A stretch of 62,713 nucleotides of DNA, counting the filler, from Diploschistes diacapsis (taxonomy: Eukaryota), in the NCBI GenBank assembly GCA_023645945.1. It is 19 parts of 19 records of this genome, joined end to end, with 100 filler letters (N's around TTAATTAATTAA, not from the genome) between each part and the next. Parts side by side here need not be neighbours in the genome. Positions count along the whole stretch, not along the records: positions 15,004 to 39,299 come from JALAIB010000242.1; 18 more parts are not named here. One strand, written 5' to 3'. Within the stretch, counting starts at the first letter, position 1. Each line of letters begins with the position of its first letter. The notes beneath the pieces were generated by a model. The model was not told the DNA's origin and did not search any database. It worked only from the letters and a program-made list of their open reading frames with translations. This document shows, one piece after another, positions 1 to 62,713 of this stretch. Both the position numbers and the translations under genes were made by a program.

Positions 1-577
1 GAATTGAATAATTTCGAAACGATTGATAACGCGTAAAAAACGTCGTCGCTTTTCTGAAATCGAAAAAGATAAAGAAAAGAAAAATAGATTAAATCCAGAT
101 CGATTAGATTCTGATTACAACGAATAGATTGTATCTAAAAACCGTAGAATGTTAACGATAGTGATTTAAGGTAACCGGAATTTGGGGGTGGCCGGAATCC
201 CCGTGAAACACGTAATATTAAATATATAACGTTTCGTAAAGAAAACCGAGAGTAAAAAACACTTCTTAATAATTATAAAAAACGTAAATTAAATAAACGA
301 ATCGAATTAAAAGGTAGTTTTATATTTAACATAAACGAAGTTTTTAAAATAATAATTCGGGTAAAATCGAGTGGGACAGTTTTAAAACGATTTATAACGC
401 GTAAAAAACGTCGTCGCGTTTTTAAAATCGAGAAGGGTAAACAAGAAAAAAATTCAATTTATATCGATTAGATTCTAATTGCGACGAACAGGTTATATCT
501 AAAAACCGTAAAATGTTGGCGGTAGTGATTTGAGGTAGCCAGAATCTAATGATGGCCGGAATCCCCGTGAAACACGT
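1..577. mobile_element. Two tandem terminal segments of a pogo/Fot1-type (Tc1/mariner) DNA transposon, RIP-degraded
   Basis: A ~365-bp segment occurs twice, each copy ending GGCCGGAATCCCCGTGAAACACGT (213, 577). The same end is at 59482, and reverse-oriented TA|ACGTGTTT ends are at ~6305, 40963 and ~41765. ACGT termini next to TA are typical of fungal pogo/Fot1 elements. Confidence 0.6.
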
Positions 578-825
578 TATAAAAATTACGAGAGCCTTAT
601 GGCGCCTCGAAACAAGTATTTATAAAAATAAAATAACCGTAATTCAGGCCTTAGTCACTACGTAAAAAGAAAAATATTATTTAAAGAACAATGACATTTG
701 ATATCTTACCTAATTGTGATTAGTTCCTACCAAGCTACTAAAAACTACGCTGAGCCTATCTGGGAAGCCCGCAGCGCCACAACGCAACCGCAGCGACAGG
801 GGTGCCAAACCTCTCTAATAGGTTC

Positions 826-900
826 GAAAGCAGTAAATGCGAAACCAGTAGATTCAAAATCAGTAGGTGCGAAAGCAGTAGGTTGAAAGCAGTAGATGCA
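826..900 (+). repeat. 15-bp degenerate tandem repeat (GAAAGCAGTAGRTGC) x5
   Basis: Units read directly: gaaagcagtaaatgc, gaaaccagtagattc, aaaatcagtaggtgc, gaaagcagtaggtt, gaaagcagtagatgc. Confidence 0.75.
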
Positions 901-1506
901 AAAAAGATACCACGTAATGATTTAGTTCAGTTCAGCCAATCAATATCCTTGACCGCGATTTTTCGGAGTTTATTTCTTATCTACGGTTTTTCTGCGCCCA
1001 TAAGCACACTAATATGTCAATATAGTCCTGCGCTTCGCTTAGGAATTATTAGATCATTAATCCAAACACTTGATTAATGATCCAATAATCCAAACATCCT
1101 TCCTAGTAGCCTCCAGCTACTATTAGAACGATCGATCATTGCTAGTAGGACCCTCGATAGTGTTATATAAAGTCTAGACCAATCTAGAACCTTCAGGTCC
1201 TTTAATTACTTCGTTAGATAAACTAACCCATGTAAGTTAATCATCTGATATGCAATATTTATTAAATCTATGATTTAAATATTATTGAATTATTAATTTA
1301 ATATTTGAATTCATAATTTAATAATCTTTGACTATTAGTAAGATCTTCAACTATTAATAGGATTAATGAAGTATCTTAACAGGTTCTAGAACCTCTAAGA
1401 TCCCACTAGTAGCTGCTGAGTTCGATAGATTAACCTATTTAGGTTTATAATCTGACATAGACATTTCTAAACCCGTTATTGTAATCATTCTTTTCGTTTA
1501 GAAATA

Positions 1507-2048
1507 CAGTGGGGTCGCAAAAGTAGTTGGGTATGAAAACAACAAAACACGACCCACCAAGTTTATCAAGCCATTGCGCGCTCAATAAAGCTTCAATGAA
1601 CGCGCAAAAATTAGATCATTTTAAAGCACTTAAATAGTAGATAATATTAATATTTAATTTACTATCCTTGCGTGTCTATATAAGCCTATATACGCTTCGA
1701 TATAGAATAAATTAATATAACAGGCAATTCCCACTGCTTTTTTTTCAAAAACGTCTTAAAAGTTTCTCGAATTACTACTTTTAAAGCATCCTTCTTCTTT
1801 TCCGAGTCTCCGCGCATCATTTTAAACTTAGGATGAAACTTAAAAGTCGTTTCTTTAAAAATAGGTTATAGATGTTCGATAAGGTTCAGATTTAAATTAT
1901 AAAGAAAATAATCGAGCGTCTAAATACCTAATTCTTCTAAAAGAGCTTTAACATAATTAGTATTCTATATAAACGCATTATTTTATAAAAATGCCTATCC
2001 AGGTTCGTAGATTTGAAATATAATATCGCGTAAAAATAAATAATATGT
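1507..2048 (-). mobile_element. Tc1-like transposon 3' end with RIP-mutated transposase relic
   Basis: TA|CAGTGGGGTCGCAAAAGT terminus. The minus strand near 1865-1913 reads DYFLYNLNLNLIEHL*, a transition-mutated form of the Tc1 DWPPYSPDLNPIEHLW motif. Confidence 0.6.
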
Positions 2049-2148
2049 NNNNNNNNNNNNNNNNNNNNNNNNNNNNNNNNNNNNNNNNNNNNTTAATTAA
2101 TTAANNNNNNNNNNNNNNNNNNNNNNNNNNNNNNNNNNNNNNNNNNNN
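2049..2148. other. Artificial contig-joining spacer (first of 18)
   Basis: 100-nt N-run/TTAATTAATTAA/N-run (stops in all six frames). Recurs at 4194, 6339, 8482, 10625, 12766, 14904, 39300, 41438, 43575, 45710, 47843, 49971, 52097, 54221, 56345, 58469 and 60592. Confidence 0.97.
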
Positions 2149-2436
2149 TTATTTATTTATTCATTTACTTTATTAAAGAAGTTATTAATTATATAAGAAC
2201 GTCGTTATAACCTTTATAAATTTAAAACGTGTTCATTTTTATAGACATCTTTAATTATTATTAGAAATCAATTTATATTCGTTTATTTCTATTATTAGAA
2301 AGATTCCTTTCTAGAGATAGTCTAAGACTTATAACTACTCTATCTTCTTTTCCTGCTTGCACTCCTCTTCTAAACGAGACCAAACCCACCTTGATCAATA
2401 CCTCGTGTCTACTTTATAGAGATAGAGATCATAACA
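2149..2436 (-). mobile_element. Partial LTR, family A (reverse copy)
   Basis: Reverse complement of the 5' part of the LTR at 5712-6165, ending ...GATAGAGATCATAACA. Confidence 0.65.
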
Positions 2437-2987
2437 TGATTCGAGGTGTTTCATATGATCCTCGATTGAATCCGAGAATATTAGAATATCGTCCAAATAT
2501 ACGATATAATAGTCGCTATGTTTTCGAAATATATCATTTATTAGCGTCTAAAAGTTGGCGGGGGCATTCGTAAGTCTAAATAATATAATTAAAAATTCGT
2601 ATTTACCGTAACGCGTGTTAAAAGCGGTCTTAATAACTAAATTCAATTCTATTAAAACTTAATAGAATCTAGACGTCAAATCGAACTTAAAAATTACTCG
2701 AACCAATCCGATACAATAATAACATTCGTCGATTCGAAATAACGAATAAATATTTCTTTTAATAATCTTATTTAAAGCTCAATAATTAATACATATTCGT
2801 TATAATCCGTTAACTTTCTTAACAAATATAATCGAGAATCCTTATAAACTAACAGATTCTTTTAATAAACCTTTTTCAAATAAATCCGCTATTTATCGAA
2901 CCTATTCGTCTAATTTCTTAATAAACAATCAATACGTATTAATATTAATTAACTTCGCATCTTCCGTATCGATAATATAATTAACGA

Positions 2988-3591
2988 TAGGCTGGCCGTT
3001 TCGTGCCACGGACACTGACACGGACACTGCAGCAAAAATTTTTTCAGCACGGACACTGACACGGACACTGCACTGCGGTGAAAGCACGGACACGGACACC
3101 GCAGTAAAAAATTTTAAAACACGGACACTGACACGGACACTACACTGTAGTAAAAACACGAACACGGACACCGCAACAAAAATTTTTAAAACACGGACAC
3201 TGACACGGACACTACATTTCCGTGAATCCACGGACACGGACACCGCAGTTTAATTTTTAAAAAAATAAAAGCGTAAGAAATAAGCGTGATAATTCGAGAA
3301 TTATTAAAATAAAAAACTGATTTAAAAATGTTTCGGTGAATGCACGGACACGGACACTGCAGTAAAAAATTTTTCGACACGGACACGGACACGGACATTA
3401 TATTATATTAAAAGCACGGACACGGACACCGTAGTAAAAAATTTTAAAACACGGACATTGACACGGACACTGCATTTCCGTGAATCCACGGACACGGACA
3501 CCGCAGCTAAAAAATCTAAAACACGGACACTGACACTGTCAGTGTCCGTGTCACTGACACGGCCGTGTCAGTGTCAGTGACGGCCAGCCTA
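2988..3591. mobile_element. hAT-type MITE, complete copy with 8-bp target-site duplication
   Basis: TIRs TAGGCTGGCCGT...ACGGCCAGCCTA, flanked by a perfect ATTAACGA duplication (2980-2987 and 3592-3599). The interior is built of ACACGG/ACACTG repeats and has no credible ORF. Confidence 0.85.
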
Positions 3592-5216
3592 ATTAACGAC
3601 GCGCGTTAAAAAAAGCTTTTTTAAAAGCCTAGATCTAAAAACTTCTACGAATTTCTTTATTATTTTTCGAAGCTTCTCGTTACGGATCGTAAAGATCTTA
3701 TTAAACTCTATTCAATTCGAAACTTTCCTAATCGCCATTATTATTATTTAAAATAAAGATTTTTTTATTATTCGATTCACTTCGCGTTTAATAATAACGT
3801 TAAGGAATCTTAAATCAAGCATTCGGCGACGTTTATTCGATATAATAGCGATAGATTTATTTATCTTTTAATTTTAAATAATAATTTATTTAATAATTTA
3901 ATTAATGGTTAGATTGATCGATTCGAGCTAATTTAATCTTAATATATTATTATAATTATTAAGAAATATTATCCGAATCGTAAATATCGTTCGAAATTCT
4001 TTTATAATTATTAGAACCGTAAGGGTTACCGTCGATTAAATTAATTTATTAAACGTATTCATATCGATAAAAATTATTTACTTTTAATAATCTTTATTAA
4101 TTCTTTTTACGATCTTTTTAGATATATAACAAACATCTGTTTTTAAATCTATTAATAATTAAACGTTTAATTATGCTTTATTAAGATTTAAGCNNNNNNN
4201 NNNNNNNNNNNNNNNNNNNNNNNNNNNNNNNNNNNNNTTAATTAATTAANNNNNNNNNNNNNNNNNNNNNNNNNNNNNNNNNNNNNNNNNNNNAAAAAGA
4301 ATATTCCGCTTTTAATATTTAAAAGAAAAGTTTTTTCGTTATTTTATCGCAGACGCAGTCCGATTCTCAAAAAATTCTAAAACGAGTATCCTTTCCGGAC
4401 GAGAATCTAGACCTAAATAAAAAAGAAGACGAAAAGAAAGATCAAGTAAATAACCTTAATTTAAACATAAAGGAAGTAAAGTTTAAAAAAGATAAAAAAG
4501 AAAAAAACGGGAAAGATTTTATAGAGAAATAAATACGGAATAAAATTAAAGATTAGATATTAAAGATAAGTTTATGGATATTTAGGTTATAAATAAAAAA
4601 AAAGAAACATAGAAAAAGTTTAAGGAAAGAGAAAGTCGTTCTGGTTAAAGGTTACATGGCTAGGAATCGGAATGAATATTACAAAACCTTAGGGGTTTAT
4701 AATAGAGAACTGTTTGTTATTTACGCGGTTGTTTGCTTTATTTGTTAATTTTATAGCATTCTTGTTTTTCCGTTTGATTTATTTATTTGTTTTTTTATGT
4801 GATTTGCTTACTTGCCTATCTTTTTGTATACTTATCTATAATTGAATTCTTATTGATCGTGACGAAAGGAAGGAAAATGAAAGAAAAGGAAGAAGGTTAT
4901 AGGATATGTTGTTAGTTGTACTTGTCGGGCGGAGCATTTACGGATGATATAAATACGATCGGAGATAAGGATGTCTTTGGATAGGCACCGTCCTTCTATC
5001 TAGCTGTATTTGGAAAGTAAAATATAGAAGGATAAGTTTAAAAGCACGTTTATATCGAGAAAAGAATATTAAGGATAATAAATCTTTAAATATTTTAATT
5101 ATCGGAGAAATATAGGACTATATTAGGATATAGAGATAGAAGGATGGAGATTTTTTATTAATAAGACTTATATAGAATTCGCTATAAAATAGCGAATTAT
5201 TGAAAGGGGGGTCGTA

Positions 5217-5460
5217 TATAAACATAAAAGTAGGCCGCAGACTTAATAAGAATGGTTTCTACAGGGCAGCTCCATTTAAGGAGGCCTGCTAGGTAGCTTT
5301 AGACAAAAAAATGCATCCTACACCTCACAAATGTCCTACCTGGGTATGCTATTGACTACGAGATCACACTACATTCACCTACTACACCACCTACGACTAC
5401 CTACCTACTACAGCAAGGGAAGTCTCCCTAGACAGCGCGCCTTGTGTTTATAATAAAACC
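5217..5460 (+). mobile_element. LTR fragment, family C
   Basis: Homologous to the TGTAAACATAAAAGTAGG... copy at 14210 and to the reverse copy ending at 55733. Confidence 0.5.
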
Positions 5461-5711
5461 TTATATTAATTTATATTTCGATTAATTTTTTACGTTTATT
5501 TCTTATGATCTATTTATCGAAGAGAGATATTGAGAAATGGTTCGTTAATTCGCGCGATTAGATTTAGAATTAATCTGAGATAGAGCGTTATGTTGGTTTT
5601 TTTTATGTCTAGACATTCCTTTATTGTTCTGCACAGAAGCTCTGGGATGCTGGAAAATTTGGTAATAAATTGTGTATTGGATTTTAGGATTTCTATTATT
5701 TAGCGCTGCGA

Positions 5712-6165
5712 TGTTATGATCTCTATCTATACAAGGTATACACGAGTAGGATCAAGGTGGGTTTGGTCTCTGTTAAAAGAGGAGTGTGGCAGGAGAAGAA
5801 GATAGAACAGTCATAGGTCTTAGACTATCTCTAAAAAGAAGTTTTTCTAATAATAGAAATAACGAATATAGATTAATCCCGAGTAATAATTAAGGATGTT
5901 TATAAAAGTAAACACGTCTTAAACTTATAAAGATTATAGCAGCGTTTTTATATAGCCGATAGCTCCCTTAATAAAATAAATGAATAAATGAGCAGAACTA
6001 CCGTTCTCCCTTTCTACCCATGACTGGGTAGAATGGTTTTCCAGACCTTTTACTCATCACGTGACCCGTGTCACCCTGATTGGACTATATATAAAGAATA
6101 GTTGGGAAGTGCCCGACTAGCTGTTGCGTGCCAAGTACTACCGACTAGTACCTTGGATCGTAACA
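5712..6165 (+). mobile_element. Solo LTR, family A (~454 bp)
   Basis: TGTTATGATC...GATCGTAACA termini (TG..CA with short inverted repeats) and an internal TATATATAA. Further copies at 2149-2436, 45810-45950, 59598-60052 and 61210-61669. Confidence 0.7.
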
Positions 6166-7030
6166 TAAATCTGTATTAATCTCTAAAAAGATTACTTTCT
6201 ATTAATAAAAAATAACGAATATAAATTAATCTTGAATAATCGCTAAAGATATTTATAAAAATAAACACGTCTTAATTTATAAAAACCATAACGGTGTTCT
6301 TATAACGTGTTTAACGGTGAGTCCGGCCACCCCCAGAANNNNNNNNNNNNNNNNNNNNNNNNNNNNNNNNNNNNNNNNNNNNTTAATTAATTAANNNNNN
6401 NNNNNNNNNNNNNNNNNNNNNNNNNNNNNNNNNNNNNNCTATGAACGATGGAGGGTGAGAGGCCTTTTATAGGCACATTTCACGCTAGTGTGATTAGTAA
6501 TAATCTAATCTAGAATGTTCCTTATCCTTCCAAATCATTCTATGCATTAGTAAGCCGAATATTCTAGAATATTCTAGAATATTCGATGATATTCGATAAT
6601 CTTCGATGATGTTCTATTATGTTCTAGAATATTCTAGAACCTTTTAGAACCTTCTAGAACCTTCTAGCATATTCGAACATGCTAGAAGCTTAGTAAGCAA
6701 TCTGACTAACCTATTTAGGTTAGTATTCTGACAATAAGAATTATACTCTGGTCTGCCAGTCACCTAGTATTAGAGAGACTCAACTTAGAAGACCTCCATA
6801 AGGAAAGTTGTCTTTAGCATCTAGCTCGATAATAGCGATAATGCTCGCAGCTGCTCGAACTATAGACGCAGGAAAGGACAGTCACTAATCATTTGACGGA
6901 CGAATACTCCCGTTAAAAAGAGCTGCAAGTGCGGCGATGGAAGAAGAAGGTAAGTTAAATTTTTTTGAAAGGGTGTTCTCGTATATAAATAATAAAATTA
7001 CTGATTTCCGGTATCTTTATGTGTTGAGCT

Positions 7031-7576
7031 AAACCACTACGCCAAAAGATGCGCACCTCTTAGCAAGCAGCAGTTCATGTTTATATTCCGACACACCCCC
7101 GTAAACATGGTTCTACGGCTCTTACTATTTATCTGTGTTCTTTCTAACCAGATCAAAATCTGCCGTAAACGGGACTTAATTTTAGATTTCTAAACTAAAC
7201 GGATAAAGATACAACGCAGTACGCTACCCGGGTTTATAACTTGTCGAATTAAACCATTATATCAAAAGATGCGCATCTTTTAATAAATAATAGTTTATAT
7301 TTATATTCCGATACATTTCCGTAAATATAGTTCTATAGTTTTTATTATTTATTTATATTTTTTTTAATTAAATTAAAATTTACCGTAAACGGGACTCGAT
7401 TTCAGACTTCTGAACTAAACGGATAAAGATGAAACGCAGTACGTTACCCGGGTTCATAACCTATTGAACTAAACCATTACGTTAAAAGATACGCACCTCT
7501 TAACAAGCAGCAGTTCATGTTTATATTCCGACACACCCCCGTAAACATGGCTCTACGGCTCTTACTATTTACCTAT
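7031..7576 (+). repeat. 220-bp tandem repeat, 2.5 copies, differentially RIP-mutated
   Basis: Units start at 7031, 7251 and 7471 (AAACCAYTAYRYYAAAAGAT...) and differ almost only by C>T/G>A transitions. The array is cut at 7577 by a TGTCAGA LTR end. Confidence 0.85.
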
Positions 7577-7866
7577 TGTCAGATTATTAATCTAAATGGG
7601 TTAGTCTATCCTACTAGTTAACACTAGTAGGACCCTGAAGGTTCTTTAACCCTTTATGACACGCCATTAACAACTGTTGAACATCCTACTAACTATAGTC
7701 AAACATCCTACTAGTAGTTATGGACTACTAGGTAGGATTGTAGATGGTCTAGATCATTAGATCATTAATCCAAGTATTGGATTAATAATCTAATAATACT
7801 AGGACCATGGATACGAGATAGGGGGAAATTAGATCCACTATTATGTTGGACTATGGGGCGCATGAT
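7577..7866 (+). mobile_element. LTR fragment, family B
   Basis: Starts TGTCAGATTATTAATCTAAATGGGTTAG. Reverse-complement ends of the same family lie at 1457 and 6733. Confidence 0.45.
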
Positions 7867-8481
7867 TAGGCTGGCCGTTGCATGCCACGGTCACTGACAC
7901 GGACACTACCGCGAAAATTTTCTCAGCACGGACGCTTCCACGGACACTGCACTATAATAAAAGCACGGACACGGACATTACGGCTAAAAATTTTAAAACA
8001 CGGATACTTCCACGGACATTATATTACAATAAAAGCACGGACACGGATATTACGATTAAAATTTTTAAAACACGGACACTTCCACGGACATTATATTATA
8101 ATAAAAATACGAATACGGATATTACGATTAAAAATTTCAAAACACGGATACTTTTACGAATATTATATTATAATAAATTCACCGAAATATTACCGTAAAT
8201 TTATCGAAATATCGCGATAAAAAAATAAAAATATAAAAAATAAACGTAATAATTTTAAAATTATTAAAAAATAAATATTATTTAAAAATATTTCGATAAA
8301 TACACGGATACGATAATAAATCTATTAATATAATACGCAGAACCCAATAAAAGCTACCAAAGGGTATATCAAGCTAGACTAACCGTCACGGACACGGCCG
8401 TAGCAGTGTCCGTGTTTTAAAAATTTTAGCCGTAATGTCCGTGTCCGTGCTTTTACTATAATGTAATGTCCGTGGAAGTGT
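7867..8481. mobile_element. hAT-type MITE fragments (forward copy plus reverse copy from ~8375)
   Basis: TAGGCTGGCCGTTG at 7867 and RIP-altered TAGACTAACCGTCACGG at 8375, with the same ACACGG repeat interior. Confidence 0.75.
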
Positions 8482-8820
8482 NNNNNNNNNNNNNNNNNNN
8501 NNNNNNNNNNNNNNNNNNNNNNNNNTTAATTAATTAANNNNNNNNNNNNNNNNNNNNNNNNNNNNNNNNNNNNNNNNNNNNAATAAATTCTATTGGATTT
8601 TAATACTATTAACGATAATAAATACCTTATATAAGTTATTAAAACCGTACGTTAAAAAGAATTAGTTTTAAAATATATCGCGAAGTTCTAGGAATACTCT
8701 AAGAAAACTAAATGAAATAATAATATTTTGATAGAAATATACCGCGAAAATGCCAAGGTGTTTGTTAAAGACGAACTTATACGTAATTAAAATAAAATTA
8801 GAAGTTTAAACGTTTTATAG

Positions 8821-9412
8821 TAGGCTGGCCGTTTCGTGCCACGGTCACTGACACGGACACTGCAGCAAAAATTTTCAAAACACGGACACTGACACAGACA
8901 CGACAGCTAAAATTTTAAAACACGGACACTGACACGGATACTACATTGTAGTAAAAGCACGGACACGGATACTATAATTAAAAATTTTAAAACATTAATA
9001 CTAACACGGACATTACATTTCCGTAAATCCACCGAAACACTACGGTGAATCCACCGAAACACCGCAGTGAAATTTTTTTAAAAAAATAAAAACGTGAGAA
9101 ATAGGCGTGATAATTCTAGAATTATTAAAATTAAAAAAATAATTTAAAGTGTTTCGGTGAATACACGGACACGGATATCGCAATAAAAAATTTTTCGACA
9201 CGGATACTGACACGGATATTATATTATAATAAAAGCACGGACACGGATACTGCAATTAAAAATTTTAAAATATTGATATTGACACGGACATTGCATTTCC
9301 GTGAATCTACGGACACGGACACCGTAGCTAAAAAATCTAAAACACGGACACTGATACTGTCAGTGTCCGTGTCACTGACACGGCCGTGTTAGTGTCAGTG
9401 ACGGCCAGCCTA
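8821..9412. mobile_element. hAT-type MITE, full-length copy
   Basis: Both 12-bp TIRs are present. The flanks do not show a matching TSD. Confidence 0.8.
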
Positions 9413-10624
9413 GTCCGGTTAATCGTTAAGGATAATTATCGGAAGCTATAATAGGACAATAACGAACTTAACGAATTCTTAGTTTAATTTACGGTATTTA
9501 TAACCGAGATAAAGATCCCCGAGGAAGATTAAATATTAGATATAAGAGAGAAGCTAGCCTATCGTTTTCAAAATATTTTTTATAATCGAAATTCTAGAAC
9601 GATCCGGGAGATGAAGAATGAATTATATATGCTCGATCGATATATAAAAGTAAATAATCGTAATAAAATAGTTACTTTCGCGGCTAGTATCCGAAACAAT
9701 AATTCGTACACCCCTTACCCCCGACGGACTTACAAGGATCGTAATAAGAAAGAAATCAAGACTTCTACCGAAACAACTAGCGAGAAATCAACCATGTCTA
9801 CCAAAGAATGGATCAACAATAAAACCTGTTACAATTACCACAAGAAAGGACACTTCGCCAGCAACTGCCCCGAGCGAGAACCTAAATCGGAAAAAGATTA
9901 GCCTCTTTATAAACCCTAAATGAAAGATCTAACGAATAAGTAAACGACGACGACGAGAAAACGTCTCGATAGCATAATTTAACGATCATAAAAGCTTTAG
10001 ACGAGGAATTTTTAATTACGCCCGCACTGACGGCAGATGTAATACTAAAAAGGAAATATAGGAGCTTTAGGACCTTAATATTAATCGACACGGGGATTAA
10101 CGGAATATGTTTTATCGATAAAAAATTCGTCGAATAATTCGAAAATTGGTTTAATTTCGCCCCGGTAAAGTTATCGAAGAAAATAAATAATATTTACGTT
10201 GACGATAAATCATAATGGTTTATTATTTACGTCTTTTATCTATTAATCCAGTTAAGAAACTATTTTAATAATATAGTTTTTTTTATATCTTATTAAAGAT
10301 CTGGAAGTACCGCGTGATTATTAGTAAAAAGTGGTTTTACCTGCATGGCGCGGTAATAGATTATGTTATCTCCGAGATGAGCGTTAAACTAAATTATTAT
10401 AATTACCTAAAAGTGCCACCCGTCAAAGGATAAAAGGAAGTTAAGGAAGCCTTAGTTGCTTTACGATTAAATCCCGAAGCGATTAAGAACGGCAGATCTT
10501 TAATTATCAAGATCTTACCGCGTGGAATAGTAGATAGTAATAATAGAATTAATATAAAAGATTTAATTTACTCGCCTGCCTTTCGTGAGACTAATAAACG
10601 AGCTTGCACGAATGGTAATTTCAA
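9413..10624 (+). mobile_element. Ty3/Gypsy gag-protease relic (RIP-degraded)
   Basis: Zinc-knuckle remnant CYNYHKKGHFASNC in ORF 9611-9901, followed by an aspartic protease-like LIDTG motif near 10080. Many stop codons. Confidence 0.7.
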
Positions 10625-10724
10625 NNNNNNNNNNNNNNNNNNNNNNNNNNNNNNNNNNNNNNNNNNNNTTAATTAATTAANNNNNNNNNNNNNNNNNNNN
10701 NNNNNNNNNNNNNNNNNNNNNNNN

Positions 10725-11100
10725 GTATATTAGGTTATTTCGTATTGTAGAAGCAACGAGATCGCAGATATATAAATTGATATTACTAATTAAATATAAT
10801 AAAATACATCTTATATTTTATATATCGCTCCTAGAGCCTTATACCGCAAGAAATAAGTTTAATGATAATAAATATTTCTTACCCCCAAATCTTATAAACG
10901 ATAAAAAAAATAAAAGGTAAAAAAAATATTGAATAAGAAACTAAAAGCTGGGATCTTATAATATAAAGTATAATAGAAGGGCTGGTCGTTAGAATATAAT
11001 AATTAGATATTAATAGACTGGCTTAAGAACGTTACGAGCATACTTGAAAACTATAAAATAATTTATTTATAATTTAAAAGAAGGTTAAAGCGGTATTAAG
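10725..11100 (+). mobile_element. Gypsy (chromovirus) integrase C-terminus and chromodomain relic
   Basis: Degraded ...IHL(P)IF(Y/H)ISLLEPY... and ...YKV**KGWSLEYNN chromodomain-like text. Confidence 0.55.
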
Positions 11101-12865
11101 TAATATTATATTATTATTAATGAAGATTTAATGCGAGTTTGATTATTAATAGGTATATACGTTTTAGATTGATAAAAAGAGATATTAATATCTTAAGTCT
11201 TATTTCTAATATATATGATGAGTTTTATTCTTTTATTAGATCTACCTTCCTGCCCTTCTTTAGATGCGCGAGAAACATGATTTTACGGGTAGACGAGCTT
11301 ATCAATAAGAGGCGAGGACGCACGTATCGTGGAAACAATAGGCGTTTTAAAGCGTCGTGGAGCGATAGAGCGTTTAAAAGAACGTTCCCGGTTTTGTATT
11401 GATATAGTAATAGAATGTAAATTGTCGGCTATGTCTTTTTAAGTTTCGAGCATGGCCTGTTTTTGCTTTTATATTTCCGCCAGTTTTAACGTAACTGTAT
11501 CGGTTAATTCGAGTATCGCATATTTTATACGAGAAAAAGTATTATTAGTAGTATTTTTATTAATAATAATAGGGGAATTCGTTGTTTTTACGGGAGTAAC
11601 GGGTTTCCTATATATATATTAATATATAGAAATAATAATCGCGGGGATATTAATATAATAAAATGTAAGTAGAAAGTATATAAAGGATTCGATTTCGATT
11701 TTGATTCTCGTTTTTGTTTGTTCGTATATTTCTCTATTTGTTTGATATATGTGGATTTATTGTTTATATATGATGAAAGGAGCGGATCGCTACGTCTAAA
11801 ATTTGTTATAATAAGTATATCGCGTTGTTAGTATAGCATACGAACGTGTGGTTAGAAGATAGAAGGGATCTAAATAAAATTTTATTAATAATAACTTTTA
11901 AAAAAGAAAGAAATATTAATATTTATATAAGGATACGATATATAACGTCGATATTTCGTAATTCCGATTTTAATATAAATTATTAATAGTTCGGAAATGA
12001 TGTATTTGATATATTTAAAATATTAATATAGTTTTATTTGCGTCGGTAATATGCTTTTTTATAAGCCTGTTAATAGAATTAAGTAAGAATAATAAAGAGC
12101 TCGTTTTCTGAATATTTGAGAGAAAAGTAGGTAGTTTATAAGTAGGACCGATTTTGGAAGTAGCGATCTTAGTATTATTAATATCGCTGTTAATTATAGG
12201 TTTTAGGGTAGCGGTGTTTTTAGATAAACGATTAATAAATACGAAATATAAATGCGAAGCGGATATATTAGAACCCGGTTGGAAGCTAGGATCCGGAGAC
12301 GATTGAAAGGGCGTGATAATAGGCTTTATTACGGATTCTATTGGGAACGTGGTGATAGTGGGGAGAGGATTAGAAGAATTAGGGCCAAATATAAGTAAAG
12401 AAGTGATTAATATATATTGCTTACGAGACCTGTTACGGCGTTAAGGACGGATAACAGGTTCTTTTTTTATCGTTTATACGAGTTTATTTATAAGCGTATC
12501 GTTTTTAGTCGAGGATATCGTTAGAAACGTATTAGGGGCTTACTCGGATATATTGAAGGTATGTTTTAGTATTTTGATTAAAAAGGTGTAAGAGGCGAGA
12601 TATTAATAATAGCGAGAAGTAAAAACGGACGACGAACGAGGAGTAAGAACGAACGGCGATAGTAACTCGTTGATAAGATTTATAGTATAAGTTGAAGGAA
12701 TAGGAATTAAAAGATAAAGAAATGAAGTATAAGAGTATTATAAATAAGGTAAAGATATTATAATANNNNNNNNNNNNNNNNNNNNNNNNNNNNNNNNNNN
12801 NNNNNNNNNTTAATTAATTAANNNNNNNNNNNNNNNNNNNNNNNNNNNNNNNNNNNNNNNNNNNN

Positions 12866-13339
12866 CAATTTTACGTTAAAATCGTATTTTAAGCATTTTT
12901 ATTTTCGTACGAAATTTTATATTTATCGGGATTTAACCGGCCGCGTATTTCGAATTACGCGTATTAAGTTGATTATACCGCGTATATCGTTTTATCGCGA
13001 TGGAAAATCATATTCGATTAAATTAATTATATGTTTAAGAATCGTTCCTTTTTTTAACACGGTTAAATTTATTAAATTAATTAAAATATCGTGTTTTAAA
13101 GTACGATTATCGCGTCGAACAATAAGCGTCGTACGAGGAACCTTATATATCTAAAATGCGCGTTTTATATTAAAATTTGGGTCTTGTTTGATAACCTGAA
13201 GTGCCATTATGATTCTATTTTTAATTAAAGATGATTCTATAATTGTACGCGTAGAAAATTCATACAAAAGTTGAAAGTTCGTAAAATCGGGTGGGAGGTG
13301 TCCGCTCGCTATGAGTGTCCGTTCGCTATGCATATACGT
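12866..13339 (-). mobile_element. pogo/Fot1 transposon 5' end with transposase N-terminus
   Basis: The minus-strand TIR ACGTATATGCATAGCGAACGGACACTCATAGCGAGCGGACAC (with an internal direct repeat) sits next to TA. It is followed by RIIMALQVIKQDPNFNIKRA..YKVPRTTL, typical of the Fot1 HTH-psq region. Confidence 0.7.
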
Positions 13340-14209
13340 TACTTGATGATGATAATAATAATGGTTTGATTTACCAGCTGAAGCTGAATTATCCAAGCAT
13401 ATTTGTACCCCAGTATTTGCGGTAAAACTCTTATTTCGGAAGAACCCAGCGACATAAGCATTAATCCCGTAATAACACTTTAAGTACTGCCATAGTATCC
13501 TAGTATTATTTATTGTTAATATTATAGTATTTAACGGTGACCAAGATGTTGTGTTAATATTTTTTATATCCTATTATTCTGTATTTGGCGACCTGTTAAT
13601 TTAAATCGATAACGTTATCGTTATCGCTGCCGAATGTTGACCGTTGCACCGGAAGTAGCTAGCAGCCTTAGAATAAAGGTCAAAATGCCAAGCCTGGAAT
13701 AAAGAATATTCGTGGCATGATAGAAATAGGGCTTGGATCCATAACCTCCGAAAAGATCTATTAGTAATCGTTTTTATTATTCGATCATGCCGCTATTCAT
13801 TCTTCTAATAATTATTATATTATTTTTGTTGAAAGTGGAGGTGGGGTGACTAAATAGGCAAGTAATGACTAGTGGAATAACTGCTGAATACAATAATAAT
13901 GCTTTATTATTGTAGGAGGTAAAGAATGAAGATGAAGATAAATGGATGGAGATGAAGATTAAACGCTGTAGATGATGGGAGATGAAAGATCTTTTATAGA
14001 TACTTTCACCTGATTACTACTAGTAATCTCCGATAATGTTGGATCTTCTGATCCAACATTGTTTGTCCCACTATCCAGCATCCATGGACCAAACCATTGG
14101 ATCTAATTATCCAACATTTATTGGATCCATGTTCCAAATATTGTTGGATCATTAATCCAATAATGATCCAATAATCCAAACATCCTTCCTAGTAGCCCCT
14201 GGCTACTAA

Positions 14210-14903
14210 TGTAAACATAAAAGTAGGCTGTAGACTTGGTGGGGGTGGTCCCTTCAGGACAGCTCCATTTAAAAAGGCCTGTTAGATAGCTCTAAACAAT
14301 TCATACATCTTATACGTTATTAATTCCCTACCTAGCTATGCTCTTAACTGCGAGATCACATTATATTCCTTTATTACATCACCTACGACCACCTACCTAT
14401 TATAGTAAGAAAAGTCTCTCTAAACAACGCGTCTTGTGTTTATAATAAAGGCTAACCTAAGGACTTATCTAAGAACCCTTTTACATCTTACGAAAGGTAA
14501 GGAGAAGGTTACGATATGAAAGTTCTAGATATGATAAAAAGATATTATTCATAAAAATATGGAAAGAGAAATAAAAAAAACATCAAATTATTTTTAAATA
14601 AATTATCAGTATTAGAAGGAGAAAAGAATAAAAATTGTTTAAAATATATTTAAAAGGTTAAGTTATGAACGGATAGGATATTAAAAAAGAATTAAAATTA
14701 AAGATTATCGATATTAAAAACGATAGATATTATCGACTCGAGTTATTCGATATCGGATAAAGATTGAATAAATTAATTAAAATTACGCGAATACGAATAC
14801 GAAAAAAAAAGGATTAAATACGAATAAATAAATAAATAAAATTACGCGAATACGAACGTTAAAGAAAAGAAATCGAATACGAGATTAAATACGAGTTTTA
14901 GAA
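14210..14903 (+). mobile_element. LTR family C copy and downstream AT-rich internal sequence
   Basis: Starts TGTAAACATAAAAGTAGG and matches the reverse complement of ~55050-55733. Confidence 0.55.
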
Positions 14904-15419
14904 NNNNNNNNNNNNNNNNNNNNNNNNNNNNNNNNNNNNNNNNNNNNTTAATTAATTAANNNNNNNNNNNNNNNNNNNNNNNNNNNNNNNNNNNNNNNNN
15001 NNNCCGGTACAGGGAAGAGCTTTAGTTGGGGAGTGATTGCTAGTGCTTTGGCTCAGGGATCGTACTAGATAGGTCTGGGCTGTTTTTGAAGCTCTCCTTG
15101 AAGGAGTTTCAGAATCGGCAATGATTGATTGATCGGGAGCATACTCTCGAGCTTTTGTGTGGGGGCCAAAGGGGGCGGAAGCGGTGTGCTTGGTGTGCAC
15201 GTTGTTCTTGATGTCGTTTGGCGGTCTGTCTCGCTATATCTTATCTTTCTATCTCCCGCCTGCCGCCTCCCCCCCGTCCACCAAACTGCGCTTTTCTTTA
15301 CACTCTTTCGCCGTCCTCGGAACCCCATCTCAGAATCCACCATCCCTCAACCTCATGCCGTACAGCCCAGAACAACCACGTGCTCCCTCGTAGTGTAGGC
15401 CTGACCGCGAGCTACCGAA

Positions 15420-16482
15420 CTACCCGTACATCATCTCCCCCGGCATCCGAAACCCCCCGTCTCCAAGCTCCTTGGCCAAGAACTCGGCCATGCCTTCTGC
15501 TTTGGCGATCAGCGCTCTTGTTCTTTCTCTTTCCCTCCCATTTCCCAATCTCTCCTCCCGCCTCTTGTCTCCTCCATTCTCAGCTCCCGTCCCTCCAGTT
15601 CCAGAGCAGGGGCCGGTCGAGGCGCTGGGGGAATCTTCACGGTCAGTACCGCTGCTATATTCCCTCGATACTCCCGCTGCTCCCGCTGCTCCCGCTGTTT
15701 CGTCTCCTGCATCTCCAGCACCGGAGGCGTCGGAAAGGGTCTCGGGCGGGCCAAACACGCCGACGAGCAGGCCCATCCCGACGCTCGAGATGGCGACGTC
15801 GTGCTTTTTCCTTGAGCCTTTCCCCGAACCTTCACTTCTGCCTTCGCCGCCATTGCCACCTCCAGAGACCCCGTTCCCAATTCCATCCACATTTCCAATT
15901 CCGTTCCCAGCGCCGATCCCGGTGCTGGTCACGGTACTAAGGAGCAGCGTGCTCTTCCTGTCCTGCACTTCGACCAGGAGCGTCTTCAGCTGCGGCGCCT
16001 CTTTATTTTGGAGGGGTTGAGGTCCGTTGTTCGCGGCGCTGGAGCTGGGAGTTCCGTTGACGGATGGGCCACGAGTGGAAGCGCTGTTGGTAGCGGTAGA
16101 GGAGATACGCCGGTGGATCACGGCGAGGAGGGGATTGGACGTGTAAGATGAAGGGGAGGTGTCGAGTGCGTCGGGAGACAAGGGTGGGTGCAGTGGGGTG
16201 GATGTGGCGGCGAGGAGGGCCGAGGATGTTCCCGTTGGGGTGCCGTTAATGGGATTCGCCGGGTCGTTGGAGGAGGCGGGTGAGGTCGAGTGGTTTTGAG
16301 GTTGGGATGAGGATTCTGCGGAGGCTACTTCGCTGGCTTGCAGGAGGGCAATTTCATGGCGCCAGGTGAGGGAGCCGAGGACGCAGGCCTTTTTAATGAG
16401 GGTTATGGAGGGCACGGTGGTGTTGGGAGAGGGAGGGGTGGTGGAGTGGCCGACTAGGGCGCCGGAGGTGGTTGTGAGGCTG
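15420..16482 (-). CDS. Hypothetical low-complexity protein, possibly fungal Roadblock/LAMTOR2-like; last exon only, 5' end unresolved
   Basis: Long GC-rich ORF preceded on the minus strand by a CTAAT..CAG acceptor. The N-terminal LTTTSGALVGHS...CVLGSLTW and C-terminal AKAEGMAEFLAKEL segments recall fungal Roadblock-like proteins; this family assignment is from memory. Confidence 0.45.
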
Positions 16483-17430
16483 AAGATTAGTTAATTTGGA
16501 CGCTCTTGAGGGGAAACTGCGAGGAAGGCTGGGCGAGGCCAGTACGGAGGAGGAGGGTATATGCTAGGGATACGAGCGTAGGGTATATGATATTTCCCGC
16601 CCGCTGGGTTCTATACATTACTTACAATATTCCATAGGCACTAGCGTCGAGGTTTTGGTTGAATAGATCGGCAAGGGCTTGCGCTCGCAACATCGTATAT
16701 TTGGCTGTCTTAGCGTCCTGTTAGTCTCTGAGAGCTAATGTCTGATCACGCATGAATTTATGATCAGGCGGTCATAAGACAAACATTGAAATAAGGGAGG
16801 ACGTGGACTTCATCTCGCGGTTCCGCCGATGCTCTTTTTCCAATTGCAAGTATGCTTCCGCAAAGGGGAATTACTAGACGATTGAGGATTCCGAGCTCCT
16901 TAACCAATGGCGACCAGGAGTTTCGCACAGGTTCTCCTAACTTATCGACATTGAAAATGAATCTACAGCTGTCTATGTTGGTTTGGGACCAGAGCTCGTT
17001 TGATGCCAAGAAGACAGAAATCTGCCCCAACTTCACCCTTCCTACAGACTAGGGTAGGCCGCGAAACTAGCAAAACTGGCGACCTCGCCTGCCAGAAAAA
17101 GTCCACAAAAAACTTTTCGTGATGTACTAAACTCCCGGGTAATATTTTTAAAGAGCGTCCAGGAGCTCCGAGCGCTCGAAGGGCCCCAAACGGCGTTATA
17201 ATGGTATGATAATGGTATGATTAGCAAGAATTGACTTGCTTATTTCCTAACTAACGCTTATAGTGGACCTAGCTACTTTTGGCTTATGAGTGAGGTCACG
17301 TGAAAGAGCACCTTAACGTAAGAGACGTCTTACTTACTCTGCTGCTAGGTATGGTGGTCATCACGACAACAGAGGGGCGTTGGCTAAATGGTAGATTCAT
17401 CTTTGAATGTTTGGACTTCAATCTGTGTGC

Positions 17431-19071
17431 CTATTCAGAACTGGCTGCTGGTGACATACCTCGCACTCTGTCAAGAAGCTCCTCGACATTACCAGGGAGT
17501 GAGTCTCCGCGCCATGCGACCATACCATCTGGGCGAACAAGTACCAGCCGACGCTCATAAAGTCGTGTCGGCTCGGCCTCGGTCATGGTAATAACTTCCA
17601 ACGGAAGGCGCACCTTGCGTGCTGCTTCCACTATCCTCCCGTCACTTGGCGCTTCTGTGCCAAAACAGAGCAGTACAAACCCACCACCGAATAGGTCGAT
17701 TGTCGAGCACCCGTTCTTCAACCAGCAATGGGGGGCACGATGACCCGGCCGCGCAGTCTGAACGTATATGGCGGGCTCGTCCGGTGGCGCAGGCGAGCCA
17801 TCCGGTACAATGATCGGTGAGTCTGAATAGTTATATCCAAATGCAAGACCTAGAGCCTGGAACTCTTGGCTCAGGCTGGCAACCATCTTCTCGCCGAGGA
17901 CATGTCTCTGCTCGTCTGCCTCAGCACCCTCATCCAGCACCTTCTCTCTTCCTTGACGGTCAACCCAAATAGAGAAGTTTCGTGTGGAGCCAGAGCCGTT
18001 CCGAATCGCCACAGGCCGCCGTTCTGTGTTGTATGCTTCAATGAGACCCGGCCCTCCCCAACCTTCTAGGAGTGCCTGCAAAGCCCAGCTGAGTCCCATC
18101 ACATCGCTTAGCCCTGTGTTTAGCCCGTGCCCGCCGGTTGGTGACATGGTGTGTGCAGAATCTCCAGCCAAGAATACACGACCTTTGCAGTATTTTTCTG
18201 CAGTAAACTGACTGCGTCGCCACTGGAGCACTCGCTTTATTTGGTATTTGATATCATCACGGCCAACGGCCTTCTGCACCAACGCATCCATATCGATGGA
18301 TGCAGGGTCTATCTTTTCACTCGTGCCCATCACCGAGAATCGCCAAAGCGACCGACCATCCAGGGTAGTGAAATTTGCCCAAGTCCCTTCGGGGCTGATA
18401 AACATATAGCGCTCTGCCATGCCTAAGGGATGGTAATCCGTCAGATTGTCGATTCGAACAATTGCACTTAGGGTGTACCCGAGGTCTCGACCGTCAAAGG
18501 AAATGCCGAGTGCCTTGCGCACTGCACTGGAAGGGCCATCACAACCCACAAAGTACCGTGCTCGTACATTCTCTTTGGTGTCATCTTTTACATGTTTGAG
18601 GAAGCACGTAACACCGGTCTCATCCTGCTCACATCCAACAAGCTCAATTCCGTAGCGGATGTCCGTCATGCCCTGGCGAACCACGGCGTGAGCAAGCACT
18701 GGATCAAACAAAAACTGTGGACATCGGCGCAGCATTTCGCTGCTCTGCTTTGGAAGTTCGCGGTCCTGAGTCGAGGGCATCCGAAGACGGCCGATGAACT
18801 TGCCGTTGAGCGAAGTACAGAAGACCGTGTCACCAGAGACATCATCGGGAAAGCCTGCTCTAGCAACCTCGTCTCTAACGCCTAGGAGCCGCAAGAATTC
18901 CATGCTGCGCTCGTTCAGGACACTTGCTTTAGCAAGGATCTCAGTTCTAGTGCCTGGACCACGCTCGATAATCGTCGAATGGACTCCGCGCCGTCCCAGA
19001 TCTAGCGCTAGGGCGAGACCGACTGGTCCTGCACCCGCGATGAGCACGTTGAGAACATTCGAGGTGGCCAT
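17431..19071 (-). CDS. FAD-dependent aromatic monooxygenase (FAD_binding_3, PheA/TfdB-like), 546 aa, intronless
   Basis: GAGPVG Rossmann motif, GCDG motif, FLAGDSAH..SPTGGHGLNTG motif, and C-terminal RPGHRAPH and LVRPDGMVAWRG. Confidence 0.93.
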   Translation of the reverse strand: MATSNVLNVLIAGAGPVGLALALDLGRRGVHSTIIERGPGTRTEILAKASVLNERSMEFLRLLGVRDEVARAGFPDDVSGDTVFCTSLNGKFIGRLRMPSTQDRELPKQSSEMLRRCPQFLFDPVLAHAVVRQGMTDIRYGIELVGCEQDETGVTCFLKHVKDDTKENVRARYFVGCDGPSSAVRKALGISFDGRDLGYTLSAIVRIDNLTDYHPLGMAERYMFISPEGTWANFTTLDGRSLWRFSVMGTSEKIDPASIDMDALVQKAVGRDDIKYQIKRVLQWRRSQFTAEKYCKGRVFLAGDSAHTMSPTGGHGLNTGLSDVMGLSWALQALLEGWGGPGLIEAYNTERRPVAIRNGSGSTRNFSIWVDRQGREKVLDEGAEADEQRHVLGEKMVASLSQEFQALGLAFGYNYSDSPIIVPDGSPAPPDEPAIYVQTARPGHRAPHCWLKNGCSTIDLFGGGFVLLCFGTEAPSDGRIVEAARKVRLPLEVITMTEAEPTRLYERRLVLVRPDGMVAWRGDSLPGNVEELLDRVRGMSPAASSE

Positions 19072-19352
19072 TGTTCTGTATGCTTGATTGTAGGGAATGT
19101 AGGTATTGCAACTTGTAACGGTTTCAAATTATGGCCAGTCGTTGGAACATATGGATTGACGACCTGGCCCAACGTCTCCCCCCCTATAAGCACACCCCAT
19201 CAAGAAGCATCCTCAGTTCCATTAGTTACCACCTATGTTGCCCGACCATACTAAAGTCTGACCGTGAGTGTCTGCCCGGCTCAGCCCGATGAATTGAAAC
19301 CCGATTACCGTATGCCGGAGATCTTGAATTCTGAATGCCGACTGAACGAGTA

Positions 19353-19363
19353 TTCGGAGCCCG
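19353..19363 (-). promoter_or_regulatory. Putative cluster Zn2Cys6 site CGG-N3-CCG(AA) upstream of the FMO
   Basis: TTCGGAGCCCG (reverse complement CGGGCTCCGAA), about 280 bp upstream of the FMO ATG. It matches the sites at 21784 and 25500. Confidence 0.55.
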
Positions 19364-19803
19364 GAAGGGCGGACAATCCAGCTCCTATCACTCCGTAGGA
19401 ACTAGCCACTCAGACTAATAAGTTAGCACTGTTGCTCCTTGGAAATCGTCCTTGCGAACCGTGCCAGCGAGATGGGCGAGATCCCTTGCTACTACGGACG
19501 ATCTGAGAAGCTGCTCCTATGATCTCCTTTGATGTGTGCCTACTGAGGAGCGCCTGAATCGATCTGGGAGTTTTGAATTGATGATACCCACATCAAACCT
19601 CAAATGTAGTGTTGCAAAAACCGACGTTCAGATGTATGGCTGTAGTCTGATTTGTTAAAAGTGGTAATTGATTAATCAGATGAGCCATTGCACGAAGAGC
19701 TGTATTTTTTGATTTATGAAGCTCATGAGTGAGAGACCAATTGTAGCCAGCTAGGTGTTGTGATTTGGAAGTCCTGACTGCTCTCTCGAGCTGCTACGCT
19801 CTT

Positions 19804-21411
19804 TCAGACCGTCACTGTAGCCACCTGGTGCTCAGCAGTGACCTCCCTATTCTGCTTCACGTGATTACTAGCAGGTGTCTCCAAGTCAGGAACGTACTGC
19901 CAGGCCCTATCAAGTCCGCCATAAAACACCCATCGTATCATGTTATCGACTACCATGTTGCCGCCGAGGCCTACATTCTTAGTCACACCTTCTGCAACAC
20001 TCTCCGGCATTCTGTGGCCATCAGCTTCGATTGCCCTCTCCACAGAGTCCACAGTCATGTGAGCGATCTTGACAAAGTCTTCCTTCGCGATCGGGAAATC
20101 AGACCCTACCTCACCCAGCTTCTCCAGACTGTACAATGCGCGCATCACTTTCGCCACATGCCCTTCGTCGCGGTAGACTACAGAACGGTGGAAAAGTTCT
20201 TTCCAGCCGTCCCTTGGATGTCGCGGTGCATAGTTTATGATACGTGCAGGATGCAACGTCGGACTCGCACAGGCGGCGTACATTACGACATCGACCCTTG
20301 CCTTGGCTTCAATCAAGCGGGCCTTTTCTTGATCGGAGATCCAGTCGAGCGCCAAGATGGCCGGATAGAAGACAGAGAGTGTAACATTGTGCAAGAGCAC
20401 GAAGTCCATGGTTTCGCGCTTGCCGGGGCGCTGCGCCGCTCCCATTATATACGCGCAGGTATACATCATGTCTTCCATTTTGCGCTGCAAGCCTTCCGGC
20501 GTCGGCTCGACTTGGAACTGGCTCAGGTGGGGTGCAAGCTCCTTGCCTCCAACGCGTTTGAGAAGACCGTCGCGAATCTTATTGAAGGGATCCGAGTCTC
20601 TCACAGCTGAGTTAATTACAGGATCCTGGCGTAGACCTTCGATTACTTGAAGGAGTGATTTGGACGATACTCCCTGGCCTGACCGAACATACTCTTCGGT
20701 AGGTAACAAAAAGTCCTTGGGCCAATTGTCATGAACACATGCTGCCGCAAGCGCTTCTGCAACAAGACTCGGTTGGTTGAACTCCAGAGCGCACCCCAGA
20801 TGTATTATTGGATGCACGAGGTCTGATAATGACTGTTAGGAAGCAACACTGGCAATGCTCGTGCTGGATTCATTTACCTGTATACATTCGGCAGAAGATA
20901 TCATTTGCACGCTCATCGCCCTTGAGAACATACTCTCTGACAATGTCCGGCACACCTTTCTCGGAAATTTCGTCCTCAAAGAACTTCAAGAAATCTGCAT
21001 AGTGGTCATTGTTTCCAAGACATTTATCAAAAAGTGCTGGATCCTTCAGATCCAGAAGCGATGGTGTCGCCGCATCATTTCCCTTGATGGGGACTTGATA
21101 TGGCTGGTTGTAGTCCCACATATTTTGTATTTCATTGGGGGACGCTCCCAATGCCCACAGCGCGAGAAGGTGGTGAACGATGTGGTCTTGATTCAAAAGT
21201 CAAATATAGTGCTTGATTGACTGGCTTATGTTGACCTACTGTGGAAGCCGCCATTGAATCGGGTGTGGTATGCAGCATGATTGAGTGTGAGCAGCTCAGA
21301 CGCCCTTTTTGCGCTTTCTTCTGTCAGATCTTCAGCATGTGTATGGCCTGGGGTAGCGGTAGGAGACAGCAGTATGGTTTTCGACGCAGTTTGGGGATCA
21401 ATGGCCGTCAT
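19804..21411 (-). CDS. Questin-oxidase / AflY(HypA)-like oxidative ring-cleavage enzyme, ~499 aa, 3 exons (21411-21240, 21186-20878, 20822-19804)
   Basis: GT-AG introns join three ORF pieces into 1500 nt in frame. Family motifs are FHNHIVHHLLALWALGA, HPIIHLGCALEF, DFVLLHNVT and DEGHVAKVMRAL. Confidence 0.85.
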
Positions 21412-21783
21412 ATTGAACGCAGTGGCTGAGGAAGCTCACAAGCAATATTGTGCAACAATGCTGCCAATAGTATTATATTGTGGTATCTGTCAGATGGGTG
21501 CAGGTTGTTGAAGTCCTAAAGCCGGGTTCTTAAGGGCGAAGTTCAGCGAAGTCCGGCATCAATCGAGAGCCAAAAAGCCAAGTTCTGACGTTGTAACATC
21601 ATCATAGAGCAAGCTTCGTCTTGTCTTGTCTTGTCGCTCCGAAAACAAAACGCATGCTGAGAATCTTAGGTAATCTCATAATATATAAATATATAAATAA
21701 AAGACCCTGCTTGTGTGGCGCCAGCTAGGGCTACGCTAACTTGATTCGAGGACTGACTGATGACACATGCCCCGAGACTAGTG

Positions 21784-21799
21784 CCGATCGGTCTCCGAA
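21784..21799 (+). promoter_or_regulatory. Putative Zn2Cys6 site in the divergent questin-oxidase/OMT promoter
   Basis: CCGATCGGTCTCCGAA, 15/16 identical to the site at 25500-25515. Confidence 0.65.
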
Positions 21800-22026
21800 A
21801 TGAAATCTACCCGTTAGAACTACCCGAACTACCCGAAGGCATCGAAAACCCGCACCTAACCTCCCACGTCCACACCATGAGCTAGTCAGTACTACCAGCG
21901 GACCTGGTAGCGGTCATGCCCCTAGTTGTCAACCATATGTAAACACTACTACCGTTGATAGATCTCTGAACCTACTTGATTGTTTCACTATACACAGAGT
22001 CAGATGGTTAAGCTATAGCATGCAAC

Positions 22027-23519
22027 ATGTCCGCCGAACAACCAAACGGCTTATCTGAGCCAGCATTCCCTCTTGAGGAGCTGAGCTGGAAGATCACCAA
22101 GAATGCCAGCGTATTGAGCCAGTACCTAGGAGCAAATAACCTTCCGCAGCCATCGTTGGACGGCGACGGACCAAGTACCGTCGTTCCCAAGGATGCGCCG
22201 CAACATATCCGACAATCACAGCAGCATCTCATTTCAGCATCTCTCGAGTTATTGCAGCTTGCGGTTGGGCCCAGCGAGTACTTGCCCAACCTCGCTCTAG
22301 GGGTAACAATGACGCGCCTCTACTTCATCACCTACAAACATGACGAACTAATGTTCAAGAGTTTCAATACGTCTCCTGTATCTCCTGGCTCTGCCAGTAC
22401 AACATTTTCCGTCTCGTGCCCCTTAGCGGAACTATCAGCTATGGCGATCTTGCAACAGCAGCGCATGTTCCCGAGCAACGCCTCAAGAGCGTCGTGCGCA
22501 TGGCTATGACCGATGCACTTTTCCGTGAACAGTCGGATGGCAAACATATTAGTCACTCGGCGACGTCAGCGCTGCTGGCGCGCAATGAAGATATACACGC
22601 TTGGGCTAGCTATATCTGTGCCAGATCGGCACCAATGGCCATGCAATTTGCAGCAGCGCATAAGCGTTGGGGACCCGAGACCGTACGCGACAACGAGACG
22701 GCCTACAATGTCGCGTTCAACACAGATCTTCCCTTTTTCAAACACATTGGCCGTGACGAGGCCACAATGAGTGAGTTTGCCGGGTATATGCGGAACGTAA
22801 GGAATAGCGATGGCGTCGACATCCGACACCTTGTGGCAGGCTTTGCGTGGAAAGATATCCCTGAGGGCGGTGTTGTTGTTGATGTACGTGCATTCTTTCC
22901 CCGGAACCCTGAGGCTTTTGTATGTGAGAGACTTGACTGATGTCTTTCTGCCATTTAGGTGGGAGGATCGACTGGTGGCGCCGCTATAGCATTGGCCAAG
23001 ACATATTCCCATCTCACCATCATGGTACAGGACCTGCCTGCTAACGCGGACAGCGGGCGCAAAGCAGCAGAGTCTTTCTCTGCAGATATCGCATCTCGGA
23101 TCACCTTCCAAGGCCATGATTTCACTCAGCCGGAGCCAGTGCGAGATGCCGATGTGTATCTTCTCAGGATGATCCTGCACGATTGGCCCGACGATGAAGC
23201 CGCAACAATCCTCAGAAACATAGTCGTGGCGATGGACAAGACAAAGTCACGGCTGCTCATCATGGACACGGTGCTCCCGACGCCAGGGTCGGTGCCTGTT
23301 TCTGTAGAGCGTCTTGCTCGGGTTAGAGACTTGACCATGATGCAAGCTTTTAACAGTAAGGAAAGGGATCTGGCTGATTGGAAGCATCTGATTGCCGCTG
23401 CCGATCCAAGCCTGCAGCTGGTAAATGTCATGCAGCCATTTGGTAGCGCTATGTCGATTTTGGAGGTGACATTAGGTTCTACAACAACAGAGAATGGCCA
23501 TGTAACTAGCTCCCCATAG
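22027..23519 (+). CDS. SAM-dependent O-methyltransferase (Methyltransf_2), ~452 aa, 3 exons (22027-22302, 22362-22883, 22959-23519)
   Basis: VVD|VGGSTG SAM motif split by an intron, plus VQDLP, HDF and LLRMILHDWPD. Introns are canonical GT-AG and splice in frame. Confidence 0.93.
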
Positions 23520-23765
23520 GACCAGGCCCTCGGTCTAACCAGACTTGTCGGCTAAATCTTCGTCTGTTTGGTAGACAAATCGACCGAGCCATGATGTGCA
23601 CCTCGTGCTTCTCTACTCATTTTGGAACATCGACGTGGCTATCGAGACAGGAGACATGAGCCTAGTGACCCAGTAGCAGTCCGACCCAATGAGAAAATTC
23701 GGAGACCATCAGGTGGATTGAACTATTTCCGCAAATTTCTCAAGTCCTGCAACAGCAGGCATACA

Positions 23766-24905
23766 CTACTCCCCATTCGGAATGAAATACACACTCTTAC
23801 CTGGGCCAGCTTCTGCGGCAGCAACATTGAAGGCCTCTTCCCAATCCTCAAGCCTGAACTTCCCGCAAACTTTCTGACCTGCCCTGGAGCCAACCTTCAG
23901 CACACCCCTTTCCACAGTTTTAATCAAGTCCCTAGCCTGCTGAGTTGTGTTCATGAAGGTCCCTTTGATTGTGATGTTCTTGAACGAGATCTGCGAATAG
24001 GGCAGATCGAGGTTATCTCGAATTCCTCCCATTAAGCTCATGCGACCTCCTGACTTCAAGCACATGAATCCCGCTTTGATGTGCGAGCTTTTACTGGCCA
24101 CGGTCGGGGAGATGTCGAAGTAAACATCCAAGGGTCCAAACTTCGCCAGAGCATTAACATCTTCTTGTACGTCGCCGCTGATCTTGACGATTTCTACCCT
24201 TCCAGGCTCGGCGAGCTTCTTCAGCTCTGCGAGCGCCATCTCATTCCTTCCCATAGCGATGACTCGGGCTCCCATAGACAGAGCAACATGCACCGCAGCA
24301 CTGCCGAATGATCCCGTAGCCGTAGCAATCAAGACCGTCTCACCGGGCTTCAAGCCGATATCTGCGAGTCCGCCGTATGGTACGATCAGCTGGCTAAGCG
24401 CTCCAAGTTCTTCAAGCTTATACCCCAATTGTCCAACTAGAGCATTCTCGTCGAGGACATGCACTCCTTCCATCGGCGCTGTTGATAGTTCGCCCCAGCA
24501 CCCGTTTCGCCAATCCTCCGCCATCAGCTTTCTGCCTGCCTCACTGACCTCGTGGAAGCCACGCAGGATTTTGACATTGGGGTCGTCACGGGCCCGCACC
24601 GTTACCTCGACGTATACCAGCTGCCCAGGTTTCAAGCTAGTAGCATCGGACGGCACAGCAGCGATGCGGGCGATGCATGTTCCGCCGGGGACGGAGGGCA
24701 GAGGGTATTTGTAGCCTCTTGGGTTTCCGTTTGCGAAGATTTCCCCAGCGTATTGAACAATGATAGCATACAAAGGCTTGATGACTACGGTTCCAGCAGT
24801 GGGGATTGGAGTCGGCAGCTTCGCGAGGGTGAGAGATTCGGACGGGGAGTGGATCTGCAGGCCAGTGTAGGTCTCCGGGAGAGAGTGTTCTGCATGAGCT
24901 GCCAT
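23766..24905 (-). CDS. Medium-chain dehydrogenase/reductase (GroES-like ADH fold), ~379 aa
   Basis: ATGSFGSAAV nucleotide-binding motif and MDR-like layout. The likely start is MAAHAEHSLP (24905) rather than 25076. No classical GHE zinc motif is seen. Confidence 0.85.
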   Translation of the reverse strand: MAAHAEHSLPETYTGLQIHSPSESLTLAKLPTPIPTAGTVVIKPLYAIIVQYAGEIFANGNPRGYKYPLPSVPGGTCIARIAAVPSDATSLKPGQLVYVEVTVRARDDPNVKILRGFHEVSEAGRKLMAEDWRNGCWGELSTAPMEGVHVLDENALVGQLGYKLEELGALSQLIVPYGGLADIGLKPGETVLIATATGSFGSAAVHVALSMGARVIAMGRNEMALAELKKLAEPGRVEIVKISGDVQEDVNALAKFGPLDVYFDISPTVASKSSHIKAGFMCLKSGGRMSLMGGIRDNLDLPYSQISFKNITIKGTFMNTTQQARDLIKTVERGVLKVGSRAGQKVCGKFRLEDWEEAFNVAAAEAGPGKSVYFIPNGE

Positions 24906-25499
24906 CTCGATTGAGGAAGAGTGGTGATGAGGACTCAGTGAGTGACCAGTGGATAAACTCTTGGGGGATTGATATATCCCCCTCTTTGTAAGCGCCGAGA
25001 ACGTCATCGTCACACTCCCCATCATCCTGGCCTTGCCTGCAGCATTCCAGTTTTTTGATGCAAACCGCAATATCATCCTTGGTGAGCTAAGGCGGTCAAG
25101 AAATCAACCACTACGTGCAGATTAGACTTCTGAACTTTATAACCATGGGGGGCATTGGTGGATGCAGAGCATAAGTTAAGCTGAAACCCTGCATAGAAAA
25201 CATATCATGATTGGTAAATACCTCCAGATATAAAATAATTATAAAAGTTTACCTGCGAAATTGCGGTGATAACTTGTTTACGCGCCCTCTACGCCCGAGC
25301 ACCTCCGCTACCTCCGGCCTTCTGCATCCGTCTCCGCTCTTTTGGAGATCGAGTTTCCGCCTTTGCTGCCCGCCTTACCTTGTTTTCCCGGTTGATTCGA
25401 GCTTCCTCCTTCTTCCCGCTTGCGCTCATAAAGCGTGGCAGAGTATTGACCTCTTGTATACTGGTGTTCTGTTGGGGTTGTGACAAAATGCAGTGTCTC

Positions 25500-25515
25500 C
25501 CGATCGGTGTCCGAA
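25500..25515 (+). promoter_or_regulatory. Putative Zn2Cys6 site in the divergent MDR/P450 promoter
   Basis: CCGATCGGTGTCCGAA, almost exactly midway (~600 bp) between the two ATGs. Confidence 0.65.
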
Positions 25516-26116
25516 CAATCTTTCGCGTACGCAGTATAGTTGCATGGAGATTCTATAGGACAATCAGCGTGCTCCTATTACCTCACCAATCACTACCTAC
25601 GTTCTTGCTTACAGAACTAATAGTGCTTATGTTTTCGCTTCCGGTCGGGTTACGAAGCTGACATGCTGCATGATACCGTTGAGCATCCCCGTCGGACATA
25701 ACTCACTCGTCTTCAAAAGCCGTTGGCTCTTATCCTCCAAAGACACAGCTCTATCAAGCTCTGAGATGTTCCCTGCATTTCAAGAAATAAGCTTTCGGGC
25801 CAATCACTTCGACTCATAGTAAGGACTATGGATGATCAACGCACTGTGTTGTCTCCTTATTTCATTGCGGATTCGAAGTTGTATCGAGGCTGGTAAGCTC
25901 GACCTGCTCCTATTTAGCTTCACTTTGCTAGCCTCGTTGTCTACAAGAATATCCAAGTTCCTGCGAGTAATAAACTGGTTGGACGACCACCTGGATTGCT
26001 ATGATAAGGACCACAACTGATCCAGTAGCGTCTAATGATTAAACATAAACTTGAACTATCTCTGCTCTAATTGATCAACGTTTTTTGTTGCGTATTGTCC
26101 TGGTGGAATACTTGAC

Positions 26117-27760
26117 ATGGACGGGATACTTGCTACATACGAAAGCCAGAGAATTCTGGCTCTTGCGACGCTGTTTACGGCCATAGCAATTGTTATAGCA
26201 TGGCTACGCCGTGATCGCAGGCTTGACTCAATACCGGGACCAAAGGGTTACCCGCTGATTGGCGTCGGTTACAAACTTCCACCTAAGGCGCCGGCGATCT
26301 TCCGCAAATGGGCGATGGACTATGGTGAAGTTTTCAAAATTCGTGTGGGCTGGTACAACTGGGTGGTCATCAATACTCCGGAAGCCGTACGGGAGATTCT
26401 AGAGAAGCAGGCCATCAGCACGTCCTCCAAGGCTCCTTCTCCAATGGGCCACGACATAGTCACAGGTGGGAATCGTATGCCGACGATGCCGTACGGAGCT
26501 CGCTGGAAAGCTCTGCGGTCAGTGGTGCGGCAACTCACCACGGTACCCATGACGGCAACCTTCATCCCGAGCCAGGAGTTCGAGGCCAAACAGCTGCTCT
26601 TTGATCTAGCCACCGATAACGAAAACCAGCGCAACTTCTACCAGCACATGCGCCGCTTCGCTTTTAGCGTCATTAACACAACCACGTTCGGCACTCGCGT
26701 CAAGAACTGGGACCACCCAGATGCGCAGAATGCGGTAAGAAGTCAGGCGATATTGAGAAGAACGTCGCGACCCGGAGCTTTCCTTGTCGACGAATTACCT
26801 CCACTGGCCCGTCTACCAAAATGGCTCCAACCCGGTCAAAAAGAGGCAAAACAGGCCGCCAAGCAAGTGTTAGACATAAAGGTGGAGCTGTGGCAGCGAT
26901 TGCAGAAGCAGATCGAGTCAGGCAAGGCGCCTCACTCTTTTGCACGCGAAATTTATGAAAGCAGGGAATCGTGGTATTCTCAGGGGCTCACAGAAGAGCA
27001 CTTGATATGGGTTTCCAGTGGGCTTGTTGAGGCAGGTTTCGAGACGACAGCGGCCACGCTGAGCAGCCTTGTGCTCCATCTTGCCGCGAACCCGCGGGTA
27101 CAGAAGGAGGCACAGGAAGAGCTCATGCGTGTTGTCGGCCCCAGTCGTCTGCCCACCTACCAAGACATTCGCGCTCTGCCATATGTTCGTGCCTGCGTCA
27201 AGGAAATGCTTCGCATGAACCCCATTCTAGCTCCGGGCGTTCGGCATTTTACCGACGAAGACATCGTGTACAAGGAGCACATCATACCCAAGGGAACAGT
27301 ACTGCTCGCCAATACGGCTTTCTTGCATTACGACCCCACGCGTTTCGAAGACCCGTTCGAATTCAAGCCCGAGCGCTACCTGGACCATACCCTGTTCAGC
27401 TCCGAGTACGCGGCCATGAGCGATCCATACAAGCGTGACCACTTTACTTTCAGCACGGGCAGAAGAACGTGTCCGGGTGCGCGTCTGGCCGAAAACTCGC
27501 TCGACATTGCGCTCGCGGGCATCCTGTGGGCCTTTGAGATCCGGCCGCCCGTCGTGAACGGTGTCGAGGCCAAGATGGACCTGAGCGACAATGCATACCT
27601 GGACGCGGGATTCACCATACCTACACCCTTTGCCGCCAGATTCCTCCCAAGAAGCGAGGATAGGCTTCGAATAGTCAAGGAGCAGTGGGATCTTGCGACA
27701 AAGGAAGGCTACGAGCTCAGAGGCGTACCAGTTGACCTCGATGGCGTAGTTGGGGACTAG
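26117..27760 (+). CDS. Cytochrome P450 monooxygenase (CYP64/OrdA-like clan), 547 aa, intronless
   Basis: N-terminal membrane anchor plus PGP, I-helix AGFETT, EMLR (ExxR), PERY and heme motif FSTGRRTCPG. Confidence 0.95.
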   Translation: MDGILATYESQRILALATLFTAIAIVIAWLRRDRRLDSIPGPKGYPLIGVGYKLPPKAPAIFRKWAMDYGEVFKIRVGWYNWVVINTPEAVREILEKQAISTSSKAPSPMGHDIVTGGNRMPTMPYGARWKALRSVVRQLTTVPMTATFIPSQEFEAKQLLFDLATDNENQRNFYQHMRRFAFSVINTTTFGTRVKNWDHPDAQNAVRSQAILRRTSRPGAFLVDELPPLARLPKWLQPGQKEAKQAAKQVLDIKVELWQRLQKQIESGKAPHSFAREIYESRESWYSQGLTEEHLIWVSSGLVEAGFETTAATLSSLVLHLAANPRVQKEAQEELMRVVGPSRLPTYQDIRALPYVRACVKEMLRMNPILAPGVRHFTDEDIVYKEHIIPKGTVLLANTAFLHYDPTRFEDPFEFKPERYLDHTLFSSEYAAMSDPYKRDHFTFSTGRRTCPGARLAENSLDIALAGILWAFEIRPPVVNGVEAKMDLSDNAYLDAGFTIPTPFAARFLPRSEDRLRIVKEQWDLATKEGYELRGVPVDLDGVVGD

Positions 27761-27889
27761 AGGAGAAGGGAGGGAGGGAGGGAGGGAGGGAGCAAAGCTG
27801 CAGTCAGAAGGTGGCAGAATTCAATGCACATGCAAACCAGGAAGAGATAGGTTCCAGGGAAGGTTGAGTACGGAATCGGAGCTCTATTT

Positions 27890-29080
27890 TCAAGTATCGA
27901 GCTCCCTCAATCTAGATCTCACCATATTGGCTATCCGTGAATGCTCGCTTCTCAACCATGAGTCTAAACTTTGATACAAATTATTTACACCGCTAAAAGC
28001 ATATTCATCGAGGGGAGATTGTCCGCCAGAGCTATGTGAAGTGAACTGATCGATGAGACGGCCGGCTCTCCTCATCTCCCCCGACAGTAACTGCATCTTC
28101 AAGGCGGTCTCGACGTGTAGATCGTCGACGTCGAAAGTGCCGATGGCCATCTTTGCTGCAGCACTTTGTGCGCAAACAGCCGCTTGTTGATACCACATCA
28201 GGATCCGGGAGATGATGGATGCATAGAGCAATGTGAGGTGCGGGGATTTAGCACAGCGGCAGGATAGAAGACGAACGAGCCGCTCGCTGGCCTCGCGGTT
28301 GAGGTGTAATATGTGATCCAAGGGCATGCGCTGGACGGTGCTGGCCGTGGCCGAGGCCGAGGCTGGTGGCGATTGAGATATGGAAGGTGCGTTGTTGAGG
28401 CTATGCAAAGACAAGCCGCCTAGGATTTCGTACGCTTCCGAAACACAGTCGTGACCTTTATCACCTGCAGGCGGCAGTAAGGTACCGTCGAGATAGCCGG
28501 ACTCATCCACCTGGGTCAGAGAAGCATCGGTTTGCGTCGCGGGAGTTGAGAAGGCTTCGAACACGGGCGCTCCCAGCGAAGAGACCAGGCCGGTGTTCAT
28601 ATCAGAAGATAGCGCATCACCGTGCTCCAAAGACGTGAAATCCGGGAGCACAGACCCGAATAGATTGCCGTGCAGTGCATCAAGCGCATCAACGCTTAGC
28701 ATATAGTTACTCCGAAAGCCATCAACGGCGCTCCTTGCTAAGAATACATGATTAACGCTCGAAACTGGTCCAGAGCTCGGGACGATACCATCAAAGCCAT
28801 TGCCAGCACCAGTACTGCGATCATAATCTCTGTCCCTAGCCTGGCTGCCAGCGTGCTCGCCAGGCGTGCAAGATGCGCTCGACGCCTCAGTGATCCGGAG
28901 TCTCTCCCGCGGCGGCTTACCCATTTTCCGTGACACTCCGTAGACACATTTAAAGCCAAGCGAGATGCACCTGCCGCACTCAGGCTGGGCCCGATCACAT
29001 CGAAGCTTCGCAGCACCGCATGCATCGCAACTAGATCGCAGCTTCAGTTGTCTCGGGACTCGAGTCGGTGCATCGGCCAT
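27890..29080 (-). CDS. AflR-type Zn(II)2Cys6 pathway-specific transcription factor, 396 aa
   Basis: KLRSSCDACGAAKLRCDRAQPECGRCISLGFKCVY binuclear cluster. The C-terminal HDC...LLSCRCA...ISRILMWY segment is typical of the AflR domain. Confidence 0.9.
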   Translation of the reverse strand: MADAPTRVPRQLKLRSSCDACGAAKLRCDRAQPECGRCISLGFKCVYGVSRKMGKPPRERLRITEASSASCTPGEHAGSQARDRDYDRSTGAGNGFDGIVPSSGPVSSVNHVFLARSAVDGFRSNYMLSVDALDALHGNLFGSVLPDFTSLEHGDALSSDMNTGLVSSLGAPVFEAFSTPATQTDASLTQVDESGYLDGTLLPPAGDKGHDCVSEAYEILGGLSLHSLNNAPSISQSPPASASATASTVQRMPLDHILHLNREASERLVRLLSCRCAKSPHLTLLYASIISRILMWYQQAAVCAQSAAAKMAIGTFDVDDLHVETALKMQLLSGEMRRAGRLIDQFTSHSSGGQSPLDEYAFSGVNNLYQSLDSWLRSEHSRIANMVRSRLRELDT

Positions 29081-29820
29081 GATGGATCAGGAAAGCTCAA
29101 TCAATCGAAGTTCGCAGGCATAGGGTATAGAATAACGGGGGTAGAAAGAGAATCCGGATTGAGCCAAAACGCACGCAAGCAGGCAAACATTGACATTTAA
29201 CGGCCCCCATATGAAGAACGGAAGGGGGCGTTGGGGGTGAGAATCCGACGTTTGACTCTTCGCTTGGACTGACTAAGACAAGGGCTTGGGGGGTAGAGCA
29301 GGATGCGTTTCAGCAGTCAGGAAGGCCCTCCCGTAAATTCCAAATAATCAGTGAGATATCAGCTTTTCTCAGTCAGTACCATAACATCAGAGACTCAGAG
29401 ACGAGAGAGAGACGGCACAGATGCCACTCTACAGCTACGGTAGGTTCTAATGATCAGGGTTTTAGTGCCAGAGATTCGACACCTTTTCTTTGTCTTCATG
29501 GGGTGCCAAGTGGGGGGGGGGAGCCTTGTAATAATCTCTAACGGGCGAATCCTATGCCTAGAACGCTCTACTCTACTCGATCAGTAGAGACCAAGTAGAG
29601 ACCAAGTTAGAGACCAAGTAGAGAGACCAGTAGTAGTCTAGTAAGCCAGTAGCTTAGTGGCGCAGGAGCCTAGTAGCCACTAGTTCCGCCAGGGTATTAC
29701 TGGCGGCTCCTCCCTTGAAGACGAAAAAACGTTATTTTGTTATTGCCGCCCGATCTTCGGAGACGACTCGGAAGCTCCCGGGGAAACTCGAAATTCATCG
29801 AGATTTCAGCCTTAGCCGTG

Positions 29821-29887
<67 letters not shown>

Positions 29888-29935
29888 ACTACTACTACTA
29901 CTCCTACTACTACTACTACTCCTACTACTACTACT
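29821..29935 (+). repeat. (CTA)n microsatellite with a few interruptions
   Basis: Read directly. It explains the poly-Y/poly-L/poly-T ORFs. Confidence 0.95.
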
Positions 29936-29936
29936 T

Positions 29937-30011
29937 ACGGAGGCATTATTTACGGAGGTATTGTTCACGGAGGTATTATTTACCGAGGTGCTTTATACCG
30001 AGGTATTTTAT
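29937..30011 (+). repeat. 15-bp tandem repeat (ACSGAGGTATTATTT) x5
   Basis: Units: acggaggcattattt, acggaggtattgttc, acggaggtattattt, accgaggtgctttat, accgaggtattttat. Confidence 0.8.
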
Positions 30012-31013
30012 TTAGCATTTAACGGCCCCATGTCGTCATATCCCAAATATAGTAACGAACTCGCTTATGATAAACGATAAAAGAAAGCGGTGAAATGAAT
30101 TTCCCTGCCAAGACGCCTTCTTCATCCACCTTAGTCATGATGGTAGTAGCTCAGGCTAACTTATCCCAAGAAATGCCCGGAGTTAGTATTCGGTATTAAG
30201 CAGAATCTTTCCCTCTCGTTGATTGATAGTTCCTGCACGCATTTTCCACCGCGTCGGCCCGCGCTCTACAGCGTTCCTAGGATTCCGACTACGCAAGATA
30301 AGGCTAGGGATGCGCTGCAGAGTCTTGCTATGATCCATGCGGTATGACGCCAAGGACTCCGCTGCGGGTTTGGTCCTGGCAGCTCTCCGAACTCACTCCT
30401 GCGCTCTACCACCGCGCCGCCGGCGTATACTTCGAGATCCAGCTCTTTGTACGCCTTACTCCTCGAAGGATTGGATTTCAAACACGCTCCCAGATGCTCG
30501 CCATGGGGGCATCCGGTCGGGAAGCGATTTGCTCGTGCCCGAGTAGTTGTTTTTACATTCGTTCTCCCCTGCGTCGTCGTGCGCGGTTGTCGAGCATCAG
30601 ATCCCCATGGATAGGTATTCCCGGATATCTCAGTGGCAATCATGCTGTTTCGCTCAAAAATGATTACCCGACGACTCCCGACTAACACCCCGATAGGCAG
30701 CGACCGGCTTATAGAGCGGTCAGGACCATGTCCGGCTTTATGAGCAATCTCAACAGCGATGTGACAACACTACTAATGCATGATGATCATTGCCTGCTTA
30801 AGCTCCTCATTAAAACCTTTCTACAAGAGATCTATACAACTAGCGGCTGAAGTACAGCATGTTGCACCATCCTTTGGCTCACGACGCCATACCCTGGCCT
30901 GCATAATTCGTAGGCAGGGGTTTGACGACCTTTGGCAGACATTTATATCCATATCAAACACCAATCTTTCAGAGAGGGGGCTAGTTCTCGATAGAAATCA
31001 AGAAACATTCAAC

Positions 31014-34000
31014 ATGGCAGATCAATTGAAGTTGTACCTCTTTGGAGACCAGACATATGATATTCAACCACATTTCAAAGATTTGGTACGGCATAGGCAG
31101 AATCCAGTACTTGAAGACTTCCTTGTCAAAGCATACGATGCCATTCGCACAGAGACATACAAGCTACCAAGCCATATCAGGGATGAGCTTCCTCGATTCA
31201 CAAGCCTGGACGATATCATCTTCCGGAGGCACGGCGGAAGACGATGTGTGCCCCTGGATATGGCCATGACTTGCACGTATCAGCTTGGAGCCTTTATCAG
31301 GTATGAACGAATTCTGACCGGTCTGGCAGAGAAGCTAAAACGAGCCGTTCAGTCAGGTTGACCATCGGAATTACTGCGGCGAGAATGCTCGTATATTTGG
31401 CCTTTGTACAGGAGCCTTGGCTGCGGCGGCAGTTGGCTGCAGCCGTAGCACGCTCGAACTCATCCCAATGGCAGTTAATGCGGTCGTTGTGGCTTTCAGA
31501 ACAGGTATGCATGTGACCGACGTTGCACGGCGAATCGAGCCCTGGCATGCATCGGACCGAAGCTGGTCAATAATCGTTCCTGGCCTGGCGGCTGCTGAAG
31601 AGGCTGTAAATCGATTCTGCGAAGAGACCGTAAGAATACCCTCCTCGATCCCTTGATTTTCATATTTCACAGCTTTCTCCGTCGGCGGTTAACTTGGCAC
31701 TTTCATCAGATGCTGCCACTTACGAGCAAACCATGGAGCAGCGCATACGCCGTGAACGGATTAACGGTCAGCGGGCCGCCCGGCTCACTGGCACAACTTA
31801 CCACTTCGACGAGTTTCAAAGACCTACGCTTTCAGAGCATGCAGATCTTCGCACCATATCATGCTCCACATCTACATTCTCAGGGAGATGTTGATGAAAT
31901 CGTCGGAAGCTTGATTCCCTGCGGTGCGGATGCGCATCTGAACCAGATTCCAGTCTTCTCCGGCACGGGAAGTACGGTGGAAGGTGGCGATTTCCGGGCG
32001 CTTTTGAAGGCCGCAGTCGGGCAAATACTGCTGCAACCGATTCGCTGGGGCAGCTTCCTTGAAGAGCTTCAGACATGTCTCAAGAAGCTGGGCTCCAGGT
32101 CATTCAGTATCATTCCCATCGGAACCAAAGCCGACCAGCTCATCTACACGGCGCTCAAGCAGACGCCGCTGCGAGAATTGTTGCTATCTCCACCAACACC
32201 CAGTATCCCGTCGCTTTCGGAAGATCCATCACATTCACGCCACGGAAGGTCCAAGCTCGCCATCATAGGAATGTCTGGCAGATTCCCCGGAGCCAAGGAC
32301 AATGAGGCATTCTGGGACCTCCTGTACCAAGGTCTGGATCTGCACAAGCCTGCTCCAGCACTTCACTGGGACGTAAGAACGCACGTGGACCCCACAGGCG
32401 CCCGAAAAAACACCAGTCAAACGCCGTTCGGCTGCTGGCTCGATGACCCGGCCGTGTTCGACGCACGCTTCTTCAATATTTCGCCACGGGAAGCGCCGCA
32501 AATCGATCCTGCACAACGACTGGCTTTGATGACGGCTTATGAGGCAATCGAACAAGCTGGTATTGTTCCGGATGCAACTCCCTCGACCAGGCGTGATCGT
32601 GTCGGCGTCTTCTACGGCGTCACCAGCAATGATTGGATGGAGACCAACAGTGCCCAGAATATCGACACATATTTCATACCGGGTGGGAATCGAGCATTCA
32701 TACCCGGGCGCATCAACTACTGTTTCAAGTTCAGCGGCCCGAGTTTCGCGGTCGATACGGCATGTTCGTCCAGTCTCGCTGGTATTCACCTTGCATGCAA
32801 TTCGCTCTGGCGAGGGGATATTGACACGGCGATCGCTGGCGGGACAAACGTTCTGACCAACCCAGATTTCACGGCTGGGCTCGACAGGGGGCACTTTCTC
32901 TCACGGACCGGGAACTGCAAAACCTTTGACGACACGGCGGACGGGTATTGTCGCGGAGAAGGTATCGGGACCGTCATTCTCAAACGTCTCGACGATGCCA
33001 TTGCCGACAAGGATCCAATCCTGGGCGTCATACTCAGCGCGTACACTAACCACTCCGCGGAGTCCGAGTCGATTACTCGGCCACATGTTGGAGCCCAGCG
33101 TGCGATATTCAGCAAAATCCTCAACCAAGGAGCCGTGGATCCATACACCGTCAGTTACGTTGAAATGCATGGTACGGGCACCCAAGCAGGTGATGCCGGG
33201 GAAATGTCTAGCGTTCTGGATACTTTTGCGCCGTCTCCGGACCAGGCCACGAAGGGCCGAGCTAGTGACGAGGCTCTCTATCTGGGATCTGCGAAGGCGA
33301 ATATCGGACATGGCGAAGCCGCGTCCGGTGTTTCGAGCCTGATCAAGGTGCTGCTGATGATGCAGAAAAACACCATTGTTCCGCATTGCGGAATCAAAAC
33401 GAAAATCAATCACAAGTTTCCGACGGATTTACGGGAACGGAACGTCAACATCGCCTTGAAGCCCACCTCTTGGGAGAGAAGCTCTGATCCCTCGAAGCCT
33501 CGACGCGTCTTCGTGAACAATTTCAGCGCTGCGGGTGGAAATTCAGCGTTGCTGATCGAAGACGCACCGCTCAAGCCCGAACCTTCCGATGAAGTTACAG
33601 ACCCGCGAAGTCAACATCTCGTGGCAGTCTCTGCCAAAAATGGCGTCTCTTTGCAGGGTAACCTCGAATCCATGCTCAGGTTCTTGAAACAGAACCCAGG
33701 TATCTCCCTCAACAAGCTTTCCTATACCACCACAGCTCGGCGACTGCATCATCGGCACCGTGTCATGCTTACTGGCTCAAACGTTGAAGAGTTCTGTGCG
33801 CAAATCGAAACAGCTCTCCGCGACCGGACCGGGATGACCAGATCCAAGAGTGCTCCGAAAATCCTGTTCACCTTCACTGGTCAAGGTGCACAATATCCTG
33901 GGATGGGGAAGGAGCTCTTTGAGAACTTCTCTTTTTTCCGGAATGAAATGCGCCGACTGGATCACATTGGACAGAGCCTGGGCTTTCCCTCCATGCTACC

Positions 34001-37000
34001 CGTCATACAGTCCGATGAACAAGACATCGGTATCTATGCGCCCATCTCTGTCCAATTAGCTGGCGTCTGCTTTCAAATTGCCCTCCATAAATTGTGGGCG
34101 TCATGGGGCATCCTGCCCGTCGCCGTCGTCGGACACAGCCTCGGCGAATATGCAGCTCTTAACGCTGCTGGGGTGCTATCGGACGCAGATACCGTCTACC
34201 TTGTGGGGAAGAGAGCCGAGTTGCTCCAGCAGGAATGCACTCGAGATACCCATGCAATGCTTGTCGTCAAGGGGTCGGTGGATGAGATCGCTGTTATCCT
34301 GAAGGATCACGCGCACGAAGTTGCTTGTATCAATTCACCGACCGAAACTGTTCTGGCTGGGCCGAACGAAGACATCTTTGTTTCTCAGGGACTACTCAGG
34401 GATGCAGGGCTTAAATCGGTGCTGCTTAAGGTCCCCTACGCTTTTCATTCCTCTCAGATCGAGCCGGTGCTGGAGGATTTCAAGAGGTCAGCCAGTGGCG
34501 TGACGTACTCCAGGGCCAAGATCCCTATCCTAAGTCCCTTGGATGGCAACATCATCGACGACCACGGCAGTTTCGGCCCCGACTACCTCGTTCGTCATTC
34601 TCGCGAGCCTGTAAACATGCTCAAGGCGCTCCAGGAGGCATACCGCAGTCACGTTATTACTGACCAGACTATGATGCTTGAGAATGGCCCACATCCGGCA
34701 ATTTCGACTATGGTGAAGACAGTCCTAGGGCCGCAGATGCCGACCCTCGCATCATCGAAACGGGGCCAGCCGATCTGGCAGGTGCTGGCAGTAACCTTGA
34801 AAACCGCTTACGCCGCTGGCGCCGACGTCAACTGGTCCAACTACCACCGCGACTTCAAGGTCTCTCACGAAGTCATTCCCTTGCCGGCATATAGCTGGGA
34901 CTTGAAGGAATACTGGATCCAGTACGTTAATGACTGGTCTCTGCGGAAAGGCGACCCTCCTTTAATAATCAATAATGCCTTGACGCTCGAGAGCACAACG
35001 ATCCACAGGGTCGTTGAGGAGACGGGCGATTCCCACAAAACTCGCATGGTCGTGGAGGCAGATATCGCACGGAAAGATCTCAGTCCACTAGTGCAAGGGC
35101 ATGAGGTTGATGGAATTCCGCTTTGCACGCCGTCAGTTTACGCGGACATTGCATTGAGCCTCGGTACATACCTCCTGAAGCGTTATCGTCCGGACCAGGA
35201 GGAGAATCTTGTGGACGTTTCGGATATGACAATCTCAAAGGCTTTGATTCTGCGCGAAGGCGCCGCCCAGCAGCTCCTTCAAGCGCATGCCGAAGTTGAC
35301 TGGTCGTCGAACGCGGCAGCTGTCAAGTTCATGTCCTTTGATGTAAGTGCTCCTTTGCATCCGACCTACTTCCCTTCTCTGGACGAAGAGCTAATGAAAT
35401 CTACCTCAGAGCCACCAGAAGCTACAGGAGCACTCACGATGCGTGGTGCGCTTCAAGGACAGGAGTCTCCTGAAGAAGCTCCAAAAAGACGCGGCAGACG
35501 TGAAGCGGAAGATGCAAGCTCTCCGAGAAGGAATTGCCGCAGAAGTCACCGCCCGTTTCAACCGCCCTATGGTATATCGTGCGATAAGACCGCTGGCGCG
35601 ATTCCACGACGACTATCGGGCCATTGACGAGATCGTGTTGAACAGCAATACGCTCGAGGCCTCGAGTCGTCTCAGCTTCGGCAGTGTGAAGAGAGGCGGC
35701 GACTACCACACCCATCCAGCCATAATCGATTCTCTGACGCAGTCTTGCGGATTCACCATGAACTGTAACGATGGAACTGATCTGGATACCGAAGTCTTCA
35801 TGAACCATGGATGGGGCTCCTTCCAGATATTTGAGCCCTTGGATTTTGATAAGGAGTATACTACCTACACACGCATGGTCGAGGGGCAAGACAAGTTGTG
35901 GCATGGGGATGTGGTGATCTTCAACGGTGATGAAATAGTCGCCCACTTCGGGCAAATTTCCGTAAGTTCATTCTGCTCCGTTTCGGATGACATGAGCACT
36001 GTGCTTACCGTATCTTCTAGATCCAAGGCGTGCCACGTCGGGTCTTGAAGGTTATTCTCTCACTCGAAAGCGGAGTCAAATCACAGAAGCGGCAGCCTGC
36101 CTCCAAGAAAGAGCCTGTTCCTACAATGCCGGCTTCTTCCACTGGTGCCTCTCGGGGTTCTACACCGGTCAAGGAAGAGCCTGATGCATCTAGGCTTGCA
36201 CAAGCATTATCGATCATCGCCGAAGAGAGTGGCCTTGCATTATCGGATTTGACTGACAACACCACTTTTGGCGACGTCGGGATCGACTCCCTCCTGGGTC
36301 TTACAGTCACCGCTCGATTCAAGGAGGAGCTTGGCATAGACATGGATTTCAACGCGCTGTTCTTCGAGTATCCCACAGTCAGCGATCTCAGAGCTTTCTT
36401 GGGAGAGTCCGAGGTTACCTCACCTGCAAGCTCTGTCCTGAATACCACAACGACCACGCCAAGGTCTAATGTAACTGGGGCCACGACACCGGCTACCGAC
36501 AGGGACTCACTCGCGCAAAAGATTGATTTCCAGCGCGCTCTCGAGATTATTTCACAAGAAAGTGGAGTCGCGACGGAAGAACTCGGTGACGATACCGATT
36601 TCACTGACTCTGGCATCGATTCTCTGTTGTCGCTTGTCATCGTCAGTCGCTTACGGGACGAGCTGGAAATGAACCTTCAGCACGAGTCTCTCTTTATGGA
36701 GTGCCCAACCGTGGGAGACTTGAAGCAAATGCTGTTAGGGGGCACAAACGCCAACGACACGGCCCGACCACCAGCGGAGAGCAAGCCGGTCTCCACTCCA
36801 GCCCCTGAGTCAGCACAGAATACAGCCAAGAAGAACAGGCCGACGCTTCAAACTGAGGATGAAAAGGCGGTTCTTGCAGCTCGCAAGGAGGCGGTTGATG
36901 GGTATGTTCAGAAGTACACTGCCGGATTCTCTGCACCCGTCCCTGCAAGCTCGTATACTGCCATAAACGACAACACAAAGGTTGTATTGGTAACGGGAGC

Positions 37001-38099
37001 ATCCGGGAGCTTGGGAGGCCACTTGGTTGATCAAATCGCGCAAATGGCTGACGTGAAGACGGTTGTCTGTCTGAATCGCGAGAAAAACGTGGAACCCTAT
37101 CTGCGCCAAAGCAAGGCCATGAGGGACAAGGGCATCCGCTCCTTCGACAAAATCAGGTCCAAGCTGCTGGTGTTGCAAACCGACAGCTCAAAGCCAAACT
37201 TTGGACTCTCAAGAAGCGAATACGAAAGGCTGACGGGTTCGGTCACTCACCTCATTCATAATGCGTGGCCCATGAGCGCAAAAAGGGCTTTGGCTGGATT
37301 CGAGTCTCAGTTTCAAGTCATGCGCAACCTCATCGACTTTGCTTGCGACGTTGTGTCTCGGCGTTCGGAGGAATTCAAGTTCAGCTTTCAGATGGTGTCT
37401 TCGGTCGGCGTGGTGGGCCACTACGGCCTCGGGAACGGCGAGGAAAAGACCATGGTGCCCGAAGATAGAATGAGCATCGATTCGGTACTCCCAAATGGCT
37501 ACGGAGACGCAAAATGGGGCTGTGAGAGGATGATCGACGAGACGTTGCACAAGCATCCCAACCGATTCCGAGCCATGGTAGTCCGCCTGGGGCAGATTGC
37601 CGGCTCCAAGACCAGCGGATACTGGAACCCCATGGAGCACTTTGGCTTCTTGATCAGGTCCTCGCAGACGCTGAACGCTCTACCAGACGTAGATGGCACC
37701 GTCTACTGGACCCCCGTCAACGACATTGCCGGAAGCCTTGCCGACCTCGTACTGTCGGACCATGCAACCTACCCAATCTACCACATCGAGAACCCGGTCG
37801 GCCAGCCTTGGTCCGAGATGAATACTATTCTGGCTCATGCGCTGAACATTCCGAACTTGGTCCCCTTCGAGGAGTGGCTCGAGCGCGTCCGAGCGGCTCC
37901 GCAACGAAACAACCCGGCCTCCACGCTCCTAGGGTTTTTGGATAGCAACTACCTTCGGATGTCTTGCGGGGGGCTTGTTCTGGGCACAAAGAAGGCCCTT
38001 GAGCATTCCAAGACACTTGCTGCCGTTGGGCCCGTGAGCGAGGAGGTGGTCAGGAAGTACATTCATGTTTGGAAGGAAATTGGCTTCTTGGACTCATAA
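31014..38099 (+). CDS. Non-reducing iterative PKS SAT-KS-MAT-PT-ACP-ACP-R (Fsr1/PGL1-like architecture), ~2275 aa, 5 exons (31014-31300, 31353-31629, 31710-35342, 35410-35961, 36021-38099)
   Basis: SAT GLCTG; KS DTACSSS, HGTGT and NIGH; MAT GHSLG and YAFH; PT GHEVDG...IIDS; two GIDSL ACP motifs; terminal reductase TGASGSLG and YGDAK. Four GT-AG introns give a 6828-nt in-frame CDS. Confidence 0.95.
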
Positions 38100-39399
38100 A
38101 CCCAACCCGAAGCAGGCAGGATGATGCATGCACTTGAACACACACGCAATGGGTAGGTTACGGATGCATAACGCTGGAGGAGCACACACACCTCCGTGGA
38201 GACCAGACAGGAATCTGGATTTTCGTCGGTCTCTCTATTCATCTACAGTTAGTCCTGAGCGGCCCCCGTTACGAGAGCCGCAGATGTATATGTAGAAGGG
38301 GGGTGAATCTGGAAGAGGGGACCGTGGATAGACAGACAGTTAGAATGGGAAACAGACAGCAAGAAACTAGAGAGCTCATGATCGCGCGGTAGCCGTCACA
38401 GTACACACTTTACATCATCGAGGAGGCTCTCTTTCTTTTCGTCTGCGCCAACTCCATGCAGCAAGCGCGTGCGAAGAATCAGGACTTCCAAGCTCGTCCC
38501 GCGGCGGCGAGGGCGGATGTTCTTTTTTTCAATTCGGGAGTTGCAAGCAAGCAATAGCTTTCTTACGAGTACGAGTACGAGTCCCGGGGGGGGGGTTGGA
38601 CCTCATTGTCCCGAGGTTGTATGGACGGGCAATACGAAGAGAACTATGTACGATGGGCATGGGGCCGTCGTTCTCCACGGGCCCCATGTCTCTCTCTCTC
38701 TATCTCTCTGTGTGTGTGGGTAGGTCAGGCTCGGACGCTGCTGGGGATTGAATAGCTTTTTTTTTTCAAGCCGCGGGCTGCATACATACATACATACATA
38801 CAAGAAGCTTTTCGATCTTGCTTGCCTCATTTGGGAACATGTGCACGCACGCATAACGACGATATGGCTTACTTTCCATCTATCTCCGTCGATTAAATCA
38901 AATCGTTCGGATGCAGTGAGAAAGAGAAAGAGAAAGAGGGGGAGGGCCCGGATTCAACCGATCCGTTTTTTCTCCTTACCGCGAACCCGCCGAGGACCTG
39001 ATCATACTAATAGTTGGCTGGGGCTGGGCTAAGTTGTTGTTGTTGTTGTTGTTATATATGTATGTATGTATGTCTCGGGACAAGGATCTAGTATTCTATC
39101 CTAGGATCAGGATACCCGGTGGAAAAGAATGAACGGAAGAATCGAAGCCACGACGGCCCTCTCTCTCTCTCTCTCTCACTTTCTCTCCCTTTGTATCTCT
39201 GTATATCTACAAGCAGCAAGCGGCTGCTGTCATACTGTTTCGGCAGTAATAAGTTTGCCGCTGCACAAAAAACCTTAGCATGCCCCGGATCCCCAAAACN
39301 NNNNNNNNNNNNNNNNNNNNNNNNNNNNNNNNNNNNNNNNNNNTTAATTAATTAANNNNNNNNNNNNNNNNNNNNNNNNNNNNNNNNNNNNNNNNNNNN

Positions 39400-40450
39400 G
39401 TTAACGATAGAATATTTATAAAATATGTAATTCTAGAAATAAACTTCTTTTCGATAAAGATATATTTTATAATAAATATACCGGCTATAGCATAAAAACG
39501 AGTACCTGAAATAAAAATACGGATACTTATAAAAATAAAAAAGATATATACATCTCCGACAAAAATACTTAAGCTATATAAAAATAACATTCTACGAGAT
39601 ACACTTACAGAACAAGATAGCTTAAATAATAGAAAACATTTTCCGGAAAGAACATCAACGCCAACAACTACATCTACCCCAGATACCGACCGACGAGACC
39701 AGATCTCTAATAACGAACCAATATTACACCCTAAAGCTCGCGATATAATATTTATTTTATAAATCCGAGATACACGATTACGAGAATAATAACACTAACG
39801 TCGTGAAATTGCCACGTTAATTAAGTCACATCTAAAAATAACCGACGTTAAAAACGCATTAATTATAATTAAAATTATTATAAAAGAAATTTACGATAAA
39901 CGTTATAAAATCTACTTCATAAAAATTAAAAATTTTATTATATTACGTTTATATCGTAAATATAAGCTGTTTACCGCGGTCAATATCAAGCTTTTTATTC
40001 AGCTTACTAAACCTTTTAAACTCTTAAAACGCGTAAATAAATTAATTTATAAATTATAGTTATCGAACTACTATTATATTCACGATATTATTAATATCGT
40101 ATATTTTAAGCCGGTGTTAGATCCAATTAACGACCCTTACCGCCGACGATCTTTACCGCCGCCATTTATTAATAAAAATCGAGAAAGAATACGAGATAAA
40201 ACGATTATTTATTAAACGCCGTATACGCAAAAAACGCGGATAAAATACGCAGTACTTGATACGATAGCTAAAATATAATATTATCGATAACATATAAATC
40301 ACCGAGCGAGAATTATAGCAATATTTAATAAACCGGATCGCCGAATTCGAACAAAAGCACAACGACGCCGTAGATACAGGACTACAAGAGATATAGAATA
40401 GAGACTATATCTACGTTATAAAAAAAATCTTAATAAAAAAGCAAAATTGC
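39400..40450 (+). mobile_element. Gypsy integrase C-terminal/chromodomain relic (RIP-degraded)
   Basis: Degraded KPFKLLKRVNKLIYKL*L...IHDIINI, corresponding to the GPF..YKL.LP..IHDV motif. Confidence 0.5.
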
Positions 40451-40962
40451 TTTAGCAATAGGAGAAAAGGATAGCAATACTAAACATATTGCTAGAATAT
40501 TTTAGGACGAATGTCGAGGGTTTTATCTCGCTCATTCGGTACCAGTTAAAACACTGCTTATGTGGACATAAGCATTTTATGTCGGTGGATATTATAGTAA
40601 CTGCTATGGCTACTAACTATTACCACTACCACTGCTACTGTTATTACTACTAGGGGGTTCGCTTGCACCTGCCCTCGCTACTATCGCTTATGACGCAATG
40701 GGCCACGATGCCTTTAAACATCCACACACCTGGTATCTATAAAGGGCTCGCTGCCCTCAGTAGCTTTTGAAATACTATCTTCTACACATACAATGATTTG
40801 ACTATAACTGACAAAATATCTTGATTTCGATTTTAAGAATTATTATTTAGCGTATAATCGTCCGCGTAAATAATTTAGATAATTAAAATTTATTCTCGAT
40901 TACCGGGTTACTTTTTATACGAGATCTATTTTATAATTTAAAGTAATTACGATTTTTATATA

Positions 40963-41437
40963 ACGTGTTTGACGGTGAGTCCGGCCACCCCTAGAGTCCG
41001 GTCACCTCAAATTACTACCGTTAACATTCTACGGTTTTTAGATATAACCTATTCGTCGTAATTAGAATCTAATCGATCTAAATCGAATCTATTTTTTTTT
41101 TCTATCTTTTTCGATTTTAGAAATGCGACGACGTTTTTTACCCGTTATAGATCGTTTTAAAATTATTCGACTCGATTTAACCCGAATTATTATTTTAAAA
41201 ACTTCGTCTATATTAAATATAAAATAATCTTTTAATTCGATTCGTTTATTTAATTTATATTTTTACGATTATTAAGAAGCGTTTTTTACTTTCGGTTTTC
41301 TTTACGGAGCGTTATAAACTTAATATACGTTAATTTAAATACACGAGTTATTCGACTCGAATAACGTCGAATTAGATTAATTAATTTTAAAACGGTTTAT
41401 AATATTTAATTAAATTCTTTATTAATCTTTCGTAATT
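40963..41437. mobile_element. pogo/Fot1-type element end (reverse of the 1-577 family)
   Basis: TA|ACGTGTTTGACGGTGAGTCCGGCCACCC followed by the reverse complement of the 1-577 interior. Confidence 0.6.
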
Positions 41438-42039
41438 NNNNNNNNNNNNNNNNNNNNNNNNNNNNNNNNNNNNNNNNNNNNTTAATTAATTAANNNNNNN
41501 NNNNNNNNNNNNNNNNNNNNNNNNNNNNNNNNNNNNNTTATAAAACTTACCTAAACCTTTCAACTCGTAATAGCTCGATTTCGAATTATTAAAAACAATT
41601 CGATTTATTTCGAGCATAATATACGTAATTTATTTAATCGAGTAATATAATCCGTTTTTTATATTAACGCGCTTTTTAACGGCGAAAATATTACGATATC
41701 GAGCGATTAAAGAAGATAAAAATTATACCATAATAATATCATTAAATCGATTCGACTAGACATAACGTGTTTGACGGAGAAGTGGGCCACCCCCAGAAGT
41801 GGGCCACTTTTGCCAAGAAATATTTTAAATCTTTAATAACTCTTCGAATTGTATCGTTATTTTTGATTTTTCCCCGAAATATTACTATTAGCTCAATCAT
41901 CTATCATACCCGAAAAGTGCACATTGATTATCGCAGCAGTTATTCTTTGAAAGCGAAATTAAAATAACAACTCGAAAACACGTATTATTTTATCTTTCAA
42001 AATCGGTCATAACGCAGCAAAACATATATTTTTTAAATA

Positions 42040-43574
42040 TATCATTATATGAAACGCCAGCGCAGGAAAGGATGCTACTCTACCGGGGGCTGGGCCTGAT
42101 CCGGAAGGATTAGGTGTAGCTTGGGCATCTGCAGGTAAAAGGTCTCGATTCGAAAAGCTGAAAAAGAAATTATTTAAGTAAGAAAAGGGCACCGTTAAGT
42201 AGTGTGAATGTTAGACCTATCGGGGTTCGGGAATTACTTATTTATATAATTATTTCTTAATTTTATCGTGTCTTGGCAAGCATCTGGGCATTAACTTTAT
42301 CGTATTTTAATAAATATTTAGGTATTGATCCTACCGTGTCTTAGCAAGTTTCTGAGCATTAATTCTATCGTGGTTTAATAGGTTCCTAGGCTGGGTTATC
42401 TTATTACCTCTTTCTTTAGATATTTGTGTCTTTTATAAGCGCGATATTCTTTTTTTAATCAATCTTTACTTCGATTTTCACTTTTTTTTCTGATTTATTT
42501 AAAAGGATACCCGTTATTTTTTCGTAATAGATATTTCCGTTTCTTTAAACCCTTTTCAGCGTCGTTTTTAATTAAATACGCTTTTAGATTCTATAAGAAA
42601 ATATAATCGTCGTGATAGTCGATATTGCATTATTTTAAAGGTTCGTTTTTGTTTATAGTTCTTATTAACGTTAATTGTTTTTTCTCGAGTATTATTAGTT
42701 ACGGGGGTCTTATCTTTTCGGGATTTAATTAATAAAATTTTTGTAAGATCTTGAAAGTATTTTCGAAGTTAACGGCGGGATATTAATTATCGTCGGTAAA
42801 TTATCTTACCTAACGTACCTTATATTGGACGTTCATTCCTCGCCCGGGATTTTTTTTAATATCGAGGATTTTTTCGATTTCTTATTCTTTTCCGTCTTCC
42901 GTTTTTCCCGGAAATAATCTAGAATGCGTTTATTTTTTTAAAAAGTTTTACGGGTCTTTTAAAAGTAAAGACGAGTAAAAGATTTTAAATTGTTTTATCG
43001 ATATTAATAGATCTAGTTCGAAGTTTATATCGCCTATCTTCCGTAAAACGTTGTAAGAGTCGTTCTATTTATTATTTAGTTTCTTGCAGGTTCGGATGGT
43101 TTTAATATTACGTATATCTAATTAGATCGAGTCGCCGGAATTAATCTTTTTAACGAAACATCGATATTCGTCCGGGTATCGCTTTTATCGCTGTTACGTT
43201 AATATTATATATCTTTTAACGAAGTTCTAGATGTTTTATATAATTTCGGCGATAGTATTAATATTTCGATTATTTATTCTTTCGCGAATAGTAACTTTTT
43301 ATTCCGTTATTCTATCGGTGTCGAAAGATATCCGAGATTTATATTTCCGGGTAACGAAGAATGGCGAACATCTCGTTAATTCCGATTTAATCGCGTTGAT
43401 AACGAATTCTGGCATAAATAACAGCCGTTTTTAATTTTTTTACGAATAGTAGACGAAGGTTTATAAATACCGTTCTATTTTTTTATTAATATTTTCGGTC
43501 TGACCGTTCGTCTAAAAGTGAAAAGCCGTCGACAGTTTAAGACGGATATATAGTATATCATATAAATGCTATTA
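42040..43574 (-). mobile_element. Gypsy/chromovirus 3' end: integrase, chromodomain and LTR remnant
   Basis: The minus strand shows SYNVLRKIGDINFELDL and EIEKILD..YKVR remnants. 42045-42103 is homologous to the LTR segment at 56855-56910. Confidence 0.55.
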
Positions 43575-43674
43575 NNNNNNNNNNNNNNNNNNNNNNNNNN
43601 NNNNNNNNNNNNNNNNNNTTAATTAATTAANNNNNNNNNNNNNNNNNNNNNNNNNNNNNNNNNNNNNNNNNNNN

Positions 43675-43985
43675 AACAAAAATTTTCTCGGCACGGATAC
43701 TGACACGGACACCGTAGCAAAAATTTTCTCGGCACGGATATTGACACGGACACTGTACTGTAGTGAATCTATTGACACGGACACTACGACTAAAATTTTT
43801 AAAACACGGACATTGACACGGATATTATATTATAGTGAAAGCACGGACACGGATATTACAACTAAAAAATTTAAAATACGGATACTGATACGGACACTGC
43901 ACTGTAGTGAAAGTACTGATACTGTAATATAGTGAAAGCACGGATACTGTAATATAGTGAAAGTACGGACACGGATATTGCACTT
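43675..43985 (+). mobile_element. Internal fragment of the hAT-type MITE or a related element
   Basis: ACACGG/ACACTG repeat units as in 2988-3591. Confidence 0.6.
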
Positions 43986-45809
43986 GAATATTCGTGTATA
44001 TATTGATATTGTTCTAATATACGTATATTATTTTGACAGCGTGAGAATTGATCATAAGAATTGGGCGTAAGAATTTTATTTATAATAACTTACGTTTAAC
44101 GTAAATTTCATAATCTATTAACGTAATACCCGATAAAAACTTTTTGATGCATTTTATTAAATATAAGATCCTAATTCCGATTCTTTAATTTTCTTCGATC
44201 TCGAACAGATTAACGGAACGACGATATAATCGTATTATTACGGAATTGTAAGGCTAGTTCCATATCTTTAATTTATATGGTAACTCGTTTGCCGTAAATG
44301 GCGTAAAGATTAGAATCTATAATAATTATTATGAGAAATAAGCGTAAGAAATATTAACTGGCGTTTACTTTTAAATAAAGATATTAGGTATACTTCTGCG
44401 GCCTTTTGGATTCCATTTACCGCAGATCGCTGAAAGCGTAGATCGAGTTTGAAGTCCTGAGTTATCTTCCTTACAATCGTTGGAATGACGATTTAGGAAA
44501 AAGTAGATTAGTCGTTTTTTGATACTTTCGGATTTCACGTAATGTTTGTACTATGAATAGTTAAATTATGCTTATAATTATCATACTTAATTCTCACGAT
44601 CTACCACCGGGTTTAGTATGACGGACCTTTTTCGGTAGATCTGGATAAGGAAGGATACGGTCTGGTATAATAGGTTTAGTTTTTTCGGGATGGTGTATTT
44701 GTTTTTTAGGACCCAGAGAAGGAGTCGGACTAGGATGCGCTATTGATAATGTCTCTTTATTTAATTCTGTATTCTTTATTGCCTCTTCGTATTTATTTAT
44801 TTTAGATAATTAATTTATTGCTACGGGATTGCTCTCCGCAAGTTGCGATTATTTGTTATATTTATCTTTCTAGTTTTCTATCTCTTCCTTTCTTGCCTTA
44901 ATTAGTTTATTATTGGCTTCCGTAATTGCAAGTGCGGCGTTATACCATTTTCTGGTTTTAGGTTTGATTTGATTTTATAATTATACACGAGCGTGAGAAA
45001 TAAGCGTGATAATTAATATATAGGTTATTAAGATCATATTTTGGGCCATGACAGATATTTATCCGAAGGTTGGAATCTTTCTTCTGGGACTGTCTGAACG
45101 TTCTGAGCGGTCGGAATAGGTTTTTTTCTAGTCGGGCGTTTCGGTGCGCGTTTTGCTTTCGTCATTTCTAATGTATTTAGTTTTAGTAACGTAATCGAAG
45201 AAAAGAACCTTTGCTGTCAGATAAATTAATGAAAAGGGTTAAAAGAAGGATCGTAAAGATCGAATCTCAGTGTTGATCTAAGATTATAATAATTCAATAT
45301 TAAAGGACTGGATTATGACTAGCTTTTAAAGCAATAAAGCTTAAATCTAAGCTATACGAAAAGGATCTCATGCTTACCTTTCATCTAAAACGCTTAACGG
45401 CTAATAAAAGAAGAATAACAAAATAAATCAATTAAAAAGCGAATATGAAAGTAAAGTGAAATCTTAGTATAAAAAAGTGAATCTTAATATCAAGATTAAG
45501 ATTTATAATAAACTATAATATAAACCTAAATACAAACCTAATATAAATCTAAACTTAATAAATTCTTTATTTATTTTATTCTCTTTAACCATTAAGCCTA
45601 TCTTTCTTTTTATTTGCTTTTTATTATCTAATTAATCTTTACTTTATCCCTCCTTTTATTAGCCTTAAATTCCTGTTCTTTAATTTAGAAACCCTTTGCG
45701 GTAATATAGNNNNNNNNNNNNNNNNNNNNNNNNNNNNNNNNNNNNNNNNNNNNTTAATTAATTAANNNNNNNNNNNNNNNNNNNNNNNNNNNNNNNNNNN
45801 NNNNNNNNN

Positions 45810-45950
45810 GGTAAAATAGCCTTTAAGGCTTTCTATTCATCACGTGACCAATGTTACCATGATTGGACTATATATAAAGAATGATTGGGTTAGGCCCGAT
45901 CAGCTGTAAAGTGCCAAGTGGACTACCATCTAGTTACTTGGATCGTAACA
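45810..45950 (+). mobile_element. 3' part of LTR family A
   Basis: Ends TTGGATCGTAACA, as at 6165. Confidence 0.65.
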
Positions 45951-46482
45951 CTAACCTCCGGATAAATATCTACCATAACCCAAAATATGATCTTAATAAC
46001 TTATATATTAATTATCACGCTTATTTCTCACGCTCGTATATAGTTATAAAGTTAAATCAAGCCTAAAACCCGAAAATAACATAACGCCGCACTTACAGCT
46101 ACTTAAGCCAATAATGAATTGATTAAAACAAAAAAAGAAGAAATAAAAAACTAGAAAAATAAATATAACAAATGGGCGCATCTTGCGGAAAGTAACCCCG
46201 TAATAATAAATTAATTATCTAAAGTAAACAAATACGAAAAAACAATAAAAAATACGGAATTAAATAAAAAAACATTATTAATAACGCATCCTAATCCGGC
46301 TCCTTCTCTAAATCTTAAAAAACAAATACGCTATCCCGAAAAAGCTAAACTTATTATACCAGACTATATCCTTCCCTTTCTAAATTTACCGAAAAAGGCC
46401 CGTCATACTAAAGCCGGTAATAGATCGTAAGAATTAAATATGAAAATTATAAGCATAATTTAACTATTTATAATACAAGTAT

Positions 46483-47049
46483 TAGGCTGGCCGTCACGGA
46501 CACTGACACGGCCGTGGCAGTGTCCGTGTTTTAAATTTTTTAGCCGTAATGTCCGTGTCCGTGCTTTTACTGTAATGTAATGTCCGTGGAAGTGTCCGTG
46601 TTTTAAAATTATTAGTCGTAGTGTCCGTGTCTGTGCTTTTATTATAATGTAATGTCCGTAAAAGTATCCGTGTTTTATAATTTTTAATCGTAATATTCGT
46701 ATTAATAAATTTATTATCGTGTCCGTGCATTCACCGAAACATTTATAAATAATATTTATTTTTAATAGTTTTAAAATTATTACGTCTATTATTTATACTT
46801 CTATTTTTTTATCGCGGTGTTTCGGTAAATTCACGGTAATATTTCGGTGAATTTACTGCAGTATAGTGTCCGTAGAAGTGTCCGTGTTTTAAAATTTTTA
46901 GTCGTAGTGTCCGTGTCCGTGCTTTTACTATAGTATAGTGTCCGTGTCCGTGCTTTCACTGCAGTGCAGTGTCCGTGGAAGTGTCCGTGCCGAGAAAATT
47001 TTCGCGGTAGTGTCCGTGTCAGTGACCGTGGCACGCAACGGCCAGCCTA
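46483..47049. mobile_element. hAT-type MITE, full-length, reverse orientation
   Basis: TAGGCTGGCCGTCACGG ... CAACGGCCAGCCTA termini. Confidence 0.8.
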
Positions 47050-47842
47050 AGATTAATAATACTAACGTTTTATTATATATAACTAATTAGCTGCATCTGT
47101 TTAAAAAATTGATTTTTATTCGAAAACGACGAATCAAAATCGGGAAAAAAATACTTTATTTAGATTACACTAAGAAGATTAGGATAAAATATAATAATAA
47201 CATTTTATATTTAAAATATGTTACGTATGTTTTAAGGTTAAAAGCGAACCTTATATCGAAATAAAAGTTATGAAAAGCAGGTTTACGGGGACGTTTTGAT
47301 TAAGATGGCTTGTATCTACATAATGGCGAAGGACGGATCATTCTTACGTGCAAGAAGAAGAATGGAGTCTATTACACAAGCAAGGTTGCCAAAGGAGAAC
47401 ATGCATATGCTGCAAAAGCGTACCCAGCAAAAACAACTGAACCTGAATCTGAACTTTTGAAGTTACGAGGATATTCTGATGCAGATTACGGGGGAGACAA
47501 GGTAGACCGAAAGTCAACGTATAGACACATCTTTTAGTTATGTGGTGGCCCAATATCATGGATAAGTAAGAAGTAAAGTTCAGTTTCCACCTAGACAACT
47601 AAAGCTGAATATATTGGATTATTATATGCCGTAAAGTAGGTCGTATAATATGTATAGTTCTTAAAAGATATTAAATATTTAGAATTTATAAAACCATTTT
47701 CATTTATTATTAAATTATTAAGAGATAATATTAATTCTTTAGATCTAATAAAGCACGCGAGGATTAACGATAGGTTAAAGTATATCGATATTGTTTATTA
47801 TTATGTACGGGATTTAGTCAAACGAGGCCGTATTAATGTTAT
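47050..47842 (+). mobile_element. Ty1/Copia pol relic (protease/pre-integrase region fused to RNase H)
   Basis: LRGYSDADYGGDKVDRKST..IF*LCGGPISWISKK*SSVST*TTKAEY is the Copia RNase H signature, with in-frame stops. Confidence 0.85.
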
Positions 47843-48381
47843 NNNNNNNNNNNNNNNNNNNNNNNNNNNNNNNNNNNNNNNNNNNNTTAATTAATTAANN
47901 NNNNNNNNNNNNNNNNNNNNNNNNNNNNNNNNNNNNNNNNNNTAAGAAATGAGCATACGCAATTGATTATGAACCGAAATCATTGTAAGATGCGCAGAGG
48001 GTTTGAACTGCAAAATGCTGCAAAATGGAGTGTCAATTGACTCTCGACTCGCTCCCAGGCGATACCGGAGCGCAACATAATTCCCGAAACGGCCAGGACC
48101 CGTGTGGTCAACGCGGCTCGGCCTCTTGCTTGGAATCAAACAATCGATTTCCAGATTCAAAGCGCATTCATTGGAGATAGACTGGAGACGTAGCAAGATA
48201 GGAAGAGTGTCCCAAAGACAGTAAGTATTCAAACCCTAGGGATTGGTCTGAGAACAATTGATGGAGGAAATAACCTACCTTCACGATCGCACAACTCTCC
48301 AACTCGCATTGACCCGACCAATCAAAGGAGTGCTATTGTCAAGACGGATCGCTTGACGCAAGCGATCGCCATTATCGCAGC

Positions 48382-49810
48382 TCAAAACGCCTGTTCCTCG
48401 ACCCCGCCTTTCTCGATGAGGTCTATCATCTCCCTACCCATGACTCCGTAGACGTATGCAGTCCCGACGAGTCGGCAGAGGCTTCCATCCTGCGACGTCT
48501 GAAAACAAGTGGAACGCTTGCGTCTCTGGCAACAACCAGTACGTCGCCTCCACTTACATCAAACGGCACCAAAATCCACAGACCCTTGGTTGTTGTGCAT
48601 AAGATCCAGCCATGTAGGAAACCGTGTATGCGCTGGGTGAACTCTCCTCAGCCCATGTGCTTTGATCGTCATCACCTGTTCTATTCTGCAGCCTTTGCCG
48701 CGCGGTCTCAATGTCAGCCGCCGAGGAAGAGAGCCCGGCCCATTGCAGGAATAGATATCTGTAGTACTCCGGGTGCCATCGGCGGCCTGGACGGCATTCT
48801 TGTAGTGTGCGCGGCTGGTGTGCTTGACGAGCGTCCGCCAGAAGACATCGATGGCGTCGTGCTCCTTGCCGTTGAGTTCAAGGGGAGGCCTTGTGTCCAA
48901 GCCTTGCGGGATCCAGCTTTTGGCGGTTGACTCCCAGTCGCTGTCACCGACCCGAATACCCTAGCAGACCGATTGAACCATGCCGACTGTCGCTCCTTCG
49001 ATGATAATAGGGTCATACTTGACGTTGGCCAGCGAAGCAATTGTTCACGCGCTAATCTTGATGTCCCCTTCCGCCAGCATAGAACAACTGCACGTCTTCG
49101 TCTCCTTCAACCTTCTGATCGACCAAGGTACAGAGCTGACCAGTCCGGAACCCACGAAGGCAGATCCTCAAGCGCATCCGGCGATCTCCGGCATCGTCTC
49201 GTCATGCAGAGAGGCACAACAGATCTTCGGACTCGATAATCATAGCCCTCGCAGCCTCCGTAACAAGATGCCGCTTCGACTTCGCATGATCAACCCCAAT
49301 GCCTCCCTTCTCAAACTCCACTGTCCCAAGATGAGCATGCAAAATGATCATGCAACGTCCGAGCGCCGATTATTCGCGAAGCTCCACAGAAAATGCTCCA
49401 TCCTCGGCACATTGCTCGCAGCGCATCCTGTCCATGCTCCACGCCACCGCAAACACCTCGTTCAGCCCCCTCACCGTCGCGCTCATCCACTCCCACAGCT
49501 GCTCGGACGCCTGGCGGGTATTGTCAACGAGCACGCACGGCACACCGAACGGCGCCCACGGATCAGAACAGCCTCCCGCGCGCGAGCGCCACTTCCTGAA
49601 CGACCCACACGCGCGCGTAAAGTACGGCCTCTCGAGGTAAAACCGCCGTAGCGCCCCCACCCCCATTCCTGCTCCGTCCGACGTGTTGGAGGGCTGAGGC
49701 GAGGGTTGGCGGTGATGCGTAGGTGCTTGTGGGATTGGGTCTTGGGATGGGGGTCGCCCCATACGTAGGACAGGGACTCGTGGGGTCGGCCGTTTTGACT
49801 CGGGAGCATT
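48382..49810 (-). pseudogene. HET-6-like heterokaryon incompatibility gene, frameshifted
   Basis: Motifs are scattered across frames: ESLSYVWGDP, RVWVVQEVALAR, VFWRTLV and RLVGTAYVYGVM. The core LWIDAICINQ segment is not found. Confidence 0.7.
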
Positions 49811-50383
49811 GCCTGCTCCGCATCCCTCCAGAAACAATACCCGTACCTGCCAAGCCGTGTGGCTCACAAAATAGTCCCCATAACGATTTTGTCTGCATCT
49901 TATGTCCCATGATACGAGCCCACGTTGCGTCACAAGCGTACACTCTCCGATGCATCTATATAGTTTGGGGNNNNNNNNNNNNNNNNNNNNNNNNNNNNNN
50001 NNNNNNNNNNNNNNTTAATTAATTAANNNNNNNNNNNNNNNNNNNNNNNNNNNNNNNNNNNNNNNNNNNNGAGATGGTGCTGGGATGGTTGTTAGCGGAT
50101 TGGGGGGTGTCGCGATAGGGAACTAGGAAGGGAGTGTACCGCGTTATGGGGACTTTCGAGCAATGATATTGATGTCACAGCATTTTGCTATGAAACCAAA
50201 GTCATTGGGGCAAATTTAGCTAGGAAAGTGGTTCGTGATGCTTCAAAAAGATGCTTCAAAAAAATTGAAGCGCATAATTAGAATATCCCGAATCGCGGGG
50301 GAACGTCATCATTGAGTTTCCGCAATCGGACGTTCGTATACCTGTTCATTTTCCTAATCCACACTTTTTTTATTCTTCTTGAG

Positions 50384-51788
50384 ATGAGCACTTTAGATAT
50401 TAACGCGCGCCTCGAGTCCCTATCAGAAACCCGTCGCGGCATTTCGCAGTTGATCTCCAGACTCTCGAAACTCTCCACGTCACCAAACCCTCAGACTGAC
50501 GAAAACCAAGTTCGGGTTGAGCTCAGCGCCGAGATACACCAGAGCTTTAGGGAGCTCGAGGAAGAGTTCGAGCTTGTCAAGCAGGAGGCTGAGGATATCA
50601 CTTCTGTTGGCAGCTGGAGGTCCGGTGCTAGGAAGAGCAACGCTGAGCGCGACAGAGAGAGAGTTGCTATTGTGACCCAAGTTGAGAGGCTAGGGGAGGA
50701 TCTCAAGCTGTACTACTTCACGCCATGTTTCGAGAGGCAGTTCGACTAATGGTTTATACAGAGCCCGTGCACAATTTCGCAAAGCCCAAATCCAAGCCAA
50801 GCGCAACGCCGAAGCTGCGAAGCGGAAGGAGAGAGAGCAACTCTTCGCCAGCGTTCAGGAAGGTAACGAAGTCCGCCCAGGCAGGCGTCGAGGGCAAGAG
50901 AAGCTATCACAAGACGAGCTCCTGCTCAATGTGTCAAACGACGTAACAGCTGCCTTGAGACGAACCCACCAGTTGATGCAAGCTGAGCTTCAGCGAAGCC
51001 AATTTGCACACGAGACGCTCCGTACGGCCTCTCCCACCCACTCACTTTGAATGATTCTGGTTACTGATACATACGCAGAACAATCAACAGCTGCCCTTCA
51101 ATCCCTCAACGAATCCTACTCCACCCTCGACAGCCTTCTATCCTCTTCCAAATCCCTCATCTCAACGCTCGTCAGTTCCCAAAAATCTGATACGTGGTAC
51201 CTCGAGACCGCCTTCTGGATCCTAGTCTACACCATCGCCTGGCTCGTATTCCGGCGCATCTTCTACGGCCCCATTCGCTATCTAATCTACCTCCCAACGC
51301 GGTGGATGCTGAAAATCTTCCTCTCGCTCCTAAACATACTTTTTGGCGTTGTAGCTAGCTCAGAGACTGCCGTCGGTGCGACGAGCTCGAGTAGTATCTT
51401 GATAGTTCAGCCCAGCGCATCGGGACGAGGCACACACCGCTTCAATCCCAACATGCCGAAACCATCGATTCCCTCCGGTGCCGGCGGGCAGGGCGCGAAG
51501 GAAGGCAAAGCGGGAGACGGCATTACCGACAAGGTTGGCAAGATGGTGGAGGAGACACAGGAGCAGGAACATCGTCAGCAGCAGGGGATGGCCAGTGGAG
51601 AGAAGGAGCGGTTTGAGAGTAATGAAGATGAGGAAGGGGAAGGGGAGGAGGAAGACGAAGAGGGGGACGAAGAGGAGGAAGAGCCGAGTGAGACGGTGCT
51701 GAGGGAGCCGACGGCGGAAGAGACGCCGAATCCAAAAAAGAGGATGTGGGAGGAGCCGGTGGAGGAGGGAGGGCATGATGAGCTTTGA
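50384..51788 (+). CDS. SEC20: Sec20 ER t-SNARE, ~431 aa, 3 exons (50384-50709, 50762-51021, 51079-51788)
   Basis: Sec20 domain (LRRTHQLMQAELQRSQFAHETL..QSTAALQSL..KSDTWYLETAFWILVYTIAWLVFRR), TM helix, acidic lumenal tail and C-terminal HDEL. Introns splice in frame. Confidence 0.9.
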
Positions 51789-53387
51789 TTGTTTGCACGG
51801 CTAGTTCAGTTTACTATACTTATTGAGTTGGTTGTAAATTCGGTCATCTTTCGTTTCCCTTACCGCCCTTCCCGCCATATGCCTGATGTTTATGATAAAT
51901 GATTCAAAAATTCGCACACTCTAGCGAGCTCATATACGGGGAAACCGAATATCCAATCCATCTTACCTCTATCCCAAGACCATCGAATAGCCAAAACCCC
52001 CCGTCAACTTGATCCCGATCCCTCTTCAAAGGCAGCCCAGTCACACCAGATATTCTCCGTTCCATGCCTCTCCTTCACTCCATCCCCTACATAGCGNNNN
52101 NNNNNNNNNNNNNNNNNNNNNNNNNNNNNNNNNNNNNNNNTTAATTAATTAANNNNNNNNNNNNNNNNNNNNNNNNNNNNNNNNNNNNNNNNNNNNCAAA
52201 TTTTTTAATATATCTACGGATCCGGATTATCAACGGAATCGTACGTTTAATAATATATTAAACGTTACGATCCGTTACGGTTCCGAATATGAATTTTCTT
52301 TTAAATTCGTAACTTTTTATTTTTAATCGTTGTGTACATTCGGTTAAAATAGCGTTCATTTCGGCATTTAGATCGATCAATGTCCGTATAGTATGTCGAT
52401 CTGATCCGACCTCGAAATTAATTTAAATTTATCGTTTTAGAACCCGCGTGCTATTGTTTATATCTGTAATATATAGCTTTTTAGTTTGGTTTATAATTAA
52501 AAAGCTTTAGTTTTTTTTATAATCTTTTTATTAGTTAAGTAGGATCTTTTATCGTGATATTTATAGCTTGCAGTTTTACAAAAGCGATAATTTCATAGAA
52601 CGTATATTAAATATATAGGATCTTCGTCGGATAGATTAAATCGTTAAACTATATCGTTTCTAAATTTCTAATCGTGATATATTAGGATTATGCATTTTTT
52701 GTCTCGACAATTCCTTAGATTTATATATATAGAATAAAATGAATGCTTATATTTTCTATATAAACACGTTTGATAAACGAAATAAACCTTTGGTATAACT
52801 TGTTGTTCCTTTAGTAATATTATTAGTGATAGTTCTTCCATTTTATTATCAATATATAAGTAAGTTCTGCAGTTTTTATTAATATAGTCGTATATAAAGT
52901 TATGGTTTTAATATTAAATGTCGTATAAAACATATTCGTAATATCGTTCGAACGTTACGTCTATAATTAGTTTACCGTATAAGACATACTTCCCGTCTTA
53001 ATATATTAAATATTCGCAGCGGAAATCCTTATACTCGTTTAAGTATTCGTGATCTGAATAATTCCGATTATTAGTAACAAGAATTTTTCTTTAAAAGTAC
53101 TTTTTCTTAATAATAACACGGTTGTTAATACGAAACTCGTACGATACGTTTTCGTTTAGATTATTATTTAAAAATCCTCGGGTATTTAATTTAACGTTAA
53201 AGATCGGATAACATATCTATGTTTTCGCGAGTAATTGTTTTATCGTTTTTTTATATTCCGTTATATTGTTATTCGGAATATCGTTGCTTTTCGAAATTTC
53301 GTTAATTAATGTCAAAATCGATGAAAACGTGGTTTCGGTATTTCTATTAATAGATTCGTCGGTATCGTTTTACTAAGTTATATTATC

Positions 53388-54026
53388 TAGGCTGGCCGTT
53401 TCGTGCCACGGACACTTCCACGGACATTACCGAGAAAAATTTTAAAACACGATACTGCCACGGACACTACCGCTAAAATTTTAAAACACGAACACTTCCA
53501 CGGATATTACACTATAATTAAAGCACGGACACGGACACTACGGCTAAAAAATTTAAAACACGGATACTTCCACGAACACTACCGCCAAAAATTTTAAAAC
53601 ACGACACTGCCACGGATACTATATTGCAGTAAATCCACCGAAACATTACCGTAAATCCACCGAAACACCGCGATAAAAAAATAAAAGCATAAAAAATAAA
53701 CGTGATAATTCCAAAACTATTAAAAAATAAATATTATTTAAAAATGTTTCGGTAAATACACGGACACGATAATAAATTTATTAACACGGACATTACGATT
53801 AAAAATTTTAAAACACGAACACTTCTACGGACACTATATTATAATAAAAGCACGGACACGGACACTACGACTAAAAATTTTAAAACACGGATACTTCCAC
53901 GGACACTATACTACAGTAAAAGCACGGACACGGACACTACGACTAAAAATTACAAAACACGGACACTACCACGGCCGTGTCCGTGGCACGGACACGGCCG
54001 TGGTATTGTCCGTGTCGGCCAGCCTA
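53388..54026. mobile_element. hAT-type MITE, full-length copy (CTTCC subfamily)
   Basis: TAGGCTGGCCGTT ... CGGCCAGCCTA termini. Confidence 0.8.
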
Positions 54027-56500
54027 GTTTATTATCTATCAATAGACGGTTAAATAAAAAAAAATTAAATTTTCGAATAATACTTACGACATTACGTTAA
54101 TTAAAATATAAATAATTAGATAGAACTATTATTATAAACCGAATATTACCTAATCAACAGATATAAAAAAATTAAAATTAAAAATATATAATTACTTAAT
54201 AACGAGATACTGAATAATATNNNNNNNNNNNNNNNNNNNNNNNNNNNNNNNNNNNNNNNNNNNNTTAATTAATTAANNNNNNNNNNNNNNNNNNNNNNNN
54301 NNNNNNNNNNNNNNNNNNNNAAATAATAAACTTTGACACATTTTTATTAATAAAGAAAGAAGTTTCCGTAATATTTAGCTTAGGAGCGGGATGTTAGTAA
54401 AAAGAAATATTTATATTCGTCGTCGGTGTTAAAATATTTTAGGCCGTATATATTAAAAGTAATTCTGGTTTTATATCCGTAAATGGTCCATTCGGTGGTA
54501 GCGATTCTTTTTAAATAAACGTTTCTGATTACTCGCTTCTTTCCGAAAGCATAGTATCGGGTTAATTGCCTATCTTTAATAGGATCTTAGATCTAAAATC
54601 ACGATATATCGTTTTTATATTGGTCGTGATCGAATAAAGCACCCTAAAGGTCTTTAATACTATTAATATTTAAAGGGAATTATAAGTTAACTATAAGAGA
54701 AAGAGAGACGCGATAATTCGTGAATAGTTTTCCGAATTGGTCTATAAATAAATCGAAGAAGAAAAGGAACGATATTTCTTTTCTATATTTTTACGCTATT
54801 TTACCGCTTTTTTTTTATATTCTTTTGATTCTTTTTCAGAATCGTAATACCATACTTTCTCTTATTTTTTCTATTATAAAGCCCCTAGCTTTAATAATAC
54901 ACCAAACTTTCTTTCTTTGTTCTTCATATCCGCCTTATTCTTTTATTATTCTTTCTTTCTTTTTTTTTTTTTTATTCCCTGGTTTTTTCGTTCCGATAAT
55001 ATTGATTTTCTTGTTTATTTATTTTTTGCTGTTTTTCTTTAAAACCCGTATTTAATTTTATATTCGATACTTTTTCCTTAACGTACGTATTCGTATAATC
55101 TTATTTAATTTATTTATTTTTATTCGATCCTCTTTTTCTCGTGTTTATATTCGCGTAATTCTAATTAATCTATTTATTTTTTATCCGGTACCGAATAACT
55201 CGAGCTAATAATACTTATCGTTTCTAATATCGATAATTTTTAATTTCTAATTCTTTCTTAACATCCCATCTATTCGCAACTTAACCCTCTAAATGTATCT
55301 TAATTAAATTTTATTCTTTCGTCCTTCCAATATTAGTAGGTTATTTAAGGATAATTAGATACCTTTTTCCTTTCTCTCTCTATATTTTTGTAAATAATAT
55401 CTTTTTATTATGTTTAGAACTTTTAGATCGTAATCTTCTTTTTATTTTTCGTAAGATATAGAAAGGTCCTTAAACAAGTTTTTAGGTTAGCCCTCATTAT
55501 AAACATAAGACGCGCTGTTTAAAGAGACTTCCCTTGCTATAATAGATAGATAGTCGCAGGTGATGTAGTAAAGGAATGTAATATGATCTCGTAGTCAACA
55601 GCATACCTAGATAGGACATTTGTGAGGTGTAGGATGTATTGATTGTCTAGAGCTACCTAGCAGACCTCCTTATGTGGAGCTGCTCTGAGGGACTCGCCCC
55701 CCACCAAGTCCACAGCCTACTTTTATGTTTACAATATAAGATTACTTTAAACTATTTTTATTAAATAGAATTAAGGATCCTGTTAATCGCTCGCTATTAG
55801 TATATTAAAATTAAGAATTAACAAGATAGGACTTCTATCAATCGGTTTAGAATTTCGAAACGTATTATATCATATTAGAAAAACAACTAGATAATAAGCT
55901 ACCGGACATAATAAAGATATTAATATTTATAATCAAACTTCGTCCAGAACTTTAACATGAATTTATAAAAATCTCTTATAATCCTAACAATTTTAACGTA
56001 TTAATATTATTTATAATCCGCTTGGAGAATATAGGAAAAGGAGCGAAATAATCTTTAACTCGTTATAGGAATGATTTTTCTAATAGAAATCGAGGGAATA
56101 CGCGACGCTTAAGATTAAAAAGACTTTTCTATCGTTTACGAGGAAAAGATTATCGTGATCGAAATATAAATTCCGAATAAGATTTTAACACGTATAATGA
56201 TCTCGTAGATGTATCCTTCTATACGTGTTACAAAAAAAGGCATTACGCGAGTGATTATTTTTAAAATAATAATCTAAATATTACGTTAATTATTAACGTA
56301 GGAATAATAAAAGATTTAAAAAATTATTGAAATCGATATTAAGANNNNNNNNNNNNNNNNNNNNNNNNNNNNNNNNNNNNNNNNNNNNTTAATTAATTAA
56401 NNNNNNNNNNNNNNNNNNNNNNNNNNNNNNNNNNNNNNNNNNNNATATAAGAATATCGTTTAAATATATTATATAAATGATATTAATTAATTCTATTAAT

Positions 56501-56945
56501 TGAGACAGATCAGCCCAGGCGTGCCAAGCCACCGGGGTCACGTGACGGCAGGGTCACATGACGGCAGGGTCACATGACGGCAGGGTCACATGACGGCAGG
56601 GTCACATGACGGCAGGGTCACATGACGGCAGGGTCACATGACGGCAGGGTCACATGACGGCAGGGTCACATGACGGGTACTAACCGTGCCAAGGATGTTA
56701 GGGGGTGGCGGTGTAGGCGGGTAGGACCCGAACCCTATAGGGCTGGCACTTATATACTATTTATTCCTGCCATTTTCCTATTTAGATAGTTTCTTTTCTA
56801 GCTTTTCGAATCGAGACCTTTTATTTATAGATGCTCAGCTATACGTAATCTCACCGGATCAGGCCCAGCCCTCGATAGTATAATATCCTATTCCTGCGCT
56901 GGCGTTTTATATTCGAAAAGTTCACTTTACCTTCGTATTCGTGAC
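56501..56945 (+). mobile_element. Probable LTR containing a 16-bp tandem array, followed by a gag-like relic to 58468
   Basis: GC-richer island starting TGAGAC with a TATA-like TTATATA, homologous to 42045-42103. Downstream is an AT-rich gag-like degenerate ORF. Confidence 0.5.
56535..56676 (+). repeat. 16-bp tandem repeat GGGTCACRTGACGGCA x~8.9
   Basis: Read directly. The first unit has CACGTG and the rest have CACATG. Confidence 0.95.
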
Positions 56946-58568
56946 GAGAGTTTAAAACGTTAATCGAATTAAGTATTCGAGTAAGTCTATGATAACCGGA
57001 ACTCGAAAGTATTTGTAATACGCAGAACCCAATAAGGGGCTACCAGGGGATATGCCAAGTATATACCAAGGCCCGCTAGCGTGTTCTTGTATAAGAACAG
57101 AATTTTCGCAGATAGAAATAATTCTTTAGAAATTATTTCATTAATACATTTATCGTTTAATAGAAATCTAGCCACCGAATAATCATTTATTTATTTTATT
57201 ATTATATTATAATATTAATCTTTATAGTTATAACTTCTTTTCCTTTTTAAGGACTACGGTTCGAAATATAACAAATATCTCGCGACCGAAACGCAATACC
57301 CGTCCATAACCACAAGATAGACAAGAATTAAAAAACGAGTTCAACGAATCGTAAGCTTTTAATAACCGACCTACAAGCGAGATAATATCAGAGGAAGAAA
57401 CTTTCAACCCCGTAAAACTAGAATAAATTCGAATAAAAGATATCCGATTACAAGAACAAATAAAAGTATTAAAAATAAAAAAAAGGATATTATAATTTAA
57501 AAAACGCCTGAAACGCATCGAAAACGACGTTAAACGATTAAAAATTAACGAGAAACTTTCCGCTGCTAACATTTAACCCGACGCCAGCGCGACGCCGCCA
57601 ATTCGCAAGAAACGAGCGAGCAGAGATCATTAAGATACTAAAAACCGTTACTTCAAGCCTAAAAAACTCCCAGATTATTAAAGAAAATCTGTCCGAAAAT
57701 ATCAAAAATGGTTTTAAACCGCTGATAACTCCTTTACGCTGTCCCTTAATTACTTCCAATCTAAAGAAAGGAAAATCCGTTTCGCCATACAGTCGCTATA
57801 AGGTAACCCAAAACAATCGTAATTTACGTATGAATCGAACATCAGCTATAGAATTATTAATTAAGAATATTTCAAACGCTACTTATTGGATCGAATAAAG
57901 GATCTAAAAAATCGTGAACTCGAAGCTACTTAAAAATACGCGAATACCTAATAAAGAATAACTCAGTCGGTATATTCTTTCGAACAATATCTAGCTAAAC
58001 TAGAAACGTAATTATTAATATACACGGAAAAACAACGATATTAATACTTCTTAACAAAATTACGGCCGGATATCTAGCGATTCTTAATATAAACGGCCAA
58101 TACTTCGAAGAATTATAAGGACCTAATATCCTTAACGGTTTAAATAAAAAATTTATTAAAAGATTTACAGCGAGGTAAAGCTCGACAAAAAAAGCCGTTA
58201 TCGACGCGAAATTCTTAAAAGATTCTTAATTCCGAAAATAAGAACGAATCACCGACGATCAACCGATTATCCCGCGATATATTAAAGATATTTCAAACGT
58301 TACTTATTAAATCGAATAAAGAACCCAAAAAATCATGAACTCGAAACTATTTAAAAATACGCGAATATTTAATAAAAAGCAACTTAATCGATACATTCTT
58401 TCGAACAACATCTAGTTAAACTAGAAACGCAGTTATCAAAATACACGGAAGAACAACGACGTTAACACNNNNNNNNNNNNNNNNNNNNNNNNNNNNNNNN
58501 NNNNNNNNNNNNTTAATTAATTAANNNNNNNNNNNNNNNNNNNNNNNNNNNNNNNNNNNNNNNNNNNN

Positions 58569-58956
58569 TATCCGTGTTCGTGGATTCACGGAAATATAAT
58601 ATCCGTATCCGTGTATTTATCGAAATACTTTAAATTATTTTTTTAATTTTAATAATTTTAAAATTATTACGTTTATTTCTTACGCTTTTATTTTTTTAAA
58701 AAAATTTCACTGTAGTGTTTCGGTGGATTTACCGTAATGTTTCGGTGGATTTACGGAAATGTAGTGTCCGTGTTAGTGTTAATGTTTTAAAATTTTTAAT
58801 TATAGTGTCCGTGTCCGTGCTTTTATTATAGTGTAGTGTCCGTGTCAGTGTCCGTGTTTTAAAATTTTAGCTGTCGTGTCCGTGTTAGTGTCCGTGTTTT
58901 GAAAATTTTTGCTGCAGTGTCCGTGTCAGTGACCGTGGCACGAAACGGCCAGCCTA
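58569..58956. mobile_element. hAT-type MITE, partial reverse copy
   Basis: Ends GAAACGGCCAGCCTA at 58956 and is cut by the contig start. Confidence 0.8.
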
Positions 58957-59566
58957 CTTTGTTTAACCTCGAATCGAATCGATTAGAATTAATTTTTATC
59001 ATATAGTTGTTTATTAAATATTATCGAACTGCGAAAGTTTAATAAAGAATTTAATTAGGCGTTGCGAGTTATTTATAAAATTAATTAGCCCGATTCGACG
59101 TTATTCGATTTAAATAATTCGTATGCTTAAATCGACGTATATTAAATTTATAACACTTCGTAAAGAAAACCGAGATTGAAAAACGTTTCTTAATAATCGT
59201 AAAAAACGTAAATTAAATAAACGAATTAAATTAAAAGATCGTTTTATATTTAACACAGACGAAGTTTTTGAAACAATAATTTAAATTAAATCGAGTCGGA
59301 TAGTTTCGAAACGACCTATAACGCGTAAAAAACGTCGTCGCGTTTTTAAAATCGAGAAAGATAAAAGAAAATAGATTTAATTTAGATCGATTGGATTTTA
59401 ATTGCGACGAATAGATTATATCTAAAAACCGTAGAATGTAGCGGTAGTGATTTGAGGTGGCCGGAATCCCCGTGAAACACGTTAGTTAAATTAAACCTAA
59501 AATTTCAGTCTAAATCTAAATTCAACCCAAAAGTTTAGTCTAATAAAACCAATTATCAGTTATAAT

Positions 59567-60052
59567 TAGGCTGGCCGTTTCGTGCCACGGACACGGATGT
59601 TACGATCCAAGTGACTAGGTGGTAGCCACTTGGCACTTCACAGCTGATCGGGCTTAACCCAACCATTCCTTATATATAGTCCAATCATGGTGACACTGGT
59701 CACGTGATGAGTAGAAAAGCCTTAAAAGTTATTTTACTTTCTGTAAGTAGAACGGGAGAACGGTAGTTCTATTTATCTATTAATCTATTCTTTTAAGGAA
59801 TAGTTGGTTATATAAAAACGTTGTTATTGTTCTTATGAATCTTGGTGTGTTCACTTTTATAAATATTCTTAATTATTATTTAAAATTAATTTATATTCGT
59901 TATTTTTATTATTAAATAACAATCTTTTTAAAAATTAGAATAGATTTATTATCGATTTATTTCTTCTTTTGCTTACATTTCTTTTTTAATAGAGACCAAA
60001 TTTATCTTAATTAATATCTCGTGTCTATATTATAGAGATAAAGATTATAACA
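59567..60052. mobile_element. MITE 5' end (59567-59597) interrupted by a reverse LTR family A copy (59598-60052)
   Basis: TAGGCTGGCCGTTTCGTGCCACGGACACGGA is followed directly by TGTTACGATCCAAG...GATTATAACA. Confidence 0.7.
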
Positions 60053-60591
60053 CTTGAACATCCTTAAGAATAAGTGTTTTAGATAGTATAACCGGGCGAT
60101 CGCCACCGATGCCTAAATCCGTACTATTTCGAATATTTAGGATAATAACGCTATTAAATAAAACCGATATCCCGATAACGGATATTACGGAAGCTAAAGG
60201 CGACGATCTCGGAAGTAACGATAAACCCGACGAAAATAAACCGTACAAAAAACCCATTATAAGAATTATTAAATTAATAACGTTTCACGAAAATCGAAAG
60301 AAATTAAAATATTAAATATTTTAGTTTTTTCCGGTTTTCGTAGAACGTTATTAACTTTATAACTTTTATAATAGGTTTTTTATACGATTTATCTTCGTCG
60401 GGTTTATCGTTATTTCTAAGATCGTCGCTTTTAATTTCCGTAATGTCCGTTATCGGGACATCGATTTTATTTAATAGCGTTATTATCCTAAATATTTTAG
60501 ATAATACGGATCTAATTATCGATAACGATCGCCCGGTTATACTATTTGATATATTTATTCTTAAGGATGTTTAAGTGTTATAATCTTTATC
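60037..60591. repeat. Long imperfect fold-back inverted repeat (2 x 277 bp, centre 60314)
   Basis: 60315-60591 is the reverse complement of 60037-60313 with mostly transition mismatches. Confidence 0.85.
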
Positions 60592-60693
60592 NNNNNNNNN
60601 NNNNNNNNNNNNNNNNNNNNNNNNNNNNNNNNNNNTTAATTAATTAANNNNNNNNNNNNNNNNNNNNNNNNNNNNNNNNNNNNNNNNNNNNTA

Positions 60694-61135
60694 CAGTACT
60701 ATGCCAAAAGTAATGGACCCTCCCCCAAATTACACCAAAATGCGTCTATTTCATAGAGCTATTATACCACCCATAAGCCTTTTAAAAATCTAAAAAAATA
60801 TTCAAGCTTTTTATAATAAGATGAATATTTATTCTACTGTTTTTTTATGAAATTATTAAAGCTATAACGGAAGTAATTACGTTGTAAAGATCGAGAACGT
60901 ACCGCTGCCGCGATTTTTGGCGGCAGCGGTACACTTTAAAAGTTTATCGTGTTATTAATCACTCTATATCGCACGGAATTTTTTTAAAAGAATTTACATA
61001 TATTGAGCGTAGTTTTAAATGTCTTTTATAATCTTTTCAACTCCTAAAACCTTTAATTGATGAGTTGGGAGCTCCTGAAATGCGAAAATTTTGGTGTGTT
61101 TTGGTGGAGGGACCATTACTTTTGGGACGTGACTG
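60694..61135. mobile_element. Tc1/mariner-type MITE (~442 bp) with TA target duplication
   Basis: TA|CAGTACTATGCCAAAAGTAATGGACCCTCC versus the right-end reverse complement CAGTCACGTCCCAAAAGTAATGGTCCCTCC, followed by TA. Confidence 0.75.
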
Positions 61136-61209
61136 TACATTATAATAAAAACACGAATACGGACATTACGATTAAAAAATTTAAAACACGGATACTTTTA
61201 CGGATATTA

Positions 61210-61669
61210 TGTTATGATCTCTATCTCTACAAGGTAGACACGAGGTATTGATCAAGGTGGGTTTAGTTTCTGTTAGAAGAGGAGTGCAAGTAAGAGAAGA
61301 AGGTAGAGCAGTTATAGGTTTTAGATTATTTCTGGAAAGAAAACTTTCTAATAATAGAAGTAACGAATATAAATTGATCTCGAGTAATTATTAAGGATGT
61401 CTATAAAAATAAACACGTTCTTTTTTACGAAGGTAAAATCGTGTTTATATATAATTAACTCGCTCGCCGTTTATTATAAATTTAACGAACGATACTTTCG
61501 AGGCTTACCGTTTACGAAAATAAACGCGACCGTCGAGCGATAACGAAAATCTACTCGCCGTTTATAAAAATAAACGTAAACAATAAATATATTATATAAC
61601 CCTTATCCCGTGACTGGTCTATATATAACAAAACTAGGACGTGTTAAGTTTAATACTTGGATCGTAATA
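61210..61669 (+). mobile_element. LTR family A copy with a diverged middle
   Basis: Starts TGTTATGATCTCTATC and ends TTGGATCGTAATA. Confidence 0.6.
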
Positions 61670-62713
61670 TTATTTTTTTTTCAACATTATCGGCCCGATG
61701 ATTCGCCGAAAGGTTTAATATAAAGTATTAAATAAAAAAGAATCCTAAGTCGTAAAATAACGATATTTTTTCTAACTTCTCGTAATCGGTCCGTCGAACG
61801 AATCCAATTTTCTCGTTCTATCGCTCGTTATAAGATCCTCGCTACTTCTTTTTATAAATATTATTCTTTTAATAATAAATCCTATTTCGTTATACTATCT
61901 AGTTCTAAAGTCTTAAAATGTTCGGAATATATACGCCGTGATCGTTCTTACGTAGAAATATCGTGGGCTCGTCTAAAACGGATATAAGATGTATTAAAAC
62001 GGTTTATATAAAAGGATATTAATCTGTTTCTCGAACTTGCTCGTCGTATCGAGCGAAATAAATTTCTTTTATAAAAAACATAAACCCGTATTAATATAAA
62101 GATAGAATATTTGGCGGAATCATTGGCTGCGAAGGATAAAGATTTAGGCCGTATTATGATTAATATGTCGATGTTTGAGGCGGAGATTCTCGACGGAAAT
62201 CTATCTTTTTTTATTAATGATCCCGGGGAGTTGTTTTCGTTAAATAGGGGCGTCGTTGTCTAGTTAATTAACCTCTTTAGTTTCGTTGATCCTAAATCGA
62301 CCAATCCGTTGCCCAGTAAGTTCTCTTATACCCCTCTAGCTTACTTTTATAGTTAATTAGGTTCGTTGAAGGTTCCCACGTGTCTTAACTTTCTGGGTAT
62401 CCTTTCTACCTAATTCGGAATTTTTTATTCTTGTGGTCCACGATTTTTTCGATTTCGTATTCGTTTTCGTTATCTGGTTTAAAGTAGAAGATTTCTTGCA
62501 ACGGTATGTCTGGATGTGCTGGTTTAAGGTATCGGGAGTGGAATATTGGGTGGATTTTCGCGTCCTTTAGTAACTTGAATCGATAATTAACTCGTTTAGT
62601 TTCGTCCGGTATGACGGGTTGTTTATCGACAAGGAAGGGTCTGATTTTGACGTAATCTAGTTTCTTAAAGGGTTTACGTGTTTTAAAATTATTTATATAT
62701 AAATAGACCTTAT

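Follow-up and report, generated by a model that had tools for sequence, protein, structure and literature searches.

The window (the whole stretch of DNA analysed, 62,713 nt, from the lichen-forming fungus Diploschistes diacapsis) contained a GC-rich island of about 24 kb (nt 15004–39299, 52.5% GC), with AT-rich, RIP-like DNA on both sides and sharp GC shifts near nt 15000 and 39350. TpA/ApT was 0.69 and (CpA+TpG)/(ApC+GpT) 1.25 within the island, values normal with respect to RIP; the flanks, with about 31–32% GC, had 1.09–1.10 and 0.57–0.70, respectively. Between nt 17431 and 38099, the island carried seven intact genes, encoding FMO, QO, OMT, MDR, P450, TF and NR-PKS. Gene models were built from a GT-AG junction search and families were assigned by Pfam. 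Every product was open once spliced, as a previous sequence-only reading of this DNA had proposed, and all had Pfam support; the three divergent pairs that it described were likewise observed, namely QO<>OMT (intergenic region nt 21412–22026), MDR<>P450 (nt 24906–26116) and TF<>PKS (nt 29081–31013). The catalytic motifs sought were found in all seven products, except for one PT-domain pattern, which had no match in the PKS, and the models of PKS, QO and P450 were collinear end to end with annotated homologues in alignments. Contigs of three DNA runs (X1 to X3) from three studies, one run possibly being the window's own source, covered 30 of 30 bins of nt 17431–38099. The window also had a match in a lichen metagenome. 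Three ORFs at the island edges (within nt 15212–16490 and 38371–38751) were rejected as cluster genes, none having a counterpart in related loci; no Pfam family was found for the ORF at nt 15420–16490.

The NR-PKS gene (nt 31014–38099, plus strand) had five exons (31014–31300, 31353–31629, 31710–35342, 35410–35961 and 36021–38099) and encoded a protein of 2275 aa with the domain order SAT-KS-AT-PT-ACP-ACP-R. Pfam domains detected were SAT, ketoacyl-synt, Acyl_transf_1, PS-DH, two PP-binding stretches and NAD_binding_4, with no CMeT or TE domain, and the motifs GLCTG112, DTACSS537, HGTGT675, GHSLG996, GIDSL (1670 and 1781), GASGSLG1909 and YGDAK2077 were present. Residues 1–2274 aligned with residues 1–2272 of a relative, P0020, with 8 gaps. 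Over the full length, 72% to 78% identity was shared with eight annotated relatives, including a Cladobotryum protein named fsr1 and one from the Nectriaceae member Ilyonectria, and the exon encoding KS-AT-PT shared 73% to 85% identity with at least 119 relatives, some named fusarubin-cluster PKS or fsr1; these names are automatic, and the comparison set consisted of such database relatives. Among the matches listed, the nearest relatives were lichen-fungal proteins; the orthologue in metagenome locus L002 was recovered as five tblastn pieces. The earlier proposal of a fusarubin-type PKS was upheld by the shared domain architecture and by the full-length identity to fusarubin-named and Nectriaceae proteins, and the window PKS is, as judged from its sequence, an Fsr1/PGL1-type orthologue.

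The FMO gene (nt 17431–19071, minus strand, single exon) encoded a FAD-dependent aromatic-ring monooxygenase of 546 aa with FAD_binding_3 (3.9e-75) and Rng_hyd_C domains and the motifs GAGPVG, DGPSS and GDSAH. Its top solved relative was RebC (6e-93, full length), and RubL, GrhO5 and RdmE also matched; an ESM Atlas search returned only generic bacterial FAD-monooxygenase clusters, with no tie to Fsr3. An orthologue sharing 71.6% identity adjoined the P450 gene in loci L005 to L007. The OMT gene (nt 22027–23519, plus strand) had a predicted splice model with exons 22027–22302, 22362–22883 and 22959–23519, encoding 452 aa with a Methyltransf_2 domain (2.1e-21) and the motifs VVDVGG and LHDW; solved relatives included GedA and LepI. 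Predicted intron 1 had a weak donor, GTAACA, and a 1-base deletion seen in run X2 at nt 22916 lay inside predicted intron 2. The MDR gene (nt 23766–24905, minus strand) encoded 379 aa with ADH_zinc_N (1.8e-15) and a weak ADH_N; its start was set at MAAHAE, further in-frame Met codons being present upstream. The Rossmann motif ATGSFG was found in MDR, with neither a GHE nor a Cys-cluster motif, that is, the zinc ligands were absent; among solved structures, ADHs and quinone oxidoreductases matched only weakly (best 7.9e-10). The P450 gene (nt 26117–27760, plus strand, single exon) encoded 547 aa with Pfam p450 (5.4e-76), the heme motif FSTGRRTCPG, AGFET and EMLR. Its orthologues, mostly of 547 aa, came from several ascomycete classes, shared 70% to 83% identity and were automatically named O-methylsterigmatocystin oxidoreductase in databases.

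The QO gene (nt 19804–21411, minus strand; exons 21411–21240, 21186–20878 and 20822–19804) encoded a questin-oxidase-like protein of 499 aa resembling DUF4243 non-heme iron dioxygenases, with Pfam Questin_oxidase (PF14027) on two exons (2.7e-63 and 2.7e-30). Residues 1–477 were alignable and shared 68% identity with P0143, and identity with AflY of A. ochraceoroseus was 50% along the full length; the closest solved relative was AflY (8yxs, 6e-48), followed by BTG13 (6e-37) and PaD (2e-31). Candidate iron ligands were H57/H59 (HNH57-59), H164 (HPIIH), H305 (LHNVT), and H382 and K385 (GHVAK), which fell in conserved His/Lys columns of AflY, BTG13 and PaD; QO had His/Lys at positions matching the PaD ligands H63, H166, H317, H394 and K397 given in the available part of PMC11371914. 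By this alignment, the 4-His-1-Lys iron site persists in QO, and GedK, BTG13, MdpL and PaD belong to the same Pfam family and have the same site by motif position. A 13-residue gap in QO corresponded to PaD lid motif 2 (K246-A258), which GedK and BTG13 also lack (PMC11371914, available part); with that motif alone compared, QO fits the bulky-substrate branch. In a tree of 55 rows (quick build, midpoint root), the window QO and all 17 linked copies fell in a clade of 51 rows and true AflY formed a separate clade of 4, both branches having 99% SH-aLRT; the identification of QO as AflY proper of the sterigmatocystin/aflatoxin type was therefore rejected. Its placing in a ring-cleaving family, suggested before, proved sound, characterised members being described as splitting hydroquinone rings in the sections available of PMC11371914 and PMC12173810. 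According to the same sections, GedK, BTG13, MdpL and AflY, partnered by a reductase, open tricyclic hydroquinones derived from anthraquinones, whereas PaD acts on monocyclic hydroquinones; the family member OzmD catalyses a reaction other than simple cleavage (PMC12173810).

The TF gene (nt 27890–29080, minus strand) encoded an AflR-type Zn2Cys6 protein of 396 aa, with both AflR (PF08493, 2.7e-19) and Zn_clus (PF00172, 3.5e-09) domains and the Cys6 motif. An intron near nt 28761, considered on account of a 1-base insertion in run X2, was rejected; the sole GT..AG candidate was 53 bases long, and the predicted single exon was kept because this candidate would break the frame joining the two Pfam domains. 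Orthologues with 37% to 64% identity occupied the same place and orientation in L001 to L003, L005 and L006. The QO<>OMT promoter contained a perfect palindrome, TCGGTCTCCGA, at nt 21788–21798, and the same TCGGN3CCGA palindrome recurred in L002, upstream of its QO orthologue (nt 6075 and 6136). Another perfect palindrome, TCGGTGTCCGA, was located in the MDR<>P450 promoter at nt 25504–25514, together with TCGGGTTACGA at nt 25645, and the palindrome TCGGGGCCCGA was found in L002 (nt 9661) and L003 (nt 1961), in both cases upstream of the P450 orthologue. The TF<>PKS promoter carried TCGGGAAGCGA at nt 30517, an (ACT)38 microsatellite (nt 29821–29935) and a 15-bp tandem array (nt 29935–30007); contigs of runs X1 to X3 all broke at the microsatellite. 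The window palindromes contain CGGN3CCG, the motif published for PglR (PMC4872168/PMC7589453, in the parts available). Over the whole window, TCGGN3CCGR occurred 7 times versus 3.3 expected, with at least 7 in 8 of 100 shuffles and thus no significant enrichment, TCGN5CGA occurred 10 times, under the expectation of 17.5, and an unbiased triplet-pair scan for a regulator motif gave nothing convincing. The AflR-type TF probably drives all cluster genes via the TCGGN3CCGA-like candidate sites in the shared promoters.

The order P450(+)-TF(-)-PKS(+) was collinear in four of four sufficiently long metagenome loci (L002, L003, L005 and L006), representing about two independent lineages, and L001 had the P450-TF adjacency. 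Among the matches listed (118–119 per gene), and with contigs paired by exactly equal length, at least 28 of 118 PKS relatives shared a contig with a P450 relative, 22 of them on contigs shorter than 200 kb; as further lower bounds, P450 and QO relatives were on one contig in at least 22 cases, PKS and QO in at least 11, and all three in at least 4. Locus tags placed the genes 1 to 6 apart in nine named genomes. QO orthologues, 60% to 84% identical across ascomycete classes, were PKS-linked, and orthologues were present in Penicillium, Talaromyces and Aspergillus. No OMT or MDR orthologue was found within 10 kb in L002, L003, L005 and L006, and therefore the gene set is conserved in part only; L002 had an additional P450 and a methyltransferase other than this OMT, and PKS and P450 relatives of Squamulea squamosa were on separate contigs. 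The special, compact combination implied by the sequence-only reading did not hold up, since P450-TF-PKS with a nearby QO recurs in lichen-forming and many other ascomycetes. With high confidence, then, the cluster in the window is intact and belongs to a widespread, conserved Fsr1/PGL1-type class that has so far gone uncharacterised.

It appears very improbable that the cluster has fallen silent or is decaying in this fungus, with intact-looking genes and no product. Such decay would agree with the RIP-affected blocks flanking the island and with L005 and L006 (one related organism, two samples), where the PKS begins within the AT domain beside intact-looking TF, P450 and FMO genes. However, all seven window reading frames are open, the motifs sought are in place apart from the PT pattern, and the island itself shows normal RIP indices. 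Moreover, in a relative diverged by 2% to 3%, 10 of the 12 indels inspected (64 in all) were outside predicted coding regions and one further was an in-frame 6-base insertion, the exception being a 1-base insertion in the linker region of TF.

The window shares with the Fusarium fsr1-6/PGL1, pglJ, M, X, V, R, E cluster a SAT-KS-AT-PT-ACP-ACP-R PKS of orthologue-level similarity; for the other shared components (OMT, FAD monooxygenase, MDR-type dehydrogenase and Zn2Cys6 regulator), the likeness is at family level only. Rows of Table S1 in the available part of PMC4872168 assign to the PGL cluster genes for OMT, Zn-dehydrogenase/quinone reductase, SDR and esterase, and include neither a P450 nor an AflY-like gene, which confirms the contrast in gene content noted previously. 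The window, in contrast, has the extra P450 and DUF4243 dioxygenase and is without the SDR (PglV/Fsr5) and esterase (PglE), no SDR or alpha/beta-hydrolase gene being found among island ORFs of at least 100 aa; since the P450 and DUF4243 genes are present, there is no gene-for-gene match to the Fusarium cluster. Transfer of fsr1 into Fusarium was inferred by Koczyk 2015 (PMC5635595), and the Fusarium cluster looks like a reduced, derived form.

The product could possibly, although this is not what we expect, be an uncleaved naphthoquinone or aza-anthraquinone pigment of the fusarubin/bostrycoidin type, for example of fruiting bodies, with QO and P450 acting in decoration, recycling or detoxification. 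As described in the parts available of PMC4872168 and PMC7589453, the Fusarium PKS orthologue gives perithecial pigments of this type, in yeast PKS, OMT and FMO are enough to give bostrycoidin, javanicin and anhydrofusarubin, and deletion of the MDR-type pglX had no visible effect, so that cluster oxidoreductases can be dispensable; PKS, OMT, FMO, MDR and TF each have a family-level Fusarium counterpart. On the other hand, the conservation of QO and P450 across ascomycete classes and their linkage to the PKS argue for a role in the core pathway, every candidate iron ligand is kept in QO, and all characterised fungal DUF4243 members in the available sections of PMC11371914 and PMC12173810 perform skeleton-changing ring cleavage.

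A second point of comparison is the AflY (HypA) step from anthraquinone to xanthone in the aflatoxin/sterigmatocystin pathway, where an AflR-type regulator is present as in the window; Koczyk 2015 grouped Fsr1 with the aflatoxin PKSs as a single C4-C9 clade, to which AflR-type factors are linked (PMC5635595). The window differs in that QO belongs to a clade apart from true AflY, the PKS has an R domain, fatty-acid starter genes are absent, and the expected substrate would be a heptaketide quinone, not versicolorin. MDR is a candidate partner reductase of QO, but it belongs to a family other than that of the MdpK-type partner; the reductases partnering GedK/MdpL are listed under NAD_binding_10 by Koczyk 2015 (PMC5635595). 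The available parts of PMC11371914 and PMC12173810 describe no DUF4243 substrate from a fusarubin-type PKS pathway, and no paper connecting an Fsr1-type PKS with a DUF4243 enzyme was found in a literature search.

Taken as a whole, we lean towards an uncharacterised Fsr1/PGL1-type cluster class with a ring-cleaving pathway as the best explanation. In this cluster type, a ring-opening enzyme accompanies the fusarubin-like synthase, and therefore its product may be ring-opened rather than a plain pigment; for the end product itself, we regard the chances of a ring-cleaved structure as evenly balanced. By orthology, the PKS would make a heptaketide that leaves the enzyme by reductive release as a 6-O-demethylfusarubinaldehyde-type naphthaldehyde. 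FMO and OMT, by the roles of Fsr3 and Fsr2, would turn this aldehyde, through hydroxylation and methylation, into a fusarubin-like quinone, tricyclic after pyran closure, which the zinc-less MDR may convert to the hydroquinone. The DUF4243 dioxygenase, an open-pocket relative of AflY, would then split a central-ring C-C bond, a plausible cleavage of a fusarubin-type hydroquinone in view of its family, and P450 would carry out further oxidation.

An unlikely, though more specific, version is that the cluster class represents a route from a fusarubin-type pyranonaphthoquinone to pyranochromones of the fulvic-acid/citromycetin type. Following quinone reduction by MDR, the AflY-sister dioxygenase would open the central ring and phenol re-closure would give an 'oxa-xanthone' retaining the carboxyl group. 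Such an opening is chemically akin to that of anthraquinones toward xanthones, and an old labelling proposal reportedly derived fulvic acid from a fusarubin-like precursor. If this route were true, lichen-forming and other ascomycetes would share an ancient and widely conserved metabolite that is a ring-cleaved heptaketide rather than a naphthoquinone pigment. No gene cluster for fulvic acid, citromycetin or polivione, the compounds to which the sequence-only reading had likened the product, was found in a literature search. In the available part of PMC7426331, fulvic acid producers are P. hoeksii, P. ranomafanaense and P. alutaceum, with no usable overlap with cluster carriers; for P. verhagenii, a carrier of a QO relative, an unknown quinone is given.

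In lichens, PKS genes of Ramalina intermedia and Cladonia grayi were assigned to FSR1 by Gerasimova et al. 2022, the available part of which treats the PKS only and does not mention a linked P450, regulator or DUF4243 gene (PMC9146135). A link to cristazarin was rejected, Crz7 being a different PKS that groups with melanin-type AT4HN synthases (PMC10289310, available part); PMC8397021 contained no cluster data on this question. The present cluster is a candidate for lichen pigments or metabolites without known genes. Few fungal PKSs are as conserved as the fusarubin-type synthases, whose study has so far been confined to the reduced Fusarium cluster; outside Hypocreales, this PKS usually occurs together with a highly conserved P450 and an AflY-like ring-opening dioxygenase, which suggests an end product that has gone unrecognised and is probably ancient, as well as a substrate class that would be new to DUF4243 dioxygenases. 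The question of the genes for fulvic acid/citromycetin-type compounds thereby becomes testable, the Penicillium, Talaromyces and Aspergillus carriers being growable and manipulable.

The seven gene products named in the sequence-only reading were all recovered by stop-to-stop ORFs and Pfam scans of the window, and the three divergent promoter pairs (QO-OMT, MDR-P450 and TF-PKS) were as it had given them. Spliced models, built by a GT-AG junction search requiring open frames and thus having splice sites predicted from DNA, placed FMO at 17431-19071 (-), the questin-oxidase-like DUF4243 dioxygenase (QO) at 19804-21411 (-, three exons with predicted junctions), OMT at 22027-23519 (+, likewise three exons), MDR at 23766-24905 (-), P450 at 26117-27760 (+), the AflR-type Zn2Cys6 regulator (TF) at 27890-29080 (-), and the PKS at 31014-38099 (+, five exons with predicted junctions, 2275 aa). 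The PKS model aligned end to end with an annotated homologue (P0020; 1-2274 against 1-2272, 8 gaps), as did residues 1-477 of the QO model with another (P0143), while residues 1-545 of the P450 model aligned with four relatives with 0-1 gaps. A motif scan of the PKS detected SAT GLCTG, KS DTACSS, AT GHSLG, GIDSL in two ACPs, and GASGSLG and YGDAK in the R domain; a single PT pattern tried on it gave no match, although Pfam does detect the PT domain. The P450 heme loop, FAD motifs of FMO, SAM motif of OMT and Cys6 cluster of TF were all seen; the scan found no zinc ligands in MDR. The cluster is real and had been described correctly, and its genes are intact. A silent relic is improbable, even less likely than the uncleaved pigment considered below.

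Contigs of three DNA runs (a lichen-metagenome run that may be the window's own source, a second run of a coded organism, and a rock-metagenome run) covered 30 of 30 bins of 17431-37430; the runs listed for this stretch included none of RNA. The second run (X2) differed from the window by about 1-2% in long pieces. Among the 12 indels listed, of 64 between the two, 10 fell in predicted intergenic regions or OMT intron 2; the other two, both in TF, were an in-frame 6-base insertion and a 1-base insertion in the linker. The latter, at window position 28761 (about residue 107), lies inside the TF reading frame and is either a frameshift or compensated in that relative. The TF-PKS promoter carries an (ACT)38 microsatellite followed by a 15-bp tandem array of 4.9 copies (29821-30007), where the contigs of each of the three runs either break off or diverge.

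The claim of a fusarubin-type PKS held up: full-length identity was 72-78% to the eight annotated relatives compared, all matching in length and architecture. On these alignments the PKS is assigned to the Fsr1/PGL1 type. The KS-AT-PT exon query returned at least 119 non-self relatives (73-85% identity), spanning Lecanoromycetes, Xylariales, Sordariales, Hypocreales, Eurotiales, Dothideomycetes and Leotiomycetes, several of which bear the source-given names fusarubin-cluster PKS or fsr1. The best named relatives were from lichen-forming fungi, Xylographa soralifera (82%) and Nephromopsis pallescens (81%); FSR1-like PKS genes in lichens have already been noted (PMC9146135). Identity of the cluster as a whole is regarded as highly probable.

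The P450 and QO had appeared to be odd extras, a view that did not survive comparison, since contig sharing, locus tags and collinear loci mark them as conserved companions of the PKS. Relatives of QO (60-84% identical) and of P450 (70-83%, mostly 547 aa) occurred in the same fungal range as those of the PKS. When listings of 118-119 matches each were compared for exactly equal length of the longest contig, which gives lower bounds, PKS and P450 relatives coincided at least 28 times (at least 22 on contigs under 200 kb), P450 and QO relatives at least 22 times (at least 11 under 200 kb), PKS and QO relatives at least 11 times (at least 7 under 200 kb), and all three at least 4 times. Locus tags were 1-6 apart in Parahypoxylon ruwenzoriense, Xylographa pallens, Trypethelium eluteriae, Caloplaca aetnensis, Pyrenodesmia sp., Penicillium macrosclerotiorum, Talaromyces pinophilus, Thermocarpiscus australiensis and a fungal contig filed as Carpinus fangiana. 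A counter-example was Squamulea squamosa, with PKS and P450 relatives on separate contigs.

Nine metagenome loci were fetched around P450 relatives, one being an unrelated P450. The order P450(+)-TF(-)-PKS(+), that of the window, was present in each of the four loci of sufficient length (L002, L003, L005 and L006), and L001 contained P450-TF. QO was located upstream in L002 and its tail in L003, and FMO was adjacent in L005-L007. As L002/L003 and L005-L008 look like two resampled organisms, these loci represent about three independent lineages. No orthologue of OMT or MDR was found in the fetched related loci; in their place, an additional P450 and a methyltransferase of the Methyltransf_11 type occur in L002 (L002:3422-5161 and L002:8465-9499), so that the tailoring set varies around a constant P450-TF-PKS core. 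In two samples of a related organism (L005:13551-17486 and L006:6549-10469), the PKS begins inside the AT domain directly after TF, its ORF reaching GHSLG within about 40 residues; TF, P450 and FMO beside it seem intact, and the next gene encodes an MFS transporter. The cluster copy in this organism thus appears to be decaying.

Solved relatives of QO were AflY (8yxs, 6e-48), BTG13 (7y3w, 6e-37) and PaD (8z4q, 2e-31), and its candidate iron ligands (HNH57-59, H164, H305, H382 and K385) occupy motifs matching those of the PaD ligands H63, H166, H317, H394 and K397 (PMC11371914). The lid of PaD limits that enzyme to small substrates, while GedK and BTG13, without it, accept tricyclic hydroquinones (PMC11371914). 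Alignment with PaD left a 13-residue gap at lid motif 2 (K246-A258), and in lacking this motif QO resembles GedK and BTG13. A quick midpoint-rooted tree, built from 55 full-length members of the family, split into two clades, each on a branch with 99% SH-aLRT. One, of four rows, was true AflY (A. ochraceoroseus AflY, Aspergillus sp. HF37, Podospora pseudopauciseta and Seiridium); the other, of 51 rows, took in the window QO together with every one of the 17 copies flagged for contig sharing with PKS or P450 relatives. AflY proper is therefore separate from QO. Characterised DUF4243 enzymes act on tricyclic substrates (GedK, BTG13, MdpL and AflY), on monocyclic ones (PaD) or on a pyridine C-nucleoside (OzmD), and none of the substrates given in the two accounts consulted belongs to a fusarubin-type pathway (PMC11371914, PMC12173810).

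The Fusarium PGL cluster comprises PGL1 and pglJ, M, X, V, R and E; PglJ is an O-methyltransferase, PglX a zinc-binding dehydrogenase/quinone reductase, PglV an SDR and PglE an esterase (PMC4872168 and its Table S1). Neither a P450 nor an AflY-like gene appears in those Table S1 rows or in the other published descriptions consulted, which agrees with the difference in gene content proposed from the window, where both are present. No Hypocreales species was listed among the best 119 QO or the best 119 P450 relatives, a weak negative. Koczyk et al. 2015 (PMC5635595), as far as consulted, grouped fsr1 with aflatoxin and sterigmatocystin synthases in one C4-C9 clade with linked AflR-type factors, tied DUF4243 to the emodin-type clade only, and inferred transfer of fsr1 from Pleosporales to Fusarium. 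Wide conservation, the Fusarium gene content, the absence of Hypocreales from the best 119 and this inferred transfer together suggest that the window shows the older, commoner arrangement, of which the Fusarium cluster is a reduced form. Novelty lies not in a single locus but in a fusarubin cluster variant that is widespread, conserved and uncharacterised, that includes an AflY-sister dioxygenase, and whose product is predicted only.

FMO was a flavoprotein hydroxylase of class A that ends in a thioredoxin-like domain, closest among solved proteins to RebC (6e-93, full length) and to polyketide-tailoring enzymes such as RubL, GrhO5 and RdmE. RebC is a bacterial indolocarbazole enzyme, and the ESM Atlas look-alike clusters of FMO were all bacterial; the composition of the databases may account for this, or else an ancient bacterial affinity of the FMO lineage. 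MDR matched solved alcohol dehydrogenases and quinone oxidoreductases weakly, OMT resembled fungal natural-product O-methyltransferases such as GedA, and P450 was of the ordinary microsomal type, and many of its orthologues bear the automatic name O-methylsterigmatocystin oxidoreductase.

In the pathway proposed, the PKS would release a heptaketide naphthaldehyde, which FMO and OMT would turn into a fusarubin-like quinone, tricyclic by virtue of its pyran ring and thus similar in shape to anthraquinones. MDR would reduce this quinone, QO would open the central ring of the reduced form, and P450 would carry out further oxidation. A ring-cleaved end product has roughly even chances. Fusarubin and fulvic acid have in common a 3-hydroxy-3-methyl pyran ring, and a skeleton first cleaved and then closed again would parallel the conversion of anthraquinones to xanthones; by this analogy fulvic acid or citromycetin is a chemically attractive but speculative candidate for the specific product type, and no gene cluster for such compounds was found in the literature searched. 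The main rival, possible yet less probable than cleavage, is a pigment left uncleaved, like those of Fusarium: PKS, OMT and FAD monooxygenase are enough in yeast for bostrycoidin, javanicin and anhydrofusarubin (PMC7589453), and against it stands the conserved linkage of QO and P450.

AflR-type regulators bind the pattern TCGN5CGA. Perfect palindromes were observed in two divergent promoters, TCGGTCTCCGA (21788) and TCGGTGTCCGA (25504), with TCGGAGCCCGG (19354) upstream of FMO and TCGGGAAGCGA (30517) between TF and PKS. These candidate sites unite that pattern with the CGGN3CCG motif reported for PglR (PMC4872168). In L002 and L003, a palindrome of the same type precedes the orthologues of QO and P450. 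As it was not found upstream of the orthologues in L005-L007 and its enrichment at window level was not significant, control by the regulator through these putative sites is suggestive only.

The cluster lies in a GC-rich island (about 15004-39299, 52.5% GC) between blocks of about 31-32% GC. The flanks were RIP-biased (TpA/ApT 1.09-1.10; (CpA+TpG)/(ApC+GpT) 0.57-0.70) and the island was free of such dinucleotide bias (0.69 and 1.25, respectively). Outside the island, paired 44-N masks recur about every 2.14 kb, amounting to 36 runs and 1584 N, with zero inside it. At its left edge (15212-16490), overlapping long ORFs on both strands, low in complexity and rich in Ser/Thr/Gly/Ala, are candidate genes at most; no counterpart was found in the related loci, and the Pfam scan assigned no family to the minus-strand ORF at 15420-16490. 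AT-rich, strongly RIP-biased blocks at 1-14000, 40000-47800 and 52200-62713 set the island of the cluster apart from the GC island that follows (48-52 kb), which contains a multi-exon gene at 50282-51785 (+) with a Sec20 SNARE domain (PF03908, 8.9e-09), a housekeeping neighbour outside the cluster.

What the first reader, a model, noticed from the sequence alone, without database searches (positions are those of the whole stretch)
19804..24905. Questin-oxidase-like enzyme paired with an MDR reductase instead of the usual SDR partner
Seen: the protein keeps four His-containing motifs and an HxxK (GHVAK), and the cluster has no SDR, only an MDR lacking the GHE zinc motif. Known: in anthraquinone cleavage (GedF/GedK-type logic) a reductase first makes the hydroquinone and the dioxygenase then opens the ring. 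BTG13-type members bind iron through His residues and a carboxylated Lys. Inference: here the MDR may act as the quinone reductase, and the substrate may be a naphthoquinone/pyranonaphthoquinone rather than an anthraquinone, which would be a new substrate class and enzyme pairing.
Basis: partly seen in the sequence, partly recalled or inferred. Interest (0 to 1): 0.7.

Follow-up and report, generated by a model that had tools for sequence, protein, structure and literature searches.

The report
Ring-opening iron dioxygenase in fusarubin-type cluster
A lichen-derived fungal pigment gene cluster of the fusarubin type carries a ring-opening iron enzyme from a family so far shown to cut three-ring and one-ring quinols, so it probably opens a two- or three-ring naphthoquinone, while its proposed partnership with the neighbouring reductase remains unproven.

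Summary
Window 19804-21411 (-) encodes a 499-aa, three-exon PF14027 (DUF4243, "questin oxidase") protein. It has all five BTG13/PaD iron ligands (H59, H164, H305, H382, K385) and the second-shell residues. Window 23766-24905 (-) encodes a 379-aa MDR with no zinc ligands (GHE is GGT). No SDR or NmrA-type gene lies in the GC-rich island.

The PKS is a clear Fsr1/PGL1 (fusarubin) orthologue, with OMT, FMO, P450 and an AflR-like regulator beside it. The dioxygenase belongs to a separate, well-supported clade, about equally far from BTG13, 8yxs and PaD. In 22 of 29 species named in both hit lists, its orthologue shares a contig length with an Fsr1-type PKS. A naphtho- or pyranonaphtho-hydroquinone substrate is therefore well supported by context.

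The MDR-as-quinone-reductase idea is only weakly supported. For it: the MDR sits where a relative has an NmrA-like gene, looks NADPH-type, and shares a conserved TCGG-N3-CCGA promoter palindrome with the dioxygenase. Against it: related loci use NmrA/NAD_binding_10 genes or no reductase, and close MDR orthologues occur in 18 of 20 Hypoxylaceae-type species with no listed dioxygenase orthologue.

Verdict: a new variant of a known enzyme kind. The boldest reading is that this clade performs the long-proposed cleavage leading to fulvic acid or citromycetin-type pyranochromones.

The parts
17431..19071 (-). FAD-dependent aromatic-ring monooxygenase (546 aa); counterpart of the fusarubin-cluster monooxygenase by family and context
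   Evidence: PF01494 E 3.5e-75 and PF21274 E 1.5e-14. Orthology to Fsr3 was not tested.
19804..21411 (-). PF14027 (DUF4243, BTG13/GedK/PaD-type) non-heme iron dioxygenase, 499 aa, three exons: 21411-21240, 21186-20878, 20822-19804
   Evidence: Gene model. Pfam. PDB sequence matches. Clade placement.
21182..21184 (-). Codon of H59, first iron ligand (equivalent to BTG13 H55 and PaD H63); H57 and H62 flank it
   Evidence: Alignments. H57, N58, H59 and H62 are invariant in the 57-row family alignment A3.
20149..20160 (-). Codons of H382-V-A-K385 (GHVAK): fourth His ligand and the lysine that is carboxylated in BTG13 and PaD
   Evidence: H382 and K385 are present in 120 of 120 aligned rows.
21788..21798 (.). 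Palindrome TCGGTCTCCGA in the divergent dioxygenase/OMT promoter; candidate site for the AflR-like regulator
   Evidence: One of only 2 exact matches in the window. The same palindrome lies 150-720 bp upstream of the dioxygenase gene in L001-3, L005, L006 and L009.
22027..23519 (+). O-methyltransferase, with about two introns (near 22303-22358 and 22886-22958, not refined)
   Evidence: PF00891 E 2.1e-21 on the last exon. 65-69% identical to the OMT beside the dioxygenase in L006. Sequence read.
23766..24905 (-). Zinc-less, probably NADPH-type MDR oxidoreductase, 379 aa, no intron
   Evidence: Pfam. Alignment to 1llu shows GHE to GGT and AID to AMG followed by R. Model pLDDT 93.9. Only generic MDR fold matches at 14-21% identity.
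25504..25514 (.). Palindrome TCGGTGTCCGA in the divergent MDR/P450 promoter
   Evidence: Second of the 2 exact matches in the window.
26117..27760 (+). Cytochrome P450 (547 aa)
   Evidence: PF00067 E 5e-76.
27890..29080 (-). AflR-like Zn2Cys6 pathway regulator (396 aa)
   Evidence: PF08493 E 2.6e-19 and PF00172 E 3.5e-9.
31014..38099 (+). Non-reducing PKS with SAT-KS-AT-PT-ACP-ACP-R domains and introns; Fsr1/PGL1 (fusarubin PKS) orthologue
   Evidence: Domains. 67-71% identical over 1207 aa to Fusarium proteins named fsr1 or fusarubin-cluster PKS; 81% to a Nephromopsis pallescens NR-PKS.

Best explanation
Shown: the region lies inside a fusarubin-type (Fsr1/PGL1) heptaketide naphthoquinone gene cluster of a fungus recovered from a lichen sample. 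Gene 19804-21411 encodes a non-heme iron dioxygenase of the BTG13/GedK/BruN/PaD family, with a complete 4-His plus carboxylatable-Lys iron site.

Inferred (about 0.55): like its characterised relatives, it acts on the reduced (hydroquinone or keto-tautomer) form of its substrate. It inserts O2 next to a quinone-derived carbon and breaks a ring C-C bond. The likely substrate is a fusarubin-type naphtho- or pyranonaphtho-hydroquinone made by the PKS, the FAD monooxygenase and the O-methyltransferase. The product would be a ring-opened aryl keto-acid that can re-close to a chromone-type product.

The enzyme belongs to its own clade. That clade lacks PaD's 13-residue lid insertion, which fits a bulky substrate better than a monocyclic one.

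The hydroquinone could come directly from FMO para-hydroxylation (as with PaB/PaD), from general cellular reduction, or from a dedicated NADPH reductase. The zinc-less MDR at 23766-24905 is co-regulated cluster equipment and a candidate for that reductase (about 0.3). It may equally be an ene- or keto-reductase acting before or after cleavage.
For: - Family and metal site: PF14027 on exons 2 and 3. Ligands H59/H164/H305/H382/K385, plus H57, H62, F301, T308 and R457, align to the published BTG13 and PaD residues (PMC11371914 Results, PMC12173810 sections 2-4). H305, H382 and K385 are present in 120 of 120 rows. H59 is present in 51 of 53 rows that cover it.
- Fold: a model of orthologue P0020 (pLDDT 93.0) matches 8yxs, BTG13 and PaD at Z 48-49, rmsd 1.9-2.2 A, over 432-440 residues.
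- Separate clade: 15 rows at SH-aLRT 100 and 21 rows at 98. The BTG13/8yxs clade is elsewhere in the tree (P0414 scores 464 and 427 bits). Orthologue P0020 scores only 246, 228 and 209 bits to 8yxs, PaD and BTG13.
- No PaD lid: relative to the orthologue, PaD has 13 extra residues at motif 2 and 6 extra before F60.
- Context: the PKS is 67-71% identical to Fusarium fsr1 and has the same SAT-KS-AT-PT-ACP-ACP-R architecture.
Seven of those contigs are under 150 kb. Locus tags are adjacent in Thermocarpiscus (8606/8607) and close in Cercospora berteroae (07830/07835) and Astrocystis (471964/471969).
- Direct linkage: metagenome locus L003 holds the PKS R-domain end (77% identity) 3.7 kb from the dioxygenase.
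- Mechanistic background: hydroquinone substrates and the need for reduction (PMC11575538 introduction).
- MDR as cluster member: the TCGG-N3-CCGA palindrome occurs exactly twice in the window, in the dioxygenase/OMT and MDR/P450 promoters. It recurs upstream of the dioxygenase in relatives: 7 matches in the loci against 2.5 expected, with 2 of 200 shuffles reaching 7.
Against: - No biochemical data exist for this clade. The substrate is inferred from gene neighbourhood only.
- Co-location in named species rests on matching contig lengths and a few locus tags, not on inspected neighbourhoods. 7 of 29 species did not match.
- The family also holds enzymes with other outcomes, such as OzmD oxygen insertion and rearrangement (PMC12173810).
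- Fusarium makes fusarubins without this enzyme. 0 of the 120 listed dioxygenase hits are from Fusarium, so the enzyme is not needed for the naphthoquinone itself.
- The palindrome count in the window alone is not significant (17 of 100 shuffles reach 2).
- The MDR fold search gives no subfamily.
Confidence: 0.6

Rival explanations
1. One reading: the MDR is the dedicated NADPH quinone reductase. It replaces the usual NmrA/NAD_binding_10-type partner (GedF, BTG7, BruM, MdpK) and hands the hydroquinone to the dioxygenase.
For: - No SDR or NmrA gene is in the island.
- The MDR lacks all zinc ligands. Zinc-free MDRs typically reduce quinones or activated C=C bonds, not plain carbonyls (established MDR classification, recalled).
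- The NAD-specifying Asp is replaced by Gly followed by Arg.
- In relative L006 the order is NmrA-like, OMT, dioxygenase. In the window it is MDR, OMT, dioxygenase.
- The same palindrome precedes NmrA in L006 and MDR/P450 in the window.
Against: - 0 of 9 related loci contain an MDR homologue at E below 1e-8.
- 18 of 20 named Hypoxylaceae-type species with an MDR orthologue at 70% identity or more have no dioxygenase orthologue among the 120 listed hits; 49 weaker hits were not listed.
- PaD needs no reductase (PMC11371914).
Confidence: 0.3
2. The MDR acts elsewhere in the pathway. It could be an ene- or enoyl-type reductase on the pyran ring or quinone ring (dihydro-fusarubin-type products), or it could act on the unsaturated ring-opened product just after cleavage, as the SDR PaE follows PaD. 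The hydroquinone would come from the FAD monooxygenase or from general reductases.
For: - The MDR is zinc-less.
- MDR orthologues persist without the dioxygenase in many Hypoxylaceae.
- In the pa pathway the cluster reductase acts after, not before, the dioxygenase, and the hydroxylase delivers the hydroquinone directly (PMC11371914 Results).
- Relatives L001 and L003 show no reductase within 4-5 kb of the dioxygenase.
- MDR enoyl reductases are known in bacterial pyranonaphthoquinone pathways (ActVI-ORF2; recalled, not checked here).
Against: The positional parallel with NmrA-like genes in L005, L006 and L007 suggests that this clade usually does keep a reductase partner. No specific substrate can be named from sequence.
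Confidence: 0.45
3. The dioxygenase does not cleave a naphthoquinone. It acts either on a tricyclic aza- or carbo-anthraquinone-like derivative of the heptaketide (bostrycoidin type), or it performs a non-cleaving oxygenation or rearrangement.
For: - Fsr1/PGL1 products readily form aza-anthraquinones and anthrones (PMC4872168 abstract).
- The pocket architecture resembles the open BTG13/8yxs type.
- OzmD shows that the fold can support other chemistry (PMC12173810).
Against: The catalytic set used for cleavage is fully conserved: the H57 equivalent of the proton-coupled-transfer His, T308 and K385. A pyranonaphthoquinone is itself a linear tricycle, so this rival partly overlaps with the best explanation.
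Confidence: 0.15

Closest known systems
BTG13 (PDB 7Y3W), GedK, BruN (8yxs, deposited as 'Oxidoreductase AflY', from Aspergillus brunneoviolaceus), MdpL: anthraquinone-hydroquinone C-C cleaving PF14027 dioxygenases
   Same: Same fold: an orthologue model scores Z 48-49. Same 4-His-1-Lys site, and equivalents of H53, H58, T299 and F292. No PaD-type lid insertion.
   Different: Only 30-33% identity and a separate clade. It sits with an R-domain heptaketide Fsr1-type PKS, not with an anthraquinone PKS/MBL-thioesterase set. The window has no NmrA/NAD_binding_10 partner.
PaD and MtaD: monocyclic hydroquinone dioxygenases of penicillic acid and multicolosic acid pathways (PDB 8Z4Q)
   Same: Same family and ligands. 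The Phe before HxH (PaD F60) is kept as F56. R451 is kept as R457 (aligned position inferred). Similar cluster logic of NR-PKS, FMO, OMT, dioxygenase and a reductase (PMC11371914).
   Different: Lacks motif 2 (13 residues) and part of motif 1 (6 residues shorter). Motif 3 could not be aligned. The PKS makes a heptaketide naphthalene aldehyde, not orsellinic acid.
[quoted passage not shown]
   Same: Orthologous PKS with OMT, FAD monooxygenase and a Zn2Cys6 regulator. The published PglR motif CGG-N3-CCG (PMC4872168) is contained in the palindrome found here.
   Different: Fusarium shows no orthologue of the dioxygenase (0 of 120 listed hits). The only Fusarium MDR hit is 51% identical. The annotation of fsr4 as a zinc-type ADH is recalled; Studt 2012 was not held.
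GedF, BTG7, BruM, MdpK: NADPH quinone reductases that partner these dioxygenases
   Same: The proposed job is to make the hydroquinone. NmrA/NAD_binding_10 genes of this kind sit beside the dioxygenase in L005, L006 and L007. MdpK is listed as NAD_binding_10 in PMC5635595.
   Different: The window's only free-standing reductase is an MDR, a different fold.

Membership tests
PF14027 / BTG13-related 4-His-1-Kcx non-heme iron dioxygenases | Questin_oxidase (DUF4243) domain and all-helical fold | tested here: met
   Pfam E 1.6e-62 and 3.5e-29. An orthologue model matches 7y3w, 8z4q and 8yxs at Z 48-49; this was run on orthologue P0020, not on the window protein itself.
PF14027 / BTG13-related 4-His-1-Kcx non-heme iron dioxygenases | Four His and one Lys at the ligand positions | tested here: met
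   H59, H164, H305, H382 and K385 align to PaD H63/H166/H317/H394/K397.
PF14027 / BTG13-related 4-His-1-Kcx non-heme iron dioxygenases | Second shell: substrate/PCET His (BTG13 H53), H58, and T299 that stabilises the carbamate | tested here: met
   H57, H62 and T308 are present. T308 is found in 119 of 120 rows.
PF14027 / BTG13-related 4-His-1-Kcx non-heme iron dioxygenases | Iron binding, lysine carboxylation, and O2-dependent C-C cleavage of a hydroquinone | not testable with these tools
   Needs purified protein, ICP-MS, a crystal structure and assays.
GedF/GedK-type two-enzyme anthraquinone cleavage | NmrA/NAD_binding_10-type NADPH reductase encoded beside the dioxygenase | tested here: not met
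   None in the window. Present in related loci L005, L006 and L007.
GedF/GedK-type two-enzyme anthraquinone cleavage | Anthraquinone-forming PKS context and membership of the BTG13/8yxs clade | tested here: not met
   The PKS is an Fsr1-type R-domain heptaketide synthase. The dioxygenase falls outside the clade that holds the BTG13-like P0414.
PaD-like small-hydroquinone dioxygenases | Lid motifs 1-3 (K56-F60, K246-A258, T444-D448) | tested here: not met
   Motif 2 is absent and motif 1 is shortened by 6 residues with F kept. Motif 3 is undetermined (one search gave no alignment).
Fusarubin (Fsr1/PGL1) type cluster | SAT-KS-AT-PT-ACP-ACP-R PKS orthologous to Fsr1, plus OMT, FAD monooxygenase and a Zn2Cys6 regulator | tested here: met
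   Orthology of the OMT and FMO to Fsr2 and Fsr3 was not tested.
Zinc-dependent alcohol dehydrogenases (MDR, ADH type) | Catalytic zinc ligands (Cys, His of GHE, Cys) and a structural zinc lobe | tested here: not met
   GHE is GGT, the Cys positions hold Q or non-Cys residues, and the lobe has no Cys.
Quinone-oxidoreductase-type (zeta-crystallin-like) MDR | Specific similarity to QOR subfamily members | tested here: inconclusive
   Zeta-crystallin 1yb5 ranks 6th, among zinc ADHs and enoyl reductases, all at 14-21% identity. The sequence search is equally unspecific.

The most novel reading that the evidence does not exclude
This clade of BTG13-family dioxygenases is the missing enzyme for a long-proposed step: oxidative opening of a fusarubin-type pyranonaphtho-hydroquinone to give heptaketide pyranochromones such as fulvic acid, citromycetin and polivione.

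Cleaving the bond between one quinone carbon and the pyran-side ring carbon would leave an aryl carboxylic acid plus a beta-diketone. The peri-hydroxyl would then close that to a chromone. This keeps fusarubin's 3-hydroxy-3-methyl-dihydropyran ring and gives fulvic acid's 9-COOH.

In this lichen-derived cluster a zinc-less MDR would have displaced the NmrA-type quinone reductase used by relatives.

The fulvic acid and fusarubin structures and the labelling-based proposal (Kurobane, Hutchinson and Vining 1981; Staunton group) are recalled, not read here.
Probability: 0.2. Interest if true: 0.75.

Novelty: new variant of a known kind. Interest (0 to 1): 0.55.

Why it matters
The 4-His/carboxy-lysine dioxygenases are a young enzyme class. 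Substrates have been proven only for tricyclic anthraquinols, for monocyclic quinols, and for one bacterial C-nucleoside precursor.

This study finds a distinct, widely distributed clade, spanning Lecanoromycetes, Dothideomycetes, Eurotiales, Sordariales and Xylariales. It is embedded in fusarubin-type PKS clusters, which points to a third substrate class. It also points to a hidden branch of one of the most conserved fungal pigment pathways.

The finding gives a concrete candidate gene for the unassigned ring-cleavage step thought to lead to fulvic acid or citromycetin-type metabolites. It also offers a natural case in which the reductase partner is either swapped (NmrA-like versus MDR) or absent, which bears on how strictly these dioxygenases depend on a dedicated reductase.

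Tried and rejected
- Whole-genome look-up: no genome is held for this window.
- Earlier scan notes: none for this genome or sequence. A word search returned only bacterial Rieske-fusion findings that do not bear on this case.
- Sequencing runs: the stretch is held by a lichen-metagenome run that may be its source. No RNA holder is listed.
- The C-terminal 108 aa alone gave no PDB match, so PaD motif 3 could not be aligned.
- MDR classification: the protein atlas gave only generic ADH and ER cluster names. Foldseek gave only generic MDR matches.
- P0436 and P0453 were tested as possible PaD or BTG13 representatives and are neither. PaD's own clade was not among the rows in the tree.
- AflR-type motif TCG-N5-CGA: 10 matches against 17.5 expected, so not enriched. 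CGG-N3-CCG: 16 against 9.6 expected, but inflated by a repeat at 3.1-3.5 kb.
- Literature searches found no paper linking a PF14027 enzyme to a fusarubin-type cluster, and no fulvic acid or citromycetin gene cluster. The terms used were: DUF4243; fusarubin/AflY/questin oxidase/cristazarin/fsr1; fusarubin-like/PGL1/naphthazarin/pyranonaphthoquinone; fulvic acid/citromycetin/polivione/heptaketide; citromycetin/anhydrofulvic acid/gene cluster. Subscription journals are not covered.
- The biruloquinone cluster paper (PMC8161216) and the cristazarin paper (PMC8397021) were checked by passages and hold no PF14027 gene information.
- Studt 2012 (PMC3370568) is not held.
- Supplements of the PaD paper (SSN, alignments) were not opened. 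They may already show this clade.
- Complex prediction was not used, because no physical binding is claimed.

Full report
**What is in the window.** The window has the layout of a fungal genome shaped by repeat-induced point mutation. GC-rich islands lie at about 15-39 kb and 48-52 kb (50-55% GC), between AT-rich stretches of 26-35% GC. The first island is a polyketide gene cluster. Its genes are:
- an FAD monooxygenase (17431-19071, minus strand)
- the PF14027 protein (19804-21411, minus)
- an O-methyltransferase (22027-23519, plus)
- an MDR oxidoreductase (23766-24905, minus)
- a P450 (26117-27760, plus)
- an AflR-like Zn2Cys6 regulator (27890-29080, minus)
- a non-reducing PKS (about 31014-38099, plus) with SAT-KS-AT-PT-ACP-ACP-R domains

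The only public run holding the whole stretch is labelled a lichen metagenome and may be its source.

**Checking the observation.** The finding's borders are exactly the stop codon of the PF14027 gene and the start codon of the MDR. I built a three-exon model of 499 aa. Full-length orthologues read straight across both junctions, for example ...FHNHIVHHLL... and ...CRMYTDLVHPIIHLG....

The four His motifs and GHVAK are real. In HMMER alignments to solved structures they fall on the published iron ligands. PaD's ligands are H63, H166, H317, H394 and K397; BTG13's carboxylated lysine is K377 (PMC11371914 Results read in full; PMC12173810 read through section 5). In the window protein these are H59, H164, H305, H382 and K385.

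The second shell is also kept:
- H57 corresponds to BTG13 H53, the proton-coupled-transfer His.
- H62 corresponds to BTG13 H58.
- T308 corresponds to T299, which holds the carbamate.
- F301 corresponds to F292.

Across the window protein and 119 homologues, H305, H382 and K385 are present in 120 of 120 rows. T308 is present in 119 of 120. H59 is present in 51 of the 53 rows that cover it.

The MDR has ADH_zinc_N but only a sub-threshold ADH_N hit. Against the zinc ADH 1llu, GHE reads GGT, the catalytic Cys positions are not Cys, and the structural-zinc lobe has no Cys. The Asp that selects NAD is Gly followed by Arg, which points to NADPH.

No free-standing SDR or NmrA gene exists in either GC island. 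0 of 61 residual ORFs hit such a family, and tblastn finds no remnant. The PKS release domain is itself SDR-like.

**What pathway it belongs to.** The KS-AT-PT part of the PKS is 81% identical to a Nephromopsis pallescens NR-PKS. It is 67-71% identical to Fusarium proteins named fsr1 or fusarubin-cluster PKS, and has the same domain order. Fsr1/PGL1 releases the heptaketide 6-O-demethylfusarubinaldehyde. With the O-methyltransferase and the FAD monooxygenase this gives fusarubin, javanicin and bostrycoidin (PMC7589453 passages; PMC4872168 passages). The cluster therefore carries the fusarubin core set plus three extras: the dioxygenase, a P450 and the MDR.

**The dioxygenase is a clade of its own and travels with Fsr1-type PKSs.** Homologues at 60-74% identity occur in Lecanoromycetes, Dothideomycetes, Eurotiales, Sordariales, Xylariales and others. 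None of the 120 listed is from Fusarium.

I compared the hit tables of the dioxygenase and the PKS by hand. Seven of these contigs are under 150 kb. Locus tags are adjacent in Thermocarpiscus australiensis (8606/8607) and close in Cercospora berteroae (07830/07835) and Astrocystis sublimbata (471964/471969). The remaining 7 species did not match; some may reflect different assemblies.

A metagenome contig, L003, shows directly the end of the PKS (77% identity), an MFS transporter, a SnoaL-like gene and the dioxygenase.

In a tree of 91 rows (IQ-TREE quick search, LG+G4) the window protein sits in a clade of 15 rows with SH-aLRT 100, and in one of 21 rows at 98. The rows were the window protein, 14 orthologues, and 76 library representatives of 400-530 aa out of the 150 listed. 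The BTG13/8yxs clade lies elsewhere: its member P0414 scores 464 and 427 bits to those entries. Orthologue P0020 of the window's clade scores only 246 (8yxs), 228 (PaD) and 209 (BTG13) bits.

Entry 8yxs is deposited as 'Oxidoreductase AflY'. Its title names an Aspergillus brunneoviolaceus dioxygenase, presumably BruN of PMC11575538.

A model of P0020 (pLDDT 93.0) superposes on all three structures at Z 48-49, with 30-33% identity. I used P0020 because the spliced window protein may not be sent to the folding tool.

The family as a whole has 1674 representatives at E up to 0.001.

**Pocket type.** PaD's preference for small quinols is attributed to three inserted motifs that form a lid (PMC11371914). 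Relative to the clade's orthologue, PaD has 13 extra residues at motif 2 and 6 extra just before F60. The Phe itself is kept as F56. Motif 3 could not be aligned. The architecture is therefore of the open BTG13/8yxs type, which fits a bicyclic or linear tricyclic substrate better than a monocyclic one. This is an inference from alignment gaps, not from a pocket model.

**The reductase question.**

- In related loci the dioxygenase often has an NmrA/NAD_binding_10 neighbour. L005 and L007, from the sister subclade, have one directly beside it. L006, from the window's subclade, has the order NmrA-like, OMT, dioxygenase. The window has MDR, OMT, dioxygenase.
- The MDR is zinc-less and probably NADPH-dependent.
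- The palindrome TCGG-N3-CCGA occurs exactly twice in the 62.7-kb window, in the dioxygenase/OMT and MDR/P450 divergent promoters. The same palindrome lies 150-720 bp upstream of the dioxygenase in L001-3 (one taxon), L005, L006 and L009. It also lies just upstream of the NmrA-like ORF in L006. In the loci there are 7 matches against 2.5 expected, and 2 of 200 shuffles reach 7.
- The palindrome contains the CGG-N3-CCG motif reported for the Fusarium regulator PglR (PMC4872168).

Evidence against:
- None of the 9 loci has an MDR homologue.
- L001 and L003 show no reductase within 4-5 kb of the dioxygenase.
- Of 20 named Hypoxylaceae-type species with an MDR orthologue at 70% identity or more, only 2 (Annulohypoxylon moriforme and Parahypoxylon ruwenzoriense) appear among the 120 listed dioxygenase hits. 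49 weaker hits were not listed.
- PaD works without a reductase because the hydroxylase delivers the quinol. In that pathway the cluster's reductase acts after cleavage (PMC11371914).
- Structure-based classification of the MDR failed. The model has pLDDT 93.9, but the matches are generic at 14-21% identity.

The window count of the palindrome alone is not significant (17 of 100 shuffles reach 2). Its placement and its conservation in relatives carry the argument. I conclude that the MDR is probably co-regulated cluster equipment, but its step is open.

**Mechanism proposed.**
- Shown: family, ligands, clade, cluster type and absence of an SDR partner.
- Inferred: the PKS, FMO and OMT build a fusarubin-type quinone or quinol. 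The dioxygenase binds the reduced form and opens the quinone-derived ring by the BTG13/GedK/PaD route: H-abstraction, O-O cleavage, lactone formation and hydrolysis (PMC12173810, PMC11371914).
- From my own reasoning on recalled structures: cleavage between a quinone carbon and the pyran-side ring carbon of a fusarubin-type tricycle would give an aryl carboxylic acid plus a beta-diketone. The peri-hydroxyl would close this to a pyrano-chromone. That is the skeleton of fulvic acid, which keeps fusarubin's hemiketal pyran ring.
- Old labelling work proposed such a cleavage (recalled, not read). My searches found no gene cluster for fulvic acid or citromycetin.
- Weak side notes: an endolichenic Myxotrichum makes fulvic acid and citromycetin derivatives (PMC4738244 passages). 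Penicillium verhagenii carries an orthologue. It is reported to make an unknown quinone, while the other species of its series makes fulvic acids (PMC7426331 passages).

**Comparison and novelty.** This is a member of the PF14027 4-His-1-Kcx dioxygenase family by every feature testable here. It is not a member of the anthraquinone-cleaving clade or of the PaD-like lid-bearing branch. It works most probably like GedK/BTG13, on a different scaffold. A non-anthraquinone substrate is not new for the family since PaD in 2024. What appears new in the literature I could search is the association of a whole clade with fusarubin-type clusters. The reductase partner is variable: NmrA-like, MDR or none.

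**Limits.**
- No fungal genome neighbourhoods could be inspected.
- The supplements of the PaD paper were not opened.
- Studt 2012 was not held.
- All functional statements are inferences from sequence and context.

Noticed in passing
window 21788-21798 and 25504-25514; L001:2254, L002:496, L003:4764, L005:3871, L006:500 and 3541, L009:3640: The palindrome TCGG-N3-CCGA marks the two divergent promoters of the tailoring genes. It is conserved 150-720 bp upstream of the dioxygenase gene in related loci. It is a likely binding site of the AflR-like regulator and contains the CGG-N3-CCG motif published for Fusarium PglR.
   Followed up: yes
L001:1626-2147, L002:2-370, L003:4133-4657: In one group of relatives a SnoaL-like (PF13577) gene sits divergently next to the dioxygenase, between it and an MFS transporter and the PKS. 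The window has no such gene (tblastn). It could be a cyclase or dehydratase acting on the cleavage product.
   Followed up: partly
window 2049-15003 and 39300-60691: Pairs of 44-base N runs recur about every 2.14 kb, mostly in the AT-rich flanks (one pair lies at 49971-50070, inside the second GC island) and never between 15003 and 39300. They look like masking rather than assembly gaps.
   Followed up: no
window 1-14000, 39000-48000, 52000-62713: AT-rich isochores (26-35% GC) flank the 24-kb cluster island and a second small GC island. The pattern resembles repeat-induced point mutation and isolates the cluster.
   Followed up: no
window 29658-30080: A stretch in the PKS/regulator intergenic region translates as long poly-Tyr and poly-Leu runs followed by a repeated (E/T)VLFT-type unit, which indicates simple-sequence and short tandem repeats in the DNA.
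   Followed up: no
window 3093-3503, 9316, 43706: The 9-mer CGGACACCG recurs at 72-base spacing (3093, 3165, 3237; 3423, 3495) and again at 9316 and 43706. This indicates a dispersed or tandem repeat family in the AT-rich flanks.
   Followed up: no
window 50282-51785: The second GC island holds a Sec20-domain gene (PF03908, E 8.9e-9). It is a housekeeping gene unrelated to the cluster.
   Followed up: no
window 15420-16490 (-): A 356-aa Ser/Pro/Gly/Thr-rich open frame at the edge of the cluster island has no Pfam match. It may be a low-complexity protein or non-coding sequence.
   Followed up: no
PDB entry 8yxs: The chain is named 'Oxidoreductase AflY', but the entry title says it is a non-heme iron dioxygenase from Aspergillus brunneoviolaceus, presumably BruN. 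Many database proteins of the window's clade are likewise auto-named 'Oxidoreductase AflY' without being aflatoxin enzymes.
   Followed up: partly
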